64,000 nt of DNA from Candidatus Latescibacterota bacterium (GTDB lineage: Bacteria > Latescibacterota > UBA2968 > UBA8231), in NCBI GenBank assembly GCA_965204725.1, contig OZ242005.1, forward strand, positions 1,472,001 through 1,536,000, written 5' to 3'. Positions within the stretch are counted from its first letter, which is position 1, and each line of letters starts with the position of its first letter. Below the pieces are notes generated by a model, which saw only the letters and a list, made by a program, of their open reading frames with translations, was not told the DNA's origin and searched no databases. Shown here piece after piece: positions 1-64,000 of the stretch. The translations under genes and the position numbers were made by a program.

Positions 1-1443
1 CTTTCCTAGCCAAAAGATATGCGCCCCGGTCTCGACCTCGGTCCACCCCATCGCACGCGGGATATTGCGGTGCTTTCCCAACTTTTCTGGGGCGGCGGTC
101 CGATCCGCAAACCAAGTGAGGTCTCTGTATTCGTTGCTGTAAACCCTGCCCTCAATGCGATTGTTCCGAAGGTAATTCAGGGTCTCGGAATGTTGCCAAC
201 GGGCGGCGTGGTGAAAATGAGCACGGAATCCGATAGCATAAGCTGTGGCGGTAAGACGGAGGTTTTTTTGCGCAGAGAAGCCGATGTGGGTGAGAGCCCC
301 CAGCACGACGAGGGACGCCAACCCGTAGCGGACGGCCACCATCCGGCCCGAAGCCTTGATCGACAGGGACCGATCCAGCAGCAACGCCGCCACCAACAGC
401 AGCGGCACGTATATCGGCATCAGGTAGCGGCTGTCGATGCCCTGCCTAACCGTAAAGGGCACGGTGGCGACCATGAATGCGAGGTAGATCCCGGTGAACG
501 CCCCGAATGGGAGAGCCGGCCCCAAGGCGTCTGGGTCCGGCCGACGACTGGTGCGCAGAATGACCTCGGCGCTGGCGAGGACGACCGCGGCGACCGCCAG
601 CCACAGCAGATATGCAAACCCGTCTGGCGTGTGCCGGGGGACGAGCCATTCGTGGAACACCTCGACGATCTGGCGCAGCCCATCGGATAGGGACTGCCCC
701 GTAGGTTCTGTTCTGTGCCCTGCTGCCCGGGTCAGGTGCCCGGTGGCCGCCCAATTCCGCACCAAGACCGCCAGCAAGGGCAGGGACGAGACCGCGCCAA
801 AGACGAGAGTCTGCCTTAGCCGGGCGCGGGGCAACAGCAGCAGAAGGACGCCGGTGCCGATTAGCACCACGCCCGGATAGCGGGTTATCGCGGCCAGCCC
901 GGTAAAAATCGCCGCCCACCACAGGGGCGCGGCCGTCCTTTGGTTTAGGAAGGACGCCAACTGCATCAAGGCGAGGAGCGTAAACAGGAAGAAGAGGGTC
1001 TCGGTCTGGAGGGAGGACGCCCAATAGCTCAAGGGCAGGGAGACCGCGATGATCGCGGTGGCGGCCAGCGTCAGCCTCTGCGACCTAAGATGCGAGCGCA
1101 GCCAGCACCCGGCGGCGAGGATGGTCAGCCCGAAGGCCGCGGCGTGGACCCACCGAGTCGTCGCCAGCGGATCGATGCCGACCCAACTGCTGGCCGCCAG
1201 CAACAGGGGGATCAAGGGCGGCCACATCGTCAGCGGTTCGCCCTTGAAATCCCGCCAGCCCTCTCCGGCGAGGAAGTTTAGGGCCGTAGAAAGGTAAATG
1301 ACGGAGTCTGTGCCGACCGCGACGCCGTAGGTGGCGGTGCGGACGAGGATGTGGGCGGTGCCCAGCCCGGCGATAAGGGCGATGACAAGCAGGGTGGGGC
1401 GGTCGCGCCAGAATTGGGCGAGCCACTCGAACAAGGAATTCAT
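1..1443 (-). CDS. Array copy 1, GT-C-like membrane protein (3' end beyond window)
   Basis: Not in the ORF track because it runs off the window edge. Translated by hand: ATG at 1443, MNSLFEWLAQFWRDRPTLLVIALIAGLGTAHILVRTATYGVAVGTDSVIYLST..., and the same frame reads WTEVETGAHIFWLGK at position 1. Confidence 0.85.
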   Translation of the reverse strand, partial: MNSLFEWLAQFWRDRPTLLVIALIAGLGTAHILVRTATYGVAVGTDSVIYLSTALNFLAGEGWRDFKGEPLTMWPPLIPLLLAASSWVGIDPLATTRWVHAAAFGLTILAAGCWLRSHLRSQRLTLAATAIIAVSLPLSYWASSLQTETLFFLFTLLALMQLASFLNQRTAAPLWWAAIFTGLAAITRYPGVVLIGTGVLLLLLPRARLRQTLVFGAVSSLPLLAVLVRNWAATGHLTRAAGHRTEPTGQSLSDGLRQIVEVFHEWLVPRHTPDGFAYLLWLAVAAVVLASAEVILRTSRRPDPDALGPALPFGAFTGIYLAFMVATVPFTVRQGIDSRYLMPIYVPLLLVAALLLDRSLSIKASGRMVAVRYGLASLVVLGALTHIGFSAQKNLRLTATAYAIGFRAHFHHAARWQHSETLNYLRNNRIEGRVYSNEYRDLTWFADRTAAPEKLGKHRNIPRAMGWTEVETGAHIFWLGK

Positions 1444-1456
1444 AGGATGGCCTGTA

Positions 1457-3445
1457 TCATCGGCTCGGCGAAAACTCCGCTTCCCAGAGGGTGCGGTCCT
1501 CTTCAGAAATCCACTGGCCGATATGGATGCGGCGAATGGCGTAGGGGGGGAGCCGGATGATTGCCATACACTGGTCGCCGACCCGCTCGCCGCGCCAGTA
1601 AAAATAGAAGTCGAGATTATCCGAATCGTACTGTTGACGGTCGGCTCGCAGGTCGGCTGGGTCGGTGGGGACGACGTGCAAGATGAACTTTGCCTGCACG
1701 TCCGCAGGAGTACACGGCTCTTTGAGATAGGTCAGCCTGCGTCCGGTGCGGTACACGTTCCAGCCAGCGCGAACCACTTGCTCGTCGGCCTGTTGGATGA
1801 GTTGGTTCATGTAGCGTTGTTTGCGGGCGCGATGCTTTTTCGCATCGAAGGGTTCGACCGCCGTGCGGCGGAGGACGAAGCCGTCGGCCAGTTCGGCCAC
1901 GACTTCCACGCCGGACAGGACGCGGATGTCCGTGTCGTCGTGGGTGCGAAACGCTCGATTATAGAATCGATCAAACCAAACGATATGCGCTCCGGCCTCC
2001 ATGTTGGGCCACCGCATCTTCCCCGGGATACTTCGGTGCTTGCCCGGGTCGGCGGCTCGCTTGGCGACCCAAGAAAGCTCTCTGTTGTTGCTGTAAATGC
2101 TGCTGTCGATGTGGTTGTCCCGCAAGTAGTTCAGGGTCACGGACTGTTGCCAGTAGGCGGTGTTGTACATCCAGTCTTTTTCGTATCCGGCGATGTATGC
2201 TTTGGCGGTGATACGGAGGTTTTTTCGCGCTGAGAAGCCGACGTGGGCGAGGGTGGCGAGCACGACGAGGGCCGCTAGTCCGTAGCGGACAGCCCCCATC
2301 CAGCCCGTCGCCTTGAAGGACAGGAATCGGTCCAGCAAGAACACGGCCGTCAACAGCAGCGGCACGTATATCGGCAGCAGGTAGCGGCTATCGACTTCCG
2401 GGTTAGTCGTGAGGGGCATGACGACGATGAGGAATACGAGGTAGAGCACGGCGAATGCCCCGAAAGGGAGAACCGGCCCCAACCCAAAGGATGGCGGCGC
2501 GGCCTCTGGGTCCGACCGACGACCGGCGCGGAAGATGACCACGGCACTGGCGAGGACGACCGCGGCGACCGCCATCCCTAGCAGATACGCAACCCCGTCT
2601 GGCGTGTTCGGGGGGACGATGCTCTCACGGAACACCTCGACGGTCTGGCGCAGCCCAGCGGCTAGGGACTGACCCGAGGACTCTGTTCTGTCCCCTGTCA
2701 CCCGGGTCAGGTTCCCGGTGGCCACCCAATTCCGCGCCAACACCGCCAGTAGGGGCACGGACGAGATCGCGCCAAAGATGAGGGTCTGCTTCAGCCGGGC
2801 GGTGAGCAGCAGGATGAGGACGCTAGTGCCGATCAATGCCACGCCCTCATAGCGGGTTATCGCGGTCAGCGCGGTGAAAATCGCCGCCCACCACAGGGGC
2901 GCGGCTGTCCTCCGGCTGAGGAAGGACGCCAACTGGATCAAGGCGAGGACCGTAAGCAGGGTGAACAGGGGATTGGTTTCGAGGTGGGCCGCCCACCTGT
3001 TCAAGGGCAACGAGGCCGTGAGGGCCGCGGTGGCCGCCAGTGCCAGCCAGCGCGACCGGAGATTGGAGCGCAGATAGCAGCCGGCGGCGAGGATGGTCAG
3101 CCCAAAGGCGGTGGCGTTGATCAACCGACCCGCGGCGACCGGCTCGATGCCGACCCAACCGCCGACCGCCATCAGTAGGGGGAACAAGGGCGGCCATGCC
3201 GTCATCGGGTTGCCCGTGAAATGCCGCCAGCCCTCTCCGGCGAGGAAGTTTGTGGCCGTAGAAAGGAGAATGACGGAGCCCGTGCCGACGGCCGCGCCGT
3301 AGGTGGCGGTGCGGACGAGAACGTGCGCGGTGCCCAGCCCGGCGAGGACGACGATGAGCAGGGTGGTGCGGTCACGCCAGAATTGGGCGATCCACTCGCT
3401 GGCGGAGTGCTTCACCGTAGAAAGGAATTCACTAAAAACAATCAT
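1457..3445 (-). CDS. Array copy 2, GT-C-like membrane protein + C-terminal domain
   Basis: 662-aa ORF, many hydrophobic segments, WPPLFP and RYLLP motifs typical of ArnT/PMT_2-like proteins. Confidence 0.85.
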   Translation of the reverse strand: MIVFSEFLSTVKHSASEWIAQFWRDRTTLLIVVLAGLGTAHVLVRTATYGAAVGTGSVILLSTATNFLAGEGWRHFTGNPMTAWPPLFPLLMAVGGWVGIEPVAAGRLINATAFGLTILAAGCYLRSNLRSRWLALAATAALTASLPLNRWAAHLETNPLFTLLTVLALIQLASFLSRRTAAPLWWAAIFTALTAITRYEGVALIGTSVLILLLTARLKQTLIFGAISSVPLLAVLARNWVATGNLTRVTGDRTESSGQSLAAGLRQTVEVFRESIVPPNTPDGVAYLLGMAVAAVVLASAVVIFRAGRRSDPEAAPPSFGLGPVLPFGAFAVLYLVFLIVVMPLTTNPEVDSRYLLPIYVPLLLTAVFLLDRFLSFKATGWMGAVRYGLAALVVLATLAHVGFSARKNLRITAKAYIAGYEKDWMYNTAYWQQSVTLNYLRDNHIDSSIYSNNRELSWVAKRAADPGKHRSIPGKMRWPNMEAGAHIVWFDRFYNRAFRTHDDTDIRVLSGVEVVAELADGFVLRRTAVEPFDAKKHRARKQRYMNQLIQQADEQVVRAGWNVYRTGRRLTYLKEPCTPADVQAKFILHVVPTDPADLRADRQQYDSDNLDFYFYWRGERVGDQCMAIIRLPPYAIRRIHIGQWISEEDRTLWEAEFSPSR

Positions 3446-3473
3446 TTACCTCAGCCTCCTTTTTGGGGTAACA

Positions 3474-5432
3474 TCACCGGCTGGCCGAAAACTCCGCTTC
3501 CCATAAGGTACGGTCCTCTTCAGAAATCCACTGGCCGGTATAGATGCGGCGAATGGCGTAGGGGGGGAGTCGGATGATTGCCATACACTGGTTGTCGACC
3601 CGCTCGCCGCGCCAGTAGAAATAGAAGTCGAGATTGTCCGAATCGTACTGTTGGCGGTCGGCTCGCAGGTCGGCTGAGTTGGTGGGGACGACGTGCAAGA
3701 TGAACTTTGCCTGCACATCCTCGGGAGCGCACGGCTCTTTGAGATAGGTCAGCTTGCGTCCGGTGCGGTACACGTTCCAGCCGGCGCGGACGACTTGCTC
3801 GTCGGCCTGTTGGATGAGTTGCTCCGCGTAGCGTTGTTTGCGGGCGCGATGCTTTTTTGCATCGAAGGGTTCGACCGCTGTGCGGCGGAGTACGAGGCCG
3901 TCGGCCAGTTCAGCCACGATTTCCACGCCGGACAGGACGCGGAGGTCCGTGTCGTCGTGGGTGCGAAACGCTCGATTATAGAATCGATCAAACCAAACGA
4001 TATGCGCTCCGGCCTCCATGTTGGACCACCGCATCTCCCCGGGGATACTTCGGTGCTTGCCCGGGTCAGCGGCTCGCTTGGCAAACCACGCAAGCTCTCT
4101 GTTGTTGCTGTAAATCCTGCTGTCGATATGGTTGTCCCGCAGATAGTTCAGGGTTTCGGACTGTTGCCAATAGGCGGTGTTGTACATCCAGTCTTTTTCG
4201 TATCCAGCGATGTATGCTTTGGCGGTGATACGGAGGTTTTTTCGCGCTGAGAAGCCGACGTGGGCGAGGGTGGTCAGCACGACGAGGGATACCAGCCCGT
4301 AGCGGACAGCTCCCATCCAGCCCGTCGCCTTGAAGGACAGGAATCGGTCCAGCAAGAACACGGTCGTCAACAGCAGCGGCACGTATATCGGCAGCAGGTA
4401 GCGGCTATCGACGCCCTGCCTAACCGTGAAGGGCACGACGACGATGAGGAATGCGAGGTAGAGCACGGTGAACGCCCCGAAAGGGAGAACCGGCCCCAAC
4501 CCAAAGGCTGGCGGTGCGGCCTCTGGGTCCGACCGACGACCGGCGCGCAGGATTACCGCGGCACTGGCGAGGACGACCGCGGCGACCGCCAGCCCTAACA
4601 GATACGCAAACCCGTCCGGCGCATTCGGGGGGACGATGCTTTCACGGAACACCTCGACGGTCTGGCGCAGCCCAGCGGCTAGGGACTGCCCCGAGGCGTC
4701 TGTTCTGTGCCCTGTCGCCCGGGTCAGGTCCCCGGTGGCCGCCCAATTCCGCACCAATACCGCCAGCAAGGGCACGGACGAGACCGCGCCAAAGACGAGG
4801 ATATACCTTAGCCGAGCGAGGGGCAGCAGTAGCAGGACGGCGGCGGCGATCAGCACCACGCCCGGATAGCGGGTTATCGCGGCCAGCGCGGTGAAAACCG
4901 CCGCCCACCACAAAGGCGAGGCCGTCCGCCGGCTGAGGAAGGATGCCAACTGGATCAAGGCGAGGAGCGTCAACAGGACGAAGAGGAGCTCGGCCTTGAA
5001 ATGGGACCCCCAATGGCTCAAGGACAGGGAGGCCGCGATGGGCGCGGTGGCGACTAGCACCAGCCACCGCGCCTGGAGATGCGAGCGAAGCCAACACCCG
5101 GCAGCGAGGATGGTCAGCCCAAAGGACGCGGCGTTGATCCACCGACCCGTGGCTACTGGATCGATGCCGACCCAACCGCCGGCCGCCAGCAACAGGGGGA
5201 ACAAGGGCGGCCATAATATCAGTGGGCTGCCCGTGAAATGCTGCCAGCCCTCTCCGGCGAGGAAGTTTGTGGCTGTAGAAAGGAAAAGGACGGAGTCCGT
5301 GGTGACGGCCGCGCCGTAGGTGGCGGTGCGGGCGAGGATGTGGGCGGTGCCCAGCCCGGCGATAAAGACGATGAGCAGCGCGAAGGGGTCGCGCCCGAGC
5401 CGGACGATCTTCTCAAATGCGGAGTGCTTCAT
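3474..5432 (-). CDS. Array copy 3
   Basis: 652-aa ORF; C-terminal half nearly identical to copy 2. Confidence 0.85.
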   Translation of the reverse strand: MKHSAFEKIVRLGRDPFALLIVFIAGLGTAHILARTATYGAAVTTDSVLFLSTATNFLAGEGWQHFTGSPLILWPPLFPLLLAAGGWVGIDPVATGRWINAASFGLTILAAGCWLRSHLQARWLVLVATAPIAASLSLSHWGSHFKAELLFVLLTLLALIQLASFLSRRTASPLWWAAVFTALAAITRYPGVVLIAAAVLLLLPLARLRYILVFGAVSSVPLLAVLVRNWAATGDLTRATGHRTDASGQSLAAGLRQTVEVFRESIVPPNAPDGFAYLLGLAVAAVVLASAAVILRAGRRSDPEAAPPAFGLGPVLPFGAFTVLYLAFLIVVVPFTVRQGVDSRYLLPIYVPLLLTTVFLLDRFLSFKATGWMGAVRYGLVSLVVLTTLAHVGFSARKNLRITAKAYIAGYEKDWMYNTAYWQQSETLNYLRDNHIDSRIYSNNRELAWFAKRAADPGKHRSIPGEMRWSNMEAGAHIVWFDRFYNRAFRTHDDTDLRVLSGVEIVAELADGLVLRRTAVEPFDAKKHRARKQRYAEQLIQQADEQVVRAGWNVYRTGRKLTYLKEPCAPEDVQAKFILHVVPTNSADLRADRQQYDSDNLDFYFYWRGERVDNQCMAIIRLPPYAIRRIYTGQWISEEDRTLWEAEFSASR

Positions 5433-5456
5433 TTCAAGTCATGTAGGATTGCTATA

Positions 5457-7463
5457 TCACCGGCTCGGCGTCAACTCCGCTTCCCAGAGGGTGCGGTTCT
5501 CTGCGGAAATCCACTGGCCGATATGGATGCGGTCTATGGCGTAGGCGGGGAGGCGGACGATTGCCACGCACTGGTCGCCGAGATAGGAGCCGCGCCAGTC
5601 GAAGTAGAAGTCGAGATTTTCAGAACCGTACTGTTGGCGGTTCGCTGGCAGGTCGGCCAAGTCGGTAGGGACGACGTGCAGAACGAATTTCGCTTGGACG
5701 TCCGCGGGGACGCACGGCTCTTTGAAATAGATCAGCTCGTGTGTCGTGCGGTACACGTTCCAGCCGGCGCGGACTACCCGCTCGTCGGCTTGTTGGATGA
5801 GTTGCTGCACATAGCGTTGTTTCCGAGCGTGATGTCTTTTCCCATCGAAGGGTTCGGCTGCTGTGCGGCGGAACACGACGCCGTCGGCTAGGTCGGCCAA
5901 GGTTTCCATGCCGGACAGGGCGCGGAGGTCGAGGTCGTCGTAGCCGTAAAAACCTCGATAATGGAACGCCCGGAACCAAAGAATATGCGCCCCGGCCTCG
6001 ATCTCGGTCCACCTCGTCGTCTCCGGGATATTGCGGTGCTTTCCCGGGGCGGCGGTCCGCTCCCAAAACCAAGTAAGGTCTTTGTAGAAGTTGCTGTAAA
6101 TCGTGCCCTCTATGCGGTTGTCCCGCAGGTAGTTCAGGGTCTCGGATTGTTGCCAACGGGCGGTGTTGTAAGCGTGGGACGGGAATCCGGTGGCATAAGC
6201 TCGGGTGGTAAGACGGAGGTTCCTGTGTACGGAGAAGCATAAGTGGGCGAGGGTGGCGAGCAAGACGAGGGGCACCAGCCCGTAGCGTCCGGCCCCCGTC
6301 CGGCCCGCTGCCTCAATGGATAGGAACCGATCCAGCAGGAACACGGCCGTCAATAGCAGCGGCACGTATATCGGCAACAGGTAGCGGCCGTCGATGATCT
6401 GAGTAACCGTGAAGGGCACGACGACGATGAGGAATGCGGGATAGCTCAAGGCGAACACTCCGAACGGGAGCGCCGGCCCCAAGCGGAGATAGGCCGGGGC
6501 GGCCTCTGGGTCCGACCGACGACCGCGCAGGATGACCACCGCGCTGGCGAGGACGACCGCGGCGACCGCCAGCCACAGCAGATACGCAAACCCATCCGGC
6601 ATGTTCCGGGGGACGATATACTCGCGGAACGCCTCCACGGTCTGGCGTAGCCCATCGGCGAGGGACTGCCCCGAAGGATCTAGTATGTCCCCGGCGAAGG
6701 ACTGGTCCGTAGGCGTTCTGTCGCCTGTTGCCCGGGTCAGGTTTCCGGTGGCCGCCCAATTCCGCACCAGCACCGCCAGCAAGGGCACAGACGAAATCGC
6801 GCCAAAGACGAGGGTATGCCTTAGCCGAGCGAGAAGCAGTAGTAGCAGGACGCCGACGCCGATCAACACCACGCCCGGATAGCGGGTTATCGCGGCCAGC
6901 GCGGTGAAAACCGCCGCCCACAACAGGGGGGGCCAAGCCGTCCGCCGGTTGAGGAAGGTCGCCAACTGGATCAAGGCGAGGAGCGCGAACAGGATGAAGA
7001 GGGGGTCGGTTCGGATGCGGGGTGCCCAATGGCTCAAGGGCAGGGAGGTCGCGAGGAGCGCGGTCGCGGCCAGCACCAGCCACTGCGACCTAAGATGCGA
7101 GCGCAGCCAGCACCCGGCGGCGAGGATGGTCAGCCCAAAGGCGGTGGCGTTGACCCATCGACCCGTCGCCAGCGGATCGATGCCGACCCAACTGCTGGCC
7201 GCCAGCAACAGGGGGAACAAGGGCGGCCATAAGGTCAGCGGCCTGCCTATGAAATCCCGCCAGCCCTCTCCGGCGAGGAAGTTCAGGGCCGTAGAGAGGA
7301 AAAACGTGGAGTCTCTGTCTATCCCCGCACCGTAGGTAGCGGTGCGGACGAGGATGTGTGCGGTGCCCAGCCCGGCGAGGACGACGATGAGCAGGGTGGT
7401 GTGGTCGCGCCCGAACCGGGCGAGCCGCTTCACCGCAGAAAGGAATTCATTAAAACCAATCAT
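5457..7463 (-). CDS. Array copy 4
   Basis: 668-aa ORF, same motifs; insertion TPTDQSFAGDILDP. Confidence 0.85.
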   Translation of the reverse strand: MIGFNEFLSAVKRLARFGRDHTTLLIVVLAGLGTAHILVRTATYGAGIDRDSTFFLSTALNFLAGEGWRDFIGRPLTLWPPLFPLLLAASSWVGIDPLATGRWVNATAFGLTILAAGCWLRSHLRSQWLVLAATALLATSLPLSHWAPRIRTDPLFILFALLALIQLATFLNRRTAWPPLLWAAVFTALAAITRYPGVVLIGVGVLLLLLLARLRHTLVFGAISSVPLLAVLVRNWAATGNLTRATGDRTPTDQSFAGDILDPSGQSLADGLRQTVEAFREYIVPRNMPDGFAYLLWLAVAAVVLASAVVILRGRRSDPEAAPAYLRLGPALPFGVFALSYPAFLIVVVPFTVTQIIDGRYLLPIYVPLLLTAVFLLDRFLSIEAAGRTGAGRYGLVPLVLLATLAHLCFSVHRNLRLTTRAYATGFPSHAYNTARWQQSETLNYLRDNRIEGTIYSNFYKDLTWFWERTAAPGKHRNIPETTRWTEIEAGAHILWFRAFHYRGFYGYDDLDLRALSGMETLADLADGVVFRRTAAEPFDGKRHHARKQRYVQQLIQQADERVVRAGWNVYRTTHELIYFKEPCVPADVQAKFVLHVVPTDLADLPANRQQYGSENLDFYFDWRGSYLGDQCVAIVRLPAYAIDRIHIGQWISAENRTLWEAELTPSR

Positions 7464-7514
7464 TTACGTCGGCATTCTTTTGCGAGTTTCCAACGGACGT
7501 TCGGGCGTCCGGCA

Positions 7515-9413
7515 TCACCGGCCCCCCGAAAACTCCGCTTCCCAGAGGGTGCGGTTCTCTGAGGAAATCCACTGGCCGATATGGATGCGGCTGATGGCGT
7601 AAGCGGGGAGCGGGACGAGCGCGATACATTGGTCGGCTACCCGCTCGCCGTGCCAGTCGAAATGGAAGTCGAGATTTTCAGAACCGTATCGTTTGCGGTG
7701 GGCTGGCAGGTTCATCGGGTCAGTGGGGACGAGGTGCAAGACGAACTTCGCCTGTATGTCCGCAGGGGCGCACGGCTCTTTGCGGTAGATCAGCTTGCGT
7801 TTCGTGCGGTACACGCCCCAGCCGGCGCGAACCACTCGCTCGCTCGCCTGTTGGATGAGTTGCTGCACATAGCGTTGTTTGCGGGCATGATGCCTTTTCT
7901 CATCGAAGGGTTCGGTTGCCGTGCGGCGGAGGACGAGGCCGTCGGCCAGTTCGGCTACGGTTTCCACGCCGGGCAGGACGCGGAGGTCTGTGTCGTCGTA
8001 GCCGAGAAAAGATCGCTGAGAGCCTCTATCAAACCAAACGATATGCACTCCAGCCTCGATCTCGGGCCACCGCAGCCTACGCGAGAGGTTTCGGTACTTG
8101 CCCGGGGCGGCCCTATCCGCAAGCCAAGCAAGTGCTCTGTAGTTGGTGTAAATCGTGCCCTCGATATGATTGTCTCGCAGGTAGTTCAGAATCTTGGAGT
8201 GTTGCCAACGGGCGATGTTGTGCGTCCAGTCTTGTTCGTATCCAGTTCGCCATGCTTGGGCGGTAAGAATGAGGTTTTTTCGCGCCGAGAAGCCGACGTG
8301 GGCGAGGGTGGCCAGCAAGACGAGGGCCGCGAGACCGTAGCGGATGGCCGCCATCCGGCCCGCCGCCTCAATGGATAGGAATTGGTCCAGCAAGAACACG
8401 GCCGTCAACAGCAGCGGCACGTATATCGGCAGCAGGTAGCGGCTGTCGATGCCCTGATAAACCGTGAGGGGCGCGACCGCGACCATGAATACGAGGTAGG
8501 TCAAGGCGAATCCCCCGAAAGGGAGCGCTGGCCCTAAGCGGACATATACCGGCGCGGCCTCTGGGGCGGCGCGGAGGACGACCACCACGCCAGCGAGGAC
8601 GACCGCGGCGACGGCCAGCCCCAGCAGATACGCCAACCCGTCCGGCGCGTTGGGGGGGACGACCCACGTGCGGAACACCTCGATGGCTTGGCCCAGCCCA
8701 GCGGATAGGGACTGCCCCGAGGGATAGCGGTCCCCTGTGGCTTGAGTCAGGCTCCCGATGGCCGCCCAATTCCGCGCCAATACCGCTAGCAAGGGCAGGG
8801 ACGAGATCGCGCCAAAGACGAGGGTGTGTTTAGGCCGGGCAAGAGGCCACAGGATGAGGACGCCGGCGGCGATTAGAGCCACGCCCGGATAGCGGGTCAG
8901 GGCGGCCAGCGCGGTGAAAACCGCCGCCCACAACAGGGGGGGCCACACCGTCCGCCGGTTGAGGAAGGACGCCAACTGGATCAAGGCGAGGAGCGGGAAT
9001 AGGACGAAGAGGGGCTCGGTGATGTGGTAGGACGCGAAATGGGTGAGGGGCAGGGAAGCCGCGAGGGTCGCGGTAGCGGCCAGTGCCAGCAGCCGCGACC
9101 GGAGATTCGAGCGCAGCCAGCACCCGGCGGCGAGGATGGTCAGCCCGAAGGCGGTGGCGTTGATCCACCGACCCGCCTCTAGCGGATCGACGCCGACCCA
9201 AGCGAGGGCCGCTAACAGCAGGGGGAACAAGGGCGGCCATCCTGTCAGCGGCCTACCCGTGAAATATCGCCAGCCTTCTCCCTCGAGGAAGTTCAGGGCC
9301 GTGGACATGAAAACGATGGAGTCCGAGTTGAGCACTGCGCCGTAGGTGGCGGTGCGGACGAGGATGTGCGCGGTGCCCAGCCCGGCGAGGACGACGATGG
9401 TAAGAACAATCAT
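7515..9413 (-). CDS. Array copy 5
   Basis: ORF 7515-9545; start trimmed to ATG 9413 (MIVLTIVVLAGLG) by alignment with paralogs. Confidence 0.8.
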   Translation of the reverse strand: MIVLTIVVLAGLGTAHILVRTATYGAVLNSDSIVFMSTALNFLEGEGWRYFTGRPLTGWPPLFPLLLAALAWVGVDPLEAGRWINATAFGLTILAAGCWLRSNLRSRLLALAATATLAASLPLTHFASYHITEPLFVLFPLLALIQLASFLNRRTVWPPLLWAAVFTALAALTRYPGVALIAAGVLILWPLARPKHTLVFGAISSLPLLAVLARNWAAIGSLTQATGDRYPSGQSLSAGLGQAIEVFRTWVVPPNAPDGLAYLLGLAVAAVVLAGVVVVLRAAPEAAPVYVRLGPALPFGGFALTYLVFMVAVAPLTVYQGIDSRYLLPIYVPLLLTAVFLLDQFLSIEAAGRMAAIRYGLAALVLLATLAHVGFSARKNLILTAQAWRTGYEQDWTHNIARWQHSKILNYLRDNHIEGTIYTNYRALAWLADRAAPGKYRNLSRRLRWPEIEAGVHIVWFDRGSQRSFLGYDDTDLRVLPGVETVAELADGLVLRRTATEPFDEKRHHARKQRYVQQLIQQASERVVRAGWGVYRTKRKLIYRKEPCAPADIQAKFVLHLVPTDPMNLPAHRKRYGSENLDFHFDWHGERVADQCIALVPLPAYAISRIHIGQWISSENRTLWEAEFSGGR

Positions 9414-9430
9414 TTGCGTCGGTGTCCTTA

Positions 9431-11365
9431 TCACCGGCCCGCCGGAAACTCCGCTTCCCATAAGGTGCGGTCCTCTGCGGAAATCCACTGGCCGATATAG
9501 ATGCGGTCGATGGCGTAGTCGGGGAGCGGGGCGATCACCATACATCGGTCGTCGAACCGCTTGCCGTACCAGTCGAAATGGAAGTCGAGGTTATCGGAAT
9601 CGTACTGCTTGCGGTCGGGCGGCAGGTTCGCTGGGTCGGCGGGGACGACGTGTAGAACGAACTTCGCCTGTATGTCCGCAGGATCGCACGGTTCTTTGAG
9701 GTAAATCAGCTTGCGTCCGGTGCGGTACACGTTCCAGCCGGCGCGAACCACTCGCTCGCTCGCCTGTTCGATGAGTTGGTTCACGTAGCGTTGTTTCCGG
9801 GCGAGATGTCTGTCTGGATCGAAGGGTGCGTACGCCGTGCGGCGGAGGACGAGGCCGTCGGCCAGTTCAGCCACGGTTTCCACGCCGGGCAGGACGCGGA
9901 GGTCGAGGTCGTCGCAGTCGGGATAAGATTGCTTGTAGAACGTATAGAACCTATCAAACCAAACGATATGCGCCCCGGCCTCGATCCACCGCATTTTGTT
10001 GCGCTGGATATTTCGGTGCTTTCCTGGGACCGCGGCCCGATTCACAAACCAAGCAAGTGGTATGTGGCTGCTGTAAATCCTGCTCTCGATATGGTTGTCC
10101 CGCAGGTAGTTCAGCGTCTCGGACTGTTGCCAATAGGCGACGTTGTACGTCCCGTCTCCGTACCCGGCTCGCCATGCTTGGGCGGTACGACGGAGGTTTT
10201 CGTACGCCGAGCAGCCGACGTGGGCGAGGGTGGCCAGCCCGACGAGGGACACCAGCCCGTAGCGGACGGCCACCATCCGGCCGGCCGCGGCGATGGATAG
10301 GAACCGATCGAGCAGCAACGCCGCCTCCAACAGCAGCGGCACGTATATCGGCAGCAGGTAGCGGCTGTCAATGCCCTGATAAACCGTGAGGGGCACGACC
10401 GCGACCATGAATACGAGGTAAGCTACGGAAAACGCCTCGAATGGGAGCGCCGGATCCAACCCGAAGGACCGGGGCGCGGCCTCTGGGTCAGGCTGGCGAT
10501 AGCGAAGGACGACCGTGGCACCGGCGAGGACGACCGCGGCGACGGCCAGCCCCAGCAGATACGCCAACCCATCCGGCGCGTTGGGGGGGACGATCCACGC
10601 GCGGAAGACATCAACGGCTTGGCCCAGCCCATCGAATAGGGGTTGCCCCGAAGGCTCTCTGTTCCCTGTCGCTCGGGTCAGGTCCCCGGTGACCGCCCAA
10701 TTGTGCGTCAACACCGCCAGCAAGGGCACGGACGAGATCGCGCCAAAGATGAGGGTCTGCCTTAGCCGGGCGGTGGGCAGCAGCACGAGGACGCCAGTGC
10801 CAATCAGTGCCACGCCCGGCCAGCGGGTCAGGGCGGCCAGTGCGGTGAAAACCGCCGCCCACCACAGGGGCGCGGTCGTCCGCCGGTTGAGGAAGGCCGC
10901 CAACTGAATCAAGGCGAGGAGCGTGAGCAGGACGAAGAGGATTTCGGTTTCGAGGAAGGCCGCCCAATGGCTCAAGGGCAGCGCGGCCGGGATGGTCGCA
11001 GTAGCCGCCAGCACCAGCCAGCGCGACCGGAGATGCGAGCGCAGCCAGCACCCGGCGGCGAGGATGGTCAGCCCGAAGGCGGTGGCGTTGATCAACCGAC
11101 CTGCTTCCAGCGGATCGACGCCGATCCAACCGCTGGCCGCCAGCAGCAGGGGGAACAAGGGCGGCCATCCCACCATCGGGCCGCCCGAGAAAAACCGCCA
11201 GCCCTCTCCCGCGAGAAAGTTTATGGCCGTAGAAAGGAAAGCTGTGCCGCCTGGGCCGACCGCGGCGCCGTAGGTGGCGGTGCGGACGAGGATGTGGGCG
11301 GTGCCCAGCCCGGCGATGCAGGCGATGAGCAGGGTGGTGCGGTCGCGCCAGAACCGGGCGATCAC
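9431..11365 (-). CDS. Array copy 6
   Basis: Probable GTG start at 11365 overlapping the TGA of copy 7 (GTGA). Confidence 0.8.
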   Translation of the reverse strand: MIARFWRDRTTLLIACIAGLGTAHILVRTATYGAAVGPGGTAFLSTAINFLAGEGWRFFSGGPMVGWPPLFPLLLAASGWIGVDPLEAGRLINATAFGLTILAAGCWLRSHLRSRWLVLAATATIPAALPLSHWAAFLETEILFVLLTLLALIQLAAFLNRRTTAPLWWAAVFTALAALTRWPGVALIGTGVLVLLPTARLRQTLIFGAISSVPLLAVLTHNWAVTGDLTRATGNREPSGQPLFDGLGQAVDVFRAWIVPPNAPDGLAYLLGLAVAAVVLAGATVVLRYRQPDPEAAPRSFGLDPALPFEAFSVAYLVFMVAVVPLTVYQGIDSRYLLPIYVPLLLEAALLLDRFLSIAAAGRMVAVRYGLVSLVGLATLAHVGCSAYENLRRTAQAWRAGYGDGTYNVAYWQQSETLNYLRDNHIESRIYSSHIPLAWFVNRAAVPGKHRNIQRNKMRWIEAGAHIVWFDRFYTFYKQSYPDCDDLDLRVLPGVETVAELADGLVLRRTAYAPFDPDRHLARKQRYVNQLIEQASERVVRAGWNVYRTGRKLIYLKEPCDPADIQAKFVLHVVPADPANLPPDRKQYDSDNLDFHFDWYGKRFDDRCMVIAPLPDYAIDRIYIGQWISAEDRTLWEAEFPAGR

Positions 11366-13641
11366 CGGCTGGCTGGAAACTCTGCTTCCCATAAAGTGCG
11401 GTCCTCTTCGGCAATCCACTGGCCGATCTGGATGCGGCCGATGGCGTAGTCGGGGAGCGGGGCGATCACCGTACAGTGGTCGTCGAACCGCTCGCCGTAC
11501 TGGTTGAAATAGAAGTCGCGATTATCGGAATCGTACTGCTTTCGGTGGGGTGGCAGGTCGGCGGGGTCGGCCGGGATGATGTGCAGAACGAACTTCGCTT
11601 GTACATCGGCGGGGGTACACGGTGCTTTGCGGTAGATCAGGTTGCGTTCGGTGCGGTACACGTTCCAGCCGGCGCGCACCACTTGCTCGCTGGCCTGTTG
11701 GATGAGTTGCTGCAACCGGACCGGCGGCAACTTTGCTTCCCAGAGAGTGCGGTCCTCTTCAGGAATCCACTGGCCGATCTGGATGCGGTCGATGGCGTAG
11801 TCGGGCAGCGGGGCGATCACCGTACAGTGGTCGTCGAACCGCTCGCCGTACCAGTCGAAATGGAAGTCGCGATTATAGTAATCGTACTGCTTGTGGTCGG
11901 GTGGCAGGTCGGCGGGGTCGGCCGGGACGACGTACAAAACGAACGTCCCCTGTACGTCGGCGGGGGTACACGGTGCTTTGCGGTAGATCAGCTTGCGTCC
12001 GGTGCGGTACACGTTCCAGCCAGAGCGGGCCACTTGCTCGCTGGCCTGTTGGGTGAGTTGCTGCACGTAGCGTTGTTTCCGGGCGTGATGCCTTTTTGCA
12101 TCGAAGGGTTCGACCGCCGTGCGGCGGAGGACGAGGCCGTCGGCCAGTTCGGCCACGGTTTCCACGCCGGGCAGGGCCCGGAGATCGAGGCCGTCGTAGC
12201 CGAGAAAAGCTCGACCAAAGCCCCTCTCAAGCCAAACGATATGCGCCCCGGCCTCAATCTCGGTCCACCGCGTCCTGCGCTGGAGAACTCGGTGCTTTTC
12301 TGGGCTGGCGGTCCGGTCCGCAAACCAAACAAGTCCTCTGCGGTTGCTGTAAATCCTGCCCTCGATATGGTTGTCCCGGATATAATTCAGCGTCTCGGAC
12401 TGTTGCCAAGGGGCGGCATTGTACGACCAGTAATTGTACAACTCGTATCCGGCGACATAAGCTTGGGTGGTACGACGGAGGTTTTCGTGCGCCGAGAAGC
12501 CAACGTGGGCGAGGGTGCCCAGTAAGACGAGAGACGCCAGCCCGTAGCGGATGACAACTAGCCCGCCCGCCGCGGCGATGGACAGGAACCGGTCTAGCAA
12601 AAACACGGCCGTCAACAGCAGCGGCACGTATATCGGCAGCAGGAATCGGAGGCTGATTCCACTTGGAACTGTGAAGGGCACGATGGCGGTGATGAATAAG
12701 GAGTAGATCAAGACGAACGCCCCGAATGGGAGTGCCGGCCCCAAGCGGAAGGACCGCGGCGCGGTGCGTTCGGGGTTGCGAAGGATGACCGTCGCACCGG
12801 CGAGGACGACCGCGGCGACGGCCAGCCCCAACAGATACGCCAACCCATCCGGCGCCGTTGGGGGGACGATCCACGTGTGGAACGCATCAACGGCTTGGCC
12901 CAGCCTATCGAAAAGGGGTTGCTCCGAAGGCTCTCTGTGCCCTGTCGCCCGGGTCAGGTTCCCGGTGACCGCCCAATTCCGCGTCAATACCGCCAGCAAG
13001 GGCACAGACGAGATCGCGCCAAAGACGAGGGTCTGCTTGCGCCGGGCGGTGAGCAGCAGCACGAGGACGCCAGTGCCAATCAACGCCACGCCCGGCCAGC
13101 GGGTTATCGCGGCTAGTGCGGTGAAAACCGCCGCCCACCACAGGGGCGCGTCCGTCTTGCGGTTGAGGAAGGACGCCAACTGCCTCAAAGCGAGGAGCGT
13201 AAATAGGACGAAGAGGGGCTCGGTTATGAAGTGGGACGCGAAATGGCTCAAGGGCAGGGAGGCCAAGATGGCCACGCTGGCGGCCAGTGCCAGCCACTGC
13301 GACCGGAGATGCGAGCGCAGCCAGCACCCAGCGACGAGGATGGTCAGCCCAAAGGCCACGGCGTTGATCCACCGACCCGCCGCCAGCGGATCGATGCCGA
13401 CCCAACCGCCGGCCGCCAGCAACAGGGGGAACAAGGGCGGCCACTGCACCATCGGTCTGCCTGTGAAATCCCGCCAGCCCTCTCCCGCGAGGAAGTTTAT
13501 AGCCGTAGAAAGGAAAATCGAGGAGTCCTGGCCGACCGCGGCTCCGTAGGTGGCGGTGCGGACGAGGATGTGTGCTGTCCCCAGCCCAGCGATGCAGGCG
13601 ATAAGCAGCACGAAGGGGTCGCGCCAGAACCGGGCGATCAC
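11362..13641 (-). CDS. Array copy 7, with duplicated C-terminal domain
   Basis: GTGA-coupled start; two tandem C-terminal domains joined by WEAKLPPVRLQQ. Confidence 0.82.
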   Translation of the reverse strand: MIARFWRDPFVLLIACIAGLGTAHILVRTATYGAAVGQDSSIFLSTAINFLAGEGWRDFTGRPMVQWPPLFPLLLAAGGWVGIDPLAAGRWINAVAFGLTILVAGCWLRSHLRSQWLALAASVAILASLPLSHFASHFITEPLFVLFTLLALRQLASFLNRKTDAPLWWAAVFTALAAITRWPGVALIGTGVLVLLLTARRKQTLVFGAISSVPLLAVLTRNWAVTGNLTRATGHREPSEQPLFDRLGQAVDAFHTWIVPPTAPDGLAYLLGLAVAAVVLAGATVILRNPERTAPRSFRLGPALPFGAFVLIYSLFITAIVPFTVPSGISLRFLLPIYVPLLLTAVFLLDRFLSIAAAGGLVVIRYGLASLVLLGTLAHVGFSAHENLRRTTQAYVAGYELYNYWSYNAAPWQQSETLNYIRDNHIEGRIYSNRRGLVWFADRTASPEKHRVLQRRTRWTEIEAGAHIVWLERGFGRAFLGYDGLDLRALPGVETVAELADGLVLRRTAVEPFDAKRHHARKQRYVQQLTQQASEQVARSGWNVYRTGRKLIYRKAPCTPADVQGTFVLYVVPADPADLPPDHKQYDYYNRDFHFDWYGERFDDHCTVIAPLPDYAIDRIQIGQWIPEEDRTLWEAKLPPVRLQQLIQQASEQVVRAGWNVYRTERNLIYRKAPCTPADVQAKFVLHIIPADPADLPPHRKQYDSDNRDFYFNQYGERFDDHCTVIAPLPDYAIGRIQIGQWIAEEDRTLWEAEFPASR

Positions 13642-15959
13642 CGGCTGGCCGGAAACTCTGCTTCCCATAAAGTGCGGTCCTCTTCGGCGAGCCACTGGCC
13701 GATATAGATGTGGTCGATGGCGTAGGCGGGGAGCGGGGCGACAGCGATACAGTGGTCGTCGAACCGCTCGCCGTACTGGTAGAAATAGAAGTCGAGATTC
13801 TCCGAACCGTACTGCTTTCGGTGGGGTGGCAGGTCGGCGGGGTCGGCCGGGATGACGTGCAAAACGAACTTCGCCTGTACATCGGCGGGGGTACACGGTG
13901 CTTTGCGGTAGATCAGCTTGCGTCTGGTGCGGTACACGGTCCAGCCGGCGCGCACCACTTGCTCGCTGGCCTGTTGGATGAGTTGCTGCAACCGGATCGG
14001 CGGCAACTTTGCTTCCCAGAGGGTGCGGTCCTCTTCAGGAATCCACTGGCCGATATGGATGCGGTCGATGGCGTAGGCGGGGAGATGGGCGATCGCGATG
14101 CACTGATCGCCCAGCCGGAAGCCGAGGGATTTCCGCCGAGAGCCATAGTCGAAATAGAAGTCGAGATTCTCCGAACCGTACTGTTGGCGGTGGGGTGGTA
14201 GGTCGGCTGGGTCGGCTGGGACGACGTCCAAAACGAACGGTGCCTGCACGTCGGCGGAAGTGCATGGCTCTTTGCGGTAGATCAGCTTGCGTCTGGTGCG
14301 GTACACGTTCCAGCCAGCGCGGCGTACTTGCTCGCTGGCCTGTTGGATGAGTTGGTCTATGTAGCGTTGTTTGCGGGCGCGATGCCTTGCCGCATCGAAG
14401 GGTTCGTACGCCGTGCGGCGGAACACGACGCCGTCGGCCAGTTCGGCCACGATTTCTATGCCGGGCAGGAGACGGAGGTCCAAGTCGTCGTAGCCGAGAC
14501 GTTCTCGACTCTCATAATAGAACTCATCAAGCCAAACGATATGCGCCCCAGCCTCGATCTCGGCCCACCCCATCTTGTGCGGGATGTTTCGGTACGTTCT
14601 CAACTTAGCGGCGGTCCGATCCCCAAGCAAAGCAAATGTTGCCTTGTTGCTGTAAACCCTGCCGACGATATGGCTGTCCCGGATGTACTGCAGGGTCGCG
14701 GAATGTTGCCAGCGGGCTTGCCAGCGGAGGAGCTTTCTCGGCGTGTTTTTTCTGTACCCGGCGACATAAGCTTGGGTGGTACGGAGGTTTTCTCGCGCCG
14801 AGAAGCCGACGTGGGCGAGAGCACCCAGCCCGACGAGGGCTGCCAGCCCGTAGCGGACAGCCCCAGCCCACCGCCCTATGGACAGGAAGCGATCGAGCAA
14901 AAACACCGCCACCAACAGCAGCGGCACATATACCGGCAACAGGTAACGGAAGGGGAACGGACAGGGGGTCACGAGCGGCACGATGGTGACCATGAATACG
15001 AGGTAGGCTACGGCGAACCCCCCGAAGGGGAGCGCCGGCCCCAACCCGAAGGGGGGCGACTTGCCGCCCCTGCCTACGCTGCGACCCGACCAAACGACGA
15101 CTGCCCCCGCTGCCAAAATGACTAGCCCAGCCGCCATCGACAGGAGATAACCCAACCCGTCCGGCGCGTTGGGGGGAATCGCCCACTCCCGGAATACAAC
15201 CGCCATTCGGCTCATCGTATCGAATAAGGACTGACCCGACCCGCTTCTACTCGCCCCGGTCAGGGTCCCGGAGACCGCCCAGTTGTGCGTCAGCACCCCT
15301 GCGAGGGGAATGGACGCGACTGCACCAAATACGATGGTGTGCTTTAACCGAGTGGTCAGCGGCGGGGCGCGACGCACCAGCAGCACGAGGACGCCGGTGC
15401 CGATTAGCACCACGCCCGGATAGCGGGTTATTGCGGTCAGCGCGGTGAAAACCGCCGCCCACCACAGGGGCGCGGCCGTCTTGCGGTGGAGGAAGGCCGC
15501 CAACTGGATCAAGGCGAGGACCGTAAACAAGACGAAGAGGGGATCGGTTATGAGGCGGGACGCCCAATGGCTCAAGGGTAGGGAGGCCGCGATGATCGCG
15601 GTGGCGGCCAGCGTCAGCCACTGCGACCTAAGATGCGAGCGCAGCCAGCACCCAGCGGCGAGGATGGTCAGCCCGAAGGCCGCGGCGTTGATCCACCGAC
15701 CCGCTTCCAGCGGCTCGATGCCGACCCAACCGAAGGCGGCCAGCAACAGGGAGAACAAGGGCGGCCATATTGTCATCGGTTCGCCCGAGAATTCCCGCCA
15801 GCCCTCTCCCGCGAGGAAGTTCAGGCCCACCTGAAGGAAGGCAGCTATGTGGATTGGGCTGGGCGAGGTGGCAATGCGGACGAGGATGTTCGCGGTGCCC
15901 AGCCCGGCGATGCAGGCGATGAGCAGCACGAAGGGGTCGCGCCAGAACCGGGCGATCAC
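13638..15959 (-). CDS. Array copy 8, duplicated C-terminal domain, divergent first loop
   Basis: GTGA-coupled start; first loop reads SPSPIHIAAF instead of YGAAVxxDS. Confidence 0.82.
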   Translation of the reverse strand: MIARFWRDPFVLLIACIAGLGTANILVRIATSPSPIHIAAFLQVGLNFLAGEGWREFSGEPMTIWPPLFSLLLAAFGWVGIEPLEAGRWINAAAFGLTILAAGCWLRSHLRSQWLTLAATAIIAASLPLSHWASRLITDPLFVLFTVLALIQLAAFLHRKTAAPLWWAAVFTALTAITRYPGVVLIGTGVLVLLVRRAPPLTTRLKHTIVFGAVASIPLAGVLTHNWAVSGTLTGASRSGSGQSLFDTMSRMAVVFREWAIPPNAPDGLGYLLSMAAGLVILAAGAVVVWSGRSVGRGGKSPPFGLGPALPFGGFAVAYLVFMVTIVPLVTPCPFPFRYLLPVYVPLLLVAVFLLDRFLSIGRWAGAVRYGLAALVGLGALAHVGFSARENLRTTQAYVAGYRKNTPRKLLRWQARWQHSATLQYIRDSHIVGRVYSNKATFALLGDRTAAKLRTYRNIPHKMGWAEIEAGAHIVWLDEFYYESRERLGYDDLDLRLLPGIEIVAELADGVVFRRTAYEPFDAARHRARKQRYIDQLIQQASEQVRRAGWNVYRTRRKLIYRKEPCTSADVQAPFVLDVVPADPADLPPHRQQYGSENLDFYFDYGSRRKSLGFRLGDQCIAIAHLPAYAIDRIHIGQWIPEEDRTLWEAKLPPIRLQQLIQQASEQVVRAGWTVYRTRRKLIYRKAPCTPADVQAKFVLHVIPADPADLPPHRKQYGSENLDFYFYQYGERFDDHCIAVAPLPAYAIDHIYIGQWLAEEDRTLWEAEFPASR

Positions 15960-18286
15960 CGGCTGGCCGGAAACTCTGCTTCCCATAAAGTGCGGTCCTC
16001 TGCGGCAATCCACTGGCCGATATGGATGCGGCCGATGGCGTAGTCGGGGAGCGGGGCGACAGCGATACAGTGGTCGTCGAACCGCTCGCCGTACTGGTTG
16101 AAATAGAAGTCGCGATTATCGGAATCGTACTGCTTGCGGTGGGCTGGCAGGTCGGCCGGGTCGGCCGGGATGACGTGCAGAACGAACTTCGCCTGTACAT
16201 CGGCGGGGGTACACGGTGCTTTGCGGTAGATCAGCTCGCGTTCGGTGCGGTACACGTTCCAGCCGGCGCGCACCACTTGCTCGCTGGCCTGTTGGATGAG
16301 TTGCTGCAACCGGATCGGCGGCAACTTTGCCTCCCAGACGGTGCGGTCCTCTTCGGCCATCCACTGGCCGATATGGATTCGGCTGATGGCGTAGTCGGGG
16401 AGCGGGGCGATCACCGTACAGTGGTCGTCGAATCGCTCGCCGTACTGGTTGAAATAGAAGTCGAGATTATCAGAATCGTACTGCTTGTGCTTGCGGTGGG
16501 CTGGCAGGTCGGCGGGGTCGGCCGGGACGACGTGCAAAACGAACTGCCCCTGCATGTCGGCGGGGGCACACGGTGCTTTGCGGTAGATCAGGTTGCGTTC
16601 GGTGCGGTACACGTTCCAGCCGGCGCGCACCACTTGCTCGTTGGCCTGTTGGATGAGTTGGTTCACGTAGCGTTGTTTCCGAGCGTGATGCCTTTTTGCA
16701 TCGAAGGGTTCGTATGCCGTGCGGCGGAACACGACGCCGTCGGCCAGTTCGGCCACGATTTCCATGCCGGGCAGGACCCGGAGGTCGAGGCCGTCGTAGC
16801 TGAAATAAGCTCGGTTATAGAACGGCGCAAACCAAACGACATGCGCCCCGGCCTCGATTTTGGTCCACCGCATCGCGAGCATGATACGTAGGTGCTTTCT
16901 CGGGGCGGCGGTCCAATCCGCCAACCAAGCGAGTGATTTCTTACTGGTGTAAGTTCTGCCCGCGATATAATCCGCCAACCAAACAAGTGGTTTCTTGTTG
17001 GTGTACATCCGGCCCTCGATAGGGTTGTCCCGCAGGTATTTCATAGTCTCGGACTGTTGCCAATAGGCGGTGTCGCCGTACCCGGCTCGCCATGCTTGGG
17101 CGGTAACACGAAGGTTTTCGTGCGCCGAGTAGCCGACGTGGGCGAGGATGGCCAGCCCGACGAGGGACGCCAGCCCGTAGCGGACAGCCCCCATCCAGCC
17201 CGCCGCCTTGATGGACAGAAACCGATCGAGCAAAAACACGGCCGTCAACAGCAGCGGCACGTATATCGGCAACAGGTAGCGGCTATCGACGCCCTGCATA
17301 ACCGTGAAGGGCACGACGACGATGAGGAATACGAGGTACGCTACGGCGAACCCCCCGAAAGGGAGAACCGGCCCCAAGCGGAGAGGGTCATTCCGGCCGT
17401 TGTTGCTTCGGATTCGGGCGGCGCGGAGGATTACCGCCACGCTGGCGAGGACGACCGCTGCGACCGCCAGCCCCAGCAGATACGCAACCCCGTCCGGCGC
17501 GTTGGGGGGGATGACCCACGTGCGGAACACCTCGACGGCTTGGCCCAGCCCAGCGGATAGGGACTGCCCCGAGGGATAGCGGTCTCCTGTTGCTCGAGTC
17601 AGGCTCCCGATGGCCGCCCAATTCCGCACCAATACCGCCAGCAAGGGCACGGACGAGATCGCTCCAAAGATGAGGGTCTGCTTGCGCCGGGCGATGGGCA
17701 GCAGGATGAGGACGCCAGTGCCGATCAGGGCCACGCCCGGATAGCGGGTCAGGGCGGCCAGTGCGGTGAAAACTGCCGCCCACCATAGGGGCGCGGTCGT
17801 CCTTCGGTTGAGGAAGGACGCTAGCTGGGTCAAGGCGAGGAGCGGAAACAGGACGAAGAGGGGCTCGGTTCGGATTTGGGGTGCCCAATTGCTCAAGGGC
17901 AGGGAGGCCGCGATGATCGCGGTGGCGGCCAGCGTCAGCCACTGTGACCGGAGATGCGAGCGCAGATAGCAGCCGGCGGCGAGGATGGTCAGCCCGAAGG
18001 CCGCGGCGTTGATCCACCGACCCGCCGCCAGCGGCTCGATGCCGACCCAACCGCCGGCCGCCAGCAACAGGGGGAACAAGGGCGGCCATCCTGTCAGCGG
18101 TCTGCCCCTTAAATCCCGCCAGCCTTCTCCCGCGAGGAAGTTCAGGGCCGTGGATATGAAAGTAATGGAATCCGCGTTGACCCCCGCGCCGTAGGTGGCG
18201 GTGCGGACGAGGATGTGTGCTGTCCCCAGCCCGGCGATGCCGGCGATGAGCAGGGTGCAGGGGTCGCGCCAGAACCGGGCGATCAC
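15956..18286 (-). CDS. Array copy 9, duplicated C-terminal domain
   Basis: GTGA-coupled start; two C-terminal domains; internal 54-bp duplication. Confidence 0.82.
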   Translation of the reverse strand: MIARFWRDPCTLLIAGIAGLGTAHILVRTATYGAGVNADSITFISTALNFLAGEGWRDLRGRPLTGWPPLFPLLLAAGGWVGIEPLAAGRWINAAAFGLTILAAGCYLRSHLRSQWLTLAATAIIAASLPLSNWAPQIRTEPLFVLFPLLALTQLASFLNRRTTAPLWWAAVFTALAALTRYPGVALIGTGVLILLPIARRKQTLIFGAISSVPLLAVLVRNWAAIGSLTRATGDRYPSGQSLSAGLGQAVEVFRTWVIPPNAPDGVAYLLGLAVAAVVLASVAVILRAARIRSNNGRNDPLRLGPVLPFGGFAVAYLVFLIVVVPFTVMQGVDSRYLLPIYVPLLLTAVFLLDRFLSIKAAGWMGAVRYGLASLVGLAILAHVGYSAHENLRVTAQAWRAGYGDTAYWQQSETMKYLRDNPIEGRMYTNKKPLVWLADYIAGRTYTSKKSLAWLADWTAAPRKHLRIMLAMRWTKIEAGAHVVWFAPFYNRAYFSYDGLDLRVLPGMEIVAELADGVVFRRTAYEPFDAKRHHARKQRYVNQLIQQANEQVVRAGWNVYRTERNLIYRKAPCAPADMQGQFVLHVVPADPADLPAHRKHKQYDSDNLDFYFNQYGERFDDHCTVIAPLPDYAISRIHIGQWMAEEDRTVWEAKLPPIRLQQLIQQASEQVVRAGWNVYRTERELIYRKAPCTPADVQAKFVLHVIPADPADLPAHRKQYDSDNRDFYFNQYGERFDDHCIAVAPLPDYAIGRIHIGQWIAAEDRTLWEAEFPASR

Positions 18287-20238
18287 CGGCTGGCCGGAAA
18301 CTCTGCTTCCCATAAGGTGCGGTTCTCTGCGGAAATCCACTGGCCGATATGGATGCGGCCGATGGCGTAGTCGGGGAGTTGGGCGATAGCGATACATTGG
18401 TCGCCGCGCCGGAAGCCGATCCACTCGAAATAGAAGTCGAGATTTTCGGAATCGTACTGTTGGTGATGGATTGGCAGGTCGGCCGGGTCGGCTGGGACGA
18501 CGTGCAAGACGAACTTGGCCTGCGTGTCCGCCGGGGCACACGGTGCTTTGCGGTAGATCAGCTTGCGTCCGGTGCGGTACACGGTCCAGCCGGCGTGGAC
18601 CACTTGTTCGCTGGCCTGTTGGATGAGTTGCTCCACATAGCGTTGTCTCTGGGCGCGATGCCTCGCCGCATCGAAGGGTTCGTACGCCGTGCGGCGGAGT
18701 ACAGCACCATCGGCCAGTTCGGCCACGGTTTCCACGCCAGATAGGACGCGGATGTCCACGCCATCGCAGTCGAGAGAAGATCGATAACCCCTCTCAAACC
18801 AAACGATATGCGCCCCGGCCTCGATCTGGGTCCACCGCATCCTGTTCAAGATTTCTTGGTACTTGCTTGGGGCCGCGGTCCGATTCGCAAACCAAGCAAG
18901 GTCTCTGGTGTTGCTATAAATCCGGCCCTCTATGCGGTTGTCCCGCAGGTAGGACAAGAGCTTGGAATGTTGCCAGCGGGCGGTGTTGAACATCCAGTTT
19001 TCTTCGTATCCGACTCTCCACGCTTGGGCGGTAAGACGGAGGTTTTCTCGCGCCGAGAAGCCGATATGGGCGAGGATGGTCAGCACGGCGAGGGCCGCCA
19101 CAACGTAGCGGCCGGCCGCCATCCAGCCCGCCGCCTCGATGGACAGGAGCCGGTCCAGCAAGAACACCCCGGCCACCAGCAACGGCACGTACATCGGCAG
19201 CAGGTAACGGACGGGGAACGCAACGGGGATCACGAGCGGCACGATGGCGACGATGAGGACGAGGTAGGCTACGGCGAACACCCCGAATGGGAGGGCCGGC
19301 CCCAACCCGAAGGTCTGCCCATCCATGCCTAAACTGCGACCCGACCAAACGACGACAGCCCCCGCTGCCAGAACGACCAGCCCGGCCGCCACCGCTATGA
19401 GATAACCAAATCCGTCCGGCGCGTTGGGGGGAATCATCCAATCCCGGAATACATCCGCCGCTCGGCTCAGCCCATCGGACAGGGACTGCCCCGATGCTTT
19501 TCTCCGCCCGGTCAGGGTCCCGGAGACCGCCCAGTTGTACGTCAGCACCCCCGCGAGGGGAATGGATGAGATAGCCCCATAAGCGATGGCGTGCTTTAAC
19601 CGGGCGGCCAGCGGCGGGGCGCGACGCACCAGCAGCATGAGGAGTCCGGTGCCGATGAGCACCACGCCCGCATAGCGGGTCAGCGCGGCCAAGGCGGTGA
19701 AAACCGCCGCCCACCACAGGGGCGCGTCTGTCTTGCGGTTGAGGAAGGTCGCCAACTGGATCAAGGCGAGGAGCGTCAACAGGACGAAGAGGGAATCGCT
19801 CATGAGGTGGGACGCCCAACTGCTCAGGGGCAGGGAGGCGGCGAGGGTCGCGGTGGCGGCCAGCACCAATAGCCGCGACCGGAGATTGGTGCGCAGCCAG
19901 CACCCGGCGGCGAGGATGGTCAGCCCAAAGGCGGTGGCGTTGATCAACCGCCCCGCTTCCAGCGGCTCGATGCCGACCCAACCGAAGGCCGCCAGCAGCA
20001 GGGGGAACAAGGGCGGCCATCTCACCAGCGGTTTGCCCGCGAGATCACGCCAGCCCTCTCCCGCGAAGAAGTTTAGGGCCGTAGAGAGGAAAGAGATGGA
20101 GTCCGTGGTGACGGCCGCGCCGTAGGTGGCGGTGCGGACGAGGATATGGGCGGTGCCCAGTCCGGCGAGGACGACGAGGAGCAGGGTGAAAGGATCGCGC
20201 CCGAACCGGGCGATCCACTTGATGGCGGAGTGATTCAT
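18283..20238 (-). CDS. Array copy 10
   Basis: Start trimmed to ATG 20238 (MNHSAIKW) by alignment. Confidence 0.82.
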   Translation of the reverse strand: MNHSAIKWIARFGRDPFTLLLVVLAGLGTAHILVRTATYGAAVTTDSISFLSTALNFFAGEGWRDLAGKPLVRWPPLFPLLLAAFGWVGIEPLEAGRLINATAFGLTILAAGCWLRTNLRSRLLVLAATATLAASLPLSSWASHLMSDSLFVLLTLLALIQLATFLNRKTDAPLWWAAVFTALAALTRYAGVVLIGTGLLMLLVRRAPPLAARLKHAIAYGAISSIPLAGVLTYNWAVSGTLTGRRKASGQSLSDGLSRAADVFRDWMIPPNAPDGFGYLIAVAAGLVVLAAGAVVVWSGRSLGMDGQTFGLGPALPFGVFAVAYLVLIVAIVPLVIPVAFPVRYLLPMYVPLLVAGVFLLDRLLSIEAAGWMAAGRYVVAALAVLTILAHIGFSARENLRLTAQAWRVGYEENWMFNTARWQHSKLLSYLRDNRIEGRIYSNTRDLAWFANRTAAPSKYQEILNRMRWTQIEAGAHIVWFERGYRSSLDCDGVDIRVLSGVETVAELADGAVLRRTAYEPFDAARHRAQRQRYVEQLIQQASEQVVHAGWTVYRTGRKLIYRKAPCAPADTQAKFVLHVVPADPADLPIHHQQYDSENLDFYFEWIGFRRGDQCIAIAQLPDYAIGRIHIGQWISAENRTLWEAEFPASR

Positions 20239-20275
20239 CTTGGACAGGGTAATATACAAATTAGGGCGTCCTATA

Positions 20276-22213
20276 TCACCGGCCGGCCGACAACTCCGCT
20301 TCCCAAAGGGTGCGGTCCTCTTCGGCAATCCACTGGCCGATATGGATGCGGTTGATGGCGTAGCTGGGGAGTCGGACGATTGCGATACACTGGTCGCCGA
20401 GCCGCTCGCCGATCCAGTCGAAGTAGAAGTCGAGATTATCCGAATCGTACTGTTGGCGGCCGGGTGACAGGTCGGCCGGATCGACGGGGACGACGTGTAA
20501 GACGAACTTCGCCTGTACGTCCGCGGGGACGCACGGCCCTTTGCGGTAGATCAACCTGCGTCCGTTACGGTACACGCTCCAGCCGGCGCGGACCACTTGC
20601 TCGTCAGCCTGTTGGATGAGTTGGTCAACATAGCGTTGTTTCCGGGCGCGATGCCTTTTCACATCGAAGGATTCAGACGCCGTGCGGCGGAACACGACGC
20701 CATCGGCTAGTTCGGCCACGATTTCTACGCCGGGCAGGACCCGGAGGTCCAAGCCGCCGCGGTTGGAATAAGATCGCTCATAGTCCCTCTCAAACCAAAC
20801 GATATGCGCCCCGACCTCGATTTCGGCCCACCGCCTCTTGCTCGGGATTCTTTGGTGCTTTCCCGGGTCGGCGGTCCGATCCGCAAACCAAGCAAGGTAT
20901 CTGCGGTTGCTGTAAATCCGGCTCGCAATGGGGTTGTCCCGGAGGTACGTCAGGGTCTCGGATTGTTGCCAGTGGACGGTGTTGAACATCCAGTCTTCTT
21001 TGTACCCGGCGACATAAGCGTGGGTGGTAAGATGGAGGTTTCTTCGCGTCGAGAAGCCGATGTGGGTGAGGGATGCCAGCACGACGAGGGAGGCCACAAC
21101 GCAGCGGATGGCCACCATCCGGCCCGTAGCCTTGATCGAGAGGAACCGATCCAGTAAGAACGCGGCCGTCAACAGCAGCGGCACGTATATCGGCAGCAGG
21201 TAGCGGCTGTCGATACCCTGAGTAACCGTGAAGGGCACGACCGCGACCATGAATGCGATGTAGCCCACGGTAAACGCCCCGAATGGGAGTGCCGGCCCCC
21301 CAACCCGAAGGGATAGCGGCGCGGCCCTCTGGGTCCGGCTTGCGACCGCGCAGGTGGCCGCCGCGCTGGCGAGGACGACCGCGGCGACCGCCAGCCCCAG
21401 CAGATACGCAAGTCCATCCGGCGTTTGCGGGGGGACGATCCACTCGCGGACTACCTCGACGGTCTGGTGCAGCCCAGCGGATAAGGACTGCCTCAAAGGC
21501 TTTGTTCGGTGTCCTGTCGCTGCGGTCAGGTGCCCGGTGACCGCCCAGTTGCGCGCCAATACCGCCAGCAGGGGCACAGACGAGACCGCGCCAAAGACGA
21601 GGGGCGCCTGCCTTTGCCGGGCGAGGGGCAGCAGCACGAGGACGCCGGTGCCGATTAGGGCCACGCCCGGATAGCGGGTTATCGCGGCCAGTGCGGTGAA
21701 AACCGCCGCCAGCAGCAGGGGCGTCCTCCCACCGCGATGGAGAAAGGCCGCCAGTTGGATCAAGGCGAGGAGCGTCAACAGGACGAAGAGGGAATCGGTC
21801 ATGAAGTGGGACGCCCAATAGCTCAAGGGCAGGGAGGCCGCGAGGGTCGTGGTCGCGGCCAGCACCAACAGCCGCGACCGGAGATGCGAGCGCAGATAGC
21901 AGCCGGCGGCGAGGATGGTCAGCCCAAAGGCGGTGGCGTTGATCAACCGCCCCGCTTCCAGCGGCTCGATGCCGACCCAACCGAAGGCGGCCAGCAGCAG
22001 GGGGAACAAGGGCGGCCAAATCACCATCGGGTTGCCCGCGAAATCCCGCAGGCCCTCTCCCGCGAGGAAGTTTAGGGCCGTCGAAAGAAGACGAATGGAG
22101 TCTGTGCCGACCGCGGTGCCGTAGGTAGCGGTGCGGGCGAGGATGTTCGCGGTGCCCAGCCCGGCGAGGACGACGATGAGCAGGGTGATCCACTTGATGG
22201 CGGAACACTTCAT
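20276..22213 (-). CDS. Array copy 11
   Basis: ATG 22213 (MKCSAIKW) overlaps the TGA of copy 12 (ATGA). Confidence 0.82.
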   Translation of the reverse strand: MKCSAIKWITLLIVVLAGLGTANILARTATYGTAVGTDSIRLLSTALNFLAGEGLRDFAGNPMVIWPPLFPLLLAAFGWVGIEPLEAGRLINATAFGLTILAAGCYLRSHLRSRLLVLAATTTLAASLPLSYWASHFMTDSLFVLLTLLALIQLAAFLHRGGRTPLLLAAVFTALAAITRYPGVALIGTGVLVLLPLARQRQAPLVFGAVSSVPLLAVLARNWAVTGHLTAATGHRTKPLRQSLSAGLHQTVEVVREWIVPPQTPDGLAYLLGLAVAAVVLASAAATCAVASRTQRAAPLSLRVGGPALPFGAFTVGYIAFMVAVVPFTVTQGIDSRYLLPIYVPLLLTAAFLLDRFLSIKATGRMVAIRCVVASLVVLASLTHIGFSTRRNLHLTTHAYVAGYKEDWMFNTVHWQQSETLTYLRDNPIASRIYSNRRYLAWFADRTADPGKHQRIPSKRRWAEIEVGAHIVWFERDYERSYSNRGGLDLRVLPGVEIVAELADGVVFRRTASESFDVKRHRARKQRYVDQLIQQADEQVVRAGWSVYRNGRRLIYRKGPCVPADVQAKFVLHVVPVDPADLSPGRQQYDSDNLDFYFDWIGERLGDQCIAIVRLPSYAINRIHIGQWIAEEDRTLWEAELSAGR

Positions 22214-24192
22214 CTTGGCGGAAACTCCGCTTCCCAAAGGGTGCGGTCCTCTTCGGCAATCCACTGGCCGATATGGATGCGGTCGATGGCGTAGCTGGGG
22301 AGTCGGACGATTGCGATGCACTGGTCGCCGAGGCGGAAGCCGAGCCAGTCGAAATAGAAGTCGAGATTATCCGAATCGTACTGTTGGCGGTGGACTGGCA
22401 GGTCGGCCGGATCGGCCGGGACGAGGTGCAAAATGAACTTCGCCTGTATGTCCGCGGGGACGCACGGCTCTTTGCGGTAGATCAGTGTGCGTCCCGTGCG
22501 GTACACGTTCCAACCGGCGCGGACCACTTGCTCGTCGGCCTGTTGGATGAGTTGGTCAACGTAGCGTTGTTTCCGAGCGTGATGCCTTTTCTTATCCAAG
22601 GGTTCGTACGCTGTGCGGCGGAGGACGAGGCCGTCGGCCAGTTCGGCCACGGTTTCCATGCCGGGCAGCAGACGGAGGTCCAAGCCGCTGCGGGAGAAAT
22701 GAGTTCGATCATAGACCCTCTCAAACCGAACGATATGCGCCCCGGCTTCGATTTCGGTCCACCGCCTCTTGCCCGGGATTTTCCTGCCTAGGATTTGTTG
22801 GTGTTTTCCCGGAGCCGCGGTCCGCTCCGCAAACCAAGCAGAGTATCTGTCGTTGGTGTAAATCCGGCCCGCAATGGGGTTGTCCCGGAGGTACGTCAGG
22901 GTCGCGGAATGTTGCGAACGGGCGGTGTTGAACATCCAGTCTTCTTCGTACCCGACGACATAAGCGCGGGCAGTAAGACGGAGGTTTTCGTGCGCCGAGC
23001 AGCATAAGTGGGCGAGGGTGGCCAGCAAGACGAGGGCCGCCACAGCGTAGCGGACAGCCGCCATCCGGCCCGTAGCCTCGATGGACAGGAACCGATCTAG
23101 CAGGAACACGGCCGTCAACAGCAGCGGCACGTATATCGGCAGCAAGTAACGGACGGGGAACTCAACGGGGACCACGAGCGGCACGATGACCACCGTGAAT
23201 ACGAGGTAGATCGCGGCGAACCCCCCGAATGGGAGTGCCGGCCCCAACCCGAAGGATGGCGACTTGCCGCCCATGCCTAAGCCGCGACCAGCCAGAACGA
23301 CGACCGCCCCCGCTGCCAGAACAACCAGCCCGGTCGCTATCCACAGGAGATACGCCAACCCGTCCGGCGCGTTCGGAGGAATCACCCACCCCCGGAATAC
23401 ATCCGCCACTCGGCTCAGCGAATCGGATAGAGACTGCCCCGAGAGCTCTTTTCTGTACCCTGCTGCCAAGGTCAGGTCCCCGGTGACCGCCCAGTTGTGC
23501 GCCAATACCGCCAGCAAGGGCACGGACGAGATCGCGCCAAAGACGAGGGTCTGCCTTCGCCGAGCGAGGGGCAGCAGGATGAGGACGCCGGTGCCGACCA
23601 GCACCACGCCCGAATAGCGGGTTATTGCGGCCAGCGCGGTGAAAACCGCCGCCCACCACAGGGGCGCGGCCGTCCGCTGGCTGAGGAAGGCCGCCAACTG
23701 GATCAAGGCGAGGAGCGTAAACAAGACGAAAAGGGCGTCGGTCATGAAGTGGGACGCCCAACGGCTCAAGGGCAGGGAGGCCGCGAGGGTCGCGGTGGCG
23801 GCCAGCGTCAGCCACTGCGACCGGAGATTCGAGCGCAACCAGCCCCCAGCGGCGAGGATGGTCAGCCCGAAGGTGGTGGCGTTGATCAGCCGCCCCGCCT
23901 CCAGCGGATCGATGCCGACCCAACCGAGAGCCGCCAGCAGCAGGGGGAACAAGGGCGGCCATTCTACCGTTGAGTTGCCTTTGAAATCCCGCCAGCCCTC
24001 TCCGGCGAGGAAGTTCAGGGCCGTAGAAAGGAAAGCTATGGAGTCCTGAGTGACCGCGGCACCGTAGGTGGCGGTGCGGACGAGGACGTGTGCGGTGCCT
24101 AGTCCGGCGAGGACGATGATTAGCAGGGTGAAAGGATCGCGCCCGAACCGGGTGATCCACTCGGGGGCGGAGTGCTTCAGCAAATTCCACAT
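22210..24192 (-). CDS. Array copy 12
   Basis: Start near ATG 24192 (MWNLLKHSAPEW); a nearby TTG is an alternative. Confidence 0.8.
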   Translation of the reverse strand: MWNLLKHSAPEWITRFGRDPFTLLIIVLAGLGTAHVLVRTATYGAAVTQDSIAFLSTALNFLAGEGWRDFKGNSTVEWPPLFPLLLAALGWVGIDPLEAGRLINATTFGLTILAAGGWLRSNLRSQWLTLAATATLAASLPLSRWASHFMTDALFVLFTLLALIQLAAFLSQRTAAPLWWAAVFTALAAITRYSGVVLVGTGVLILLPLARRRQTLVFGAISSVPLLAVLAHNWAVTGDLTLAAGYRKELSGQSLSDSLSRVADVFRGWVIPPNAPDGLAYLLWIATGLVVLAAGAVVVLAGRGLGMGGKSPSFGLGPALPFGGFAAIYLVFTVVIVPLVVPVEFPVRYLLPIYVPLLLTAVFLLDRFLSIEATGRMAAVRYAVAALVLLATLAHLCCSAHENLRLTARAYVVGYEEDWMFNTARSQHSATLTYLRDNPIAGRIYTNDRYSAWFAERTAAPGKHQQILGRKIPGKRRWTEIEAGAHIVRFERVYDRTHFSRSGLDLRLLPGMETVAELADGLVLRRTAYEPLDKKRHHARKQRYVDQLIQQADEQVVRAGWNVYRTGRTLIYRKEPCVPADIQAKFILHLVPADPADLPVHRQQYDSDNLDFYFDWLGFRLGDQCIAIVRLPSYAIDRIHIGQWIAEEDRTLWEAEFPPR

Positions 24193-24206
24193 GGAGTTTT
24201 GGGTAT

Positions 24207-24302
24207 GAGATACTTCGCTTCGCTCAGTATGACAAGGGCTGGGGCATGAAGTCCCCGTCTGTGTGTCATGCTGAGCGCAGCGTAGCGCAGTCGAAGCATC
24301 TC
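24207..24302. repeat. REP-like inverted repeat pair between copies 12 and 13
   Basis: GAGATACTTCGCTTCGCTCAGTATGACA ... TGTCATGCTGAGCGCAGCGTAGCGCAGTCGAAGCATCTC; resembles the GTCATxCTGAGCGxAGCGAAG extragenic repeat type. Confidence 0.7.
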
Positions 24303-24334
24303 TACATGCTTGCAAGTCATTTAGGACGGCTATA

Positions 24335-26293
24335 TCACCGGCTGGCCGGCAACTCCGCTTCCCAGACGGTGCGGTCCTCTTCGGCAATCCACTGGCCGAC
24401 ATAGATGCGGTCAATGGCGTAGGCGGGGAGCGGGATGATTATCGTACACTGGTCGCCGAGATAGAAGCCGTGCTGGTGGAAATAGAAGTCGAGATTGTCA
24501 GAATCGTACTGTTGGCGGCGGACTGGCAGGTCGGCGGGGTCGGTGGGGACGACGTGCAGAACGAACTTCGCCTGCACATCCGCGGGGCCGCACGGCTTTT
24601 TGAAGTAGAGCAGTTTGCGTCCCGTGCGATACACGTTCCAGCCAGCGCGAGCTACTCGGTCGCTGGCCTGTTGGATGAGTTGGTTCATGTAGCGTTGTTT
24701 GCGGGCGCGATGCTTGTCTGCATTGAAGGGTTCAGTTGCCGTGCGGCGGAGGACGAGGCCGTCGGCCAGTTCGGCCACGATTTCCATGCCGGGCAGGACG
24801 CGGAGGTCGAGGTCGTCGTGGCCGAGATAACCGCGGATAAAGCCCTTCTCAAGCCAAACGATATGCGCCCCGGCCTCAATCTCGGTCCACCGCATCTTGC
24901 GCGGGAGATTTAGGTGCTTTTTGGGAATAGCAGTCCGATCCGCAAACCAAACAAGGGGTCTGTAGTTGCTGTAAATCCTGCCCTCTATGCGGTTGTCCCG
25001 CAGGTAGTTCAGGGTCTCGGAATGTTGCCAAAAGGCGGCGTTGTACATCCAGTCTTGTTCGGCGACATAAGCCTTGGTAGTAAGACGGAGGTTCCTGTGT
25101 ACGGAGAAGCCGACGTGGGTGAGAGTGCCCAGCACGACGAGGGCCGCCACAACGTAGCGGGCGGCCACCATCCGGCCCGCCGCCTCGATAGACAGGAACC
25201 GATCCAGCAGGAACCCCGCCGCCAACAGCAGCGGCACGTATATCGGCAGTAGGTAGCGGCTGTCGATTGTCTGATGAACTGTGAAGGGCACGACGGCGAT
25301 GATGAATACGGAGTAGATCACGGCGAACCCCCCGAAGGGGAGAGCCGGCCCCAAGCGGAAAGAGGCCGGTGCGGCCTCTGAGTCCGGCTGACGACGACCA
25401 AGGACTACTACGGTGCTGGCGAGGACGACCGCTACGACCGCCAGCCCCAGCAGATACGCCAATCCATCCGGCGCGTTTGGGGGGACGACCCACTCGTGGA
25501 ACACCTCGACAGTCTGGCGCAGCCCGGCGGATAGGGACTGCCCCGTCGGCTCTAGCTCTGGTCTGTTGCCTGTTGCCCGGGTCAGGTGCCCGGTGGCCGC
25601 CCAGTTGTGCGCCAATACCGCCAGCAGGGGCACAGACGAGATCGCGCCAAAGACGACGGTGTGCTTCCACCGGGCGAGGGGCAGCAGTAGCAGGACGCCG
25701 GTGCCGATCAGAGCCACGCCCGGATAGCGGGTTATCGCGGCCAGTGCGGTGAAAACCGCGCCCAGCAGCAAGGGGGTCCTCCCGCCGCGATGGAGGAAGG
25801 ACGCCAACTGGATCAAGGCGAGGAGCGTCAACAGGATGAAGAGGGAATCGGTCATAAGGTGGGACGCCGAATGGCTCAAGGGCCGGGAGGCCGCGACGAT
25901 CGCGGTGGCGGCCAGCGCCAGCCCCTGCGACCGGAGATTGGAGTGCAACCAGCACCCGGCGACGAGGATGGTCAGTCCAAAGGCCGCGGCGTTGATCCAC
26001 CGACCGGCCTCCAGCGGATCGATGCCGACCCAACTGCTGGCCGCCAGCAACAGGGGGAACAAGGGCGGCCATAACGTCAGCGGCCTACCCGCGAAATCCC
26101 GCCAACCCTCGCCCGCGAGGAAGTTCAGGACCGTAGAAAGGAAATATGTGGCGTCCACGGTGATCGCCGCGCCGTAGGCCGCGGTGCGGACGAGGATGTG
26201 CGCGGTGCTCAGCCCGGCGAGGACGACGATGAGCAGGGTGAAGGGGTCTCGATAGAACCGGACGAGCCACTTGATGGCGGAGTGCTTCAGCAA
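24335..26293 (-). CDS. Array copy 13
   Basis: TTG start at 26293 with AGGAGG 7 nt upstream (cctcct at 26301-26306). Confidence 0.82.
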   Translation of the reverse strand: MLKHSAIKWLVRFYRDPFTLLIVVLAGLSTAHILVRTAAYGAAITVDATYFLSTVLNFLAGEGWRDFAGRPLTLWPPLFPLLLAASSWVGIDPLEAGRWINAAAFGLTILVAGCWLHSNLRSQGLALAATAIVAASRPLSHSASHLMTDSLFILLTLLALIQLASFLHRGGRTPLLLGAVFTALAAITRYPGVALIGTGVLLLLPLARWKHTVVFGAISSVPLLAVLAHNWAATGHLTRATGNRPELEPTGQSLSAGLRQTVEVFHEWVVPPNAPDGLAYLLGLAVVAVVLASTVVVLGRRQPDSEAAPASFRLGPALPFGGFAVIYSVFIIAVVPFTVHQTIDSRYLLPIYVPLLLAAGFLLDRFLSIEAAGRMVAARYVVAALVVLGTLTHVGFSVHRNLRLTTKAYVAEQDWMYNAAFWQHSETLNYLRDNRIEGRIYSNYRPLVWFADRTAIPKKHLNLPRKMRWTEIEAGAHIVWLEKGFIRGYLGHDDLDLRVLPGMEIVAELADGLVLRRTATEPFNADKHRARKQRYMNQLIQQASDRVARAGWNVYRTGRKLLYFKKPCGPADVQAKFVLHVVPTDPADLPVRRQQYDSDNLDFYFHQHGFYLGDQCTIIIPLPAYAIDRIYVGQWIAEEDRTVWEAELPASR

Positions 26294-26309
26294 ATTGGGG
26301 CCTCCTGTG

Positions 26310-28283
26310 TCACGGGCTGGCCGGCAACTCCGCTTCCCAGACGGTGCGGTCCTCTGCGGGAATCCACTGGCCGACATAGATGCGGCTGATGGCATAGTCG
26401 GGGAGTTGGATGAGCACTGTACACTGGTCGTCAACTCGCTCGCCGTGCCAGTCGAAAGGGAAGTCGAGATTGTCAGAACCGTACTGCTGACGGTGGGCTG
26501 GCAGGTTTGCCGGATCGACGGGGACGACGTGCAAGACGAACTTCGCCTGCACGTCTGACGGGGCGCATGGCTCTTTGAAGTAGATCAGCTTGCGTCCGGT
26601 GCGGTACACGCCCCAGCCGGCGCGAACCACCTGTTCGCTGGCTTGTTGGATGAGTTGCTGCACGTAGCGTTGTTTGCGGGCGCGATGCCTTTTTGCATCG
26701 AAGGGTTCGGCCGCTGTTACGCGGAACACAAAGCCTTCGGCCAGTTCGGCCACGAGTTCCACGCCGGGCAGGACCTGGAGGTCGAAGGTATCGTAGCCGT
26801 ACAGACCGAGTCTATTATTGAACTTTCGGAACCAAACGATATGCGCCCCAGCCTCGATTTCGGTCCACTGCATATTGCGCGGGAGATTGCGGTACTTTCC
26901 CGGGGGAGCGCTCCTATTCGCAAACCAAGCAAGTCTGTCGCGGTCGCTGTAAACCCTGCCCTCGATATGGTGGTCCCGGATGTAATTCAGGATCTCAGAA
27001 TGTTGCCAACGGGGGGCGTTAAAACTATGGGCCGGGTATCCGAAGACATAAGCGTGGGCGGTACGACGGAGGTTTCTTCGCGCCGAGAAGCATAAGTGAG
27101 TGAGGGTGGCCAGCAAGACGAGGGACACCAGCCCGTAGCGGACGGCAATCCGCCAGCCTGCCGCCTCGATGGACAGGAACCAGTCCAGCAGGAACACGGT
27201 CGCCAACAGCAGCGGCACGTATATCGGCAGCAGGTAGCGGCTGTCGATTTGCTTCTCAGTCGTGGAGGGCACCACGGCGATCAGGAATACGAGGTAGATC
27301 ACGGTGAATACCCCGAATGGGAGCACCGGTCCCAAGCGGACATACACCGGCGCGGCCTCTGGGGCGTACCGGCGACTGCGAAGGACGACCGCGACGCCGG
27401 CGAGAACGACCGCGGCGACCGCCAGCCACAGCAGATACGCCAACTCATCCGGCGTGTGCCGGGGGACGATCCACGCACGGAACACCTCGACGGTCTGATC
27501 CAGCCCATCGGATAGGGACTGACCCGAAGACGTTGGTCTGTACCCTGCTGCTTGGGTCAGGTATCCGCTGGCCGCCCAGTTGCGGACCAATACCGCCAGC
27601 AAGGGGACGGACGAGACCGCGCCAAAGACGAGGGTCTGCCTTAGCCGGGCGAAGGGCAGCAGGATGAGGACACCGGTGCCGATCAGGGCTACGCCCGGAT
27701 AGCGGGTTATCGCAGTCAGCGCGGTGAAAACCGCCGCCCACCACAGGGGCGCATTCGCCCTTCGGTTGAGGAAGGCCGCTAACTGCATCAGGGCGAAGAG
27801 CGTCAACAGGGCGAAGAGCGAATCGGTCAAGAAGCGTGCCGCGATATCGCTCAAAGGATAGGAGGCCGTGAGGGTCGCGGTGGCGGCCAGTGCCAGCCAC
27901 TGCGACCGGAGATTCGAGCGCAGCCAGCACCCGGCGACGAGGATGGTCAGCCCGGCGGCAACCGCGTTGATCCACCGACCGGCCTCCAGCAGATCGATGC
28001 CAACCCAACCGAAGGCCGCCAGCAACAGGGGAAACAAGGGCGGCCATTCAGTCAGCGGAGCGCCCGTAAGATGCCGCCAGCCCCCTCCCGCGAGGAAGTT
28101 CATGGCCGAAAAAAGGAAATCTACGGAGTCCTCGCCGATCCCCGCGCCGTAGGTGGCGGTGCGGACGAGGATGTGCGCGGTGCCCAGCCCGGCGAGGACG
28201 ACGATGAGCAGCGCGAAGGGGTCGCGCCGGAATCGGGCGAACCACGCGATGGCAGAGCACTTCAGCAAATTCATTCTCCACAT
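26310..28283 (-). CDS. Array copy 14
   Basis: 657-aa ORF, same motifs; exact start uncertain (28268, 28274 or 28283). Confidence 0.82.
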   Translation of the reverse strand: MWRMNLLKCSAIAWFARFRRDPFALLIVVLAGLGTAHILVRTATYGAGIGEDSVDFLFSAMNFLAGGGWRHLTGAPLTEWPPLFPLLLAAFGWVGIDLLEAGRWINAVAAGLTILVAGCWLRSNLRSQWLALAATATLTASYPLSDIAARFLTDSLFALLTLFALMQLAAFLNRRANAPLWWAAVFTALTAITRYPGVALIGTGVLILLPFARLRQTLVFGAVSSVPLLAVLVRNWAASGYLTQAAGYRPTSSGQSLSDGLDQTVEVFRAWIVPRHTPDELAYLLWLAVAAVVLAGVAVVLRSRRYAPEAAPVYVRLGPVLPFGVFTVIYLVFLIAVVPSTTEKQIDSRYLLPIYVPLLLATVFLLDWFLSIEAAGWRIAVRYGLVSLVLLATLTHLCFSARRNLRRTAHAYVFGYPAHSFNAPRWQHSEILNYIRDHHIEGRVYSDRDRLAWFANRSAPPGKYRNLPRNMQWTEIEAGAHIVWFRKFNNRLGLYGYDTFDLQVLPGVELVAELAEGFVFRVTAAEPFDAKRHRARKQRYVQQLIQQASEQVVRAGWGVYRTGRKLIYFKEPCAPSDVQAKFVLHVVPVDPANLPAHRQQYGSDNLDFPFDWHGERVDDQCTVLIQLPDYAISRIYVGQWIPAEDRTVWEAELPASP

Positions 28284-28295
28284 AAGCGTCCGGTA

Positions 28296-30260
28296 TTACT
28301 GGCTCGGGGAAAACTCCGCTTCCCAGAGGGTGCGGTTCCCGGCGGCAATCCACTGGCCGACCCGGATGCGGCCGATGGCGTAGGCGGGGAGGCGGACGAT
28401 CATCATACATTGGTTGCCGACCCGCTCGCCGCGCTCGCCGAAATAGAAGCCGAGGTTGTCATAGCCGTACCGCTCGCGGTGGGCTGGCAGGTCGGCTGGG
28501 TCGGCTGGGATGACGTGCAAGACGAACTTTGCCTGCACGTCCGCGGGGGCACATGGCTCTTTGCGGTAGGTCAGCTTGCGTCCCGTGCGGTACACGCCCC
28601 AGCCGGCGCGGGTTACTTGCTCGTCGGCCTGTTCGATGAGTTGGTTCACGTAGCGTTGTTTGCGGGCGCGATGCCTTTCCGCATCGAATAGTTCGGTAGT
28701 CGTGCGGCGGAACACAACGCCGTCGGCCAGTTCGGCCACAATTTCCACGCCGGGCAGGACGCGGAGATCCGTGTCGTCGTGACCGAGAAAAGATCGATTA
28801 TAGATCGCATCAAACCAAATGATACGCGCCCCGGCCTCAATTTTGGTCCACCGCATCGCCCGCGGGGTATTTTGGTACTTTCCCAACTTTTCCGGGGCGG
28901 CGGTCCGATCCCAAAACCAAGCAAGTTCTCGGCTGTTGGTGTAAATCCTGCCCTCAATAGGGTGGTCCTGGAGGTACTGCAAGGTCTCGGACTGTTGCCA
29001 AGAGGCGGCGTTGTACGTCCCGTGTTCGTACCCGGCTCGCCATGCTTGGGCGGTAAGAATGAGGTTTTTTCCCGCTGAGAAGCCGACGTGGGCGAGGGTG
29101 CCCAGCGCGACGAGGGACGCCACAACGTAGCGGACAGCCACCATCCGGCCCGTAGCCTCAATGGACAGGAACCGATCCAGCAGGAACGCGGCCGTCAACA
29201 GCAGCGGCACGTATATCGGCAGGAGGTAGCGGCTGTCGATACCCTGAGTAACCGTGAAGGGCACGACCACGGTCATGAATGCGATGTAGCCCACGGTGAA
29301 CGCCCCGAATGGGAGTGCCGGCCCCAACCCGAAGGATGGCGGCGCGGCCTCTGGGTCTGGCTGGCGACCGCGCAGGACAGCCGCCGCGCTGATGAGGACG
29401 AGTGCCGCGACCGCCAGCCCCAGCAGGTACGCAAGTCCATCCGGCGTTTTCAGGGGGACGATCCATTCGCGGACCACCTCAACGGTCTGGTACAACCCAG
29501 CGAATAGGGACTGCCTCGAAGGTTCTGTTCGGTGCCCTGTTACTTGGATCAGGTTTCCGGTGACCGCCCAGTTGTGCGCCAATACCGCCAGCAAGGGCAG
29601 GGACGAGACCACGCCAAAGACGAGGGTGTGTTTCCACCGGGCGAGGGGCAGCAGCACGAGGACGCCGGTGCCGATTAGGGCCGCGCCCGGATAGCGGGTC
29701 AGCGCGGCCAGCGCGGTGAAAACCGCTGCCAGCAGCAGGGGCGTCCTCCCACCGCGATGGAGAAAGGCCGCCAATTGGATCGAGGCGAGGAGCGGGAACA
29801 AGACGAAGAGCGGCTCGGCCTTGATGTGGGACGCCCAACGGCTCAAGGGCAGGGAGGCCGCAATGGCCGCGGTGGCGGCCAGCACCAGCCAGCGCGACCG
29901 GAGATTGGAGCGCAGCCAGCCCCCGGCAGCGAGGATGGTCAGCCCAAAGGCGGTGGCGTTGATCCACCGACTCGCGGCCACTGGATCGATGCCGACCCAA
30001 CCGCTGGCCGTTAGCAACAGGGGGAACAAGGGCGGCCATCCCACCATCGGACTGCCCGTGAAATACCGCCAGCCCTCGCCGGCGAGGAAGTTCAGGGCCG
30101 TAGAAAGGAAAACTACGGAATCTACGGTGACCGCGGCGCCGTAGGTGGCAGTGCGGACGAGGATATGGGCGGTGCCTAGCCCGGCGAGGACGACGATGAG
30201 CAGCGCGCAGCGGTCGCGCCCCAACCGGGCGATCCACTCTCTGGCGGAACGCTTCAGCAA
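28296..30260 (-). CDS. Array copy 15 (promoter-proximal)
   Basis: 654-aa ORF, TTG start with GGAGG RBS. Confidence 0.85.
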   Translation of the reverse strand: MLKRSAREWIARLGRDRCALLIVVLAGLGTAHILVRTATYGAAVTVDSVVFLSTALNFLAGEGWRYFTGSPMVGWPPLFPLLLTASGWVGIDPVAASRWINATAFGLTILAAGGWLRSNLRSRWLVLAATAAIAASLPLSRWASHIKAEPLFVLFPLLASIQLAAFLHRGGRTPLLLAAVFTALAALTRYPGAALIGTGVLVLLPLARWKHTLVFGVVSSLPLLAVLAHNWAVTGNLIQVTGHRTEPSRQSLFAGLYQTVEVVREWIVPLKTPDGLAYLLGLAVAALVLISAAAVLRGRQPDPEAAPPSFGLGPALPFGAFTVGYIAFMTVVVPFTVTQGIDSRYLLPIYVPLLLTAAFLLDRFLSIEATGRMVAVRYVVASLVALGTLAHVGFSAGKNLILTAQAWRAGYEHGTYNAASWQQSETLQYLQDHPIEGRIYTNSRELAWFWDRTAAPEKLGKYQNTPRAMRWTKIEAGARIIWFDAIYNRSFLGHDDTDLRVLPGVEIVAELADGVVFRRTTTELFDAERHRARKQRYVNQLIEQADEQVTRAGWGVYRTGRKLTYRKEPCAPADVQAKFVLHVIPADPADLPAHRERYGYDNLGFYFGERGERVGNQCMMIVRLPAYAIGRIRVGQWIAAGNRTLWEAEFSPSQ

Positions 30261-30354
30261 ATTTCCTCCCCCATAATTTTAGCGAAAGCAGTGGAACCCT
30301 GTACCCGGGCGTACCCGCTGGCGGGTGGCAACAAACCAACAAGGCCCCGGCGGG

Positions 30355-30389
30355 ATGTACTTAAAAAATAGTACATACATTTATGTACT
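30355..30389. promoter_or_regulatory. Candidate operator: overlapping palindromes in the divergent promoter region
   Basis: ATGTACT-N8-AGTACAT overlaps AGTACATA-CATT-TATGTACT; GTAC at 30357, 30371 and 30385 (14-bp period) in an AT-rich patch. Confidence 0.45.
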
Positions 30390-30450
30390 GTCCATTGAAT
30401 GGCTGTCGCGTACCAGACGAGGCGCGCTGTCCCGGCCCCGTGCGTCGCGG

Positions 30451-30480
30451 TTGACAGAAAATCGCTGTTGTGTGGATTTT
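30451..30480 (+). promoter_or_regulatory. Possible sigma70 promoter for the SGNH/YfhO operon
   Basis: Perfect TTGACA at 30451; -10 is weak (TGtgGATTTT). Confidence 0.35.
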
Positions 30481-30491
30481 CAGAGGTCGCT

Positions 30492-31640
30492 GTGAAACTG
30501 AACGGACTGAAACGGAAAATGCGCTACGCGCCCAAGATAGCCCTCGCACTGGTCAGCTTGATCCTCGGCATCGCGCTAGGCGAACTGGCGTTGAGCCTTT
30601 TGCACCCGCAGCTCTTTCGCCGGCCCCCGGTCTGGCGCTATGACCCCGAGCTGGGTTGGAGCCACGTCCCGGACCGCGTCGGCCGCTTGGTCACTCCCGA
30701 GTTTGACGTGGAAATGCGGATCAATAGCATCGGCTTGCGCGACCGCGAGTTCGCGGACGCCAAGGCCGCGGGCGTCCGCCGCGTGGCCCTATTCGGCGAC
30801 TCGTTTGTCGAAGGCTGGGGCGTTCCCATAGAGGCCGCTGTCAGCCGTCGGCTAGAGGCCTGTCTGCGGCGGGAGAACGCCGCGGTGGAGGTCGCCAACT
30901 TCGGGGTGGCTGGCTACGGCACGGACCAAGCGCTGCTGTTTTTCGAGCAACAGGGGCCGCGCTTTGGGGCCGATGAGGTGGTGCTCTTTTTTTACGGCAA
31001 TGACCTGTGGAACAATGCTTCGCGCCGGGGCATTGGCGCGGAGCGGGGCTTCAAGCCCTACTTCCGGGTGAGGGGCAATGGGCGGCTAGTGCTGGCCGGC
31101 GTTCCGGTAAAGGAGTCGAGCTTTTGGCAACAGCCCGCTGACTCGTGGCCCCTCGCGTCGCGGTTGGAGCGGTATTTCTCGCAGCACTGGCATTTGTACC
31201 GGCTGCTGCAAAAGGCGTGGCAGCCAGAGGTGCCGCGCGGGCAGCAGCAGGATTTTTACGCCGGCCTCTACGGCGCGGATGTGCGCTTTGCCCCGGCTTG
31301 GGCACTGACCGGCCGCCTCCTCGCGGCCTTTAAGCGTAGCGTTGAGCAACGCGGGGCGCGCCTGACCGTCGTGTACGTGCCGTCGATCGTCCAAGTAGAA
31401 GAGGACAACTGGCGCGCCAAGCGCGATCTGTATGGCCTAATCGGCGAGTTCGACCTCCGCAAGCCCAATGCCCAGCTCGCCGGCTTTGCCGGGCAGCACG
31501 GATTCGCGCTGCTCGACTTGCTCGACGAGTTCAGAGAAAAGGCCCAGCACCAAACCCTGTATTGGCGCGATAGCCACTGGAACGCGGCCGGCCACGCCCT
31601 CGCGGCCGAGCGGCTCTGCGCGCATCTGCGGAGTCCCTAG
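30492..31640 (+). CDS. SGNH/GDSL hydrolase family protein (AlgX/AlgJ-like, membrane anchored)
   Basis: N-terminal TM; GDSF block I; NFGVAGYGTDQ; GND; DSHWN (DxH). Start GTG 30492 or ATG 30519. Confidence 0.85.
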   Translation: MKLNGLKRKMRYAPKIALALVSLILGIALGELALSLLHPQLFRRPPVWRYDPELGWSHVPDRVGRLVTPEFDVEMRINSIGLRDREFADAKAAGVRRVALFGDSFVEGWGVPIEAAVSRRLEACLRRENAAVEVANFGVAGYGTDQALLFFEQQGPRFGADEVVLFFYGNDLWNNASRRGIGAERGFKPYFRVRGNGRLVLAGVPVKESSFWQQPADSWPLASRLERYFSQHWHLYRLLQKAWQPEVPRGQQQDFYAGLYGADVRFAPAWALTGRLLAAFKRSVEQRGARLTVVYVPSIVQVEEDNWRAKRDLYGLIGEFDLRKPNAQLAGFAGQHGFALLDLLDEFREKAQHQTLYWRDSHWNAAGHALAAERLCAHLRSP

Positions 31641-31642
31641 CT

Positions 31643-34006
31643 GTGGAGTGGCGCAAGGATCTGGGAATGGTGGGGCTGCTCGGGGCCGCGGTCGTCGTTT
31701 TCTTTTGGCCGGCTGCCGCGCTAGAGGGGGCGTTTTTCGTGCAGGACGTGATGGTGCAAAACCATCCGTTCCGCGACTTTTTCGCCCGCGCCCTCCGCGA
31801 GGGCCACCTGCCGCTGTGGAATGCGACCATCAACTGCGGCTTCCCCCTGTTTGCCGAAGGCCAAGCCGGGCCGTTGTATCCGCCCAATGTGATTTTGGCG
31901 TTGCTTTTGCCGACTTGGGCCGCGCTAAACTGGAACGTCGTCTTGCATCTGTGGTTGGCTGGCGGGGGCATGTACGCGCTGGTGCGCGGTTTTGGCGCGG
32001 TGCGGCCGGCCGCGCTGTGCGCCGGGCTTTGCTACGCCCTGAGCGGGTACATGGTCGTGCGAGCTATGTCGCCCAACTTCATCGACGTATGCGCTTGGTT
32101 GCCGCTGCTGTTTTGGCTCGTCGATCGCATCCTGAACCGGGGGCACTTTTTTTACGCGCTGCTCTTTGCCTTGGTGCTGGGCTTGCAACTGCTGGCCGGT
32201 CATCCCCAAGCCGCCCTGTACGGGGCGGTTGCCGTGGCCGGCTACTGGCTTTATCGGAGCGGAGTTCAGGGCGTGGGATGGATCGCTTGGCCGGTGCTGG
32301 TCGGCGCGTGTGCGCTGGGGGTGGCTCTAGCCGCGGTCCAGCTCGGACCGACCGCCGAATTGGTGCAGCTATCCAATCGCGGGACCGGCCTGTCGTGGAC
32401 CGGCTTTGTCGCGATGTCGCTGCCGCCCGAACGGCTGGCCACCTTGTTGTGGCCCAACCTCTTCGGCAATTCGGCGCACGGCACGTACGGAAGCCGGGAG
32501 GTGGGCTTTTTCATTCAGCTCTGCGCCTACGTCGGCGTGGTGCCCCTGTTCTTGGCGTGGGCGGCCCTGCGCGAGCGGCGGGACGGCCAAGTCGGTTTTT
32601 TTGCCGTGCTCGCCCTCGCTGGGTTGGTGCTCGCCTTGGGCCAGTACACGGCCATTTTCTCGGTTTTTTACCAGATTCCGGGGTTTAGCCTGTTCCGCAT
32701 CCCGACGCGCTTTTTGTTGTGGTTTGCCGTGGGGGCCTCTGTGCTGTGCGGCCTCGGCCTCGACCAAGTGTTGCGCGGCCAGCGGCACCGGCCCGCCAAC
32801 GGCTGGCTGTTGGCCGCCATCCTCGGCGTGGCCAGCGTCGGCCTGCTGTGGGCCAGCGAGGTCGCGCTCTTTGGCGACGGTTCAGAACCAACGCGCTACA
32901 TCCACCACTTGCGCGGCGACGGCTTGCGGCTCGTCGGGGCGTTGGTCATCGGCGCGTGGCTGCTCGGCCGACGGGCGCGGCGCGTTGCGGCATGGGCTGC
33001 GCCCGTGGTCGTTTTTGCCGAGCTGTACAGCTTTGGCGCGGATTTTAACGGCACCATCGATCCAGCCGCGTACACTGAGACCCCGGCAACGGCCCGCCAG
33101 ATTTTGGCCGACCATCAGGCGGTTGCGCCGCCGCGGATCGTCGGTTTGGTCTCCGAGCGGAATTCGCCGTTTGACTGGCACGGGGGATGGGCCTACGACT
33201 TGGCGTCCTATCGGCGTTATAACGAGACCTTGCGGATGTATTCGGGGGGGCTGTACGGAGTGGCCAACGCCCTGCCGGGATGGAGCCCGCTGCACCTGTA
33301 TCGCCACGGGGAATTTGCTCGCGGCTATCCGGCCTTTGCCGCCTTAGCCGGCGTGGAATATGCGGTGCGCTCCGGCCGCGACGGGGACATTGACGTGCAG
33401 CGTTTGCCCACGGCCTTGCCTCGCGCCTATATGGTGGGCCAATTCTACCTCGCCCCGAGTCCGCCGGCCGGGTTGAGGTATATGGCCCGCGGGTTTGCCA
33501 TGCGGCGTGAAGTGGTCTTGGAGGAAGCGCCGACCGCCTCGATTGGGCCGGGCGGCGCGGCCCAGATCACCCGCTACGAGGACGAAGAAGTCGCCGTGGC
33601 TCTCGCCGACTCGGTCGGCGGAATTTTGGTCTTGAGCGATACCTACTATCCGGGCTGGCGGGCCTTTGTCGATGGGGTTGAACGCCCGATTCTTCGCGCC
33701 AATCACGTGTTCCGCGCCGTAGAGGTCGCAGCCGGAGCAAGAGAGGTGATCTTTTTGTACGAGCCGGATAGTTTCCGCTATGGCTTGCTGGTCAGCGTGG
33801 CCGCGGTTGGGCTTTGGTTGGGGTTGGCTTGGGGCGGCCGGCGGTGGGCCTTTCGGCCGGTGGCGAATATGCCGGCCGACGCCGGCGGGCCATGGAAGGT
33901 TCGGGCTGCGCTGGGGGCCTTGATCGTCGTGCTCCACGCCATAGCCACGCAAGGGCCTTTGTGGAGCGGGTGGCTCGACCGCCTGCGGCTAGGGGTGGGG
34001 GCGTGA
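31643..34006 (+). CDS. YfhO family membrane protein (GT-C-like)
   Basis: LPLWN..GFPLFA..Q...LYPP; LAGHPQ; FRIPTRF; C-terminal LSDTYYPGWRAFVDG..ILRANHVFRAV. Confidence 0.85.
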   Translation: MEWRKDLGMVGLLGAAVVVFFWPAAALEGAFFVQDVMVQNHPFRDFFARALREGHLPLWNATINCGFPLFAEGQAGPLYPPNVILALLLPTWAALNWNVVLHLWLAGGGMYALVRGFGAVRPAALCAGLCYALSGYMVVRAMSPNFIDVCAWLPLLFWLVDRILNRGHFFYALLFALVLGLQLLAGHPQAALYGAVAVAGYWLYRSGVQGVGWIAWPVLVGACALGVALAAVQLGPTAELVQLSNRGTGLSWTGFVAMSLPPERLATLLWPNLFGNSAHGTYGSREVGFFIQLCAYVGVVPLFLAWAALRERRDGQVGFFAVLALAGLVLALGQYTAIFSVFYQIPGFSLFRIPTRFLLWFAVGASVLCGLGLDQVLRGQRHRPANGWLLAAILGVASVGLLWASEVALFGDGSEPTRYIHHLRGDGLRLVGALVIGAWLLGRRARRVAAWAAPVVVFAELYSFGADFNGTIDPAAYTETPATARQILADHQAVAPPRIVGLVSERNSPFDWHGGWAYDLASYRRYNETLRMYSGGLYGVANALPGWSPLHLYRHGEFARGYPAFAALAGVEYAVRSGRDGDIDVQRLPTALPRAYMVGQFYLAPSPPAGLRYMARGFAMRREVVLEEAPTASIGPGGAAQITRYEDEEVAVALADSVGGILVLSDTYYPGWRAFVDGVERPILRANHVFRAVEVAAGAREVIFLYEPDSFRYGLLVSVAAVGLWLGLAWGGRRWAFRPVANMPADAGGPWKVRAALGALIVVLHAIATQGPLWSGWLDRLRLGVGA

Positions 34007-35835
34007 CGGCCGGGATCATCGGGCTGGCCGCTGGGGTGACCGCGCTCGCGATCTACGGCGTGACCCTGTGCCCGACCGTGTACGTGGAGGGGAGCGGCGA
34101 GTTGATCGGCGCGGCCTACCGATTGGGGACGGCGCATCCGACCGGGTATCCCTTGTTCTGCCTCGGCAGCCGCTTGCTCGCCTCGGCGCTGCCGTGGGTC
34201 GGTCCGGCCGTGGCAATCAATGCTGCGTCGGCTCTGTTTGCCGCCGCCTGTTGCGGGGCTTTGGCGGCCGTGCTCTACGGGCGCGGGGTGCGGCCCGTGG
34301 TCGCCTTGGCCGCGGCCTTGGTGCTGGCGTTTTCGCGCACCTTTTGGGCCCAAGCCGTCATCGCCGAGGTCTATGGCTTGGCTTTGTTGCTGGTGGTCTT
34401 GGTGTTGGTCCAAGCTCTGCGAGCGTGCGAGCGCACGGAGCCGCGCCAAGTGCTCCTCTTGGGCTGGCTCATGGGCTTGGGGCTGACGGCCCACTTGATG
34501 CAGGCGCTCGTGTGGCCGGGCGTGGTCGCGGTCTTGGCTTGGCGCTGGCCCGCGCTTTGGCGTCGGCCCCTGTTGCTGGCGCAGGGGATGCTTGCGGCCT
34601 TGGGGGGGTACAGCTTGGTGGCGTACCTGCCGCTGCGCAATGGCCAAGGCACGGGGTTTCATTGGGGGCCGCTCGGCGACTTTGCGGCCCTGTGGCAGCA
34701 CTTGAGTGGCGCGCTGTATCGCTCGTCGTTTTTTTCGCTGCCCGTCGAGGGGATGCTGCTCAACGCCCAGCGTTGGCTGGTGCAGGTAGCGGGCGAGTTC
34801 CACCCGGCGTTGCTGCCGTTGGTCGCTTGGGGCGGGTGGGCGGCTTGGCGGCGCGATCGCAGTGCCTTCGTTTTGGCTGGGGGGGCCATCGTTTGCAATT
34901 TGATTGCCGCGCTCAACTACCACCGCGATCCCAATGGCCTGCCGGTGTTTTACCTGCTCAGCATCGTGGGATTAGCCCTCTGGTTGGGCATGGGGTTGGA
35001 CGAGTTGGCTAGGCGGGTGCGGCCGGCGATCGCGGTGCCAATCGCCGCGCTCGTGGTCGCCTTGGTCCTCGTCGCGCACTACAAAGAATCCGACCGCAGC
35101 AAAAATTGGGTCGCCGACCGCTATGGTCGCGACATTCTCGCCGATTTGCCGACGGGCGCGATCCTGATTACCGAGGGAGACGATGCGTCTTTTGTGCTCG
35201 ACTACCTGTTGCGGATAGAAGGGTTGCGCCCGGATGTAACCCTGTACAACCGCATGGGACGGGGGACGGATGTACTCGCTTGGAGCGAACACGCGCTGCC
35301 GCTAAGGCCAGATCGGCGGCGCTGGCGGCGCGAGGCCGCATTGGCGCGAGGCGACCGCCCGCTGTTCTATTTTGTTCCGCGTCGCTCGCCGATTGCGGGA
35401 TGGGTCTTTGTGCCGACGGGCTTGGTTTATCGCCTACAAGCACCCGGCGACCGTCTTGGGGCTGCCTCGCCGGTCGAGATGGGCAATGCGTTGGCCACGG
35501 GCTTTTTCCGCGATCCTTGGGTGCGAAAAATTCAGAGCAATTACTATTTTATGGCCGGGGAGGAGCGCCTGTGGGCTGGGGACCGGGCCGGGGCGGCGGC
35601 CGCGTATGAGCAGGCCGCGGCCCTTGCTTTTGACTCGCGCACTGCGCGCTTTAACGTGGCGCTTAAATTGTTTGAAGTCGGCGAATTGGATCGCGCCATG
35701 GACCATGCGGCGGCGGCCGCCGCCATTGACCCTTGGCGGCCTACCCCTTATCGCTTGATGGCGCGCATCGAGCGCGAACAGGGGCACTACGACGAGGCGC
35801 GCCGCTGGAATGAAAAGGCGAGCGAGTTGCAGTGA
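34003..35835 (+). CDS. DUF2723 (TMEM260-like) GT-C membrane protein with C-terminal TPR-like helices
   Basis: PTVYVEGSGEL...LGTAHPTGYPLF; FWAQAVIAEVY; YLPLR; GDD; GTGA overlap with the YfhO gene. Confidence 0.85.
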   Translation: MTAGIIGLAAGVTALAIYGVTLCPTVYVEGSGELIGAAYRLGTAHPTGYPLFCLGSRLLASALPWVGPAVAINAASALFAAACCGALAAVLYGRGVRPVVALAAALVLAFSRTFWAQAVIAEVYGLALLLVVLVLVQALRACERTEPRQVLLLGWLMGLGLTAHLMQALVWPGVVAVLAWRWPALWRRPLLLAQGMLAALGGYSLVAYLPLRNGQGTGFHWGPLGDFAALWQHLSGALYRSSFFSLPVEGMLLNAQRWLVQVAGEFHPALLPLVAWGGWAAWRRDRSAFVLAGGAIVCNLIAALNYHRDPNGLPVFYLLSIVGLALWLGMGLDELARRVRPAIAVPIAALVVALVLVAHYKESDRSKNWVADRYGRDILADLPTGAILITEGDDASFVLDYLLRIEGLRPDVTLYNRMGRGTDVLAWSEHALPLRPDRRRWRREAALARGDRPLFYFVPRRSPIAGWVFVPTGLVYRLQAPGDRLGAASPVEMGNALATGFFRDPWVRKIQSNYYFMAGEERLWAGDRAGAAAAYEQAAALAFDSRTARFNVALKLFEVGELDRAMDHAAAAAAIDPWRPTPYRLMARIEREQGHYDEARRWNEKASELQ

Positions 35836-35896
35836 GTGTCTTGACTGGGTTATATGGGCCGTTTTTTGTAGGGCAGGACGCGAACTGTAAAAGGAC

Positions 35897-36127
35897 ATGG
35901 ATATGAAAGACCGCGAGACGCAAATAGGATCGGCCATGCCGCTATTCGGCGAGGTCGCGTCCGCTCCGCGTGCTCCCTACAGCGGCCCGGCCCGGGCGGC
36001 GCTGCACCAGCGGTTTGCCGGTCGGCTGCAAGTCAACCCGCAACTGAGCCGCAAGAAGGAAGGGTGGGACCGATTCGCGCAAGAGTTGTTCCACCACAAG
36101 CTGCGGCTGCTGCCATGGAAAAGTTAA
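35897..36127 (+). CDS. Small hypothetical protein, possible gene remnant
   Basis: 76-aa ORF with AAGGA RBS; overlaps the start of the EIIA gene. Confidence 0.35.
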   Translation: MDMKDRETQIGSAMPLFGEVASAPRAPYSGPARAALHQRFAGRLQVNPQLSRKKEGWDRFAQELFHHKLRLLPWKS

Positions 36128-36567
36128 ACCGCATACTCGATCCGAATAAGGTCGTCCTAAACCTTGCGGCGCGGCGCAACTTCGACGCCATCCGCGAATT
36201 GGCCGCCGTGCTGTGGCAAGACGCCGTGCCCGCGCCCGAGCAAAAGCGCTTGCTAGCGGCCTTGATCCGGCGGGAGCAACAGGCCTCCACGGGCATTGGC
36301 AAGGGCGTGGCCGTGCCCCATGCCCACGAGGATGCAATCCAGCACCAGCTTTTGGCCATCGGCATCTCGCAGGCCGGCATTGACTTTGACGCGCCCGATG
36401 GCCAGCCCGTCCACATCATCGCGCTGTTGGTCACCCCCCTCAAACACCAAAAACAGCACATGGCCCTGCTGGCGGCCCTGTCGCAGCGCTTGCAGCAAGA
36501 GGAAGTGCGCCAGCGCTTGCTGCAAGCGGCGGATGCGGCCGAGGTCATCGATATTTTCACGGGCTGA
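36115..36567 (+). CDS. PTS EIIA domain protein (PtsN/fructose-mannitol type)
   Basis: RE...STGIGKGVAVPHA phospho-His motif; GIDFDAPDGQPVH. Confidence 0.9.
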   Translation: MEKLNRILDPNKVVLNLAARRNFDAIRELAAVLWQDAVPAPEQKRLLAALIRREQQASTGIGKGVAVPHAHEDAIQHQLLAIGISQAGIDFDAPDGQPVHIIALLVTPLKHQKQHMALLAALSQRLQQEEVRQRLLQAADAAEVIDIFTG

Positions 36568-36581
36568 GTGCCGCGCAAATC

Positions 36582-38657
36582 ATGGTTCCAGAATTTGCCA
36601 AGGCGGTGCATGCCCCCCTATTCGAGCGGCACACTTGCTTTCTTGCAGGGCCGCTCGTAGCCGGGCAGCGGCAGGCCCTGATCGAACGGCTGCGGGTCTT
36701 GCTGGCCGCCGAGGTGCCCGGGTACGCGATCTTGGTGCTGTTGCCCGACCGGGCGACCGTGCAGTGCTTCCGCCAAGCCGTAGATCGGCTCGACGTAGGG
36801 CCGTACAGCACTGTTGATCTACAGACGTACTACGGGCTGGCGAGTCGGTTGGTGCGGCTGTTTTGGCCGCTGGTAGCGGGCCAGGCTGGCTTTGCCGCGC
36901 CGGAGCGGCCGCCGGTTTTCCTCAACTACGAGGCCGCCCAATACCTGATGGGGCAGGTGGTTGAGCCGCTGCTCGCCGAGGGCTATTTCGAGGGCCTGCA
37001 CCTGCGGCCCCAGCGCATTCTCTCCCAACTGCTCGACAACCTAAACAAGGCCGCCGTAGCGGATTTCGCGCTCGCCGAGGTGGCGCCGCGCCTGAGCCGC
37101 GCTTGGGCCGGGGCCGAGCAGCGGCTGCGCGTGCATGAGCAGGTGCAGACGTGCATCGAACGCTACCGCAGCCACTGCCTGCGGCACGAGTTGCTCGACG
37201 CCTCGCTGGTCTTTGAGGTGTGCAACCGCCACCTCATCGCGCACGAGGACTTCTGGCGCTACTTCACCGAGCGCTATCGCCATGTCTTGATCGACTCGGC
37301 CGAGGAACTGGTGCCGGTGGCCGGCGACTTGGTGGGGCGGCTCTTGCCGCAGTGCGACTCGGCCCTGTTGGGCGGGGACGCGCAGGCCGGCTTCCGCATC
37401 TTCTTGGGGGTGGACGCGCCGGGCGCGGCCCAGCTTCAGCAGCAGTGCGCGGAGACGATTGCCGTAGAGTCGGAAGCGTGTGCGGCCCGAGATATGGTGG
37501 CCTTTGCCGACCGCGTGGGCGCGAAGTTGGGCCAAGCCACCCCCGAGGCCTCGGGCGGGTCGCCGCGGCGGGCCGTGGCAGAGGTGGTGCAGACCCGCTA
37601 CCGAGGGCAGATGATCGAGGCCGTAGCCCAGCGGATCGTCCAGAAGATCGCCGAGGGCGTGGCCCCGGGCGAAATCGCAGTGGTGGCCCCCCACGCCGAT
37701 GGGGTGTTGCGCTTCCTCTTGGCTGAGACCTTTCGCGCCGCCGACATTCCCTTTGCCATTGTGCGGCGCTACGAGACATTGCGCGAGGAGCCGGTGGTGC
37801 GAGCTTGTCTGGCGCTGGCCGTGCTCGCCCATCCCGATTGGGGCCAGCGGCTCTCGCTCTTCGATTTGTCCGGGGCGTTCGAGCGGGCACTCAAGCCCCT
37901 CGACTGGCTGCGGGCCGAGCTAATGGCGCGGCACTTGTACGATCCGCGCTCGGGCCAGCTCAAACCGGCCAGCGAGTTAAATGCCGCGCTGAGCGAGCGG
38001 CTAGGCCGTGCGGCACTGGCTCGCTACGAGGCCCTACGCGCTTGGATTGAGGCGTATCGCCGCGGCGCGGCCGACCCTTGGGATCACTTTTTGCGCCGGC
38101 TCTTCGGGGAGGTGTTGTCGCACGCCGCGCTGGCGCCCGAAGACGCCGAGGTGTATAGCAAGCTGATCGCCTCGGCAGCCTCGTTCCGCGCGGTGGCCCC
38201 GGCGTTGGGGCTAGCAGGCGCGGCCATTGGTCAACGCTACGTCGAGATGATAGGGGCCGGGGTCGTCGCGGCCCAATACCTGACCGATGTCGATCTCGAC
38301 GAGGCCCCAGAATCCATTGCCCTCGTCGCGCCGGTCTATACCTATTTGCTCTCCGGCCACGTGGCGCGCTACCAGTTCTGGCTCGACATTGGCGCGGCCA
38401 CTTGGTGGGAGCCGCTGCACCAGCCCTTGACCAATCACTACGTGCTGACCCGACGCTGGAACCCAGAGGAGCGCTGGACTGATGCGGTGGATTACTCAAT
38501 TCGCAACCGCAACCTCTATCGCTTGGTGCGGGGCCTGTGCCTGCGCTGCCGCGACGGGATTTATCTCTGTACCAGCGAGTCGGAAGCCCGGGGTGCGGCG
38601 CAGGACGGGCCGCTGATGATGGCGGTGCAACAGGTCTTGCAGGAGGAGCGGGGGTGA
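36582..38657 (+). CDS. Degenerate UvrD-like helicase partner protein
   Basis: Walker A-like GPLVAGQR lacks GKT; Walker B-like HVLIDSAEE; GEIAVVAP motif; coupled to the next helicase gene. Confidence 0.65.
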   Translation: MVPEFAKAVHAPLFERHTCFLAGPLVAGQRQALIERLRVLLAAEVPGYAILVLLPDRATVQCFRQAVDRLDVGPYSTVDLQTYYGLASRLVRLFWPLVAGQAGFAAPERPPVFLNYEAAQYLMGQVVEPLLAEGYFEGLHLRPQRILSQLLDNLNKAAVADFALAEVAPRLSRAWAGAEQRLRVHEQVQTCIERYRSHCLRHELLDASLVFEVCNRHLIAHEDFWRYFTERYRHVLIDSAEELVPVAGDLVGRLLPQCDSALLGGDAQAGFRIFLGVDAPGAAQLQQQCAETIAVESEACAARDMVAFADRVGAKLGQATPEASGGSPRRAVAEVVQTRYRGQMIEAVAQRIVQKIAEGVAPGEIAVVAPHADGVLRFLLAETFRAADIPFAIVRRYETLREEPVVRACLALAVLAHPDWGQRLSLFDLSGAFERALKPLDWLRAELMARHLYDPRSGQLKPASELNAALSERLGRAALARYEALRAWIEAYRRGAADPWDHFLRRLFGEVLSHAALAPEDAEVYSKLIASAASFRAVAPALGLAGAAIGQRYVEMIGAGVVAAQYLTDVDLDEAPESIALVAPVYTYLLSGHVARYQFWLDIGAATWWEPLHQPLTNHYVLTRRWNPEERWTDAVDYSIRNRNLYRLVRGLCLRCRDGIYLCTSESEARGAAQDGPLMMAVQQVLQEERG

Positions 38658-40870
38658 GGTTTGAGCCGCGCGCCGGCCAGCGCGAAATTTTGGCCTATCG
38701 CGGCGGCCTGCTGGGCGTGTCGGCCGTGCCCGGCAGCGGCAAGACGGCGACGATTGTGGCCTTGGCGACTCGGCTGATCGCCGAACGAGCCACCGCCGGG
38801 GGGCAGGTGCTGATTGTGACCTACCAAAACGCGGCCGTTGACCACATCCGCGCCCAGATCGGCCAGCGCCTACAAGCACTGGACATGCTCCAAGTGGGGT
38901 ACGACGTGCGGACCTTGCACAGCTTGGCCTACGGCATCGTCCAAGCCAATCCCGGGCTGGTGGGAGCCGCGGCCGAATTTGTGGTCCTCGACGAGCGCGC
39001 CAGCGACAGCTTGCTCGACAAGGCGGTGCGGGCTTGGAGCGACGACAACAAGGGGGTGTGGGGCCGATTGGGGCCGGGGGAATACGTGGATCAGCAGTGG
39101 GAGCAGGAGTGGCGCGCCATTGCGCGGAAAGTGGCGCGCACGGTCATCACCACCGCGAAAAACCGCCGGCTGCGGGCCGACGACCTCCTAGCGCGGCTGG
39201 GCGGCCGGGAGGACGGCGACCCGTTTTTGCGGATCGGCGCGGAAATCTACCGGCTCTATCAGCAGCAAGTCGAGACCATTGGCGGCCTCGATTTCGACGA
39301 TTTGGTGTGGATGGCCGTAGAGCTGTTGCAGCAGCACCCGGATTTGGGCGACCGCTACCGGCGGCGTTGGCCCTTTGTCTTGGAGGACGAGGCGCAAGAC
39401 AGCGTCCCCTTGCAGGAGGAGCTCATCGCGCTGTTGGTGGGGCCGAGCGGCAATTGGATCCGGGTCGGCGATCCCAATCAGGCGATTATGAGCACCTTTA
39501 CGGCGGCCGATCCCGGGTATTTGCGCCGCTTCTTGGATCGCGCAGACGTGGCGGTCGCGGAGATGACGATCTCCGGTCGCTGCGCCCCCCAGATCATGGA
39601 TTTGGCCAATTTTTTAGTTGAGTGGGCCGCGGTTGAACACCCGCTGGCCGAGGTGCGCCAGCGCGCTTTCCGGCCCCAGCAGATGCAGCCCACCGACCCC
39701 AGCGATCCCCAGCAAAACCCCGCGGACGCCGACAGCGCGATAGGGTTCCGCGAATACAACAACCGCCACGATGAGTTCGACAGCATCACGCGCCGGGCCA
39801 AGGGCTTTGCCGAGTGCCATCCCAACTTGACGGTGGCGGTGCTCGTGCCGACCAACCGCATCGGCTACGATCTGGCCGAGCGCTTGCGCCAAGCCGGAGC
39901 CGACTTCGATGAGGTGCTGCAAAGCCCGCGCTCGGCGCGGCGGGTGGGCGAGGCCCTCTGCGCGGTGCTCGGCTTTCTGGCCGAGCCTTTGCAGCGCAAT
40001 CAGTTGGAGCGCTCGTACCGCGCCTTGGTTGGCTTTTGGCCCGGGCCGAGTGGGCCGGGGAACGAGGAGGCGGTGGCCATGCTGTTGCGCAGTTGCTATC
40101 GGCCCGAAGCCCTGCTCTACCCGGAGGCCGGCCAGCGCATGGAAGCGGCCCTGCCGCCGCTGGACCGCATTGAGCCGCAGGATTTGGAAGCCATCGCCCT
40201 GCTGTGCGGCTATCTGCGGCGCTGGCTGCGGGCGGTCGCGCTGCCCGTCGATCAACTCCTGATGACGGTGGCCCAAGATCTACTCGTAGAGGAAGGGGAT
40301 ATGGCGCGGGCGCAGCAGTTGGCGGTTTATGTGCGCACTCGCGCCGACCAAAATACGGATTGGCAGTTGCCCGAGTTGGTGCGCGAGTTGAGCGAAGCCG
40401 TGCAAGGCCGGGCGGGCGCGTTCGCCGAGCCAGAAGATGGAGTGGCGCCGCAGCCTGGGCGGATTTTTCTGACGACTATGCACAAGGCCAAGGGGATGGA
40501 GTGGGATCTGGTCTATGTCATGGGGGTTGACGGCGATTGGTTTCCCCACGACCTCGACGCGCGGTTTTTGGGCGAGTACGAGTTTTTGGGCGGCGATCCC
40601 TGCGAGGATGCGCGGGCCGAGCTATTGGACCTAATTGGCGAAATCGGCTCGAGCCGGCTGTCGGCCACCGAGCGTTCCCACGCCGAGGTAATCGCCGAGC
40701 GGCTGAGGCTGCTCTACGTGGCCATCACCCGGGCGCGGCGTTATTTGGTCTTGAGTTGGAGCCGCCAAATTCCGCGGGCTATGCGGACGCAGGCCGTGCC
40801 CATGGCCGAGGTGTTCGGCCAGTTGCAGCGCTATTGCGAGCTACAGAGCCGACCGCGAAATTCACAGTGA
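38654..40870 (+). CDS. UvrD/PcrA-family (SF1A) ATP-dependent DNA helicase
   Basis: AVPGSGKT, DFDDL, LEDEAQD, VGDPNQAI, TMHKAKGMEWD, LLYVAITRAR; GTG start at 38654 after AGGAGG. Confidence 0.92.
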   Translation: MRFEPRAGQREILAYRGGLLGVSAVPGSGKTATIVALATRLIAERATAGGQVLIVTYQNAAVDHIRAQIGQRLQALDMLQVGYDVRTLHSLAYGIVQANPGLVGAAAEFVVLDERASDSLLDKAVRAWSDDNKGVWGRLGPGEYVDQQWEQEWRAIARKVARTVITTAKNRRLRADDLLARLGGREDGDPFLRIGAEIYRLYQQQVETIGGLDFDDLVWMAVELLQQHPDLGDRYRRRWPFVLEDEAQDSVPLQEELIALLVGPSGNWIRVGDPNQAIMSTFTAADPGYLRRFLDRADVAVAEMTISGRCAPQIMDLANFLVEWAAVEHPLAEVRQRAFRPQQMQPTDPSDPQQNPADADSAIGFREYNNRHDEFDSITRRAKGFAECHPNLTVAVLVPTNRIGYDLAERLRQAGADFDEVLQSPRSARRVGEALCAVLGFLAEPLQRNQLERSYRALVGFWPGPSGPGNEEAVAMLLRSCYRPEALLYPEAGQRMEAALPPLDRIEPQDLEAIALLCGYLRRWLRAVALPVDQLLMTVAQDLLVEEGDMARAQQLAVYVRTRADQNTDWQLPELVRELSEAVQGRAGAFAEPEDGVAPQPGRIFLTTMHKAKGMEWDLVYVMGVDGDWFPHDLDARFLGEYEFLGGDPCEDARAELLDLIGEIGSSRLSATERSHAEVIAERLRLLYVAITRARRYLVLSWSRQIPRAMRTQAVPMAEVFGQLQRYCELQSRPRNSQ

Positions 40871-40901
40871 GGCCCGGTTTCTGCTTATTGAGGAGGCCAA
40901 G

Positions 40902-41516
40902 ATGGACAAGGTTTTTATCTATTGGGACGACTCCAACATTTTTATCAGTGCTCAGCAAGTGGCCATTGACCGCGAAGGCGAAGCCGTGCGCTCGCGGGTG
41001 CGGATTCACTTTCGGAATTTGCTGGAATTGGCGCGGGCCGGGCGAGAAATTGAGCATGCGGTCGCCGTTGGCTCCATTCCGCCGGAATTGCGGCACGTCT
41101 GGAATCGCTTGGAGAACGAAGGCGTCACCGTCCACTTGCTGGAACGCGGTGCCATGCAGGGGCGGGAACAGGGCGTGGACCAAGTGTTGCAAACCGCGAT
41201 GCTGCGCGATGGGGTCGATTACAACGGAGAGCCGGGTATTGCGGTGCTACTCACCGGGGACGGGGCGGGCTTTGACGATGGCGTCGGCTTTCATGCGGAC
41301 TTGGAGCGCATGCGGCGGCGCGGCTGGCGCATTGAAGTGGTGTCGTGGCGTCATAGCTGCAATCGCCGGATGCGGGAATGGGCCGAGGAGAACGGCCAAT
41401 TTATCGCGTTGGACGATTTCTACGACAGCGTAACTTTTCTCGAGCGGCCCGCCCCCGGCGAACCCGTTGCGGCCCCGCGCTACGCGGTCCCGGTTGACCT
41501 CAACCGACGCCGATGA
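40902..41516 (+). CDS. NYN (PIN-like) domain protein
   Basis: IYWDDSNIF, REQGVD, LLTGDG acidic motifs; GAGGAGG RBS. Confidence 0.8.
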   Translation: MDKVFIYWDDSNIFISAQQVAIDREGEAVRSRVRIHFRNLLELARAGREIEHAVAVGSIPPELRHVWNRLENEGVTVHLLERGAMQGREQGVDQVLQTAMLRDGVDYNGEPGIAVLLTGDGAGFDDGVGFHADLERMRRRGWRIEVVSWRHSCNRRMREWAEENGQFIALDDFYDSVTFLERPAPGEPVAAPRYAVPVDLNRRR

Positions 41517-41522
41517 TACCTA

Positions 41523-41729
41523 GTGAGGCCCAATATGGCCTTAGATGATCTGGACGCGAAAGCACCCCCGCCGATGCGGAAGATGACGCCGGAGGAGATC
41601 GCTGCGGAGAAGGCGTATTGGCTGGAGATTGGTCGCCAGTTGCGGGCGGAATATCCCTATGATGACGACCATCCACCGTCCAAAGTCTGGCAAGAGGAGC
41701 TATACGATGAGCAGGGGTTGCCGAAATGA
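41523..41729 (+). CDS. Small protein resembling the C-terminus of an Rv0623-like (VapB) antitoxin
   Basis: Ends in ELYDEQGLPK, similar to the YDExGLP tail of that family. Confidence 0.45.
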   Translation: MRPNMALDDLDAKAPPPMRKMTPEEIAAEKAYWLEIGRQLRAEYPYDDDHPPSKVWQEELYDEQGLPK

Positions 41730-41766
41730 TACTGACAAATTCATCCGCTAACATGAGGACGCGGGC

Positions 41767-42039
41767 ATGTGGAATATGAACGACGTAACGAGAATTCGTT
41801 ATAAGAAAGGCTACGTTTTTCACATTGAGTTCGACAACGGCGTAGCGGGAGACATTGACTTTGCCGAATACCTGAACAAAGGCCCGGTGTTCCTTCCTTT
41901 GCGGGACGAGGAGTTGTTTAGGCAGGCAACCATAGAAGGCGGCACCATCGCTTGGCCCAATGGGGCTGATGTCGCCCCTGAGACGCTATACTCGAACATC
42001 GTTCTCAATCGTTGCAAAAAGCAGGTCACGACGAACTGA
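41767..42039 (+). CDS. DUF2442 domain protein
   Basis: FDNG..GDID...GPVFLPL....F.....[17 protein letters not shown] signature. Confidence 0.85.
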
Positions 42040-42092
42040 CGTTACGCAGCTTCCAGCGGAGAGCGTAACATTAGCTGCTAAGATCGGTGCCG

Positions 42093-42896
42093 ATGATACC
42101 TCACGGATTCAAGTTCAGCCAGAGCGGCCTGACGGCCTTTGAGCGCTGTCGGCGGCAGTTTCTGTTGCGCTATGTTGAGCGGTTGGCGTGGCCGGCGCCG
42201 CTGACCGACTCGCTCGACGAGTGGGAGGCTGCGGCCGACCGCGGGCGGGCGTTCCACCAGTTTGTGTTGCAGGAGAGCTTGGGCATGGATGTGGAGGACG
42301 TGGTGCAGCAAAGCGGCGATAGGCTGTTGGCCGCTTGGTGGCGCAACTGGCGCGAGCAGCCGCCGACCGCTCCGGCCGGGGCGGTGTTCGGAGAAACCAT
42401 GCTCTCCGTGCCCCTAGCCGGTCGGCGGCTCGTCGCCAAATTCGACCGCTTGGTATTAGCCGACGACGGCCGCGCTTGGATATTCGACTGGAAAACCGGC
42501 CGCAAAAAGCCAGCGCAAGCCGCATACACCCAAAGCTGGCAAACGCTGGTCTATCGTTTTGTCTTGGTCGAGGCCGGCGCGGTCTTGAACGGAGGCCGCG
42601 CGCCCGCGCCCGACGACGTGGTGTTGGTCTATTGGCACGCCCAGTACCCGCAGGCCCTACAGCCGATTGCCTATTCGGTCGCTGAGCACGAGCGGGCGCG
42701 GAGGCTCTTGTCGGAGGCGATCTCCGCCATCGAAGCCCTCCCAGACGCGAAGGCGTACGCCAAGACCGACGATGAGAGCGAGTGCCAACGCTGCGAATTT
42801 CACACCTATTGCAACCGGCCGGCCGTGCGGAGCGACGATTGGGACCTCGACGAGGATGAGCTGGACTGGGAGCAGATTCCCGAAGCAGAGCTTTGA
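42093..42896 (+). CDS. PD-(D/E)XK nuclease (RecB/AddB/Cas4-like) with four-Cys Fe-S staple
   Basis: FSQS.L..FERC; GRAFH; KFDRL; IFDWKTG; Q...Y; C-terminal CQRCEFHTYC. Confidence 0.85.
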   Translation: MIPHGFKFSQSGLTAFERCRRQFLLRYVERLAWPAPLTDSLDEWEAAADRGRAFHQFVLQESLGMDVEDVVQQSGDRLLAAWWRNWREQPPTAPAGAVFGETMLSVPLAGRRLVAKFDRLVLADDGRAWIFDWKTGRKKPAQAAYTQSWQTLVYRFVLVEAGAVLNGGRAPAPDDVVLVYWHAQYPQALQPIAYSVAEHERARRLLSEAISAIEALPDAKAYAKTDDESECQRCEFHTYCNRPAVRSDDWDLDEDELDWEQIPEAEL

Positions 42897-42902
42897 CGCG
42901 GG

Positions 42903-44384
42903 TCAGCCCTTGAGCGCGCCGAGCTGAATTCCGCGCACGAAGAACCGCTGGCCAAAGACAAAGAGCACGATCATCGGCAGCATCATCAGGACGCTTCCCG
43001 TCATCAAGAGCGAGTAGTTCGTCCCCTGCGAGGAATCAAAGTAGCGCAGGGCCACCGGCAGGACCCGCATGTGCTCGGAGTGGGTGACGATCAGCGGCCA
43101 TGTAAAGGACTGCCAAGTTCCCATAAAAGAGAAGATGGAGAGGGTAATCAGTGCCGGCTTGGACAGGGGCATGACGATGCTCCAGAAGGTTTTCCAGAGG
43201 TTGGCGCCGTCGATTTCAGCGGCCTCCTCCAGCCCCTTGGGCAGCCCGGTCATAAACTGGCGCATCATAAAAGTACCAAACGCCGTGAACATGGCCGGGA
43301 CGATGAGGGCTTGGAACGAGTCGAGCCAGCCGAGGCTTTTGAGGAGCACGTAGTTGGGCAGCAAGGTGACGATCCCGGGAACCATCAAGGTCGCCAAGTA
43401 GAGCAGGAAGACGGCGTCGCGGTAGCGCCATTCGAGGCGGGCAAAGGCAAAGCCGGCCATGGCCGACGTCACCACTTGGCCGACCATCACGCAGACGGCG
43501 ACGAAGAGGCTGTTCCAGCCGTAGAGCGAGAACTTGATGTCCTTGTCGCGCAAGACCCGGATGTAGTTGGACCACATAAAGCGCGGCTCGCTAATCTGCA
43601 ACACATCGCTGCCATACGCGATGCGGAGTTGGTCCTCTCCGGGGAAGCGCACGTAGAGAATGTCGCCCCCAGGCTTTTCCGTCAGGGGATCGTCGTCGCT
43701 GCGGAGCAGGGGAAAGGCCGAGCGAAAGGGAATGGTGTGGCCCTCGGCGTTGAGAATCGGCTCTTGCGCGTGGATGTCCAACACTGGGTCGCCGACGCGA
43801 TCCCAAGAAATATCGCGGTAGGTGTAGGTCGTGCCATCGGCGCGCAACAGGGGGGTGCCATCGGCGAGCGCGACCGAGGCCGGTGGCAGTTGCTCGGCCG
43901 TGCGCCAGCTCTGGCGCTGTTGCACGAGCCGCTTTTGCCACTTGTCGCGCAGGGCTTGGGTCAGCAGCAGCGGCTCCCCTGCGACGAGGACGGGCCGCCA
44001 GCGATTTTTGTACACGGCCAAGCCGCCGCGCTCTTCGACGTTTTTGCCGGGGATGGGCTGGCTGTCCGGGTCGTAGATCAGGCGGCCCTGCTGGTCGCGG
44101 ATCGGGTCGCCGGGCGCGCCGAGCATCACCGGGTTGCCCAAGGTGATGCGGATCGGGTCGCCTTGGGCGTTGAGCAGCGGCTGACCATCGCGGGTCTTGA
44201 GCAGGTCGCCTTCGTTGCCGAGGCGCACCTCCTGCGGCCATACATGGCTCTGAAAGACCTCGTTTTCGCTCTTGAGCGAGGTGAGCACCATCCACAGGAA
44301 CGGCACGAGCGTGGTAAAGCCAAAGAGGACGAGCAGCCCGTGGCTCAGCGAGTGGATCGCGGTGTGGTGCGCGACTTTGGCCAT
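42903..44384 (-). CDS. Carbohydrate ABC transporter permease (MalG-like) with large insertion
   Basis: LEEAAEIDGA EAA motif; WSNY; GFAFARL; QRFFVRGI. Confidence 0.9.
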   Translation of the reverse strand: MAKVAHHTAIHSLSHGLLVLFGFTTLVPFLWMVLTSLKSENEVFQSHVWPQEVRLGNEGDLLKTRDGQPLLNAQGDPIRITLGNPVMLGAPGDPIRDQQGRLIYDPDSQPIPGKNVEERGGLAVYKNRWRPVLVAGEPLLLTQALRDKWQKRLVQQRQSWRTAEQLPPASVALADGTPLLRADGTTYTYRDISWDRVGDPVLDIHAQEPILNAEGHTIPFRSAFPLLRSDDDPLTEKPGGDILYVRFPGEDQLRIAYGSDVLQISEPRFMWSNYIRVLRDKDIKFSLYGWNSLFVAVCVMVGQVVTSAMAGFAFARLEWRYRDAVFLLYLATLMVPGIVTLLPNYVLLKSLGWLDSFQALIVPAMFTAFGTFMMRQFMTGLPKGLEEAAEIDGANLWKTFWSIVMPLSKPALITLSIFSFMGTWQSFTWPLIVTHSEHMRVLPVALRYFDSSQGTNYSLLMTGSVLMMLPMIVLFVFGQRFFVRGIQLGALKG

Positions 44385-44396
44385 GCGCTTGGCCCC

Positions 44397-45554
44397 TTAG
44401 TTGACCGCGCCCCGACCGAAGCGCCAGTTGAACAGGGTGATGGTAAAGATGATGACGAACATAAACCAAGCCACGGCGGCCGCGTACCCGAACTCTAGGT
44501 TTTCAAAGGCCGAGCGGTAGATGTAGTAGCCGAGCGTTACGGTGTTGTCGCCGTCCTTGCCCGGGCCGCCGTTGGTCATCAGGTAAGCAATCTCAAAGCC
44601 TCCTTGCAGCCCGCCGATAATGGACATGACGCATATAAAAAAGGTAGTAGGGGCGATCATCGGCCACGTGATGTGCCAAAACTGCTGCCACTTGGAAGCC
44701 CCGTCGATGTCGGAGGCTTCGTATAGCTCCTCGGGCACGTTGGCGAGGGCCGCCAGATAGAGGATCATGTTGCCCCCGCCCATAGACGCCCAGATGCCCA
44801 TGAAGATGATGGCCGTTTTGGCCCAATAGGCCGCTTGCTCTAGGCCGAGCCAAGCCAGCCAGCCCAAATCGACGCTGCTCGAAAGCCAGTTGGGCAGGTC
44901 GTCGATGCTGTCGAGGCCAGACAGGAGGGCCAGCCGCCCGGACAGCCACGCCCACGGGCCGCCGTACTCGTATAGGCCGCTGACGATCCAGTAGAGTGCG
45001 GCGGCCGCAAGGAGGGCGAACAAGACTTGAGCCGAGCGCGCCGATGCGGCCTTGCGCGCCAGCGATTGCAGGACCCAGATCACCACCACGAGCGCCGCGC
45101 CGCGCACCACCAGCGAGAAATGAGGCCAAGACAGCACGGGCAATAAGATGGAGTTGACCAGCCCGTACTTGGGGTTGTAGAGCCACTTCCAGAGCAAGAA
45201 CAGCGCGACCCCATTGGTGACGGTGGGGAGGTAGAACACCGTGCGATAGACGATGATGCCGCGCAGCTTTTGCGACAGGACGATGGCCAACAGGAGCGAG
45301 CCGCCGATGGACAGGGGCAGGCCGATCATGAGAAAAACCGTGTTGTACAGGTAAAACCACAGCTTGGGGTCGGTCAGCAGCCGAATGAAGTTGTCGAAGC
45401 CAATGAAGCGGGGCGCGGAGAACGTGTCCCACTGAAAGAACGCGAGGCCAAAGGAGAACAGCACCGGCAGGGACGTGAAGATCAAAAACCCGGTCAGATT
45501 GGGCGCGAGGAAGAGCAGCGCCCAGCGCATAATTCTCTTTTCGCGGGGCTTCAA
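44397..45554 (-). CDS. Carbohydrate ABC transporter permease (MalF-like)
   Basis: LFLAPN; GFDNF; YRTVFYLP; ELYEASDIDGA. Confidence 0.92.
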   Translation of the reverse strand: MKPREKRIMRWALLFLAPNLTGFLIFTSLPVLFSFGLAFFQWDTFSAPRFIGFDNFIRLLTDPKLWFYLYNTVFLMIGLPLSIGGSLLLAIVLSQKLRGIIVYRTVFYLPTVTNGVALFLLWKWLYNPKYGLVNSILLPVLSWPHFSLVVRGAALVVVIWVLQSLARKAASARSAQVLFALLAAAALYWIVSGLYEYGGPWAWLSGRLALLSGLDSIDDLPNWLSSSVDLGWLAWLGLEQAAYWAKTAIIFMGIWASMGGGNMILYLAALANVPEELYEASDIDGASKWQQFWHITWPMIAPTTFFICVMSIIGGLQGGFEIAYLMTNGGPGKDGDNTVTLGYYIYRSAFENLEFGYAAAVAWFMFVIIFTITLFNWRFGRGAVN

Positions 45555-47260
45555 GCGTCCATCTCCGCGCCTTGCCGCCGGGCGTAGAACGCCAAGCCGC
45601 CGCCGATTGCCGCGAGGAGGGCTGCGATCCCGAAGAGGTCGAGCGCGTGGCTGCGGCTGGAGAGGGTGCGATTGCGCTTGGCCTTGGCGAGGGCCTCGCT
45701 CATGCGGGCGGACATTTCGGCGACGGCCGCTTGGCCCAGCGTGGGGTTGCCCACGGCGTCGAGGTCGGGCGTGCGGCCGAGGAAGCGATAGGTCTGGCGG
45801 GCCGTTGAATCGGCTGGCTGATACGCCGCGTTGATCAGGTTGGTGCTCAGCGCGCCCTGCAAGCGGGTGATGTCAAAGGCGGCTCCGTAGGCGGCCGCTT
45901 GCTCGGCGACCGCGTGCTCCATGGCGTCGAGCAGGGCCGAGCGGTGTTGGTCCTCATCGGGAAATTCGGGGTCGGGCTGGGAGAAATAGCGCACTGAGAA
46001 CTGCTTGCGGCTGCCGAAGGCATCGGCGTCTTTGGTCAACAAGTTGTTGAAGTCGGGGCTGGACAGGTATTCCAAAAAGTAAAAGGCCTCCCGCTCGTGC
46101 TCAGTGCCCTTGCGGATGGCCGTCACCCGCCCGCCCATCTCGGCGGCCTTGCCGCGGTGGCGGCCCGTTGCGCTGACTTCGCCCCAAGGGCCGTCGCGCC
46201 GGCTCGGATTGGCGCGTATCTCCGGGTCGCTCATCCAGCGCTCCCACTCTTCGTAGGGCACGTAGCGGGGCATGGGGTAAATCTCGGTAGTAAAGCGGGC
46301 TTCGCGGCGCACCTTGATCAGCCCCCAGCGACCGATGAGGATGGTGCCCAATTTGCCCGCCGCGTAAAGCCCCAGTATGGATTGCCCGCCCCAGCCGCCG
46401 CCGCCTGTTTGCGCGGATTGGTCTTCGGCCGAGGGGACTACGTGGAAGGTGTTGACCAGATCGTACAGATATTGCGCGGCCGCCGCGCCGCCCGGGGAAT
46501 CGAGGGCGATTGCAGTGCCATCGTCGTTGAGGAGGCGGCCGCCGGCTTGGTAGATGAGGTTGTTCAGCCCGCCGCCAAAGCCCGGCCCGCCCGAGCCAAA
46601 GGTCTCGTAGCGTCGGCCATCGGCGCTCTTTTTGGTCAGGGCCTGACACAAGAGGACGTAGTCCCACCAAGTCCAGTGGTTCCACGGCAGGGGCGGCATG
46701 GCCAAGTTTTGCGCTTGCCGCTGGCGGGCGACCGCGTCGTAGAGCGAGCGGTTGAGAAAGGTGACGCTGGTGGTGACGTTGTTGGGGACGGCAAAGATGC
46801 GAAAGCGCTCGTACTCGTCGGCGTCGGCCAGCGCACCGGCTACGGGTACGGCGAGGGCGTTGCGCCGATGCAGCCAGAAGTCGTCGAGGCTCAGCTTGGC
46901 CTCGCGCATGTAGTCGTTTAGATCGACCATGACGCCCTTAGAGGCGTAGAGCGCGAAGGTCGCATAGCTGTAGATGTCAAAGACGTCGGGGCCGGAGCCG
47001 GCCGCCGCTTGGGTGAGAATTTTTTGCACATCCGCGCTCGGGTCGAGGACGACGCGCACCTTCTTGTCTTCGTAGAGCCGATTGAAGAGGGCCATTTGTT
47101 CGGTGCGCGCTGGATTGGGATCCGAAGCCCAGCGGATGACCGTGTATTCGCCGCCGGCCGACGGATCGTCTGGATAGACGGATAAGCCCCAGCGGTTGAG
47201 GGCGTACCAACCGGCCAAGATCAAGGCGAGGACGACGAGGGTCGTAGATAAATCGCGCAA
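45551..47260 (-). CDS. ABC transporter sugar-binding protein, hydrophobic at both ends
   Basis: SBP_bac_1-like AAGSGPDVF, FLNRSLY, WTWWDY; N- and C-terminal hydrophobic helices. Confidence 0.8.
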   Translation of the reverse strand: MRDLSTTLVVLALILAGWYALNRWGLSVYPDDPSAGGEYTVIRWASDPNPARTEQMALFNRLYEDKKVRVVLDPSADVQKILTQAAAGSGPDVFDIYSYATFALYASKGVMVDLNDYMREAKLSLDDFWLHRRNALAVPVAGALADADEYERFRIFAVPNNVTTSVTFLNRSLYDAVARQRQAQNLAMPPLPWNHWTWWDYVLLCQALTKKSADGRRYETFGSGGPGFGGGLNNLIYQAGGRLLNDDGTAIALDSPGGAAAAQYLYDLVNTFHVVPSAEDQSAQTGGGGWGGQSILGLYAAGKLGTILIGRWGLIKVRREARFTTEIYPMPRYVPYEEWERWMSDPEIRANPSRRDGPWGEVSATGRHRGKAAEMGGRVTAIRKGTEHEREAFYFLEYLSSPDFNNLLTKDADAFGSRKQFSVRYFSQPDPEFPDEDQHRSALLDAMEHAVAEQAAAYGAAFDITRLQGALSTNLINAAYQPADSTARQTYRFLGRTPDLDAVGNPTLGQAAVAEMSARMSEALAKAKRNRTLSSRSHALDLFGIAALLAAIGGGLAFYARRQGAEMDA

Positions 47261-47296
47261 GGAAAGACTCGTTGAGGATGCGAGGCGAAAGGTGCA

Positions 47297-47324
47297 AGTG
47301 TAAATAAAAACGCGGGCTTGTCAA
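47297..47324 (-). promoter_or_regulatory. Sigma70 promoter for the ABC operon
   Basis: Minus strand TTGACA-16 nt-TACACT. Confidence 0.55.
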
Positions 47325-47379
47325 TGCGCTGCCAGACGGCCGGACTGAATAACTATGCCTATTAACTAAATAAAATTCC

Positions 47380-47408
47380 TTGACATGTCTGCGGATAGCC
47401 CATAAATT
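47380..47408 (+). promoter_or_regulatory. Sigma70 promoter with AT-rich UP-like tract
   Basis: TTGACA-17 nt-TAAATT, preceded by attaactaaataaaatt. Confidence 0.65.
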
Positions 47409-47547
47409 GCCGCTTTCGTTTTTCGCTGATTACCCGTTGCCAAAGGAGATTTTCCTGCAACCGCATCGCCGACAACCCCCCCGGCCAAGTCTTGGTTTTG
47501 GCCGCTTTATTCATCCAACTCATTCCATCTTATTTGGAGGTTTCACA

Positions 47548-48462
47548 ATGAAGAGACTGAGTCTTTTCGCCTTGGTCGCGGTGATGACTGCTTCGGCGGC
47601 TTTCGCGCATCAAGCCAATTATTTCATGCCGCAGATTCCCAACCCCGACAACATGGTCATTGACGGCAACGACGATGACTGGGGCTGGATTGACCCGGCT
47701 TTTGCCATCAACCCGGATACCCTGTTTGAGATACTCGGTAGCGAGTGGCCCCCGGCCAAAGACGACTGGGACTGCGTTCTCTACGTGGCTTGGAGCTCGG
47801 CACCCGACAATTCGCTCTACTACTTTGCGCGGGTTACCGATGATTCGCTGGGCCTTTTCGTCGAGAACCCACAGGAGTATTGGAAGGACGACTCCCTCGA
47901 AATCATCATTGACGCCGACCACTCGAGCGAGAACTTCAACGAGACCGAAATGACCTCCGGTCAGCAGTACGGCATCCGCGTCCTGCCCGCCGCAGGTCAG
48001 AAGGATACTTGGATCTTCAACGTGCCGCAGGAGAGCATCTTGTGGTCCACCGAGCGTCCTTGGTTCGTCTATGAGTGGACCCTCGATCCGCCGGACGCTC
48101 GTCCGCTGGAGCAGCCCGCGGGTAGCTCGGTGACCTATACGTACGAGGTCAAGCAGGCCGTGTGGTCCTTCCACGACAAAACGGGTCCCGACGGCAGTGC
48201 CCGCCACAACTTTGCCTCCGACCAGATCATCGGTCTGACCTTCCAGTTTGACGAGACTGAGAATCCCGAGGTTGGCCGCGAAAAGCAGCCGGGCACTACG
48301 CCGGTCAACGGCGCATTCCAAGACAACTCGAATGGCTCGGACTTCATCACGGTGGAGACCGAAGGTGCTACGGGCGGCACGGGCGGCACCGGCGAGGGCG
48401 GCGACGATACGTCTGTCGAGGCCGATAGCTGGGGTCGGATCAAGAGCTACATGTCCAACTAA
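47548..48462 (+). CDS. Secreted CBM9/DOMON-like protein with C-terminal 'SVEADSWGRIKS' motif
   Basis: GGAGG RBS; signal peptide MKRLSLFALVAVMTASAAFA; IDGNDDDW, WKDDSLEIIIDAD; Gly/Thr linker before the tail. Confidence 0.75.
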   Translation: MKRLSLFALVAVMTASAAFAHQANYFMPQIPNPDNMVIDGNDDDWGWIDPAFAINPDTLFEILGSEWPPAKDDWDCVLYVAWSSAPDNSLYYFARVTDDSLGLFVENPQEYWKDDSLEIIIDADHSSENFNETEMTSGQQYGIRVLPAAGQKDTWIFNVPQESILWSTERPWFVYEWTLDPPDARPLEQPAGSSVTYTYEVKQAVWSFHDKTGPDGSARHNFASDQIIGLTFQFDETENPEVGREKQPGTTPVNGAFQDNSNGSDFITVETEGATGGTGGTGEGGDDTSVEADSWGRIKSYMSN

Positions 48463-48501
48463 GCACACCCGCTAGCGTCTTTCGCTAGACACAGGTAGTA
48501 G

Positions 48502-48545
48502 ATGAAGGGAGATGAGGGCGACTTCATCTCCCTTCATTATTTATA
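48502..48545 (+). terminator. Intrinsic terminator
   Basis: 14-bp perfect stem ATGAAGGGAGATGA/TCATCTCCCTTCAT followed by TATTTAT. Confidence 0.75.
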
Positions 48546-48605
48546 CAACGTAGCCGGGTAAGTCGTGCATGCGTTCGACGAGGAAAGAGCATGAGGAGGG
48601 CATGA

Positions 48606-49349
48606 TTGATGAGCATACGCAACATCGCAACGAGTGGGCTTTTGATAGCCCTGTTGGTGCTGGCCGGGTGCCTCTCGCAGGTGGGGCTGCGGCGCTTTGC
48701 CACGTTTCCCGAGCCCGTGCCGCAACAAGACGAGGCCATGACCGTCCTCGACGATGGCGCGATCGTCTATGCCAAAGATCGCTTGGAGGTCTCGCTTCAG
48801 GTGTTGGACGATGGATTCCTCAATCGCCAGTTCGCGGCCGATTCGAGGAAGGGGGCTGAGTCAACCAATCCATACACCTATGGCAATTGGAAGCCTTGGG
48901 GCCAAAATTGGACCCCAGCGCGCTTTACCGTGGTCTTGCTCAAGGTCAAAAACTACGAGTATCCCAAAGTCTTTATCGATCCCACGGAACTGGTGATCGT
49001 TACCTCGAACAACCGAGTGTACAATGCGCTCGACAGCGGCCTACTCGAAGATCACTTCAGCCCGTATCTGCGGGCGTATGCCGGCAACCAGCGGCAGCAG
49101 TTTGAGGCGACCACCGATTTGCTCAAACGCACCGTGTATCCGCCCGACATGGTCTTTTCCGGCCAAGAGTCCACGGGGTACATCATCTTTCCGGTTTTGC
49201 ACCGCGACGTGAGCGACTTCACAGTCAGCGTCCCGGACATGGCCGTGCGCTTCGACTACAAAGGAGAAGCGGTGGAGACCCTAGACCTAGCGTTCAAATT
49301 CCAACGCGAAATTTACCACGCCCTCCATCCCCGCACGGAGACGCCGTAA
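48606..49349 (+). CDS. Hypothetical lipoprotein
   Basis: Hydrophobic signal plus LAGC lipobox; GAGGAGG upstream. Confidence 0.75.
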   Translation: MMSIRNIATSGLLIALLVLAGCLSQVGLRRFATFPEPVPQQDEAMTVLDDGAIVYAKDRLEVSLQVLDDGFLNRQFAADSRKGAESTNPYTYGNWKPWGQNWTPARFTVVLLKVKNYEYPKVFIDPTELVIVTSNNRVYNALDSGLLEDHFSPYLRAYAGNQRQQFEATTDLLKRTVYPPDMVFSGQESTGYIIFPVLHRDVSDFTVSVPDMAVRFDYKGEAVETLDLAFKFQREIYHALHPRTETP

Positions 49350-51310
49350 TGCGCCGGGGAATGGTCCGCATTGCGGCCTTGGGGTGCGCCCTGTGCATTG
49401 GGACGCCGTGGCTCGCGGCCGACGAATGGGTGCTCGGAGGCAGTGGATTTCCTTGGGGCGAGCTCGTACAGGTCCGCGCCCAAATCGACGACCAGAGCAG
49501 CCCAGGCGCGATTCAACTGCGCGGCTTTACGCCCGACGAGAACATCATCACCTCGCTCGCTTGGGCGTATGGCAAGCCCAACGACTTGGTCAGCGAGGGC
49601 AATGCGGCGCTGTGGGACAATACGGCGGCCAAGAATTCCATTTCCCTGTCCATCGTCGATGGCGACGACACCACGAGCACCGCCGACCTGTTCAAAACCG
49701 CCGGCGTCGATCAAGACGGGCGCACGTTCTTTTTAGACATGGGCTCGCGCGTACCCGCCGACAGCTTGGTATTCTTTCCGCGGCAAGAGGGGACCCATGC
49801 CAACGGCAAGCCCTTTAGCGCCGATTTTGTCCGCAAGCACCGGATTTCCGTCAGCGATGGGCTGACCTACGTGAACGAGCAGCCGCTGTTCGCCTTGCTG
49901 CGCGACATTCCGGTGAACCCCAACAGCGTGTTCACCATGAAGTTTCCCCAGCAGTTCATTCGGTTTATTCAGTTGCGAGTGGGGTCGCGGAGCCCCTTTG
50001 AGATCGCCGAATTTGAGCTGTACGGCAACGGCTTTGTGCCGCGGGCCACGTATCGCAGCCAAGTCATCGACTTGGGCGAGGTGTCCAACTACGGCACCAT
50101 ATCTTGGGTCCAGCGCACGCTAGAACTGGTCGATGGCGAGTTGGTTGAGTTGCCGGCCGAGGGGCAGACCTCGGTCTCGGTGCGGATGAAGACGGGCCAA
50201 GACGACAGCCCGCTGGTTCACTTTCAAAAGGTGGTTGACAACGAAACGCGCGCAGTGAGCCAAGTGGTGGTCTCAGAAGCGGATTACAACAAGCTGTCCT
50301 CGGGCACAAAGGGCGACATTGAGAACGACGCAGACAACTGGAGCCCTTGGTCGTTGCCGCTCGAGTCCGGGCAGTTGATCCCGTTGCCTAGCCCGCGGCC
50401 TTACTTTCAGTTGCAGATCGTCATGGAGAGCCAATCCGTGACCCAGACGGTGCGCATTGACTCGTTGCGGATTGAGCATTCGCTGCCCCCGGCCGCGGCG
50501 GTCGTCGGCGAGATCTCCTTGGCCGACGAGCCCAACCCACCGGCCGACATCGGCGTAATCGACAAAGACGATACGGTCGTGCTGCCGAGTATTGACGGGG
50601 GCGCAGAGGTGCTCTTCGCCTACGATGTGCGAGCCGTGATCAACAACAACCAAAACGGCTTTGATGCCTTGCGCATTGACACGCCGACGCCGGTGCGCTT
50701 TGTCGGCTTGCAGATGGGTGAGCCGCTTGAGCCGGTGGAGCCGGATCGCGTGAGCGCGGGCGATCGGAGCCTCGAAGTGGTGTTCACCAGCAACAAGATA
50801 ACCTTTGACAACAACGTGCCACTGCGTGTGCTCTTTGAGGGGTCGGCCGTGGTGTTCGGCACGATTTTCACTGGCACGGTCTGGGATACGCAGGCCGATA
50901 TCCTCGGCCAGCCCGTGCTCGAAGGCGACGCCAATTTCGACGTCAGCACCAACTCGCTGCGCGTGGCCCTAACCCAGAAGTCCGTGGGCGAAATCGTCCG
51001 CGCCATAGCGTTTAACCCCTCGGTTTTCACCCCCAATGGCGATGGCGTCAACGACCGCATCGCCATCCAATACACCGTAATCCAGATTTCCGAGCCCAAG
51101 CCCATTGAGGTGGCCGTGTACGACTTGGCGGGGCGGTTGGTGCGCGTCTTGGCCGACCGCGATCAGACCGGCGGGATTTACACCGAGATGTGGGATGGGC
51201 GCAACGATAGCGGCGAGGCCGTGCCCCCGGGCAGCTACGTGGTCTCGCTCGCCGTGGACAGTGGGATCGGCAACTTCAGGCGAGTCGGCGTCGTCGGCGT
51301 GGCCTATTGA
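49349..51310 (+). CDS. Secreted protein with C-terminal FTPNGDG/FlgD-Ig domain
   Basis: Signal peptide; SQVIDLG..WSPWS core; FTPNGDGVND, VYDLAGRLVR, WDGRNDSGEAVPPGSY. Confidence 0.8.
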   Translation: MRRGMVRIAALGCALCIGTPWLAADEWVLGGSGFPWGELVQVRAQIDDQSSPGAIQLRGFTPDENIITSLAWAYGKPNDLVSEGNAALWDNTAAKNSISLSIVDGDDTTSTADLFKTAGVDQDGRTFFLDMGSRVPADSLVFFPRQEGTHANGKPFSADFVRKHRISVSDGLTYVNEQPLFALLRDIPVNPNSVFTMKFPQQFIRFIQLRVGSRSPFEIAEFELYGNGFVPRATYRSQVIDLGEVSNYGTISWVQRTLELVDGELVELPAEGQTSVSVRMKTGQDDSPLVHFQKVVDNETRAVSQVVVSEADYNKLSSGTKGDIENDADNWSPWSLPLESGQLIPLPSPRPYFQLQIVMESQSVTQTVRIDSLRIEHSLPPAAAVVGEISLADEPNPPADIGVIDKDDTVVLPSIDGGAEVLFAYDVRAVINNNQNGFDALRIDTPTPVRFVGLQMGEPLEPVEPDRVSAGDRSLEVVFTSNKITFDNNVPLRVLFEGSAVVFGTIFTGTVWDTQADILGQPVLEGDANFDVSTNSLRVALTQKSVGEIVRAIAFNPSVFTPNGDGVNDRIAIQYTVIQISEPKPIEVAVYDLAGRLVRVLADRDQTGGIYTEMWDGRNDSGEAVPPGSYVVSLAVDSGIGNFRRVGVVGVAY

Positions 51311-51347
51311 TGCGGACCAGCAAAGATTCAAAAGGGAGGGTTTTAGC

Positions 51348-53984
51348 GTGAGACGGATGCTTTACTCAGCAGTTGTCGCGGCCGGCGTCGCGTTTTTGTG
51401 CGTGTGCGATGCGGCTTTTGCCCAGCGGGTCGGTTTTCTCACCGGGCGCGAACCGCGCGGCGTGGATGTCTATGAGATGGCCATGACGCCGGCGCAGCGG
51501 AAATGGCAGTATCCGCAAAGCCTGCACAAATTTTACCGCTGGACCGGCGAGGAATACAGCAACTACGCCCGCGAAAACTACGAGCGGTACGTGGGGACTG
51601 AACTGGAGGGATTTCGCACGTACGATCTGTACGGCAACTACATCACGCGCGGCTTTGAGGTGTACACCTGGGCGATTGACAGCCCGGTGACGTCCGGCAG
51701 CGAGGTGCGGAAAGGGCGCTACTACTCAGGGTGGTTTAGCGGCCTGATCGTCTCGTCCATGTCCAAAGGGCAGTTCTACTCGTCCATGACCATTGGCGAG
51801 GCCCTGCGCACCACCCTGACGCCGCTGACCTTTTCCAAGCCCACCTTCAACGGGGTGCAGTGGGACTTTGCCGCCGACAAGTACCAGATGACCTTGTTGG
51901 CGTCGCGCTTGGCCTCCCCGGGCACGGCCGTGGCCCTTGAAAACTCGCTCGGCCAAATTTTGGGCGACATGACCAATCTCTTCGGCACGCACGCCAAGGT
52001 CCAGCTCGGAGATTTCTCCAAGCTGGGCTTTACCTATCTGAACATTGCCAACTTTTCCACCGGTCGCAAATTGGGCGACAACTCGCTCAAAGGCGTGTTG
52101 ACCGAGGCCCAAAACGGCGGCAATGTCGAGACGATCGTCCTGCGGCTGTCCGACGATTCGCCCGAAGACGGCGTGGGCGGTGCCCAGCTTTTTGCCGAGC
52201 GCATCATCATCAATGGGGTCAATCACCCGGAGATCGTCCCCTCGCCGCGCGGCGGGGTGCGGCGCGCCGGCGTGATTGAGGCCAATGGGGCCGAAACGCT
52301 GGAGCTGACCTACAACATCGCCCGCGACTTCCGCCAGCAGCCCGACGACGAGATCACCACGTTTCAGGAGATCAGCGAGATCGAGTTCGAGCTGGTCATC
52401 GCCAACGACTACCGCATTGAGAGCACCTCCAACCTGCAAGTCAATGCCCAGGGCGAGCCGGTGTTTTTGGAGGTCGAGCGCGCCCACGGCAACGTCAGCG
52501 ACGGGTCCAACCAGCGCTTTATCCGCTTTGAATACGGCCTGCCCACCGGCAAGGACATCATTGGCGTCAACCTAGATGTGGACGACATCAAGGGCTTTAA
52601 TCTGCGCTCGGAAATTGCCCTCAGCCGGGCGTTTCGCCGCTTTCCCAACCAAAACTTCCAAGAACACACCCTCGCCCAAGACGATGGCTTGGCGTACTAC
52701 CTCACGGCCTCGCAGGATGCCTATCCGTTCTTTGCGTACGGAGAATTCTACCGCCTAGAGCCGGAGTACCAGACCAATGCGTTCATCACGGATGCGCGGG
52801 GGTTTATCGACTACGAACACCCCGAGCGCCACACCTTTGAGGCGGTGGACGACAACGACGACCAAGACCGCTTTCCCGACTGGAAGCGCTTGTGGCAAAA
52901 CGGCGACAACGCGTTTGGCCAAACGCCTTTTGGCACCGGCGGCCAAGCCGACCCACAAGTCTTTCCCGGGTACGACGAAAACGCGGACTTCATCTCGGAC
53001 TTCAACCAAAACGACAACAATCAGCCGGATTTCGCCGAGCCGTTTCTGCGCTACAACGTCGATCCGCCCCAGTTTCTCTTTGGCGTGGATATGAACAACA
53101 ACAACGTCATCGACCGCTTTGAGAACGACACCTTTGCCGACTATCCCTACCGACACGACCGCGACGGGTACAACGTGTACGGGGGGGCCTACCTAACCGA
53201 AGGCATTAAGATGACGGTCGGCTACTCAGCGGCCGACGAAATAAGCTCCAAGCGCCGCGCACAGATGAGCTATGCGGTGCTCACCGGTCAGTGGAAGTGG
53301 CCGGGCATTGAGGCTCAGGCGTTCCAGTACGTCCGCTCGGTGCGAGACGACATTGAAGACCATGTAATCGAATGGGTTGATCCCGATGGCTTTAGAGAAG
53401 CCTTGGACCCGCTCATCGCCCAAGACGCTTTGGTCTGGACCGGCTACCTGACGTTCGATTACCTGCGCCTCAAAAACCTGAACGTCTATAACAAGGTGAA
53501 GTACGATTGGTTTAGGCAGCGCGGCGAGCAGGCCGAGGTCAAAGACAATCGCCTCTTTTTGGGCGTGATCAACAAGGTGGATTACCCGCTGCCGATTACC
53601 GACAACCTGTCTTTCTGGCCGCGCTACAAGAGCGTCTTCCGCAAGATCAATCCGACCTTTAGCACCGACCTCGACATCACCGAGTGGTCGCAGTTTTACA
53701 TGCTGACCTCCAAGTACTTCGTCCTGCCCGGGACCTTTATCGAATACGGCGTCGAGTTCAACCTGTTCCGCAACCTCGAAGAGCGGCCAGAGATTTTGCC
53801 GCCCGGGTACGTGGATGACTTCACAGGTTCGGTGCTGGCCTTGCAGCTTTCCAACAAATCGGCGTACCTCGGCTACGCGCTGACCATGAATACGGGTTTT
53901 CGCTGGGAGCGCCGGGCCTTTGCCGAAGCGACCGAAACCAACTCGCTGCTCTTCATCCGAGTCTTCGTGGGGCTCCAAGAGTAG
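51348..53984 (+). CDS. Large secreted protein, probable outer-membrane beta-barrel with Asp-rich Ca-binding-like loops
   Basis: GTG start after GGAGG; signal peptide; alternating aromatic/hydrophobic strands; ends LFIRVFVGLQE; DDNDDQD, DENAD, DMNNNNVID. Confidence 0.6.
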   Translation: MRRMLYSAVVAAGVAFLCVCDAAFAQRVGFLTGREPRGVDVYEMAMTPAQRKWQYPQSLHKFYRWTGEEYSNYARENYERYVGTELEGFRTYDLYGNYITRGFEVYTWAIDSPVTSGSEVRKGRYYSGWFSGLIVSSMSKGQFYSSMTIGEALRTTLTPLTFSKPTFNGVQWDFAADKYQMTLLASRLASPGTAVALENSLGQILGDMTNLFGTHAKVQLGDFSKLGFTYLNIANFSTGRKLGDNSLKGVLTEAQNGGNVETIVLRLSDDSPEDGVGGAQLFAERIIINGVNHPEIVPSPRGGVRRAGVIEANGAETLELTYNIARDFRQQPDDEITTFQEISEIEFELVIANDYRIESTSNLQVNAQGEPVFLEVERAHGNVSDGSNQRFIRFEYGLPTGKDIIGVNLDVDDIKGFNLRSEIALSRAFRRFPNQNFQEHTLAQDDGLAYYLTASQDAYPFFAYGEFYRLEPEYQTNAFITDARGFIDYEHPERHTFEAVDDNDDQDRFPDWKRLWQNGDNAFGQTPFGTGGQADPQVFPGYDENADFISDFNQNDNNQPDFAEPFLRYNVDPPQFLFGVDMNNNNVIDRFENDTFADYPYRHDRDGYNVYGGAYLTEGIKMTVGYSAADEISSKRRAQMSYAVLTGQWKWPGIEAQAFQYVRSVRDDIEDHVIEWVDPDGFREALDPLIAQDALVWTGYLTFDYLRLKNLNVYNKVKYDWFRQRGEQAEVKDNRLFLGVINKVDYPLPITDNLSFWPRYKSVFRKINPTFSTDLDITEWSQFYMLTSKYFVLPGTFIEYGVEFNLFRNLEERPEILPPGYVDDFTGSVLALQLSNKSAYLGYALTMNTGFRWERRAFAEATETNSLLFIRVFVGLQE

Positions 53985-53992
53985 GGGGTATT

Positions 53993-55273
53993 TTGTGGAT
54001 CCAAAGTGCCCGGCGGACGCTAGCGGAGATGCCGGGCGCTGTACTGCCCATTGCCGTGGCTTGGGTCGGCCTCTGCGGAGCGGTCGGCTGTGACGCCCCG
54101 CAACGCCACATCCCCAAAAAGCCTGCCGCGCTCCAACCCCTCGCGTTTTATCAGCGTGCCTACGAGCAAAATCCCGCCGACCCAGAGGTGCTTTCGGCCT
54201 TGGGGTGGCTCTATCTGCAAAAGGACCGCACGCGCCGCGCCGTCGCCGTGCTGTCCGAGTGGGTCGCGGTCGCGCCCGACGATGCGGATGGGCACTACTA
54301 CCTCGGGGTCGCGCTCGCCAAAGAGCACCGCAAGAGCGAAGCGATCGCCTCCTTTAAGCGCGCGCTCGAACAGGCGCCGGCTTTTGCCGAGGTGTACTGG
54401 GCCTTGGCCCTGTTATACAACGAAAGAGGAGAGGGGTACGAACAGGCTGTTGCCGCGGCCGAAGCAGGGCTGCAACTGGCCGGTCAGAGCGGCTATGGGC
54501 ACTTTGTGTTGGGCTTTGTGCTGTGTTCGCGCGGCGACAATGAAAACGCCCAGACCGCGCTTATGAAGGCCATTGAACTCGATCCCGGCTTGGCGCACGC
54601 CCATTACTACTTGGCGCTCTTATACTTGCGGGCGCAGGACGATGAGCGCGCCATGGCCGCGATGGAGCAGACCCTTGCCGCCGACCGAGGGTACACCGCG
54701 GCCTATTACAGCTTGGGTACGCTCTATGCGCGCACCGGTCGCGTGGCCGCAGGGGAGCGCATGATCGAGCTTTTCCAGCAGTTGAGCAGCGCGACGATGG
54801 ACGAAGATCACTACCGCCGCTTGCTCTACCGCCAAGCTGTGCCGCTCGCCGCCGACAAGCGGGCGGCCACGCATTTTAACTTGGGGCTGGTGTATTGGCG
54901 CAGAAACGAGCTCGCAGCCGCCCTAGAGCAGTTTGAGGCGGCCTTGGCCCTCGATTCTACGTACGCGGAAGCCAGCCACAACATTGGGGTGATCTATTCG
55001 CTGCAAGCGCGCCACGCGGCCGCTCGGCCCTTTTTGCTGCGTGCGGTCCGCCACAAGCCCGACTACGCTTTGGCGTTTGAGAACCTAGGCAACAACAGCT
55101 TGGCCCTCGGGGAGTACGAAGAAGCGGTCGTTGCATTTCGCCGCGCCTTGGCCCTCGACGCGAGCATGGTCTCGGCACTCGACGGCTTGGGGACTGCGCT
55201 GATTCAGCAGGGACTCGTGGACCAAGGCCGGGCGGCCCGCGCCGAGGCGGCCGCCTTGAGAGCGCAGCAGTAA
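53993..55273 (+). CDS. Tetratricopeptide repeat protein (likely lipoprotein)
   Basis: Multiple HYYLG/HFNLG TPR motifs; AVGC lipobox-like; start uncertain. Confidence 0.85.
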   Translation: MWIQSARRTLAEMPGAVLPIAVAWVGLCGAVGCDAPQRHIPKKPAALQPLAFYQRAYEQNPADPEVLSALGWLYLQKDRTRRAVAVLSEWVAVAPDDADGHYYLGVALAKEHRKSEAIASFKRALEQAPAFAEVYWALALLYNERGEGYEQAVAAAEAGLQLAGQSGYGHFVLGFVLCSRGDNENAQTALMKAIELDPGLAHAHYYLALLYLRAQDDERAMAAMEQTLAADRGYTAAYYSLGTLYARTGRVAAGERMIELFQQLSSATMDEDHYRRLLYRQAVPLAADKRAATHFNLGLVYWRRNELAAALEQFEAALALDSTYAEASHNIGVIYSLQARHAAARPFLLRAVRHKPDYALAFENLGNNSLALGEYEEAVVAFRRALALDASMVSALDGLGTALIQQGLVDQGRAARAEAAALRAQQ

Positions 55274-56953
55274 ATGCGGTGGGTACTCGCGGTTGTTTGG
55301 ACGTTGGTAGGGTGCGCCAGCGAAAAGGCGCGGCCCCTTTTCGTGGATGTAGCGGCCGAAGCGGGCGTTGACTTGCGCACCGTATCGGGAACGCCGCAAA
55401 AGGAGCACATCGTCGAATGCAACACCGGCGGGACGGCCCTGTTCGACTACGACCTCGACGGCGACGTGGATATTTTCATCGTCAACGGCACCCGCCTCGC
55501 TGGATATGCCCCGGGCCGCGAACCCCGCGCCGAGCTGTACCGCAACGATGGGGCTTGGCGCTTTACGGGCGTGGGCCGCGAGGCGGGCGTCGCGCACGTG
55601 GGCTGGGGCATGGGGGTTGCGGCGACCGACTACAACGGGGATGGCTGGCCCGATCTGTACTTGGCCAACTTTGGCCCCAACGCCCTGTACGAAAACGAGG
55701 GCGACGGCACGTTCGTGGATGTGGCGGCCGAGCGGGGCGTCAACTTTAGCGGCTGGAGCTCGGCTGCGGCCTTTGGCGACTACGACCTCGATGGCGACTT
55801 GGACTTTTACTTGGCTAATTACATTGACTTTGACCCGGCGTTCCGGCCGGCCGATCCGAGCTTTTGCACTTGGCGCGGGCTGGATGTATTCTGCGGCCCT
55901 CGCGGGATGCCGGGCGAGCGGGATCACTTCTATCGCAACGACGGCCCCGACGCGGGTTGGGCCTTTGCCGAGGCGAGCGCGGCCATTGCCGACTACGAGT
56001 ACTATGGCTTTGCCGCGCTGGCCGGCGACTGGGACGAAGACGGCGACTTGGATATATACATTGCCAATGATTCGACGCCGAATGTGCTCTACCGCAACGA
56101 CCGGGGCGCGTTTGCCGACGTAGCGCTTTTGTCGGCGCTCGCGTACAGCGAGGACGGCCGCGAACAGGGCGGCATGGGCTTGGCGGCCGGGGACTATGAT
56201 CGCGACGGCGATTTCGACCTCTTTGTCACCAATTTTTCGCACGACAACAATGCGCTCTACGAGAACAAGGGCCGGGGGTTTTTCACCGACGTCAGCTTTA
56301 GTTCGGCCCTGGGTCGGGCGAGCATTAGCTCCTTGGGGTGGGGGACGGGTTTTTTCGATTACGACAACGATGGCGACGACGATTTGTTTGTCGCCAACGG
56401 CCACGTGTACCCGGCCGTTGACCGCGGCGACTTGGGGACCCGCTACGCCCAGCGCAACCATCTATTTGAGAATCGTGCGGGCACTTTCGCCGAGGTGGGT
56501 GCCGGCCCCGGCCTAGCGGTGGAAAAGTCGAGCCGCGGCTCGGCCTTTGGCGACTTGGACAACGACGGCGACTTGGACATCGTGGTTGTCAATATCGACG
56601 ACACGCCGACCTTGCTGCGCAACGACGGGGGCAATCGCCACAACTACCTGATGGTGCGGCTCATGGGTACAGGCGGCAATTTAGACGCGATTGGGGCGCG
56701 GGTCGCGGTGGTGGTGGGCGGGGCGGTGCAGATGCGGGAGCTACGCGCCGGCACCGGGTATCTGTCGCAGGACGACCTGCGGCTACACTTCGGCTTGGGG
56801 TCGGCGACCGAGGCCGATTCCCTCGTGGTGCGCTGGCCCGATGGGATGGAGGAGCGCATCGACCGGGTGGCGGGCAACCGGCTGATCACCATTCGGCGCG
56901 GCGCGGGCCTCATCGCCGAGGGGTTTGGGCCTGTACCGAGGCCGGGGCTGTGA
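55274..56953 (+). CDS. CRTAC1-family protein (FG-GAP/VCBS repeats + ASPIC/UnbV)
   Basis: Repeated DYDLDGDxD motifs; SRGSAFGDLDNDGDLD; DAIGARV, GYLSQ, LHFGLG, VRWPDG. Confidence 0.9.
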   Translation: MRWVLAVVWTLVGCASEKARPLFVDVAAEAGVDLRTVSGTPQKEHIVECNTGGTALFDYDLDGDVDIFIVNGTRLAGYAPGREPRAELYRNDGAWRFTGVGREAGVAHVGWGMGVAATDYNGDGWPDLYLANFGPNALYENEGDGTFVDVAAERGVNFSGWSSAAAFGDYDLDGDLDFYLANYIDFDPAFRPADPSFCTWRGLDVFCGPRGMPGERDHFYRNDGPDAGWAFAEASAAIADYEYYGFAALAGDWDEDGDLDIYIANDSTPNVLYRNDRGAFADVALLSALAYSEDGREQGGMGLAAGDYDRDGDFDLFVTNFSHDNNALYENKGRGFFTDVSFSSALGRASISSLGWGTGFFDYDNDGDDDLFVANGHVYPAVDRGDLGTRYAQRNHLFENRAGTFAEVGAGPGLAVEKSSRGSAFGDLDNDGDLDIVVVNIDDTPTLLRNDGGNRHNYLMVRLMGTGGNLDAIGARVAVVVGGAVQMRELRAGTGYLSQDDLRLHFGLGSATEADSLVVRWPDGMEERIDRVAGNRLITIRRGAGLIAEGFGPVPRPGL

Positions 56954-58569
56954 AGGTGCGCTACGGAATGGTGCTGCTATTTTGTTGCAGTGCGGCGGCG
57001 GACTCGCGTTTTGTCGATGTCGCGCAATCGGCTGGGATTGATTTCGTCCATCGCAGCGGCGCGACCGGGGCGCGCTATTTGCCCGAGACTTATGGCTCTG
57101 GGGCTGCGTTTTTGGACTTTGACGGCGATGGGGCGCTCGATCTCTACTTGGTCAACTCCGGGCGGCTGCCCGCGCTCTCAACCGCGCCCGTAGCGGCCAA
57201 CGCGCTCTATCGCAACGAGGGCGCGGGCCGCTTCTCCGCGCAGAACGCCGGCGTCGGCGACCGCGGCTACGGCATGGGCGCGACCGTCGGCGACTTTGAC
57301 AACGACGGCTGGGCCGACCTCTACGTCACCAATTTTGGCCCCAACGCGCTCTTCCACAATCGCGGTGCGGGCCGCTTTGCCGACGTCACTACCTCCGCCG
57401 GTGTGGGGTGCCCGCGCTGGGGGACGAGCGCGGCCTTTGCCGATGTGGATCTCGACGGGGATTTGGACTTATTCGTCGGCAACTACCTCGACTATCCAAC
57501 CGCAGATCCGCTCGTGTGCCGGGTTGGCACTAGCGAGGAGCGGCTCTATTGCGACCCGCGCAAGTTCGGCGGCGCGGTCGATCGCCTCTATATCAATCAA
57601 CGAGGAGCCTTTGCCGACCGCACGGCGGCCTTTGGGCTGGTCAGCACGGCCGGCAAGGAGCTGGGAGTCGTCTTTGGCGACTACGACCAAGACGGCGATC
57701 CAGACCTGTACTTGGCCAACGACCTCGTGCCCAACATACTCTACCGCAACGACGGCGCGCGCTTTGTCGATCGCGGGCTGGCCAGCGGTACGAGCCTCAA
57801 TGGCGAAGGGGGCGTTGAGGCCGGGATGGGGGTTGACATGGCCGATGCCGATGGCGATGGCTACTTGGATTTGTTCGTGACCAACTTCCAGTGGGAGAGC
57901 AACACCCTGTACCGCAACTTGGGCGGAACGTTCTTTGCCGACGCGACCGTGGCGGCCGGTATCACCCGCGCCAGCATGGCCTTTTTGGGGTTTGGCACGG
58001 GGTTTTTCGATTTCGACAACGACGGCGATCTCGATTTGTTCGTCGCCAATGGCCACGTGTACGACAATGTGGAAAAGGTCGATCGGGCGGCTGAATACGC
58101 CCAGCGCAACCAGCTTTTGGAAAACGTCGGCGCGGGCACTTTTGTCGACCGCGGCGACCTCGGCCCGGGCCTCTCGCTCGTGCAGGTCAGTCGCGGCAGT
58201 GCCTTCGGCGACATCGACGGCGACGGCGACTTGGATATTGCGGTGAACAACTCCAACGATCGGCCGGCCCTCTTGCGCAACGATGCGAACGGCGGGGGTT
58301 GGTTGGGGCTTAGGTTGCAGGGCGCGGCGAGCAATCGCGACGCCATTGGGGCGCGGGTTGAGCTGACGACCGGCGGCCGCACCCTCGTGCGCGAGGTGCG
58401 CCGCAACGCGAGCTATCTATCGTCGCACGACCCCCGCGTGCTCTTTGGCCTCGGAAACGCCGAGGTTGCCGAGCGCGTGGAGATTCGCTGGCCGTCCGGT
58501 GTCGTCCAAGTCGTCGAGGCCCTGCCGGGGCGACAATACGTGGTCATACAGGAGGAGGCGAGCCGGTGA
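56950..58569 (+). CDS. CRTAC1-family protein (FG-GAP + ASPIC/UnbV), paralog
   Basis: Same motif set: NRDAIGARV, SYLSS, FGLG, IRWPSG. Confidence 0.9.
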   Translation: MKVRYGMVLLFCCSAAADSRFVDVAQSAGIDFVHRSGATGARYLPETYGSGAAFLDFDGDGALDLYLVNSGRLPALSTAPVAANALYRNEGAGRFSAQNAGVGDRGYGMGATVGDFDNDGWADLYVTNFGPNALFHNRGAGRFADVTTSAGVGCPRWGTSAAFADVDLDGDLDLFVGNYLDYPTADPLVCRVGTSEERLYCDPRKFGGAVDRLYINQRGAFADRTAAFGLVSTAGKELGVVFGDYDQDGDPDLYLANDLVPNILYRNDGARFVDRGLASGTSLNGEGGVEAGMGVDMADADGDGYLDLFVTNFQWESNTLYRNLGGTFFADATVAAGITRASMAFLGFGTGFFDFDNDGDLDLFVANGHVYDNVEKVDRAAEYAQRNQLLENVGAGTFVDRGDLGPGLSLVQVSRGSAFGDIDGDGDLDIAVNNSNDRPALLRNDANGGGWLGLRLQGAASNRDAIGARVELTTGGRTLVREVRRNASYLSSHDPRVLFGLGNAEVAERVEIRWPSGVVQVVEALPGRQYVVIQEEASR

Positions 58570-59954
58570 TTACATGGGTTTCACTCGCACTCAGCGTCGC
58601 GCTGGTCGCTAGCTGCCAGCCCGAGCCCGAAGCGCCGCCCGAGCCGCCGGTAGTACAGCCGCCGCCGGTGGAGGACCCGCTGCTGGTTGGGCGCGCCCTA
58701 TTGCGGCAGAAGCGCTATGCGGACGCGCGGGCGGCGTACGAGCAAGCGCGGAAGCGCCATCCCCAGTCCGGCGAGGTGCTGGCTACGCTGGGCCGAATTC
58801 ACTTGGCCTTGGGCCAGCCCGACGAGGCGACCCAGTTCTACGAAATGGCCGTGGCCCTCGAAGCTGACCAGCCCGAATGGCTCGTTGCTTTGGGCAATGT
58901 GCATCTCAAGCTAAACCGCTACGACCAAGCCCACTCGGCGTTTGCCGCGGCCTTGGCCTTGGACTCGACCTACGCGCCGGCGCGGCGCAACAAGGCGGCG
59001 GTGTACAGCAAGCAAGGGCGCTTGGGCGACGCAGCGCACGAATACGAGCGTGCGTTGGCCTTGCGGCCCGAACACCTCCACACCCGCTTCAACCTCGGGC
59101 TGGTGTACGCCAGCTTGGGCCGCTATGCAGACGCCAGCGAGGCCCTGCAACAGGTCTTGGTCGCGGCGCCGGACAACGCCCGCGCCCTCTACGCGATGGG
59201 GGATATCTGGCTGCAAGAGGGCGACGACGAAAAAGCGGCCCAGTACTTCGAGCGTACGCTGGCCGCCGACACTACTTATGCGGAGGCGCACCTGCAACTG
59301 GGGCGGATTCAGATGCGCCAAAATGACCTCGCCGCGGCGGCCGATCGCTTCCGCCGAGCCATCCTCATTGAGCCGGGGCTGGCCGAGTCCTTCCGGCTGC
59401 TGGGCCAAATTCACCTGCGGCAGGGCCGTGCGAGGGCCGGCGAAAAATCCCTCGCGGCCTACGAAAAGATCAAGCAGGTCGAGGGGGAAATACAGCACTA
59501 CCGCGAGCGGCTGCGCAGCGATCCAGACGACGCCGAGGCGCATTACAGCTTGGGGTTTACCTACAATCGCTTGGGCTTTACTGGCGTGGCTCTGCCGCAC
59601 TACGCGCAGGCCGTGCGGATCAATCCCGCGCACGTGCGGGCGCTGAACAACATGGGCAACATCTTGTTGCGCACCGGCCATTTCGAGCAAGCAGCCGCGG
59701 CCTATCAGCAGATTATTGAGCAAGACCCCGAGCACGTGGCCGCCTTTGCCGCGCTCGGACAGGTGTATTTGAATCAGCAGCGCACGGACGAGGCCATCGC
59801 CATGCTCAACCGCGCCCTCGCGCTCGACGAAAACTGGCTCGGCGCTCACCACGCCTTGGCCGAAGCCTACAAGCGGCTGGGGCAGATCGCCAAAAGCGAA
59901 GAACACAACCGCATGGCCCAAGCCTTGCTTAGAAAGCGAAAAGATGACCAATAA
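58566..59954 (+). CDS. Tetratricopeptide repeat lipoprotein
   Basis: VASC lipobox, Pro-rich linker, many TPRs. Confidence 0.88.
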   Translation: MITWVSLALSVALVASCQPEPEAPPEPPVVQPPPVEDPLLVGRALLRQKRYADARAAYEQARKRHPQSGEVLATLGRIHLALGQPDEATQFYEMAVALEADQPEWLVALGNVHLKLNRYDQAHSAFAAALALDSTYAPARRNKAAVYSKQGRLGDAAHEYERALALRPEHLHTRFNLGLVYASLGRYADASEALQQVLVAAPDNARALYAMGDIWLQEGDDEKAAQYFERTLAADTTYAEAHLQLGRIQMRQNDLAAAADRFRRAILIEPGLAESFRLLGQIHLRQGRARAGEKSLAAYEKIKQVEGEIQHYRERLRSDPDDAEAHYSLGFTYNRLGFTGVALPHYAQAVRINPAHVRALNNMGNILLRTGHFEQAAAAYQQIIEQDPEHVAAFAALGQVYLNQQRTDEAIAMLNRALALDENWLGAHHALAEAYKRLGQIAKSEEHNRMAQALLRKRKDDQ

Positions 59955-61680
59955 CGCGAGAAAATGGGCGGGGCTCGTCGCCAGCGCGTGTCTTGTGTGC
60001 TGCGCCCAACCGCCGGCCGCCCCGGTCGCTGGGGGACTTAGTGTGACGGGCACCGCGTTGGCCCAAGTCGGCGACGACCCCATTGACGAGCGCGAGTTCC
60101 GCCGCTACGAGGCCGGGATCCAATCGCAGCACCGCTCGCTCGCCGAGGGCGTGAAGAAGCACCGCGAGCACCTGCTGACCTTGATCGACATCAAGCTCAT
60201 GGTGCGCGAAGCGTACGCGCGGGGGCTGGACCAAAATCCAGAGTGGGTTAAGGCCGTGTCGCTGGCTCGGCACAAGGCCATGGTCGAAGCCTATATACGC
60301 GAGCATGTCGGTCTGCAAATCGAGATTTCCGAAGACGAGCTGCGGGCCAATTTTGCCGCGCATCCGGCCCGCCACGCAGTGCGCGGGGCGCACATTCTGC
60401 TCGACAACCGCGCCCGCGCCGACTCCATCTACGCGGAGATCGAGGCCGGCCGGGCCACTTTTGAGGATATGGCGCGCCAGCATTCGCTGGACGAGGCGAC
60501 TGCGGCCGCTGGGGGCTGGTTTGCTTCGTACTACGCCTTCGACCGGGTCTCCGACCGAGTGTACGAGCGCGTGTTCTCGTTGGATGTCGGCGAGGTCAGC
60601 CCGCCGTTTCGTACGCCCCAAGGCTGGGAGATAGCCAAGGTCGTCGATAAGAAGGAGGTGTCTTTTGAACGGTACCGCTCGGTCATTCAGCGGGCTACTT
60701 TCTTGGAAAAAATCGAAAACTTGCGCAGCGACCACATCGCCGAGTTAGTCGCCGCGAGCGGCTTGCGGCCGGTGGCCGAGCAGGTGCGGCACTTTGTCGC
60801 GGCTTGGAACGAACAGCCGGGGTCGCCCCAGCTCGCGCCCGAAGAGTGGGCCGCGCCCCTGTATGAGTACGACGATGGCGTCATCAGTGTGCAGCAGGGC
60901 AGCTATTTGCTGCACAATACGCGGCTGGGCCATGCGCGCATCGACAGCGCTGTGCTCGACGACCGCATCCGCCGCCGGGGGGCACCGGACCTGCTCTTGG
61001 GCTTGGCGGCCGAGCGCGGTGGATACGCCGAGCGCGCCGAGGTGCAGGAGAAGGTGGAAGCCGAAAAGGAGCGGCTGCTGGTCCAAGCGCTGTGGGAAGC
61101 GTTGCTCGAAGGGAAGGCCCTCACGGTGAGCGAGGAGGAGGCCCGCGCCCACTACGAGGCGCACCCCGAGATGTACTGGGCGCCGGAGGAAATCGTCGTC
61201 CAAGAAATCATGGTGGCCGACGAGGGGCTCGCCCAAGAGTTGCTGGAGCAAATTCGCAACGGGGCCGACATGGCCGCGCTCGCCACCAAGCACAGCATCC
61301 GCCGCGACGCGGACGAAAACGGCGGCCTCTACGCGCTGCGCTCCTTTGAAAAGGTCGTTTATAAGGAGCTGATGGATGCGGCCATAGCCGCGCCGGAAAG
61401 GGAATTGCAGGGGCCGATTGAACTGGTCAGCCCCTTGCCTTCGTCCCTGCGCGACCCGCGTCCCTTAGAAAGGGCCTTTTCGATCTTCAGGGTTTTGCAG
61501 CACCGGCCCAAGCGGGTGCAAGAATACGACTTGAGCCAACAGAAGGCCCACTACTTGGCCCGGCAAGAAAAGCAGCAGCGCACCCTGCGCGACCTCAGCC
61601 TTGAGTTGCGAGACAAGTGGCACCATGAATGGGGCATCAATCCCGACGCGCTGGCCCAGTACGCGCAGGCTCAGCACTGA
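59944..61680 (+). CDS. Peptidyl-prolyl cis-trans isomerase (PrsA/SurA-like, two parvulin domains)
   Basis: HILL..FEDMARQHSLD..GG; GEVSPPFRTPQGW; second domain GADMAALATKHS..NGG. Confidence 0.8.
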   Translation: MTNNARKWAGLVASACLVCCAQPPAAPVAGGLSVTGTALAQVGDDPIDEREFRRYEAGIQSQHRSLAEGVKKHREHLLTLIDIKLMVREAYARGLDQNPEWVKAVSLARHKAMVEAYIREHVGLQIEISEDELRANFAAHPARHAVRGAHILLDNRARADSIYAEIEAGRATFEDMARQHSLDEATAAAGGWFASYYAFDRVSDRVYERVFSLDVGEVSPPFRTPQGWEIAKVVDKKEVSFERYRSVIQRATFLEKIENLRSDHIAELVAASGLRPVAEQVRHFVAAWNEQPGSPQLAPEEWAAPLYEYDDGVISVQQGSYLLHNTRLGHARIDSAVLDDRIRRRGAPDLLLGLAAERGGYAERAEVQEKVEAEKERLLVQALWEALLEGKALTVSEEEARAHYEAHPEMYWAPEEIVVQEIMVADEGLAQELLEQIRNGADMAALATKHSIRRDADENGGLYALRSFEKVVYKELMDAAIAAPERELQGPIELVSPLPSSLRDPRPLERAFSIFRVLQHRPKRVQEYDLSQQKAHYLARQEKQQRTLRDLSLELRDKWHHEWGINPDALAQYAQAQH

Positions 61681-61745
61681 TGTAGAGAAAACAGGGCCGA
61701 TTTGTTAAATTTTTTTACTACACGACACCCGCCCTCCGCCTGCCT

Positions 61746-61774
61746 GGGATCGAGGGCGGGACGCCCTCGATCCC
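61746..61774. repeat. GC-rich palindrome (REP-like hairpin)
   Basis: 13-bp perfect stem GGGATCGAGGGCG/CGCCCTCGATCCC with a 3-nt loop. Confidence 0.6.
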
Positions 61775-61859
61775 GGGTGCAACGGGAACACCCGAAAAGG
61801 TGGACGCAAAGCAAGGGTCGCGTACTTGGAATTTTTATATTGCTAGCAGGAGGAAATGT

Positions 61860-63902
61860 ATGAAACGTCCAAATTTGTGGCTTTGGTTTTTTGCGGTCGC
61901 ATCGGCGACGGGTGCGGCGGCCGACATTTCTTTGTGGAAGATCGGGGGAAACGGCCTCCGCTGGGCCGATAGCGACTCGGCCCAAGTCATGATCGACTTT
62001 GCCGGGCCGCACAACTCAATCCAGCCGGTGCTGGTCCGCGCCGATACAACCGTCTTTCCCCTGCTCGGCAACTGGTCGCCGAAAAAGAATCCAGACGAGC
62101 TGGGGTTTGTCGATGGCGAGCGTCCTCGCGCTTGGAAGGGCTGCTGCGGCACCTCTTCGACGGTTGACAACGCGCTCAACCTCATTGACGGCAGCGGCGC
62201 CACGTACAATCCGGTCACCAGCAACAGCATTGGCGGCGAGTACTATACCATTGATTTGGGCGTGCCCGTCCCCCTGTTTCGCTTTGCCATGACGACGCCA
62301 GACCGGGGGTTTTTTCGCTCGGACGGGACGCCGCTCGAAGAAGACGCGGTCCCGGCCTTTGAGGTGTCGATTGCCGCCGATACAAATCCCGATGTGCTGA
62401 ATACGGCCAACCCCATCGGCACCGTCATCGCCGAAGCGCGGGAGAATGTCTCCGCCAAAATCTCGGCCAACTTTCCGCTGCAATACGTGCGCTACGTGCG
62501 CTACAAGCGCAAGAATTCAATTCTCGACGAGGCGACGAACCAGTCGTCCGGGCATTCGGGCACCGCGCGTAAGGGGACGGTGGCCGAGTTTTTTCTCTGG
62601 GGCGAGGGCATCCCCAAGCGGGCCACCTATAAGACGACCATTTTCGACCTCGGCCCGGTCGTCAACTTAGGTCGGCTGTTCTGGCAGGCCACGCCCATGC
62701 GCCTAGTGGACGGCGTGGCCGAGGAAGCCCCGGACGCCAACGTGTGGGTCGAAGTGGAAGCGCGCACCGGGATCGACGCGAGTCCCGACATTTATTACGA
62801 GTACACGGATATGGGGACGCGCGTCGTGGTGGAGCAGGGCCGCTATCAGGGCGTGCTGAAAAACCAGAGTGCGCCCGTGACCAATGCCGATGGCTTGGGA
62901 GGCACCCTGACCCTTTCCACGCGGCCCAAACCGGGCATCCGCGCCGGCATTGAGTACGACCAACAAAACTGGACGTTTTGGTCCTTTCCCACGACCGAGT
63001 CCGACCGGCCCCTCAACCTCAACCGAGGGTCGCATTTGCAGGTCAAGGTGGTGCTGCACAGCGAGCGGTTCGACGAGTTTGTGCGCCTCGATTCCCTGTG
63101 GATTGAGACCTCGCCGACCTTGGCCCGGCGCGTCGTGGCCGAGGTGGCCGAGCTCGCCCAGCCCAATCCGGTGCGCGGCGTGGCCGAGGTGGCCTTGGGC
63201 GAGAGGACGGACTTCGCCTACGACATCCAAGCGGAATTCGCCGCCAGCGAGGTGGGGTTTGACGCCCTGCGGATTCGCACCGGCAGCCCCCAGACCGAGT
63301 TCAAGGGGCTAGAAGTGAATGGGGTCGCCACCGATCCGGCCGGGGTGGAGGTTGTAGGAGACGACTTTGTCGTGCAACTGCCGCAGCGCGTGAGCCGCGC
63401 GTACAACCCGAGCTTGCGGGTGATCTTTGCCGCCGAGGTCTTCGACTTTGCCCACACCTTTGGCGGCGAGGTCTTCAACGCCGGTAGCACAGACCTGCCG
63501 CAGCCGGTTGAGGGCGGGGACGTCAGCGCCGCAATCGGCACCAATAGCCTGCGGGTCTTGGCGGCCAGCGCGGCCAATCCGCAGTTGGTTCAGGACGTGC
63601 AGTTTTCCAGCGGCGTGGTCACGCCCAACGGCGACGGGGTCAACGACGAGTTGGTCATTTCCTACGCCCTGTTCGCGCTGCCGCAATCGGTGCCGGTGCG
63701 GTTGCAGGTGTTTTCGCTGGACGGCCGCCGGGTGGCGCAAGTCGAGCGCGGCCAGCAGGGGTCCGGCCCCCAGCGCTTGCAATGGAACGGCCGCGACCAG
63801 CGCGGTGCCATGCTCGCTCCGGGCCTTTATCTGTTGGGCATCGGCATTGAGGCCGAAGACAAGAGCGGCCTCCAACTGCGGCCCATTAACCTCGCGTATT
63901 GA
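61860..63902 (+). CDS. Secreted protein with C-terminal TPNGDG/FlgD-Ig domain (paralog of 49349-51310)
   Basis: AGGAGG RBS; signal peptide; IFDLG..WTFWS; VTPNGDGVND, FSLDGRRV, WNGRDQRG..PGLY. Confidence 0.8.
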   Translation: MKRPNLWLWFFAVASATGAAADISLWKIGGNGLRWADSDSAQVMIDFAGPHNSIQPVLVRADTTVFPLLGNWSPKKNPDELGFVDGERPRAWKGCCGTSSTVDNALNLIDGSGATYNPVTSNSIGGEYYTIDLGVPVPLFRFAMTTPDRGFFRSDGTPLEEDAVPAFEVSIAADTNPDVLNTANPIGTVIAEARENVSAKISANFPLQYVRYVRYKRKNSILDEATNQSSGHSGTARKGTVAEFFLWGEGIPKRATYKTTIFDLGPVVNLGRLFWQATPMRLVDGVAEEAPDANVWVEVEARTGIDASPDIYYEYTDMGTRVVVEQGRYQGVLKNQSAPVTNADGLGGTLTLSTRPKPGIRAGIEYDQQNWTFWSFPTTESDRPLNLNRGSHLQVKVVLHSERFDEFVRLDSLWIETSPTLARRVVAEVAELAQPNPVRGVAEVALGERTDFAYDIQAEFAASEVGFDALRIRTGSPQTEFKGLEVNGVATDPAGVEVVGDDFVVQLPQRVSRAYNPSLRVIFAAEVFDFAHTFGGEVFNAGSTDLPQPVEGGDVSAAIGTNSLRVLAASAANPQLVQDVQFSSGVVTPNGDGVNDELVISYALFALPQSVPVRLQVFSLDGRRVAQVERGQQGSGPQRLQWNGRDQRGAMLAPGLYLLGIGIEAEDKSGLQLRPINLAY

Positions 63903-63913
63903 GGAAAGCACTC

Positions 63914-64000
63914 ATGTACAATCGCGCCATTGCGTTCGCGTTGCTGCTTATCGGCCCGGTCCGCGCTGAGTTTCTCACCTTTGACAACCGGGCCGCTTGG
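63914..64000 (+). CDS. 5' end of a secreted protein (truncated by window)
   Basis: GAGGA RBS; MYNRAIAFALLLIGPVRAEFLTFDNRAAW, signal peptide-like. Confidence 0.6.
   Translation, partial: MYNRAIAFALLLIGPVRAEFLTFDNRAAW

Follow-up and report, generated by a model that had tools for sequence, protein, structure and literature searches.

A tandem array of putative GT-C glycosyltransferase genes in a Latescibacterota genome with dN>dS sites enriched in predicted outward loops

The window analyzed here is a stretch of 64,000 nucleotides from contig OZ242005.1 of a Candidatus Latescibacterota bacterium (assembly GCA_965204725.1). The 15 same-strand copies reported by a first-pass annotation of this DNA were recovered as minus-strand paralogs in positions 1 to 30260, the first of them cut by the window start (Table 1). 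The array continues to the left past this border and reaches a total of about 25 copies, which probably form a single transcription unit. The genome as a whole contains 47 full-length copies with intact frames, together with fragments, and broken copies are present at several loci. The array is flanked by epimerase/dehydratase, GHMP kinase, and other GT-C genes; neither a flippase nor a polyprenyl-phosphate glycosyltransferase gene was found beside it, and the sole GtrA-family match of the genome is located at 3.0 Mb. Sigma-70-like promoters and intrinsic terminators showed no excess over shuffled sequences in positions 1 to 20000. The contigs of four public runs that fall on the same 20,000 positions were short and often fitted two places, and therefore left polymorphism and joints unresolved. 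The 17-residue insertion in c09 resembles a repeat of the adjoining stretch.

Table 1. Gene copies, variable stretches, and conserved arginines in the window. Residues follow the numbering of the reference copy c03, as throughout the text; loop assignments follow the predicted 11-helix topology.
Feature	Position	Strand	Remarks
c01	1..1443	-	5' part; gene runs on left of window; full ORF G000:C1:1471482-1473731
c02	1457..3445	-	662 aa; Gly replaces catalytic Asp46
c03	3474..5432	-	652 aa; modelled
c04	5457..7463	-	668 aa
c05	7515..9434	-	GTG start likely; 4-nt overlap with upstream stop
c06	9431..11365	-	Start/stop overlap of 4 nt; Gly at Asp46 position
c07	11362..13641	-	Last C-terminal subdomain duplicated
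c08	13638..15959	-	C-terminal subdomain duplicated; 2-residue deletion removes Asp46 motif
c09	15956..18286	-	C-terminal subdomain duplicated; internal 17-residue insertion at YSN stretch
c10	18283..20259	-	Start uncertain
c11	20276..22213	-	ATGA start/stop overlap
c12	22210..24315	-	Start uncertain
c13	24335..26293	-	
c14	26310..28283	-	657 aa
c15	28296..30260	-	654 aa; first gene of the array
Loop 1, AVTTDSVLF, residues 42-50	5283..5309	-	EL1 around catalytic Asp46; positive sites 44, 45, 49
Pre-WPPL, QHFTGSPLIL, residues 64-73	5214..5243	-	EL1 end, before second EL1 helix; positive site 73
Post-LSHW, HWGSHFKA, residues 140-147	4992..5015	-	TM3 end and EL2; positive site 140
Arg188 (TRYPG)	4869..4871	-	Near-invariant; predicted EL3
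Pre-RYLLP, VRQGVDS, residues 337-343	4404..4424	-	EL5; Arg344 follows directly; site 338 at p<0.05
Arg344 (RYLLP)	4401..4403	-	41/41 aligned members; directly before TM10
GYxxxxYN, residues 412-417	4182..4199	-	C-terminal domain start; site 413 at p<0.05; indel-rich
YSNxxxL, residues 444-446	4095..4103	-	Site 445 at p<0.05
WFxxxxxR, residues 482-489	3966..3989	-	Positive sites 488, 489; some gaps

The AlphaFold model of c03 (pLDDT 90.1, pTM 0.90) displays the GT-C architecture, with a multi-helix membrane domain at the N-terminus, an extracytoplasmic domain, and likeness to solved members. In a Foldseek search of the PDB, ArnT (5f15 and 5ezm) ranked first (E 1.2e-7 and 7.9e-7, respectively; TMq 0.45-0.50; probability 1.00), followed by ALG9, AglB, STT3, AftB, PglB, and Pmt4; 46 structures matched at E<=0.001, and among the matches listed nearly all were GT-C enzymes. 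Judged by this model, the array proteins are GT-C (PMT/ArnT-like) glycosyltransferases of a branch without annotation. Pfam PMT_2 (PF13231) was matched by 14 of the 41 aligned family members and PMT (PF02366) by 10 (E<=0.01). A Pfam search at E<=0.1 returned no match for three window copies, c03 among them, and in a six-frame search c01 exceeded the PMT_2 cut-off (27.0 versus 26.1 bits) while the other copies stayed below it. NCBIfam NF047440 (LA_3751/LA_3752 putative glycosyltransferase) was the only curated model to match a window copy (c02, residues 82-411, E 5.7e-11). Its scores of 41.9 and 16.6 bits lie below the curated cut-off of 200, and the array proteins are distantly related to NF047440 but not members of it. 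A sequence search of the PDB with a single copy and with the family profile gave chance-level matches only (best E 0.026, RNase H). Relatives of the array proteins number in the thousands in metagenomes.

The C-terminal domain was also modelled separately (pLDDT 91.5). Its best PDB match was 4ruw (E 7e-4, TMq 0.22), followed by weak CBM56/Ig-like matches, none of which was convincing. Among the 41 aligned family members, Asp46, Arg35, and Arg188 are conserved to at least 90%, and Cys568 and Cys616, like Arg344, occur in every one. Asp46 is kept in 40 of the 47 genome copies and is absent from the window copies c02, c06, and c08. In solved PMT-clan members, a loop arginine before TM10 contacts the donor phosphate, according to excerpts of PMC7801869; Arg344 likewise precedes a helix in the DSSP assignment of our model.

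From the model helices and the K+R density in 36 distant homologues, we infer a topology of 11 membrane helices with the N-terminus inside, the C-terminus outside, and long outward loops EL1 and EL4. The K+R density alternates by loop, with values of 0.20-0.44 for the six predicted inner segments and of 0.02-0.13 for all outer loops but EL3 (0.19), whose only K/R is the near-invariant Arg188. A 12-helix topology, which results from a naive helix count and places the C-terminal domain in the cytoplasm, was rejected because loop 88-97 is K/R-poor and acidic in the 36 homologues and the paired cysteines of the C-terminal domain are invariant. In the 11-helix topology, this domain of about 240 residues would be extracytoplasmic. 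Isolated beta-bridges at residues 42, 64, 70, and 144 of the model, the last within the post-LSHW stretch, join EL2 to EL1 or to the C-terminal domain.

The first-pass annotation had named seven short stretches in which variation was said to concentrate, with peptides quoted for four of them. All 22 peptides searched (21 distinct quoted) were found in the translated copies, the "before" strings being extended by the following motif and PSGISL by one residue. Entropy peaks at all seven stretches, but these 41 of 638 analyzed columns (6.4%) hold just 14.5% of the summed per-column entropy among the 15 copies, and the concentration of variability had been overstated. The membrane segments, described as nearly invariant, proved otherwise: 74 of 202 helix columns are invariant and the mean pairwise identity is 75.5%, the 15 copies being 60-83% identical overall with 178 of 654 columns invariant. 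Among the four compartments, mean entropy is highest in the predicted cytoplasmic loops, and residues 296-312 in one of them, missing from the earlier list, are among the most variable stretches. Per-column entropy is autocorrelated at lags 1-3 (observed value reached in 0 of 2000 shuffles), and the same columns are variable in the remaining 32 full-length genome copies (r = 0.77).

The stretches were mapped to loops by the predicted topology and by the loop roles of the PMT clan as given in excerpts of PMC7801869. They fall in EL1, EL2, EL5, and the C-terminal domain, the GYxxxxYN, YSNxxxL, and WFxxxxxR stretches all lying in the last of these. Such a placement is consistent with the proposal that the variable loops line the acceptor/donor-binding face. 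In solved relatives, positions flanking the catalytic Asp, before WPPL, and before Arg344 are substrate contacts (excerpts of PMC7801869).

When the alignment was divided into six segments, each segment rejected most of the other segments' trees (AU test; summed lnL gain, 230). The copies are recombination mosaics, and the sharing between them involves long segments. Codon-level selection was assessed on fixed segment trees, with our own implementation and not HyPhy, using 47 copies and six segment trees. The gene-wide omega was 0.52 in this set and 0.52-0.54 across the codon analyses. A site class with beta>alpha took 27% of the weight and improved the fit by 2ΔlnL = 122 over a restricted model that permits neutral sites but keeps beta<=alpha; four simulations under the null, three of which used mis-specified recombination, gave only 2.1-9.4. 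Positive sites numbered 35 at p<0.05, 14 at 0.01, and 4 at 0.001, as against 7-12, 0-2, and 0 in the simulations. Chance would thus account for some 10 of the 35 nominal sites. Only a handful of sites are individually strong. At FDR<0.05, 18 sites were positive versus 170 negative.

The strongest sites adjoin the catalytic Asp46 and precede WPPL. Site 49 (p = 7e-10) lies in an ungapped stretch and shows 13 residue types among the 47 copies. The top sites hold under 12 segment trees and, in part, when only the 15 window copies are used. Omega was 0.81 in the outer loops, 0.65 in the C-terminal domain, 0.43 in the cytoplasmic loops, and 0.35 in the membrane helices. Of the 144 outer-loop sites in the membrane domain, 15 were positive, compared with 7 of its 251 remaining sites (Fisher p = 0.0024), and the predicted cytoplasmic loops had a single positive site in 49. 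Six of the seven variable stretches contain dN>dS sites; the post-LSHW stretch itself has none, although the LSHW motif has a positive site at His140. Sites 413, 468, 488, and 489 are positive but in gapped columns. Taken whole, the stretches, which had been preselected as variable, gave omega values of 0.83-1.9 (joint 1.5, LRT 6.1) and evolve in a roughly neutral to mildly positive manner. The earlier reading that the pattern resembles diversifying selection on specificity is thus partly to largely supported: a dN>dS class exists and its sites are enriched on the predicted extracytoplasmic side, but whole stretches are roughly neutral to mildly positive and specificity enters as interpretation.

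Comparison with other assemblies was made at the protein level. Across 52 ortholog pairs, which cover 19 copies and are non-independent, the positive sites differed in 13.6% of cases versus 6.9% elsewhere, about a twofold difference. For ortholog DNA, searches of genome contigs and of metagenome contigs with c03 gave no match; a 10-copy alignment query of the metagenome contigs found one locus, 32% identical.

Relaxed constraint alone would explain the data as near-neutral loop drift in redundant duplicates, with the dN>dS sites being a neutral tail inflated by recombination and alignment error. The gene-wide omega, the near-neutral values of whole stretches, the loss of Asp46 from 7 of 47 copies, the broken copies at several loci, and the indels in some stretches are all in keeping with it. 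Against it stand the much poorer fit of the beta<=alpha model, far beyond what simulations under that model produced, and the signal at site 49 with no gaps nearby. Moreover, the cytoplasmic loops are the most entropic compartment yet have a low omega and hardly any positive sites, and the frames of 47 copies are intact with 170 sites under significant purifying selection. We regard relaxation as the sole cause as unlikely, though it carries some weight; the gene-wide omega, the lost Asp46 residues, and the broken copies also fit a partial relaxation.

Selection might instead act on the loops as targets, for example in evading a periplasm-acting toxin, a phage protein, or a partner protein. 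Positive sites on the extracytoplasmic side and in the C-terminal domain, at a distance from the catalytic Asp, would suit such evasion, but the strongest ones flank Asp46 or precede WPPL and Arg344, positions that are substrate contacts in solved relatives (excerpts of PMC7801869), and no candidate binder is known. We consider this explanation improbable.

A mechanism that writes the variable stretches directly, whether by a diversity-generating retroelement, by local hypermutation, or by a programmed swap of short cassettes, might be suspected from the mosaic copies and from the codons of site 49, which carry T at the third position in 42 of 46 cases; such NNT codons are reminiscent of what AAY template codons yield. 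The other top sites, however, have A or mixed third bases, the variable sites span about 1.5 kb and not one variable repeat, the outer loops show no elevated synonymous rate (alpha 0.8 versus 1.0 in helices), and short shared cassettes were not seen. A targeted mechanism is thus scarcely credible. The retroelement variant was rejected, the genome, which is 94% complete, having no match to the reverse transcriptase family RVT_1.

Diversification of the outward loops among paralogs, in a GT-C tandem array shaped by gene conversion and by selection on what each paralog binds, is the explanation we favour and consider probable. The array proteins would be paralogous GT-C (PMT/ArnT/TMTC-like) enzymes with the catalytic Asp46 in the first outward loop, Arg188 in the third, and Arg344 in the fifth, both arginines being conserved. 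If they work as their solved relatives do, each would draw its sugar from a polyprenyl-phosphate carrier on the outer side of the inner membrane and transfer it to a secreted protein or to a glycan of the envelope. Gene conversion exchanges sequence among the copies, and at a minority of codons amino-acid changes have been fixed faster than silent ones. These codons are concentrated in the predicted loops EL1, EL2, and EL5, in the stalk helix that follows the final membrane helix, and in the C-terminal domain. Selection most likely diversifies the binding of each paralog, to the acceptor or possibly to the donor sugar, which would provide the cell with a repertoire of envelope-glycosylating activities.

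A more far-reaching proposal, which we offer tentatively and with more doubt than belief, is that about 50 periplasmic-face glycosyltransferases form a standing repertoire, their loops kept diverse by selection and their scaffold maintained by gene conversion. Diverse substrate-contacting loops on a maintained scaffold would then imply combinatorial decoration of envelope glycans or secreted proteins. The resulting fast-evolving sugar pattern would parallel antigenic variation at the level of enzymes, with phages or animal-host recognition as the driving force.

GT-C enzymes are usually regarded as conserved housekeeping enzymes or as envelope enzymes with a single purpose. About 2% of the genome of this uncultured marine lineage is spent on about 50 copies of one such putative enzyme, and this copy number, together with dN>dS beside the catalytic residue, suggests that envelope glycosylation may be an arena of rapid adaptation. 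The paralogs provide a natural panel of close enzymes in which residues 44-49, 73, 140, and 338 are candidate specificity determinants. The panel could be used directly to learn how GT-C enzymes choose their substrates, in a family with numerous metagenome relatives but without Pfam or functional annotation.

A literature search returned no paper describing such an array, and excerpts of a paper on sponge Latescibacterota mention glycosyltransferase only as a CAZyme class (PMC12993501). With the PMT clan (PMT1/2, TMTC1-4, and ArnT), as described in excerpts of PMC7801869, the array proteins share, in their predicted topology, a long first outward loop bearing the catalytic Asp in a multi-helix domain, an Arg right before TM10, a long helix-bearing loop after TM7, and an extracytoplasmic C-terminal domain. 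They differ in having the motif Asp-Ser where the clan has Asp-Asp/Glu, in the lack of a Pfam match for c03 and of a convincing structural match for the C-terminal domain, and in an extreme number of near-identical tandem paralogs. In Gtr-like three-component systems, a GT-C enzyme draws on a polyprenyl-phosphate sugar on the outer side of the membrane to decorate envelope glycans outside the cytoplasm, and that family diversifies in what is modified (excerpts of PMC11127046). Unlike these systems, the array has no adjoining genes for the other two components. Some multigene families diversify when their copies duplicate, undergo gene conversion, and come under positive selection in loops that bind. 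Conceptually, the array resembles them in having tandem paralogs with a mosaic past and a conserved scaffold on which a few exposed positions show dN>dS, but its products would be inner-membrane enzymes and not surface antigens or receptors.

The array in the window is a tandem family of GT-C glycosyltransferases, an enzyme kind that is itself known; the family is an extreme one, its copies recombine, and it is in part under positive selection. It comprises 15 paralogous genes (c01 to c15, about 640-780 codons apiece, c01 being cut by the window start) with protein identities of 60-83%, and it extends about 18 kb leftward past the window edge, which brings it to roughly 25 copies. A protein search of the genome returned 84 matches at eight loci, and our own ORF scan recovered 47 full-length copies, besides fragments and a small number of frames interrupted by stops or frameshifts; the family takes up roughly 2% of the genome DNA. 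Neighbouring array genes are separated by gaps of 12-51 nt, and in six cases (c05-c09 and c11) the start codon lies in a 4-nt overlap with the stop of the gene upstream. The overlaps suggest translational coupling along the array, and a polycistronic arrangement is likely. In 1-20000, sigma-70-type promoters and terminators showed no excess over shuffles.

Three copies gave no Pfam match, even at E<=0.1, and the only NCBIfam match was a sub-threshold one to NF047440 (41.9 bits against a cut-off of 200). In a six-frame search, c01 lay barely above the PMT_2 cut-off (27.0 versus 26.1 bits). The family is nevertheless large (5963 clusters at 50% identity, E<=0.001), and among 41 aligned members PMT_2 was matched by 14 and PMT by 10 (E<=0.01). 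Neighbours in the ESM Atlas are clusters without a name, some of which in part carry PMT_2 or PMT. The AlphaFold model of c03, the copy to which all residue numbers refer, was confident (pLDDT 90.1, pTM 0.90), and its listed structural matches in the PDB were almost all GT-C enzymes, with ArnT first, followed by ALG9, AglB, STT3, AftB, PglB, Emb and Pmt4. Arg35, Asp46 and Arg188 are kept in at least 90% of the 41 members, and Arg344, Cys568, His580, Cys616 and Gly633-Gln634 in all of them. The C-terminal domain alone (residues 410-652) was modelled with a pLDDT of 91.5; the search for a solved relative of it gave none that was convincing, only weak beta-sandwich matches (CBM56/Ig-like). The last 115-130 or so residues, a C-terminal subdomain, are present twice in c07-c09 and in four copies to the left of the window, and up to 11 times in other organisms. 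The putative catalytic Asp46 is absent from 7 of the 47 genome copies, which may be inactive or act differently.

Coordinates of the array, its copies with unusual features and neighbouring genes (window positions unless prefixed C1, the contig)
Feature	Position	Strand	Remark
Array, window part	1-30260	minus	15 genes
Array, whole	C1:1453843-1502278		
Other family loci (examples of seven)	C1:665991-680766, 1173931-1179939, 1989022-2035958, 5255780-5260054		
c02	1457-3445		Gly instead of Asp46
c06	9431-11365		Gly instead of Asp46
c08	13638-15959		Asp46 lost: 2-residue deletion, with Ala
c07-c09	11362-18286		C-terminal subdomain doubled
4-nt start/stop overlaps	9431-9434, 11362-11365, 13638-13641, 15956-15959, 18283-18286, 22210-22213	minus	GTGA or ATGA
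c09, YSN stretch	about 16600-16700		17-residue insertion
Highly variable codons of c03 (examples)	5286-5288, 5013-5015		end in T or A
SGNH/AlgX-like protein; YfhO-family membrane protein; TMEM260-like protein with TPR repeats	30399-35835	plus	divergent from array
CBM9-like protein	47380-48462		
ORF with CHU_C type IX secretion signal domain and FlgD-Ig-like domain	49349-51310	plus	
Sugar-nucleotide epimerase/dehydratase; GHMP kinase	left flank of array		

The first-pass annotation had described variation concentrated in seven short stretches recurring in every copy, flanked by nearly invariant membrane helices, and had read this as a pattern resembling diversifying selection on specificity. 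The observation is real, yet overstated. All 22 searched peptides (21 distinct; some extended by the adjoining motif) occur in the copies, and the column entropy of the 15 copies peaks at each of the seven stretches. Entropy is autocorrelated at lags 1-3 to an extent reached by 0 of 2000 shuffles, and it correlates with the entropy of the 32 copies found elsewhere in the genome (r = 0.77). Although mean entropy is higher in the stretches (1.79 bits over 41 of the 638 analysed columns, versus 0.72 elsewhere), they hold just 14.5% of the total; the description of the helices as nearly invariant does not hold (74 of 202 columns invariant, pairwise identity 75.5%), and the very variable residues 296-312 had been left off the list. 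In the alignment, the YSN stretch of c09 carries an insertion that seems to resemble a repeat of the neighbouring stretch.

The whole-gene tree was star-like, and its internal branches were weakly supported. When the gene was divided into six segments of about 106 codons, each segment favoured its own tree (summed lnL gain, 230), and most trees of other segments were rejected by AU tests; the copies are therefore mosaics. Segment-specific trees, with breakpoints fixed rather than inferred, were consequently used throughout the codon analysis, for which we wrote an MG94-type model (F3x4, fitted kappa, IQ-TREE segment trees, a 21x21 grid of silent and replacement rates, alpha and beta) that provides both a mixture in the manner of FUBAR and a test of single sites in the manner of FEL. 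By the Nei-Gojobori method, the 15 copies had median dS of 0.35, dN of 0.21 and dN/dS of 0.60, indicating that silent sites are unsaturated at this dS. Global omega came to 0.54 with the 15 copies alone and to 0.52 with all 47.

When a class with beta>alpha was allowed for the 47 copies, the fit improved (2ΔlnL = 122) and the class took 27% of the weight. There were 35 positive sites at p<0.05, 14 at p<0.01 and 4 at p<0.001, and at FDR<0.05 there were 18 positive versus 170 negative sites. Of the three alternatives listed under the label ALTERNATIVES, pure relaxation of constraint is contradicted by four null simulations from the best-fitting model that excludes positive selection, one run on the true trees and three generated on 12 trees and analysed on 6 re-inferred ones: these gave 2ΔlnL of only 2.1-9.4, with 7-12, 0-2 and 0 positive sites at the same thresholds. 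Chance can thus be expected to account for about one third of the nominal positive sites, but not for the remainder. Relaxation probably still contributes, given that omega is high everywhere, that seven copies (c02, c06 and c08 in the window) have lost Asp46 and that some copies are broken.

The strongest sites were 49 (p = 7e-10), 397, 489, 140, 462 and 73, followed by 358, 468, 558, 564, 488, 85, 24 and 407. The leading sites were retained with 12 segment trees, and sites 49, 73, 140, 397 and 488 were significant also in the 15 window copies alone. Site 49, three residues past Asp46, shows 13 residue types among the 47 copies, with T at the third position in 42 of 46 codons. In all copies, the codons that vary most have T or A as their last base, although both are rare at third positions here (T3 11%, A3 10%); these may be retained ancestral third bases. 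That a retroelement-type diversifier writes the variable sites is unlikely, since the genome search gave no reverse transcriptase match, the sites are dispersed and their third bases are mixed.

Membrane topology was predicted from the model and from K+R density in 36 distant homologues. A naive helix count gives 12 crossings, but the K+R density alternates cleanly if helix 77-87 is placed on the surface, as part of the first outer loop, EL1. With that helix on the surface, densities were 0.20-0.44 in inner segments and 0.02-0.13 in outer loops, except for the five-residue EL3, which the conserved Arg188 raises to 0.19. This clean alternation points to 11 helices, with the N-terminus in, the C-terminus out, and long EL1 (36-97) and EL4 (230-272, with a helix). 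Isolated beta-bridges in the model at residues 42, 64, 70 and 144 put EL2 next to EL1 or the C-domain. In the predicted map, the stretch beside Asp46 (loop 1) falls in EL1, that before WPPL (which we take to be the equivalent of the HPPL motif of PMTs) at the end of EL1, that after LSHW in EL2, and that before RYLLP in EL5, immediately before Arg344; the other three (GYxxxxYN, YSNxxxL and WFxxxxxR) lie in the extracytoplasmic C-terminal domain.

Omega was higher in the predicted outer loops (0.81) and C-domain (0.65) than in the cytoplasmic loops (0.43) and helices (0.35), and within the membrane domain positive sites fell at 15 of 144 outer-loop positions versus 7 of 251 elsewhere (p = 0.0024, on the predicted topology). 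Mutation at a local hot spot, like an escape of the loops from gene conversion, should raise silent change as well, yet the outer loops show the lowest alpha (0.8). Mean entropy is highest in the cytoplasmic loops, where the silent rate is high but a single site is positive, so variability alone does not make the signal. The reading as diversifying selection was largely borne out for individual sites. Six of the seven stretches hold at least one nominally positive site, whereas after LSHW there is none and His140 inside the motif is positive. Block omega was 0.83-1.9, and jointly 1.5 (LRT 6.1; 1.8 and 9.6 for the 15 copies), values subject to ascertainment bias as the stretches were picked for variability.

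Many database proteins are clearly one-to-one relatives of single copies in this genome (best match 84-98% identical, the next at least 10 points lower), and the paralogs therefore arose before these strains or species separated. Among 52 non-independent ortholog pairs from 19 copies, 7.3% of positions differ overall and 13.6% of positive sites do (site 73 in 21 of 52, site 49 in 11 of 50). The higher rate suggests that the same positions keep changing between close relatives; such protein-level data would also fit low constraint. Parts of the array are present in runs labelled sponge or marine metagenome. Matches at E<=1e-20 were found in only 3 of the 24 species searched in the same genus and, in a second genus of the class (12 species), in two, with 10 and 19 matches; among the species searched, the expansions are thus patchy and lineage-specific. 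Beside the array, the YfhO-like and TMEM260-like proteins are themselves of GT-C-type families; together with the SGNH/AlgX-like protein, they are additional candidates for a role in modifying glycans or proteins outside the cytoplasm. The single GtrA-family match in the genome lies far off, at the 3.0-Mb position.

The predicted 11-helix topology of the array proteins agrees with the layout that has been described for the PMT clan. In these enzymes the acceptor site is formed from EL1, EL2 and EL4 and the donor site from EL1 and EL4, the catalytic Asp lies in EL1, and the donor phosphate is bound by a basic EL3 residue together with the Arg that precedes TM10 (PMC7801869). Asp46, Arg188 and Arg344 of the array proteins match the three positions described there.

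Follow-up and report, generated by a model that had tools for sequence, protein, structure and literature searches.

Mosaic copies in a 48-kb tandem array of membrane glycosyltransferase genes of a sponge-associated Latescibacterota bacterium, with interlocus gene conversion as their probable source

The copies of a tandem gene array in a sponge-associated Candidatus Latescibacterota bacterium are mosaics, very probably produced by unequal crossing-over and RecA-type interlocus gene conversion with no programmed mechanism behind them. The window (the whole stretch of 64,000 nucleotides that was analysed) carries 15 co-directional paralogs of this array, membrane sugar-transferase genes on the minus strand of positions 1-30260. 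In the scheme that we propose, the copies would have originated by tandem duplication through unequal crossing-over, and general RecA-type homologous recombination (interlocus gene conversion) would then time and again have replaced stretches of about 90-400 nt of one copy by those of another, inside the array as well as between arrays that lie hundreds of kb from each other. Each gene is a mosaic, with a nearest relative that differs from one part to the next, because the copies would have overwritten each other in this manner. The events would be spread over evolutionary time and fixed in the population, and they would involve no mechanism that is programmed, acts at specific sites or relies on cassettes and an expression site; general recombination of the host is presumably responsible. 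Without ancestral states, non-reciprocal conversion and reciprocal crossover plus loss look alike, and the word conversion is used here with that proviso.

The array and its surroundings

We begin with the array itself. The window lies on a 5.38-Mb contig, and its paralogs are a portion of a 48-kb tandem array of 23 copies, of which 22 are intact and one is split over two frames. The whole genome holds 48 intact copies of the family, about 2% of its DNA by an arithmetic estimate (48 copies of about 2 kb in 5.43 Mb). All 14 complete copies in the window are full-length open reading frames with start codons, closely packed or overlapping on one strand, and pairwise nucleotide identity among the window copies is 74-89%.

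Numbered from left to right, the row starts with c1 (1..1443), whose 3' part lies beyond the window's left edge and which is complete in the genome as ORF C1:1471482-1473731. The closest pair is formed by c2 (1457..3445, 662 aa) and c3 (3474..5432, 652 aa), at 89% nucleotide identity; c3 is the reference copy in the modelling and the searches. The copy c4 (5457..7463, 668 aa) stands out by 11 extra residues inserted in its TM7-TM8 loop. The coordinates of c5 (7515..9545) are those of the ORF as listed, its likely start being the ATG 26 codons before the GLGTAH anchor, and the likely ATG of c6 (9431..11419) falls within the last codons of c7 (11362..13896) at an overlapping junction. The C-terminal module is duplicated in c7 (tandem repeat 11378-12065, period 351, 90% match) and again in c9 (15956..18541; 15968-16660, period 357), which also has an internal 54-nt duplication at 16915-17021. 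Between these two lies c8 (13638..16013), the most mosaic copy, in which the start of the first periplasmic loop is remodelled. The row continues with c10 (18283..20328), c11 (20276..22321), c12 (22210..24414), c13 (24335..26434) and c14 (26310..28283, 657 aa), an outlier with 74-80% nucleotide identity to all others, and it ends with c15 (28296..30260), the array's first gene in the direction of transcription. A divergent SGNH/AlgX-like gene on the plus strand (30399..31640) marks the right border. A scan of 11000-30900 for promoters and terminators was uninformative on operon structure, with 5 promoter-like sites where 3.7 were expected and 14 terminator-like sites where 15.4 were.

The SGNH gene on the right and an epimerase gene on the left, which border the array here, are adjacent to each other in the congeners G019 and G007, and the 48-kb array is absent from the corresponding site in both. 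The position of the array is thus lineage-specific. Its history could be either insertion and growth here or loss in the two relatives; the mean pS among the paralogs (0.28) is similar to that of the flanking orthologues between G000 and G019 (0.18-0.36). A limited literature search on Latescibacter, sponge symbionts, glycosyltransferases and gene family expansion found no account of the family, which does not prove that there is none; the passages searched in PMC12993501 give GT modules within a CAZyme count and make no mention of paralogs, tandem arrays or expansion.

The protein family and its predicted fold

Judged by predicted structure, the family is an unnamed GT-C-fold membrane glycosyltransferase. 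Structure prediction from close homologues only gave a pLDDT below 50 at residues 1-420 and a usable C-terminal part, and a deeper alignment was then used, with which the model of c3 residues 1-430 reaches a pLDDT of 92.8 and a pTM of 0.92. The c3 architecture consists of a GT-C-fold membrane domain (residues 1-410), an alpha/beta part (421-545) and a beta-sandwich module (550-652). The layout predicted for a copy has about 11 TM helices, a conserved Asp where the first periplasmic loop opens, then an alpha/beta part in the periplasm and either one or two beta-sandwich modules, with no TPR domain. In a Foldseek search against the PDB, all 27 matches at E <= 0.001 are GT-C enzymes, with a TM-score on the query of up to 0.60; among them are ALG9 (9s6u), STT3/OST, ALG3/12, Pmt4 (9i5k), AftB (9dlh), ArnT (5ezm), AglB and Emb.

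A PDB sequence search with the profile from homologue alignment A1 gave 0 matches at E <= 1, and NCBIfam gave only a weak LA_3751/LA_3752 match (E 0.0026, 16.6 bits against a cutoff of 200). Among distant homologues (31-64% identity), 20 of 45 match Pfam PMT or PMT_2 at E <= 0.001, some of them above the cutoff, and 3 among the 120 close homologues listed have a precomputed match to PF13231 or PF02366. Like the PMT/PMT_2/ArnT-type enzymes (Pfam PF02366, PF13231), the family has the GT-C membrane fold, an almost invariant Asp in the periplasmic loop that follows right after TM1, and a C-terminal domain predicted outside the membrane on the periplasmic side. Unlike them, the three window copies scanned match no Pfam model at E <= 0.01, and the C-terminal alpha/beta part and beta-sandwich module correspond to no Pfam family. 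A fold search with the C-terminal module returned common beta-sandwich matches only, the best at Z 7.8; because this value falls in the range of common arrangements, we make no functional claim for the module.

In solved GT-C enzymes, the first extracytoplasmic loop starts with an acidic residue that is catalytic or metal-binding. The Asp of the family, Asp46, is kept in at least 90% of the rows in both homologue alignments (A1 and A2), in 40 of the 48 intact genome copies and in 12 of the 15 window copies, being Gly in c2 and c6 and Ala in c8. It is a candidate counterpart of the catalytic Asp of the solved enzymes. Since three of the 15 window copies are without it, some copies may be decaying rather than functional. 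The enzymes probably transfer polyprenyl-phosphate-linked sugars to surface glycans or proteins at the periplasmic face.

Mosaic structure among the copies

Six block-sharings between non-adjacent copies had been listed in the earlier note; all are present on inspection by alignment, regular expression and coordinates, and left-to-right numbering reproduces its copy numbers. APEKLGK is found in c1 (73-93) and c15 (28878-28898), and IGSLTxATGDRYPSGQSLSAGLGQA in c5 (8685-8759) and c9 (17537-17611). LVRRAPPLxxRLKH and WAVSGTLTG are both in c8 and c10; AAGAVVV and FP(V/F)RYLLP are in c8, c10 and c12, and c12 has the blocks AAGAVVV...FPVRYLLP in common with the other two. FLHRGGRTPLLL is common to c11, c13 and c15, and FTVGYIAFM together with VVPFTVTQGIDSR to c11 and c15. 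Across the genome, four of the blocks are restricted to the named copies, LVRRAPPL occurs in four copies, and AAGAVVV occurs in ten, copies of other arrays included.

Shared tracts are visible in the nucleotides as well. Positions 8593-8809 of c5 are 94.5% identical to 17445-17661 of c9, a pair with 80.5% identity elsewhere. The copy c11 shares one tract with c10 (21758-22004 against 19759-20005, 93.5%; 76.7% elsewhere) and another with c15 (21158-21297 against 29184-29323, 96.4%; 81% elsewhere). In c8, the C-terminal duplication resembles c7 and c9, the middle blocks resemble c10 and c12, and between them the gene resembles a copy from another array: over about 390 nt it is 82-100% identical to the copy at C1:1173931, 310 kb away (10 of 12 windows at 90% or more), with 81.5% identity overall. 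Of 528 copy-by-window tests, 93 point to a nearest neighbour that does not belong to the main array.

The claim that the closest kin of a copy differ from block to block is borne out, well beyond chance, on the 14 complete copies. In sliding windows, all copies but the pair c2/c3 change their nearest neighbour along the gene. The PHI statistic stands at 0.6045, where the null is 0.6713 +/- 0.0037 (z = -17.8), with 0 of 2000 permutations as low, and third codon positions alone give z = -5.1 with 0 of 1000 permutations. When the ML trees of four segments are cross-tested, the AU test rejects 11 of the 12 combinations at p < 0.05; each tree was selected on its own test segment, which inflates the contrast, and the likelihood differences are large (26-331 log units). 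Six of 91 pairs have a tract at global P <= 0.05 by a home-made GENECONV-like score with 300 permutations, a tool distinct from RDP and GARD. Inside all 11 tracts examined pS is 0-0.15, against 0.18-0.32 outside. This drop indicates that DNA was transferred, and that convergence is not the source of the similarity. The incongruent trees, PHI and the lowered synonymous divergence together uphold the proposal that recombination between non-adjacent copies made the mosaics.

Could such a pattern arise with no recombination at all, if multi-gene units were duplicated and short motifs came under parallel selection or evolved at uneven rates? The copies c10/c12 and c11/c13/c15 do follow one another in alternation along the array and cluster in the family tree, and part of the non-adjacent similarity could come from duplication of this kind. 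The APEKLGK block of c1 and c15 is likewise a common 3-codon indel with no raised nucleotide identity around it, the weaker one of the set. A single history, however, cannot yield the rejected cross-trees or the signal at third positions, nor does it account for a synonymous divergence that is 2- to 6-fold lower within tracts (zero in one short tract), or for the three affinities of c8 along one gene. Whole-gene identities in register (81-82%) are barely above those out of register (77-81%), which speaks against the explanation and by itself does not settle whether two-gene units were duplicated. We consider a history free of recombination very unlikely.

Mode and tempo of the exchange

If recombination between copies is accepted, it may still be asked whether it is programmed: a cassette-shuffling system resembling antigenic variation, with conserved intragenic spacers as recombination sites and variants within the population. 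Such a system would explain the block-wise sharing between non-adjacent copies, which is real, and it would suit a very large family that likely acts at the cell surface and whose proteins evolve fast (omega about 0.59 overall among paralogs, with local windows above 1). The layout, however, has no expression site and no silent cassettes, the complete copies being full-length ORFs throughout and 22 of the 23 array copies intact. The claim that breaks fall in conserved spacers between discrete variable cassettes does not hold, for along the gene the nucleotides show graded conservation (0.56-0.93 in 30-nt bins) and the 20 ends of the 10 best tracts lie at a mean conservation percentile of 0.58, near the random expectation of 0.5. 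Among the window copies there are no inverted repeats of 16 nt or longer. Exact direct repeats of at least 25 nt number 612, the longest of 86 nt, which is also the longest exact match within the window, and they are a substrate for general recombination. The earlier note saw no dedicated recombinase, and a scan of 19 flanking ORFs revealed no recombinase, integrase or transposase family.

The age of the tracts bears on the same question. Tract identity is mostly 92-98%, short of near-identity, and therefore the tracts are not fresh. Logan contigs from four runs of four studies match the stretch at no less than 95% identity in 30, 30, 30 and 22 of 30 bins, mostly at 99% or more (the 8 of 30 bins without cover in run X5 are given no weight), and the contigs of all four independent runs have the same arrangement and sequences, with no well-supported alternative joint. 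Joints among the contigs were rejected as chimeric alleles: the six listed have sides of at most 37 nt, and five of these each occur in one contig from a single run, the sixth in two runs. A joint from 20896 to 12346, which lies among inserted letters in three runs, goes back to a paralog at C1:1176623 and is not a chimeric allele. What the public reads offer here are short Logan contigs (the 32 longest of 2173 pieces measure 210-559 nt) from which rare variants are dropped, and because of this, chimeric alleles at low frequency, or shuffling still under way in a minority of the cells, may exist. With old tracts, full-length ORFs and the same sequences in the contigs of four runs, the idea of active reshuffling into new combinations is not sustained; a programmed shuffler is in our judgement highly improbable, and the process looks like slow evolutionary gene conversion.

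An origin of the mosaics in assembly, with similar paralogs wrongly joined, has in its favour that repeated arrays are a classic source of misassembly and that the Logan short-read contigs break here into pieces of a few hundred nt, and is nevertheless scarcely credible, as the copies at 74-89% identity are too different for collapse or confusion, the window sits on a multi-megabase contig, three runs cover every bin with most pieces of the four at 99% or more, every ORF is open across the junctions, and the shared tracts are diverged where chimeric joins would be identical.

Relation to known systems and meaning for the family

Well-known examples of interlocus conversion are tufA/tufB and the bab/sab outer-membrane protein genes of Helicobacter. 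General accounts, as far as their abstracts go, describe how multigene families of bacteria undergo interlocus (ectopic) gene conversion and evolve in concert (PMC8223754) and survey such conversion across prokaryotes (PMC6053082). The array resembles these cases in that short tracts pass between paralogs on one chromosome in a non-reciprocal-looking way, in its mosaic genes, phylogenetic incongruence and locally reduced synonymous divergence, and in that general recombination suffices with no dedicated enzyme needed. It differs from them in its larger scale (48 intact copies, a 23-copy array and exchange across 300 kb) and in that the copies are not homogenised. Because they remain 74-89% identical with an omega of about 0.59, conversion here would mix diversity and not erase it.

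In silent-cassette systems, such as Neisseria pilE/pilS, Borrelia vlsE/vls and Mycoplasma genitalium MgPar, one gene is expressed, the donors are truncated and promoterless, and variants arise at high frequency within a population. The present array shares with them segmental conversion among many relatives, which gives mosaic coding sequences with cell-surface functions. The present array differs: its complete window copies are all full ORFs, its tracts are old, and one and the same arrangement is found in four samples. The idea of a cassette shuffler adds little, because the mechanism is textbook gene conversion.

The proteins themselves change fast: pN among paralogs is 0.18, against 0.02-0.11 between the flanking orthologues of G000 and G019, at similar pS. 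This probably reflects either changing acceptor specificity or relaxed constraint. A further and rather doubtful suggestion is that the 48 copies form a standing library of periplasm-facing glycosyltransferases, in which conversion mixes acceptor-side segments (periplasmic loops and the C-terminal domain) under positive selection by phages or host recognition and so diversifies surface glycans or glycoproteins. If this were true, the array would, over evolutionary time, generate glycosylation specificities by combination, a role that to our knowledge has not been described for GT-C enzymes. What makes the array an object of note is that 48 intact copies of an unnamed GT-C enzyme take up about 2% of one genome, with a 48-kb array where two congeners have none. 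Family size and fast protein evolution are its standout features, and they make the family a clear target for asking what such enzymes glycosylate.

The array and its history

We begin with the 15 co-directional paralogous ORFs on the minus strand of the window (1-30260), which are listed at ~650-860 aa and which, counted from left to right (c1 to c15), carry the same numbers as in the earlier note. The first of them, c1, is truncated by the left window edge, and all the complete copies are full-length ORFs. They form the right two-thirds of the largest array of the family in the source genome (G000), located at C1:1453843-1502278 in its contig coordinates and made of 23 copies, one split over two frames. 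The split copy is the final one (G000:C1:1453843-1455817), in which frames of 181 aa and 599 aa overlap, probably because of a frameshift.

The copies are tightly packed, with spacers of 14-50 nt or, for c5-c9, a likely ATG lying at most about a dozen codons short of the end of the gene before it. With the most plausible ATGs, the overlaps of c5-c9 lie on the minus strand at 9431-9545, 11362-11419, 13638-13896, 15956-16013 and 18283-18541, and suggest translational coupling along the array. At these junctions one DNA stretch is read in two frames (...RTLWEAEF upstream and MGSRVSGQPV downstream), and c11 has a TTG at the position equivalent to the overlapping ATG. An overlapping ORF of 489 aa, in a different frame from c11 (20790-22259, minus strand), is Arg/Pro/Gly-rich and is set aside as a gene, as it looks like a by-product of high G+C.

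Genome-wide, the family comprises 59 ORF pieces, 48 of them intact (at least 630 aa), with arrays at C1:0.67, 1.17, 1.45-1.50, 1.99-2.04, 4.07, 4.20 and 5.26 Mb. The main array sits between an epimerase gene and a divergent SGNH/AlgX-like gene; in the congeners G019 and G007 these two genes are direct neighbours, and the 550-820 nt that separate them hold no copy of the family. Large sets of close copies are confined to two of 31 genomes in the genus, G000 and G046 (36 family matches in the latter at E <= 1e-100). In a family tree of 48 G000 and 31 G046 copies, those of the main array fall into a mostly G000-only clade together with A_1173931, A_1175978, A_1177996, A_2015670, A_2002705 and A_2033871 (G000 copies named by their C1 position), and three G046 copies (L001_7373, L001_9348, L007_559) are nested within it; elsewhere in the tree, copies of both genomes are found in the same clades. 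The family is not young, and its proteins change unusually fast. The mean pS among the window paralogs (0.28) is close to that of flanking orthologues between G000 and G019 (0.18-0.36), pN is 0.18 versus 0.02-0.11 in the same comparison, and omega among the paralogs is 0.59 overall and above 1 in local windows. The label "sponge metagenome" is carried by 5 public DNA runs among those listed with the sequence.

Mosaic relationships among the copies

The earlier note had described six peptide blocks common to non-adjacent copies, and protein alignment and regex searches find all six in exactly the copies claimed. Genome-wide, APEKLGK, the IGSLT... block, FLHRGGRTPLLL and FTVGYIAFM/VVPFTVTQGIDSR are confined to the named copies; LVRRAPPL occurs in 4 genome copies and AAGAVVV in 10, some of these in other arrays. 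The further claim, that different blocks give different nearest relatives, is borne out on the 14 complete copies by sliding nearest neighbours, the pairwise homoplasy index (PHI), segment trees and a tract scan, using 2100 codon-aligned columns of the common core. Over the whole core the nucleotide identity is 74-89% and nearly star-like, and in 150-nt windows the nearest neighbour keeps shifting for every copy but the c2/c3 pair. With 676 informative sites in 1806 ungapped columns, the PHI comes to 0.6045, lower than in all 2000 permutations, whose null is 0.6713 +/- 0.0037 (z = -17.8).

A single congruent tree is not obtained. The ML trees of four 525-nt segments conflict, and 11 of the 12 cross-assignments fail the AU test (p < 0.05), the sole exception being the segment-2 tree on segment 1 (p = 0.083); each segment tree was picked on its own segment and is hence favoured there, and the likelihood gaps are nonetheless 26-331 log units. 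On the last two of the four segments the tree of the whole alignment fails as well. The GENECONV-like scan (1058 polymorphic sites, 91 pairs, global permutation with 300 replicates) gives a globally significant tract, i.e., a stretch of raised identity, in six pairs: c5-c9, c2-c3, c10-c11, c11-c15, c5-c6 and c8-c9. The c5-c9 tract spans 253 alignment columns, or 217 nt of gene sequence, and is 94.5% identical inside versus 80.5% outside; the corresponding values are 93.5% versus 76.7% for c10-c11 (247 nt) and 96.4% versus 81.0% for c11-c15 (140 nt).

Are these blocks copied DNA, or did selection favour the same peptide motifs in parallel? Synonymous differences amount to 0-0.15 within 11 tracts versus 0.18-0.32 outside them in the same pairs, and the PHI signal persists when only third codon positions are used (z = -5.1, none of 1000 permutations as low); the shared blocks are therefore copied DNA and not convergence. 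APEKLGK, in c1 and c15, is a weaker block: it is a shared three-codon indel around which the nucleotide identity is not raised.

Mode and age of the exchange

The earlier note had read these blocks as the result of recombination in conserved spacers that reshuffles variable cassettes. Recombination making mosaics is upheld by the trees, the PHI and the synonymous drop, and the conserved-spacer part of the proposal is not: conservation is graded along the gene with no division into spacers and cassettes, and the ten best tracts end, on average, in DNA of conservation percentile 0.58, which is near random. Half of these ten tracts join adjacent copies and the rest join copies 4-6 positions apart. 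The exchange reaches beyond the array, to other arrays. The nearest neighbour of a main-array copy belongs to another array in 93 of 528 copy-by-window comparisons, and c8 is 82-100% identical to the copy at C1:1173931, 310 kb off, over ~390 nt (at least 90% in 10 of 12 windows), versus 81.5% overall and 50-70% immediately upstream of this stretch.

The window part of the array contains 612 exact direct repeats of at least 25 nt (the longest 86 nt) and no inverted repeats of at least 16 nt; general homologous recombination thus has plenty to work on, and an inversion system nothing. The 19 flanking ORFs scanned include no member of a recombinase, integrase or transposase family; the earlier note, too, saw no dedicated recombinase in the window. 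The process is most likely interlocus gene conversion with unequal crossing-over within a multigene family, a process well known in bacteria (PMC8223754, PMC6053082). Unlike silent-cassette antigenic variation systems, the array has no expression site, truncated donors or fresh tracts; the tracts have aged since their transfer, because most are 92-98% identical.

The suggested search for chimeric alleles in the population was made on short contigs, namely the Logan contigs of four runs, one from each of four studies, kept at 95% identity or more. Contigs at 99% identity or more number 555 of 790, 536 of 859, 271 of 399 and 65 of 80 per run, and the four runs cover 30, 30, 30 and 22 of 30 bins with the same sequences as the assembly. 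The six joints listed have sides of at most 37 nt, five being in a single contig of one run and one in two runs. A joint recurring in three runs, listed among inserted letters, is discarded as a chimeric allele, being a paralog elsewhere (C1:1176623). The agreement speaks against ongoing shuffling only weakly, because the contigs are short and lose rare variants.

The protein family and its surroundings

The three window copies scanned match no Pfam model (E <= 0.01), and NCBIfam gives a weak match to the LA_3751/LA_3752 putative glycosyltransferase family. Residues 1-430 of the reference copy c3, used in an exhaustive HMMER search, recover 4258 cluster representatives at E <= 0.001 (281 at E <= 1e-30), and 20 of 45 distant representatives match Pfam PMT or PMT_2. 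With an AlphaFold2 model of the membrane domain (88 diverse sequences, pLDDT 92.8, pTM 0.92), all 27 Foldseek matches at E <= 0.001 are GT-C glycosyltransferases, the enzymes being ALG9, STT3/OST, ALG3/12, Pmt4, AftB, ArnT, AglB and Emb. Helix positions and loop charges fit ~11 transmembrane helices, an internal N-terminus and an external C-terminal domain. This predicted topology would place the blocks both in cytoplasmic turns (FLHRGGRTPLLL, LVRRAPPL) and in periplasmic loops (IGSLT..., FPxRYLLP), so the variation would not be restricted to the outer face.

Just after TM1, Asp46 is present in at least 90% of the rows of both family alignments and in 40 of the 48 genome copies. Among the eight without it are c2 (1457-3445, Gly), c6 (9431-11419, Gly) and c8 (13638-16013, Ala), which may be inactive or of altered function; in c8 the start of the first periplasmic loop is remodelled too. 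The model is good for the C-terminal 230 residues (pLDDT 70-92), and residues 550-652 form a beta-sandwich with common-fold matches only (Z up to 7.8). This module (117 aa) is doubled in c7, c8 and c9 by a tandem duplication of 351-357 nt with a 90% match (minus strand, 11378-12065, ~13641-14350 and 15968-16660). Upstream of the window, four further copies (777-803 aa) are similarly long, as are several in other arrays. The module, often in tandem, is also found in many other proteins of related genomes, with up to five in one 1262-aa protein of G025.

Three more envelope-glycan genes flank the array (30399-35835), i.e., SGNH/AlgX-like, YfhO-family GT-C (89-90% identical in three congeners) and TMEM260-like/PMT_2 GT-C with TPR repeats. 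Beside them (36582-42896) are two UvrD-like helicase ORFs, one a weak match, an NYN-domain ORF and a PD-(D/E)XK nuclease ORF, and this group may represent either an AddAB-like repair set or a module of the defence type; no link between it and the array was seen. On the array's strand, from G000:C1:1452561-1453676 downstream (locus L016), follow an NAD-dependent epimerase/dehydratase, a protein of no family, a GHMP kinase and a metallo-beta-lactamase-fold protein, a possible sugar-activation operon into which transcription through the array would run.

What is new here is the subfamily, its copy number and the lineage-specific 48-kb array. The mosaic itself is a known process, and the GT-C family is the more noteworthy as a candidate, and possible, library for surface-glycan diversification.
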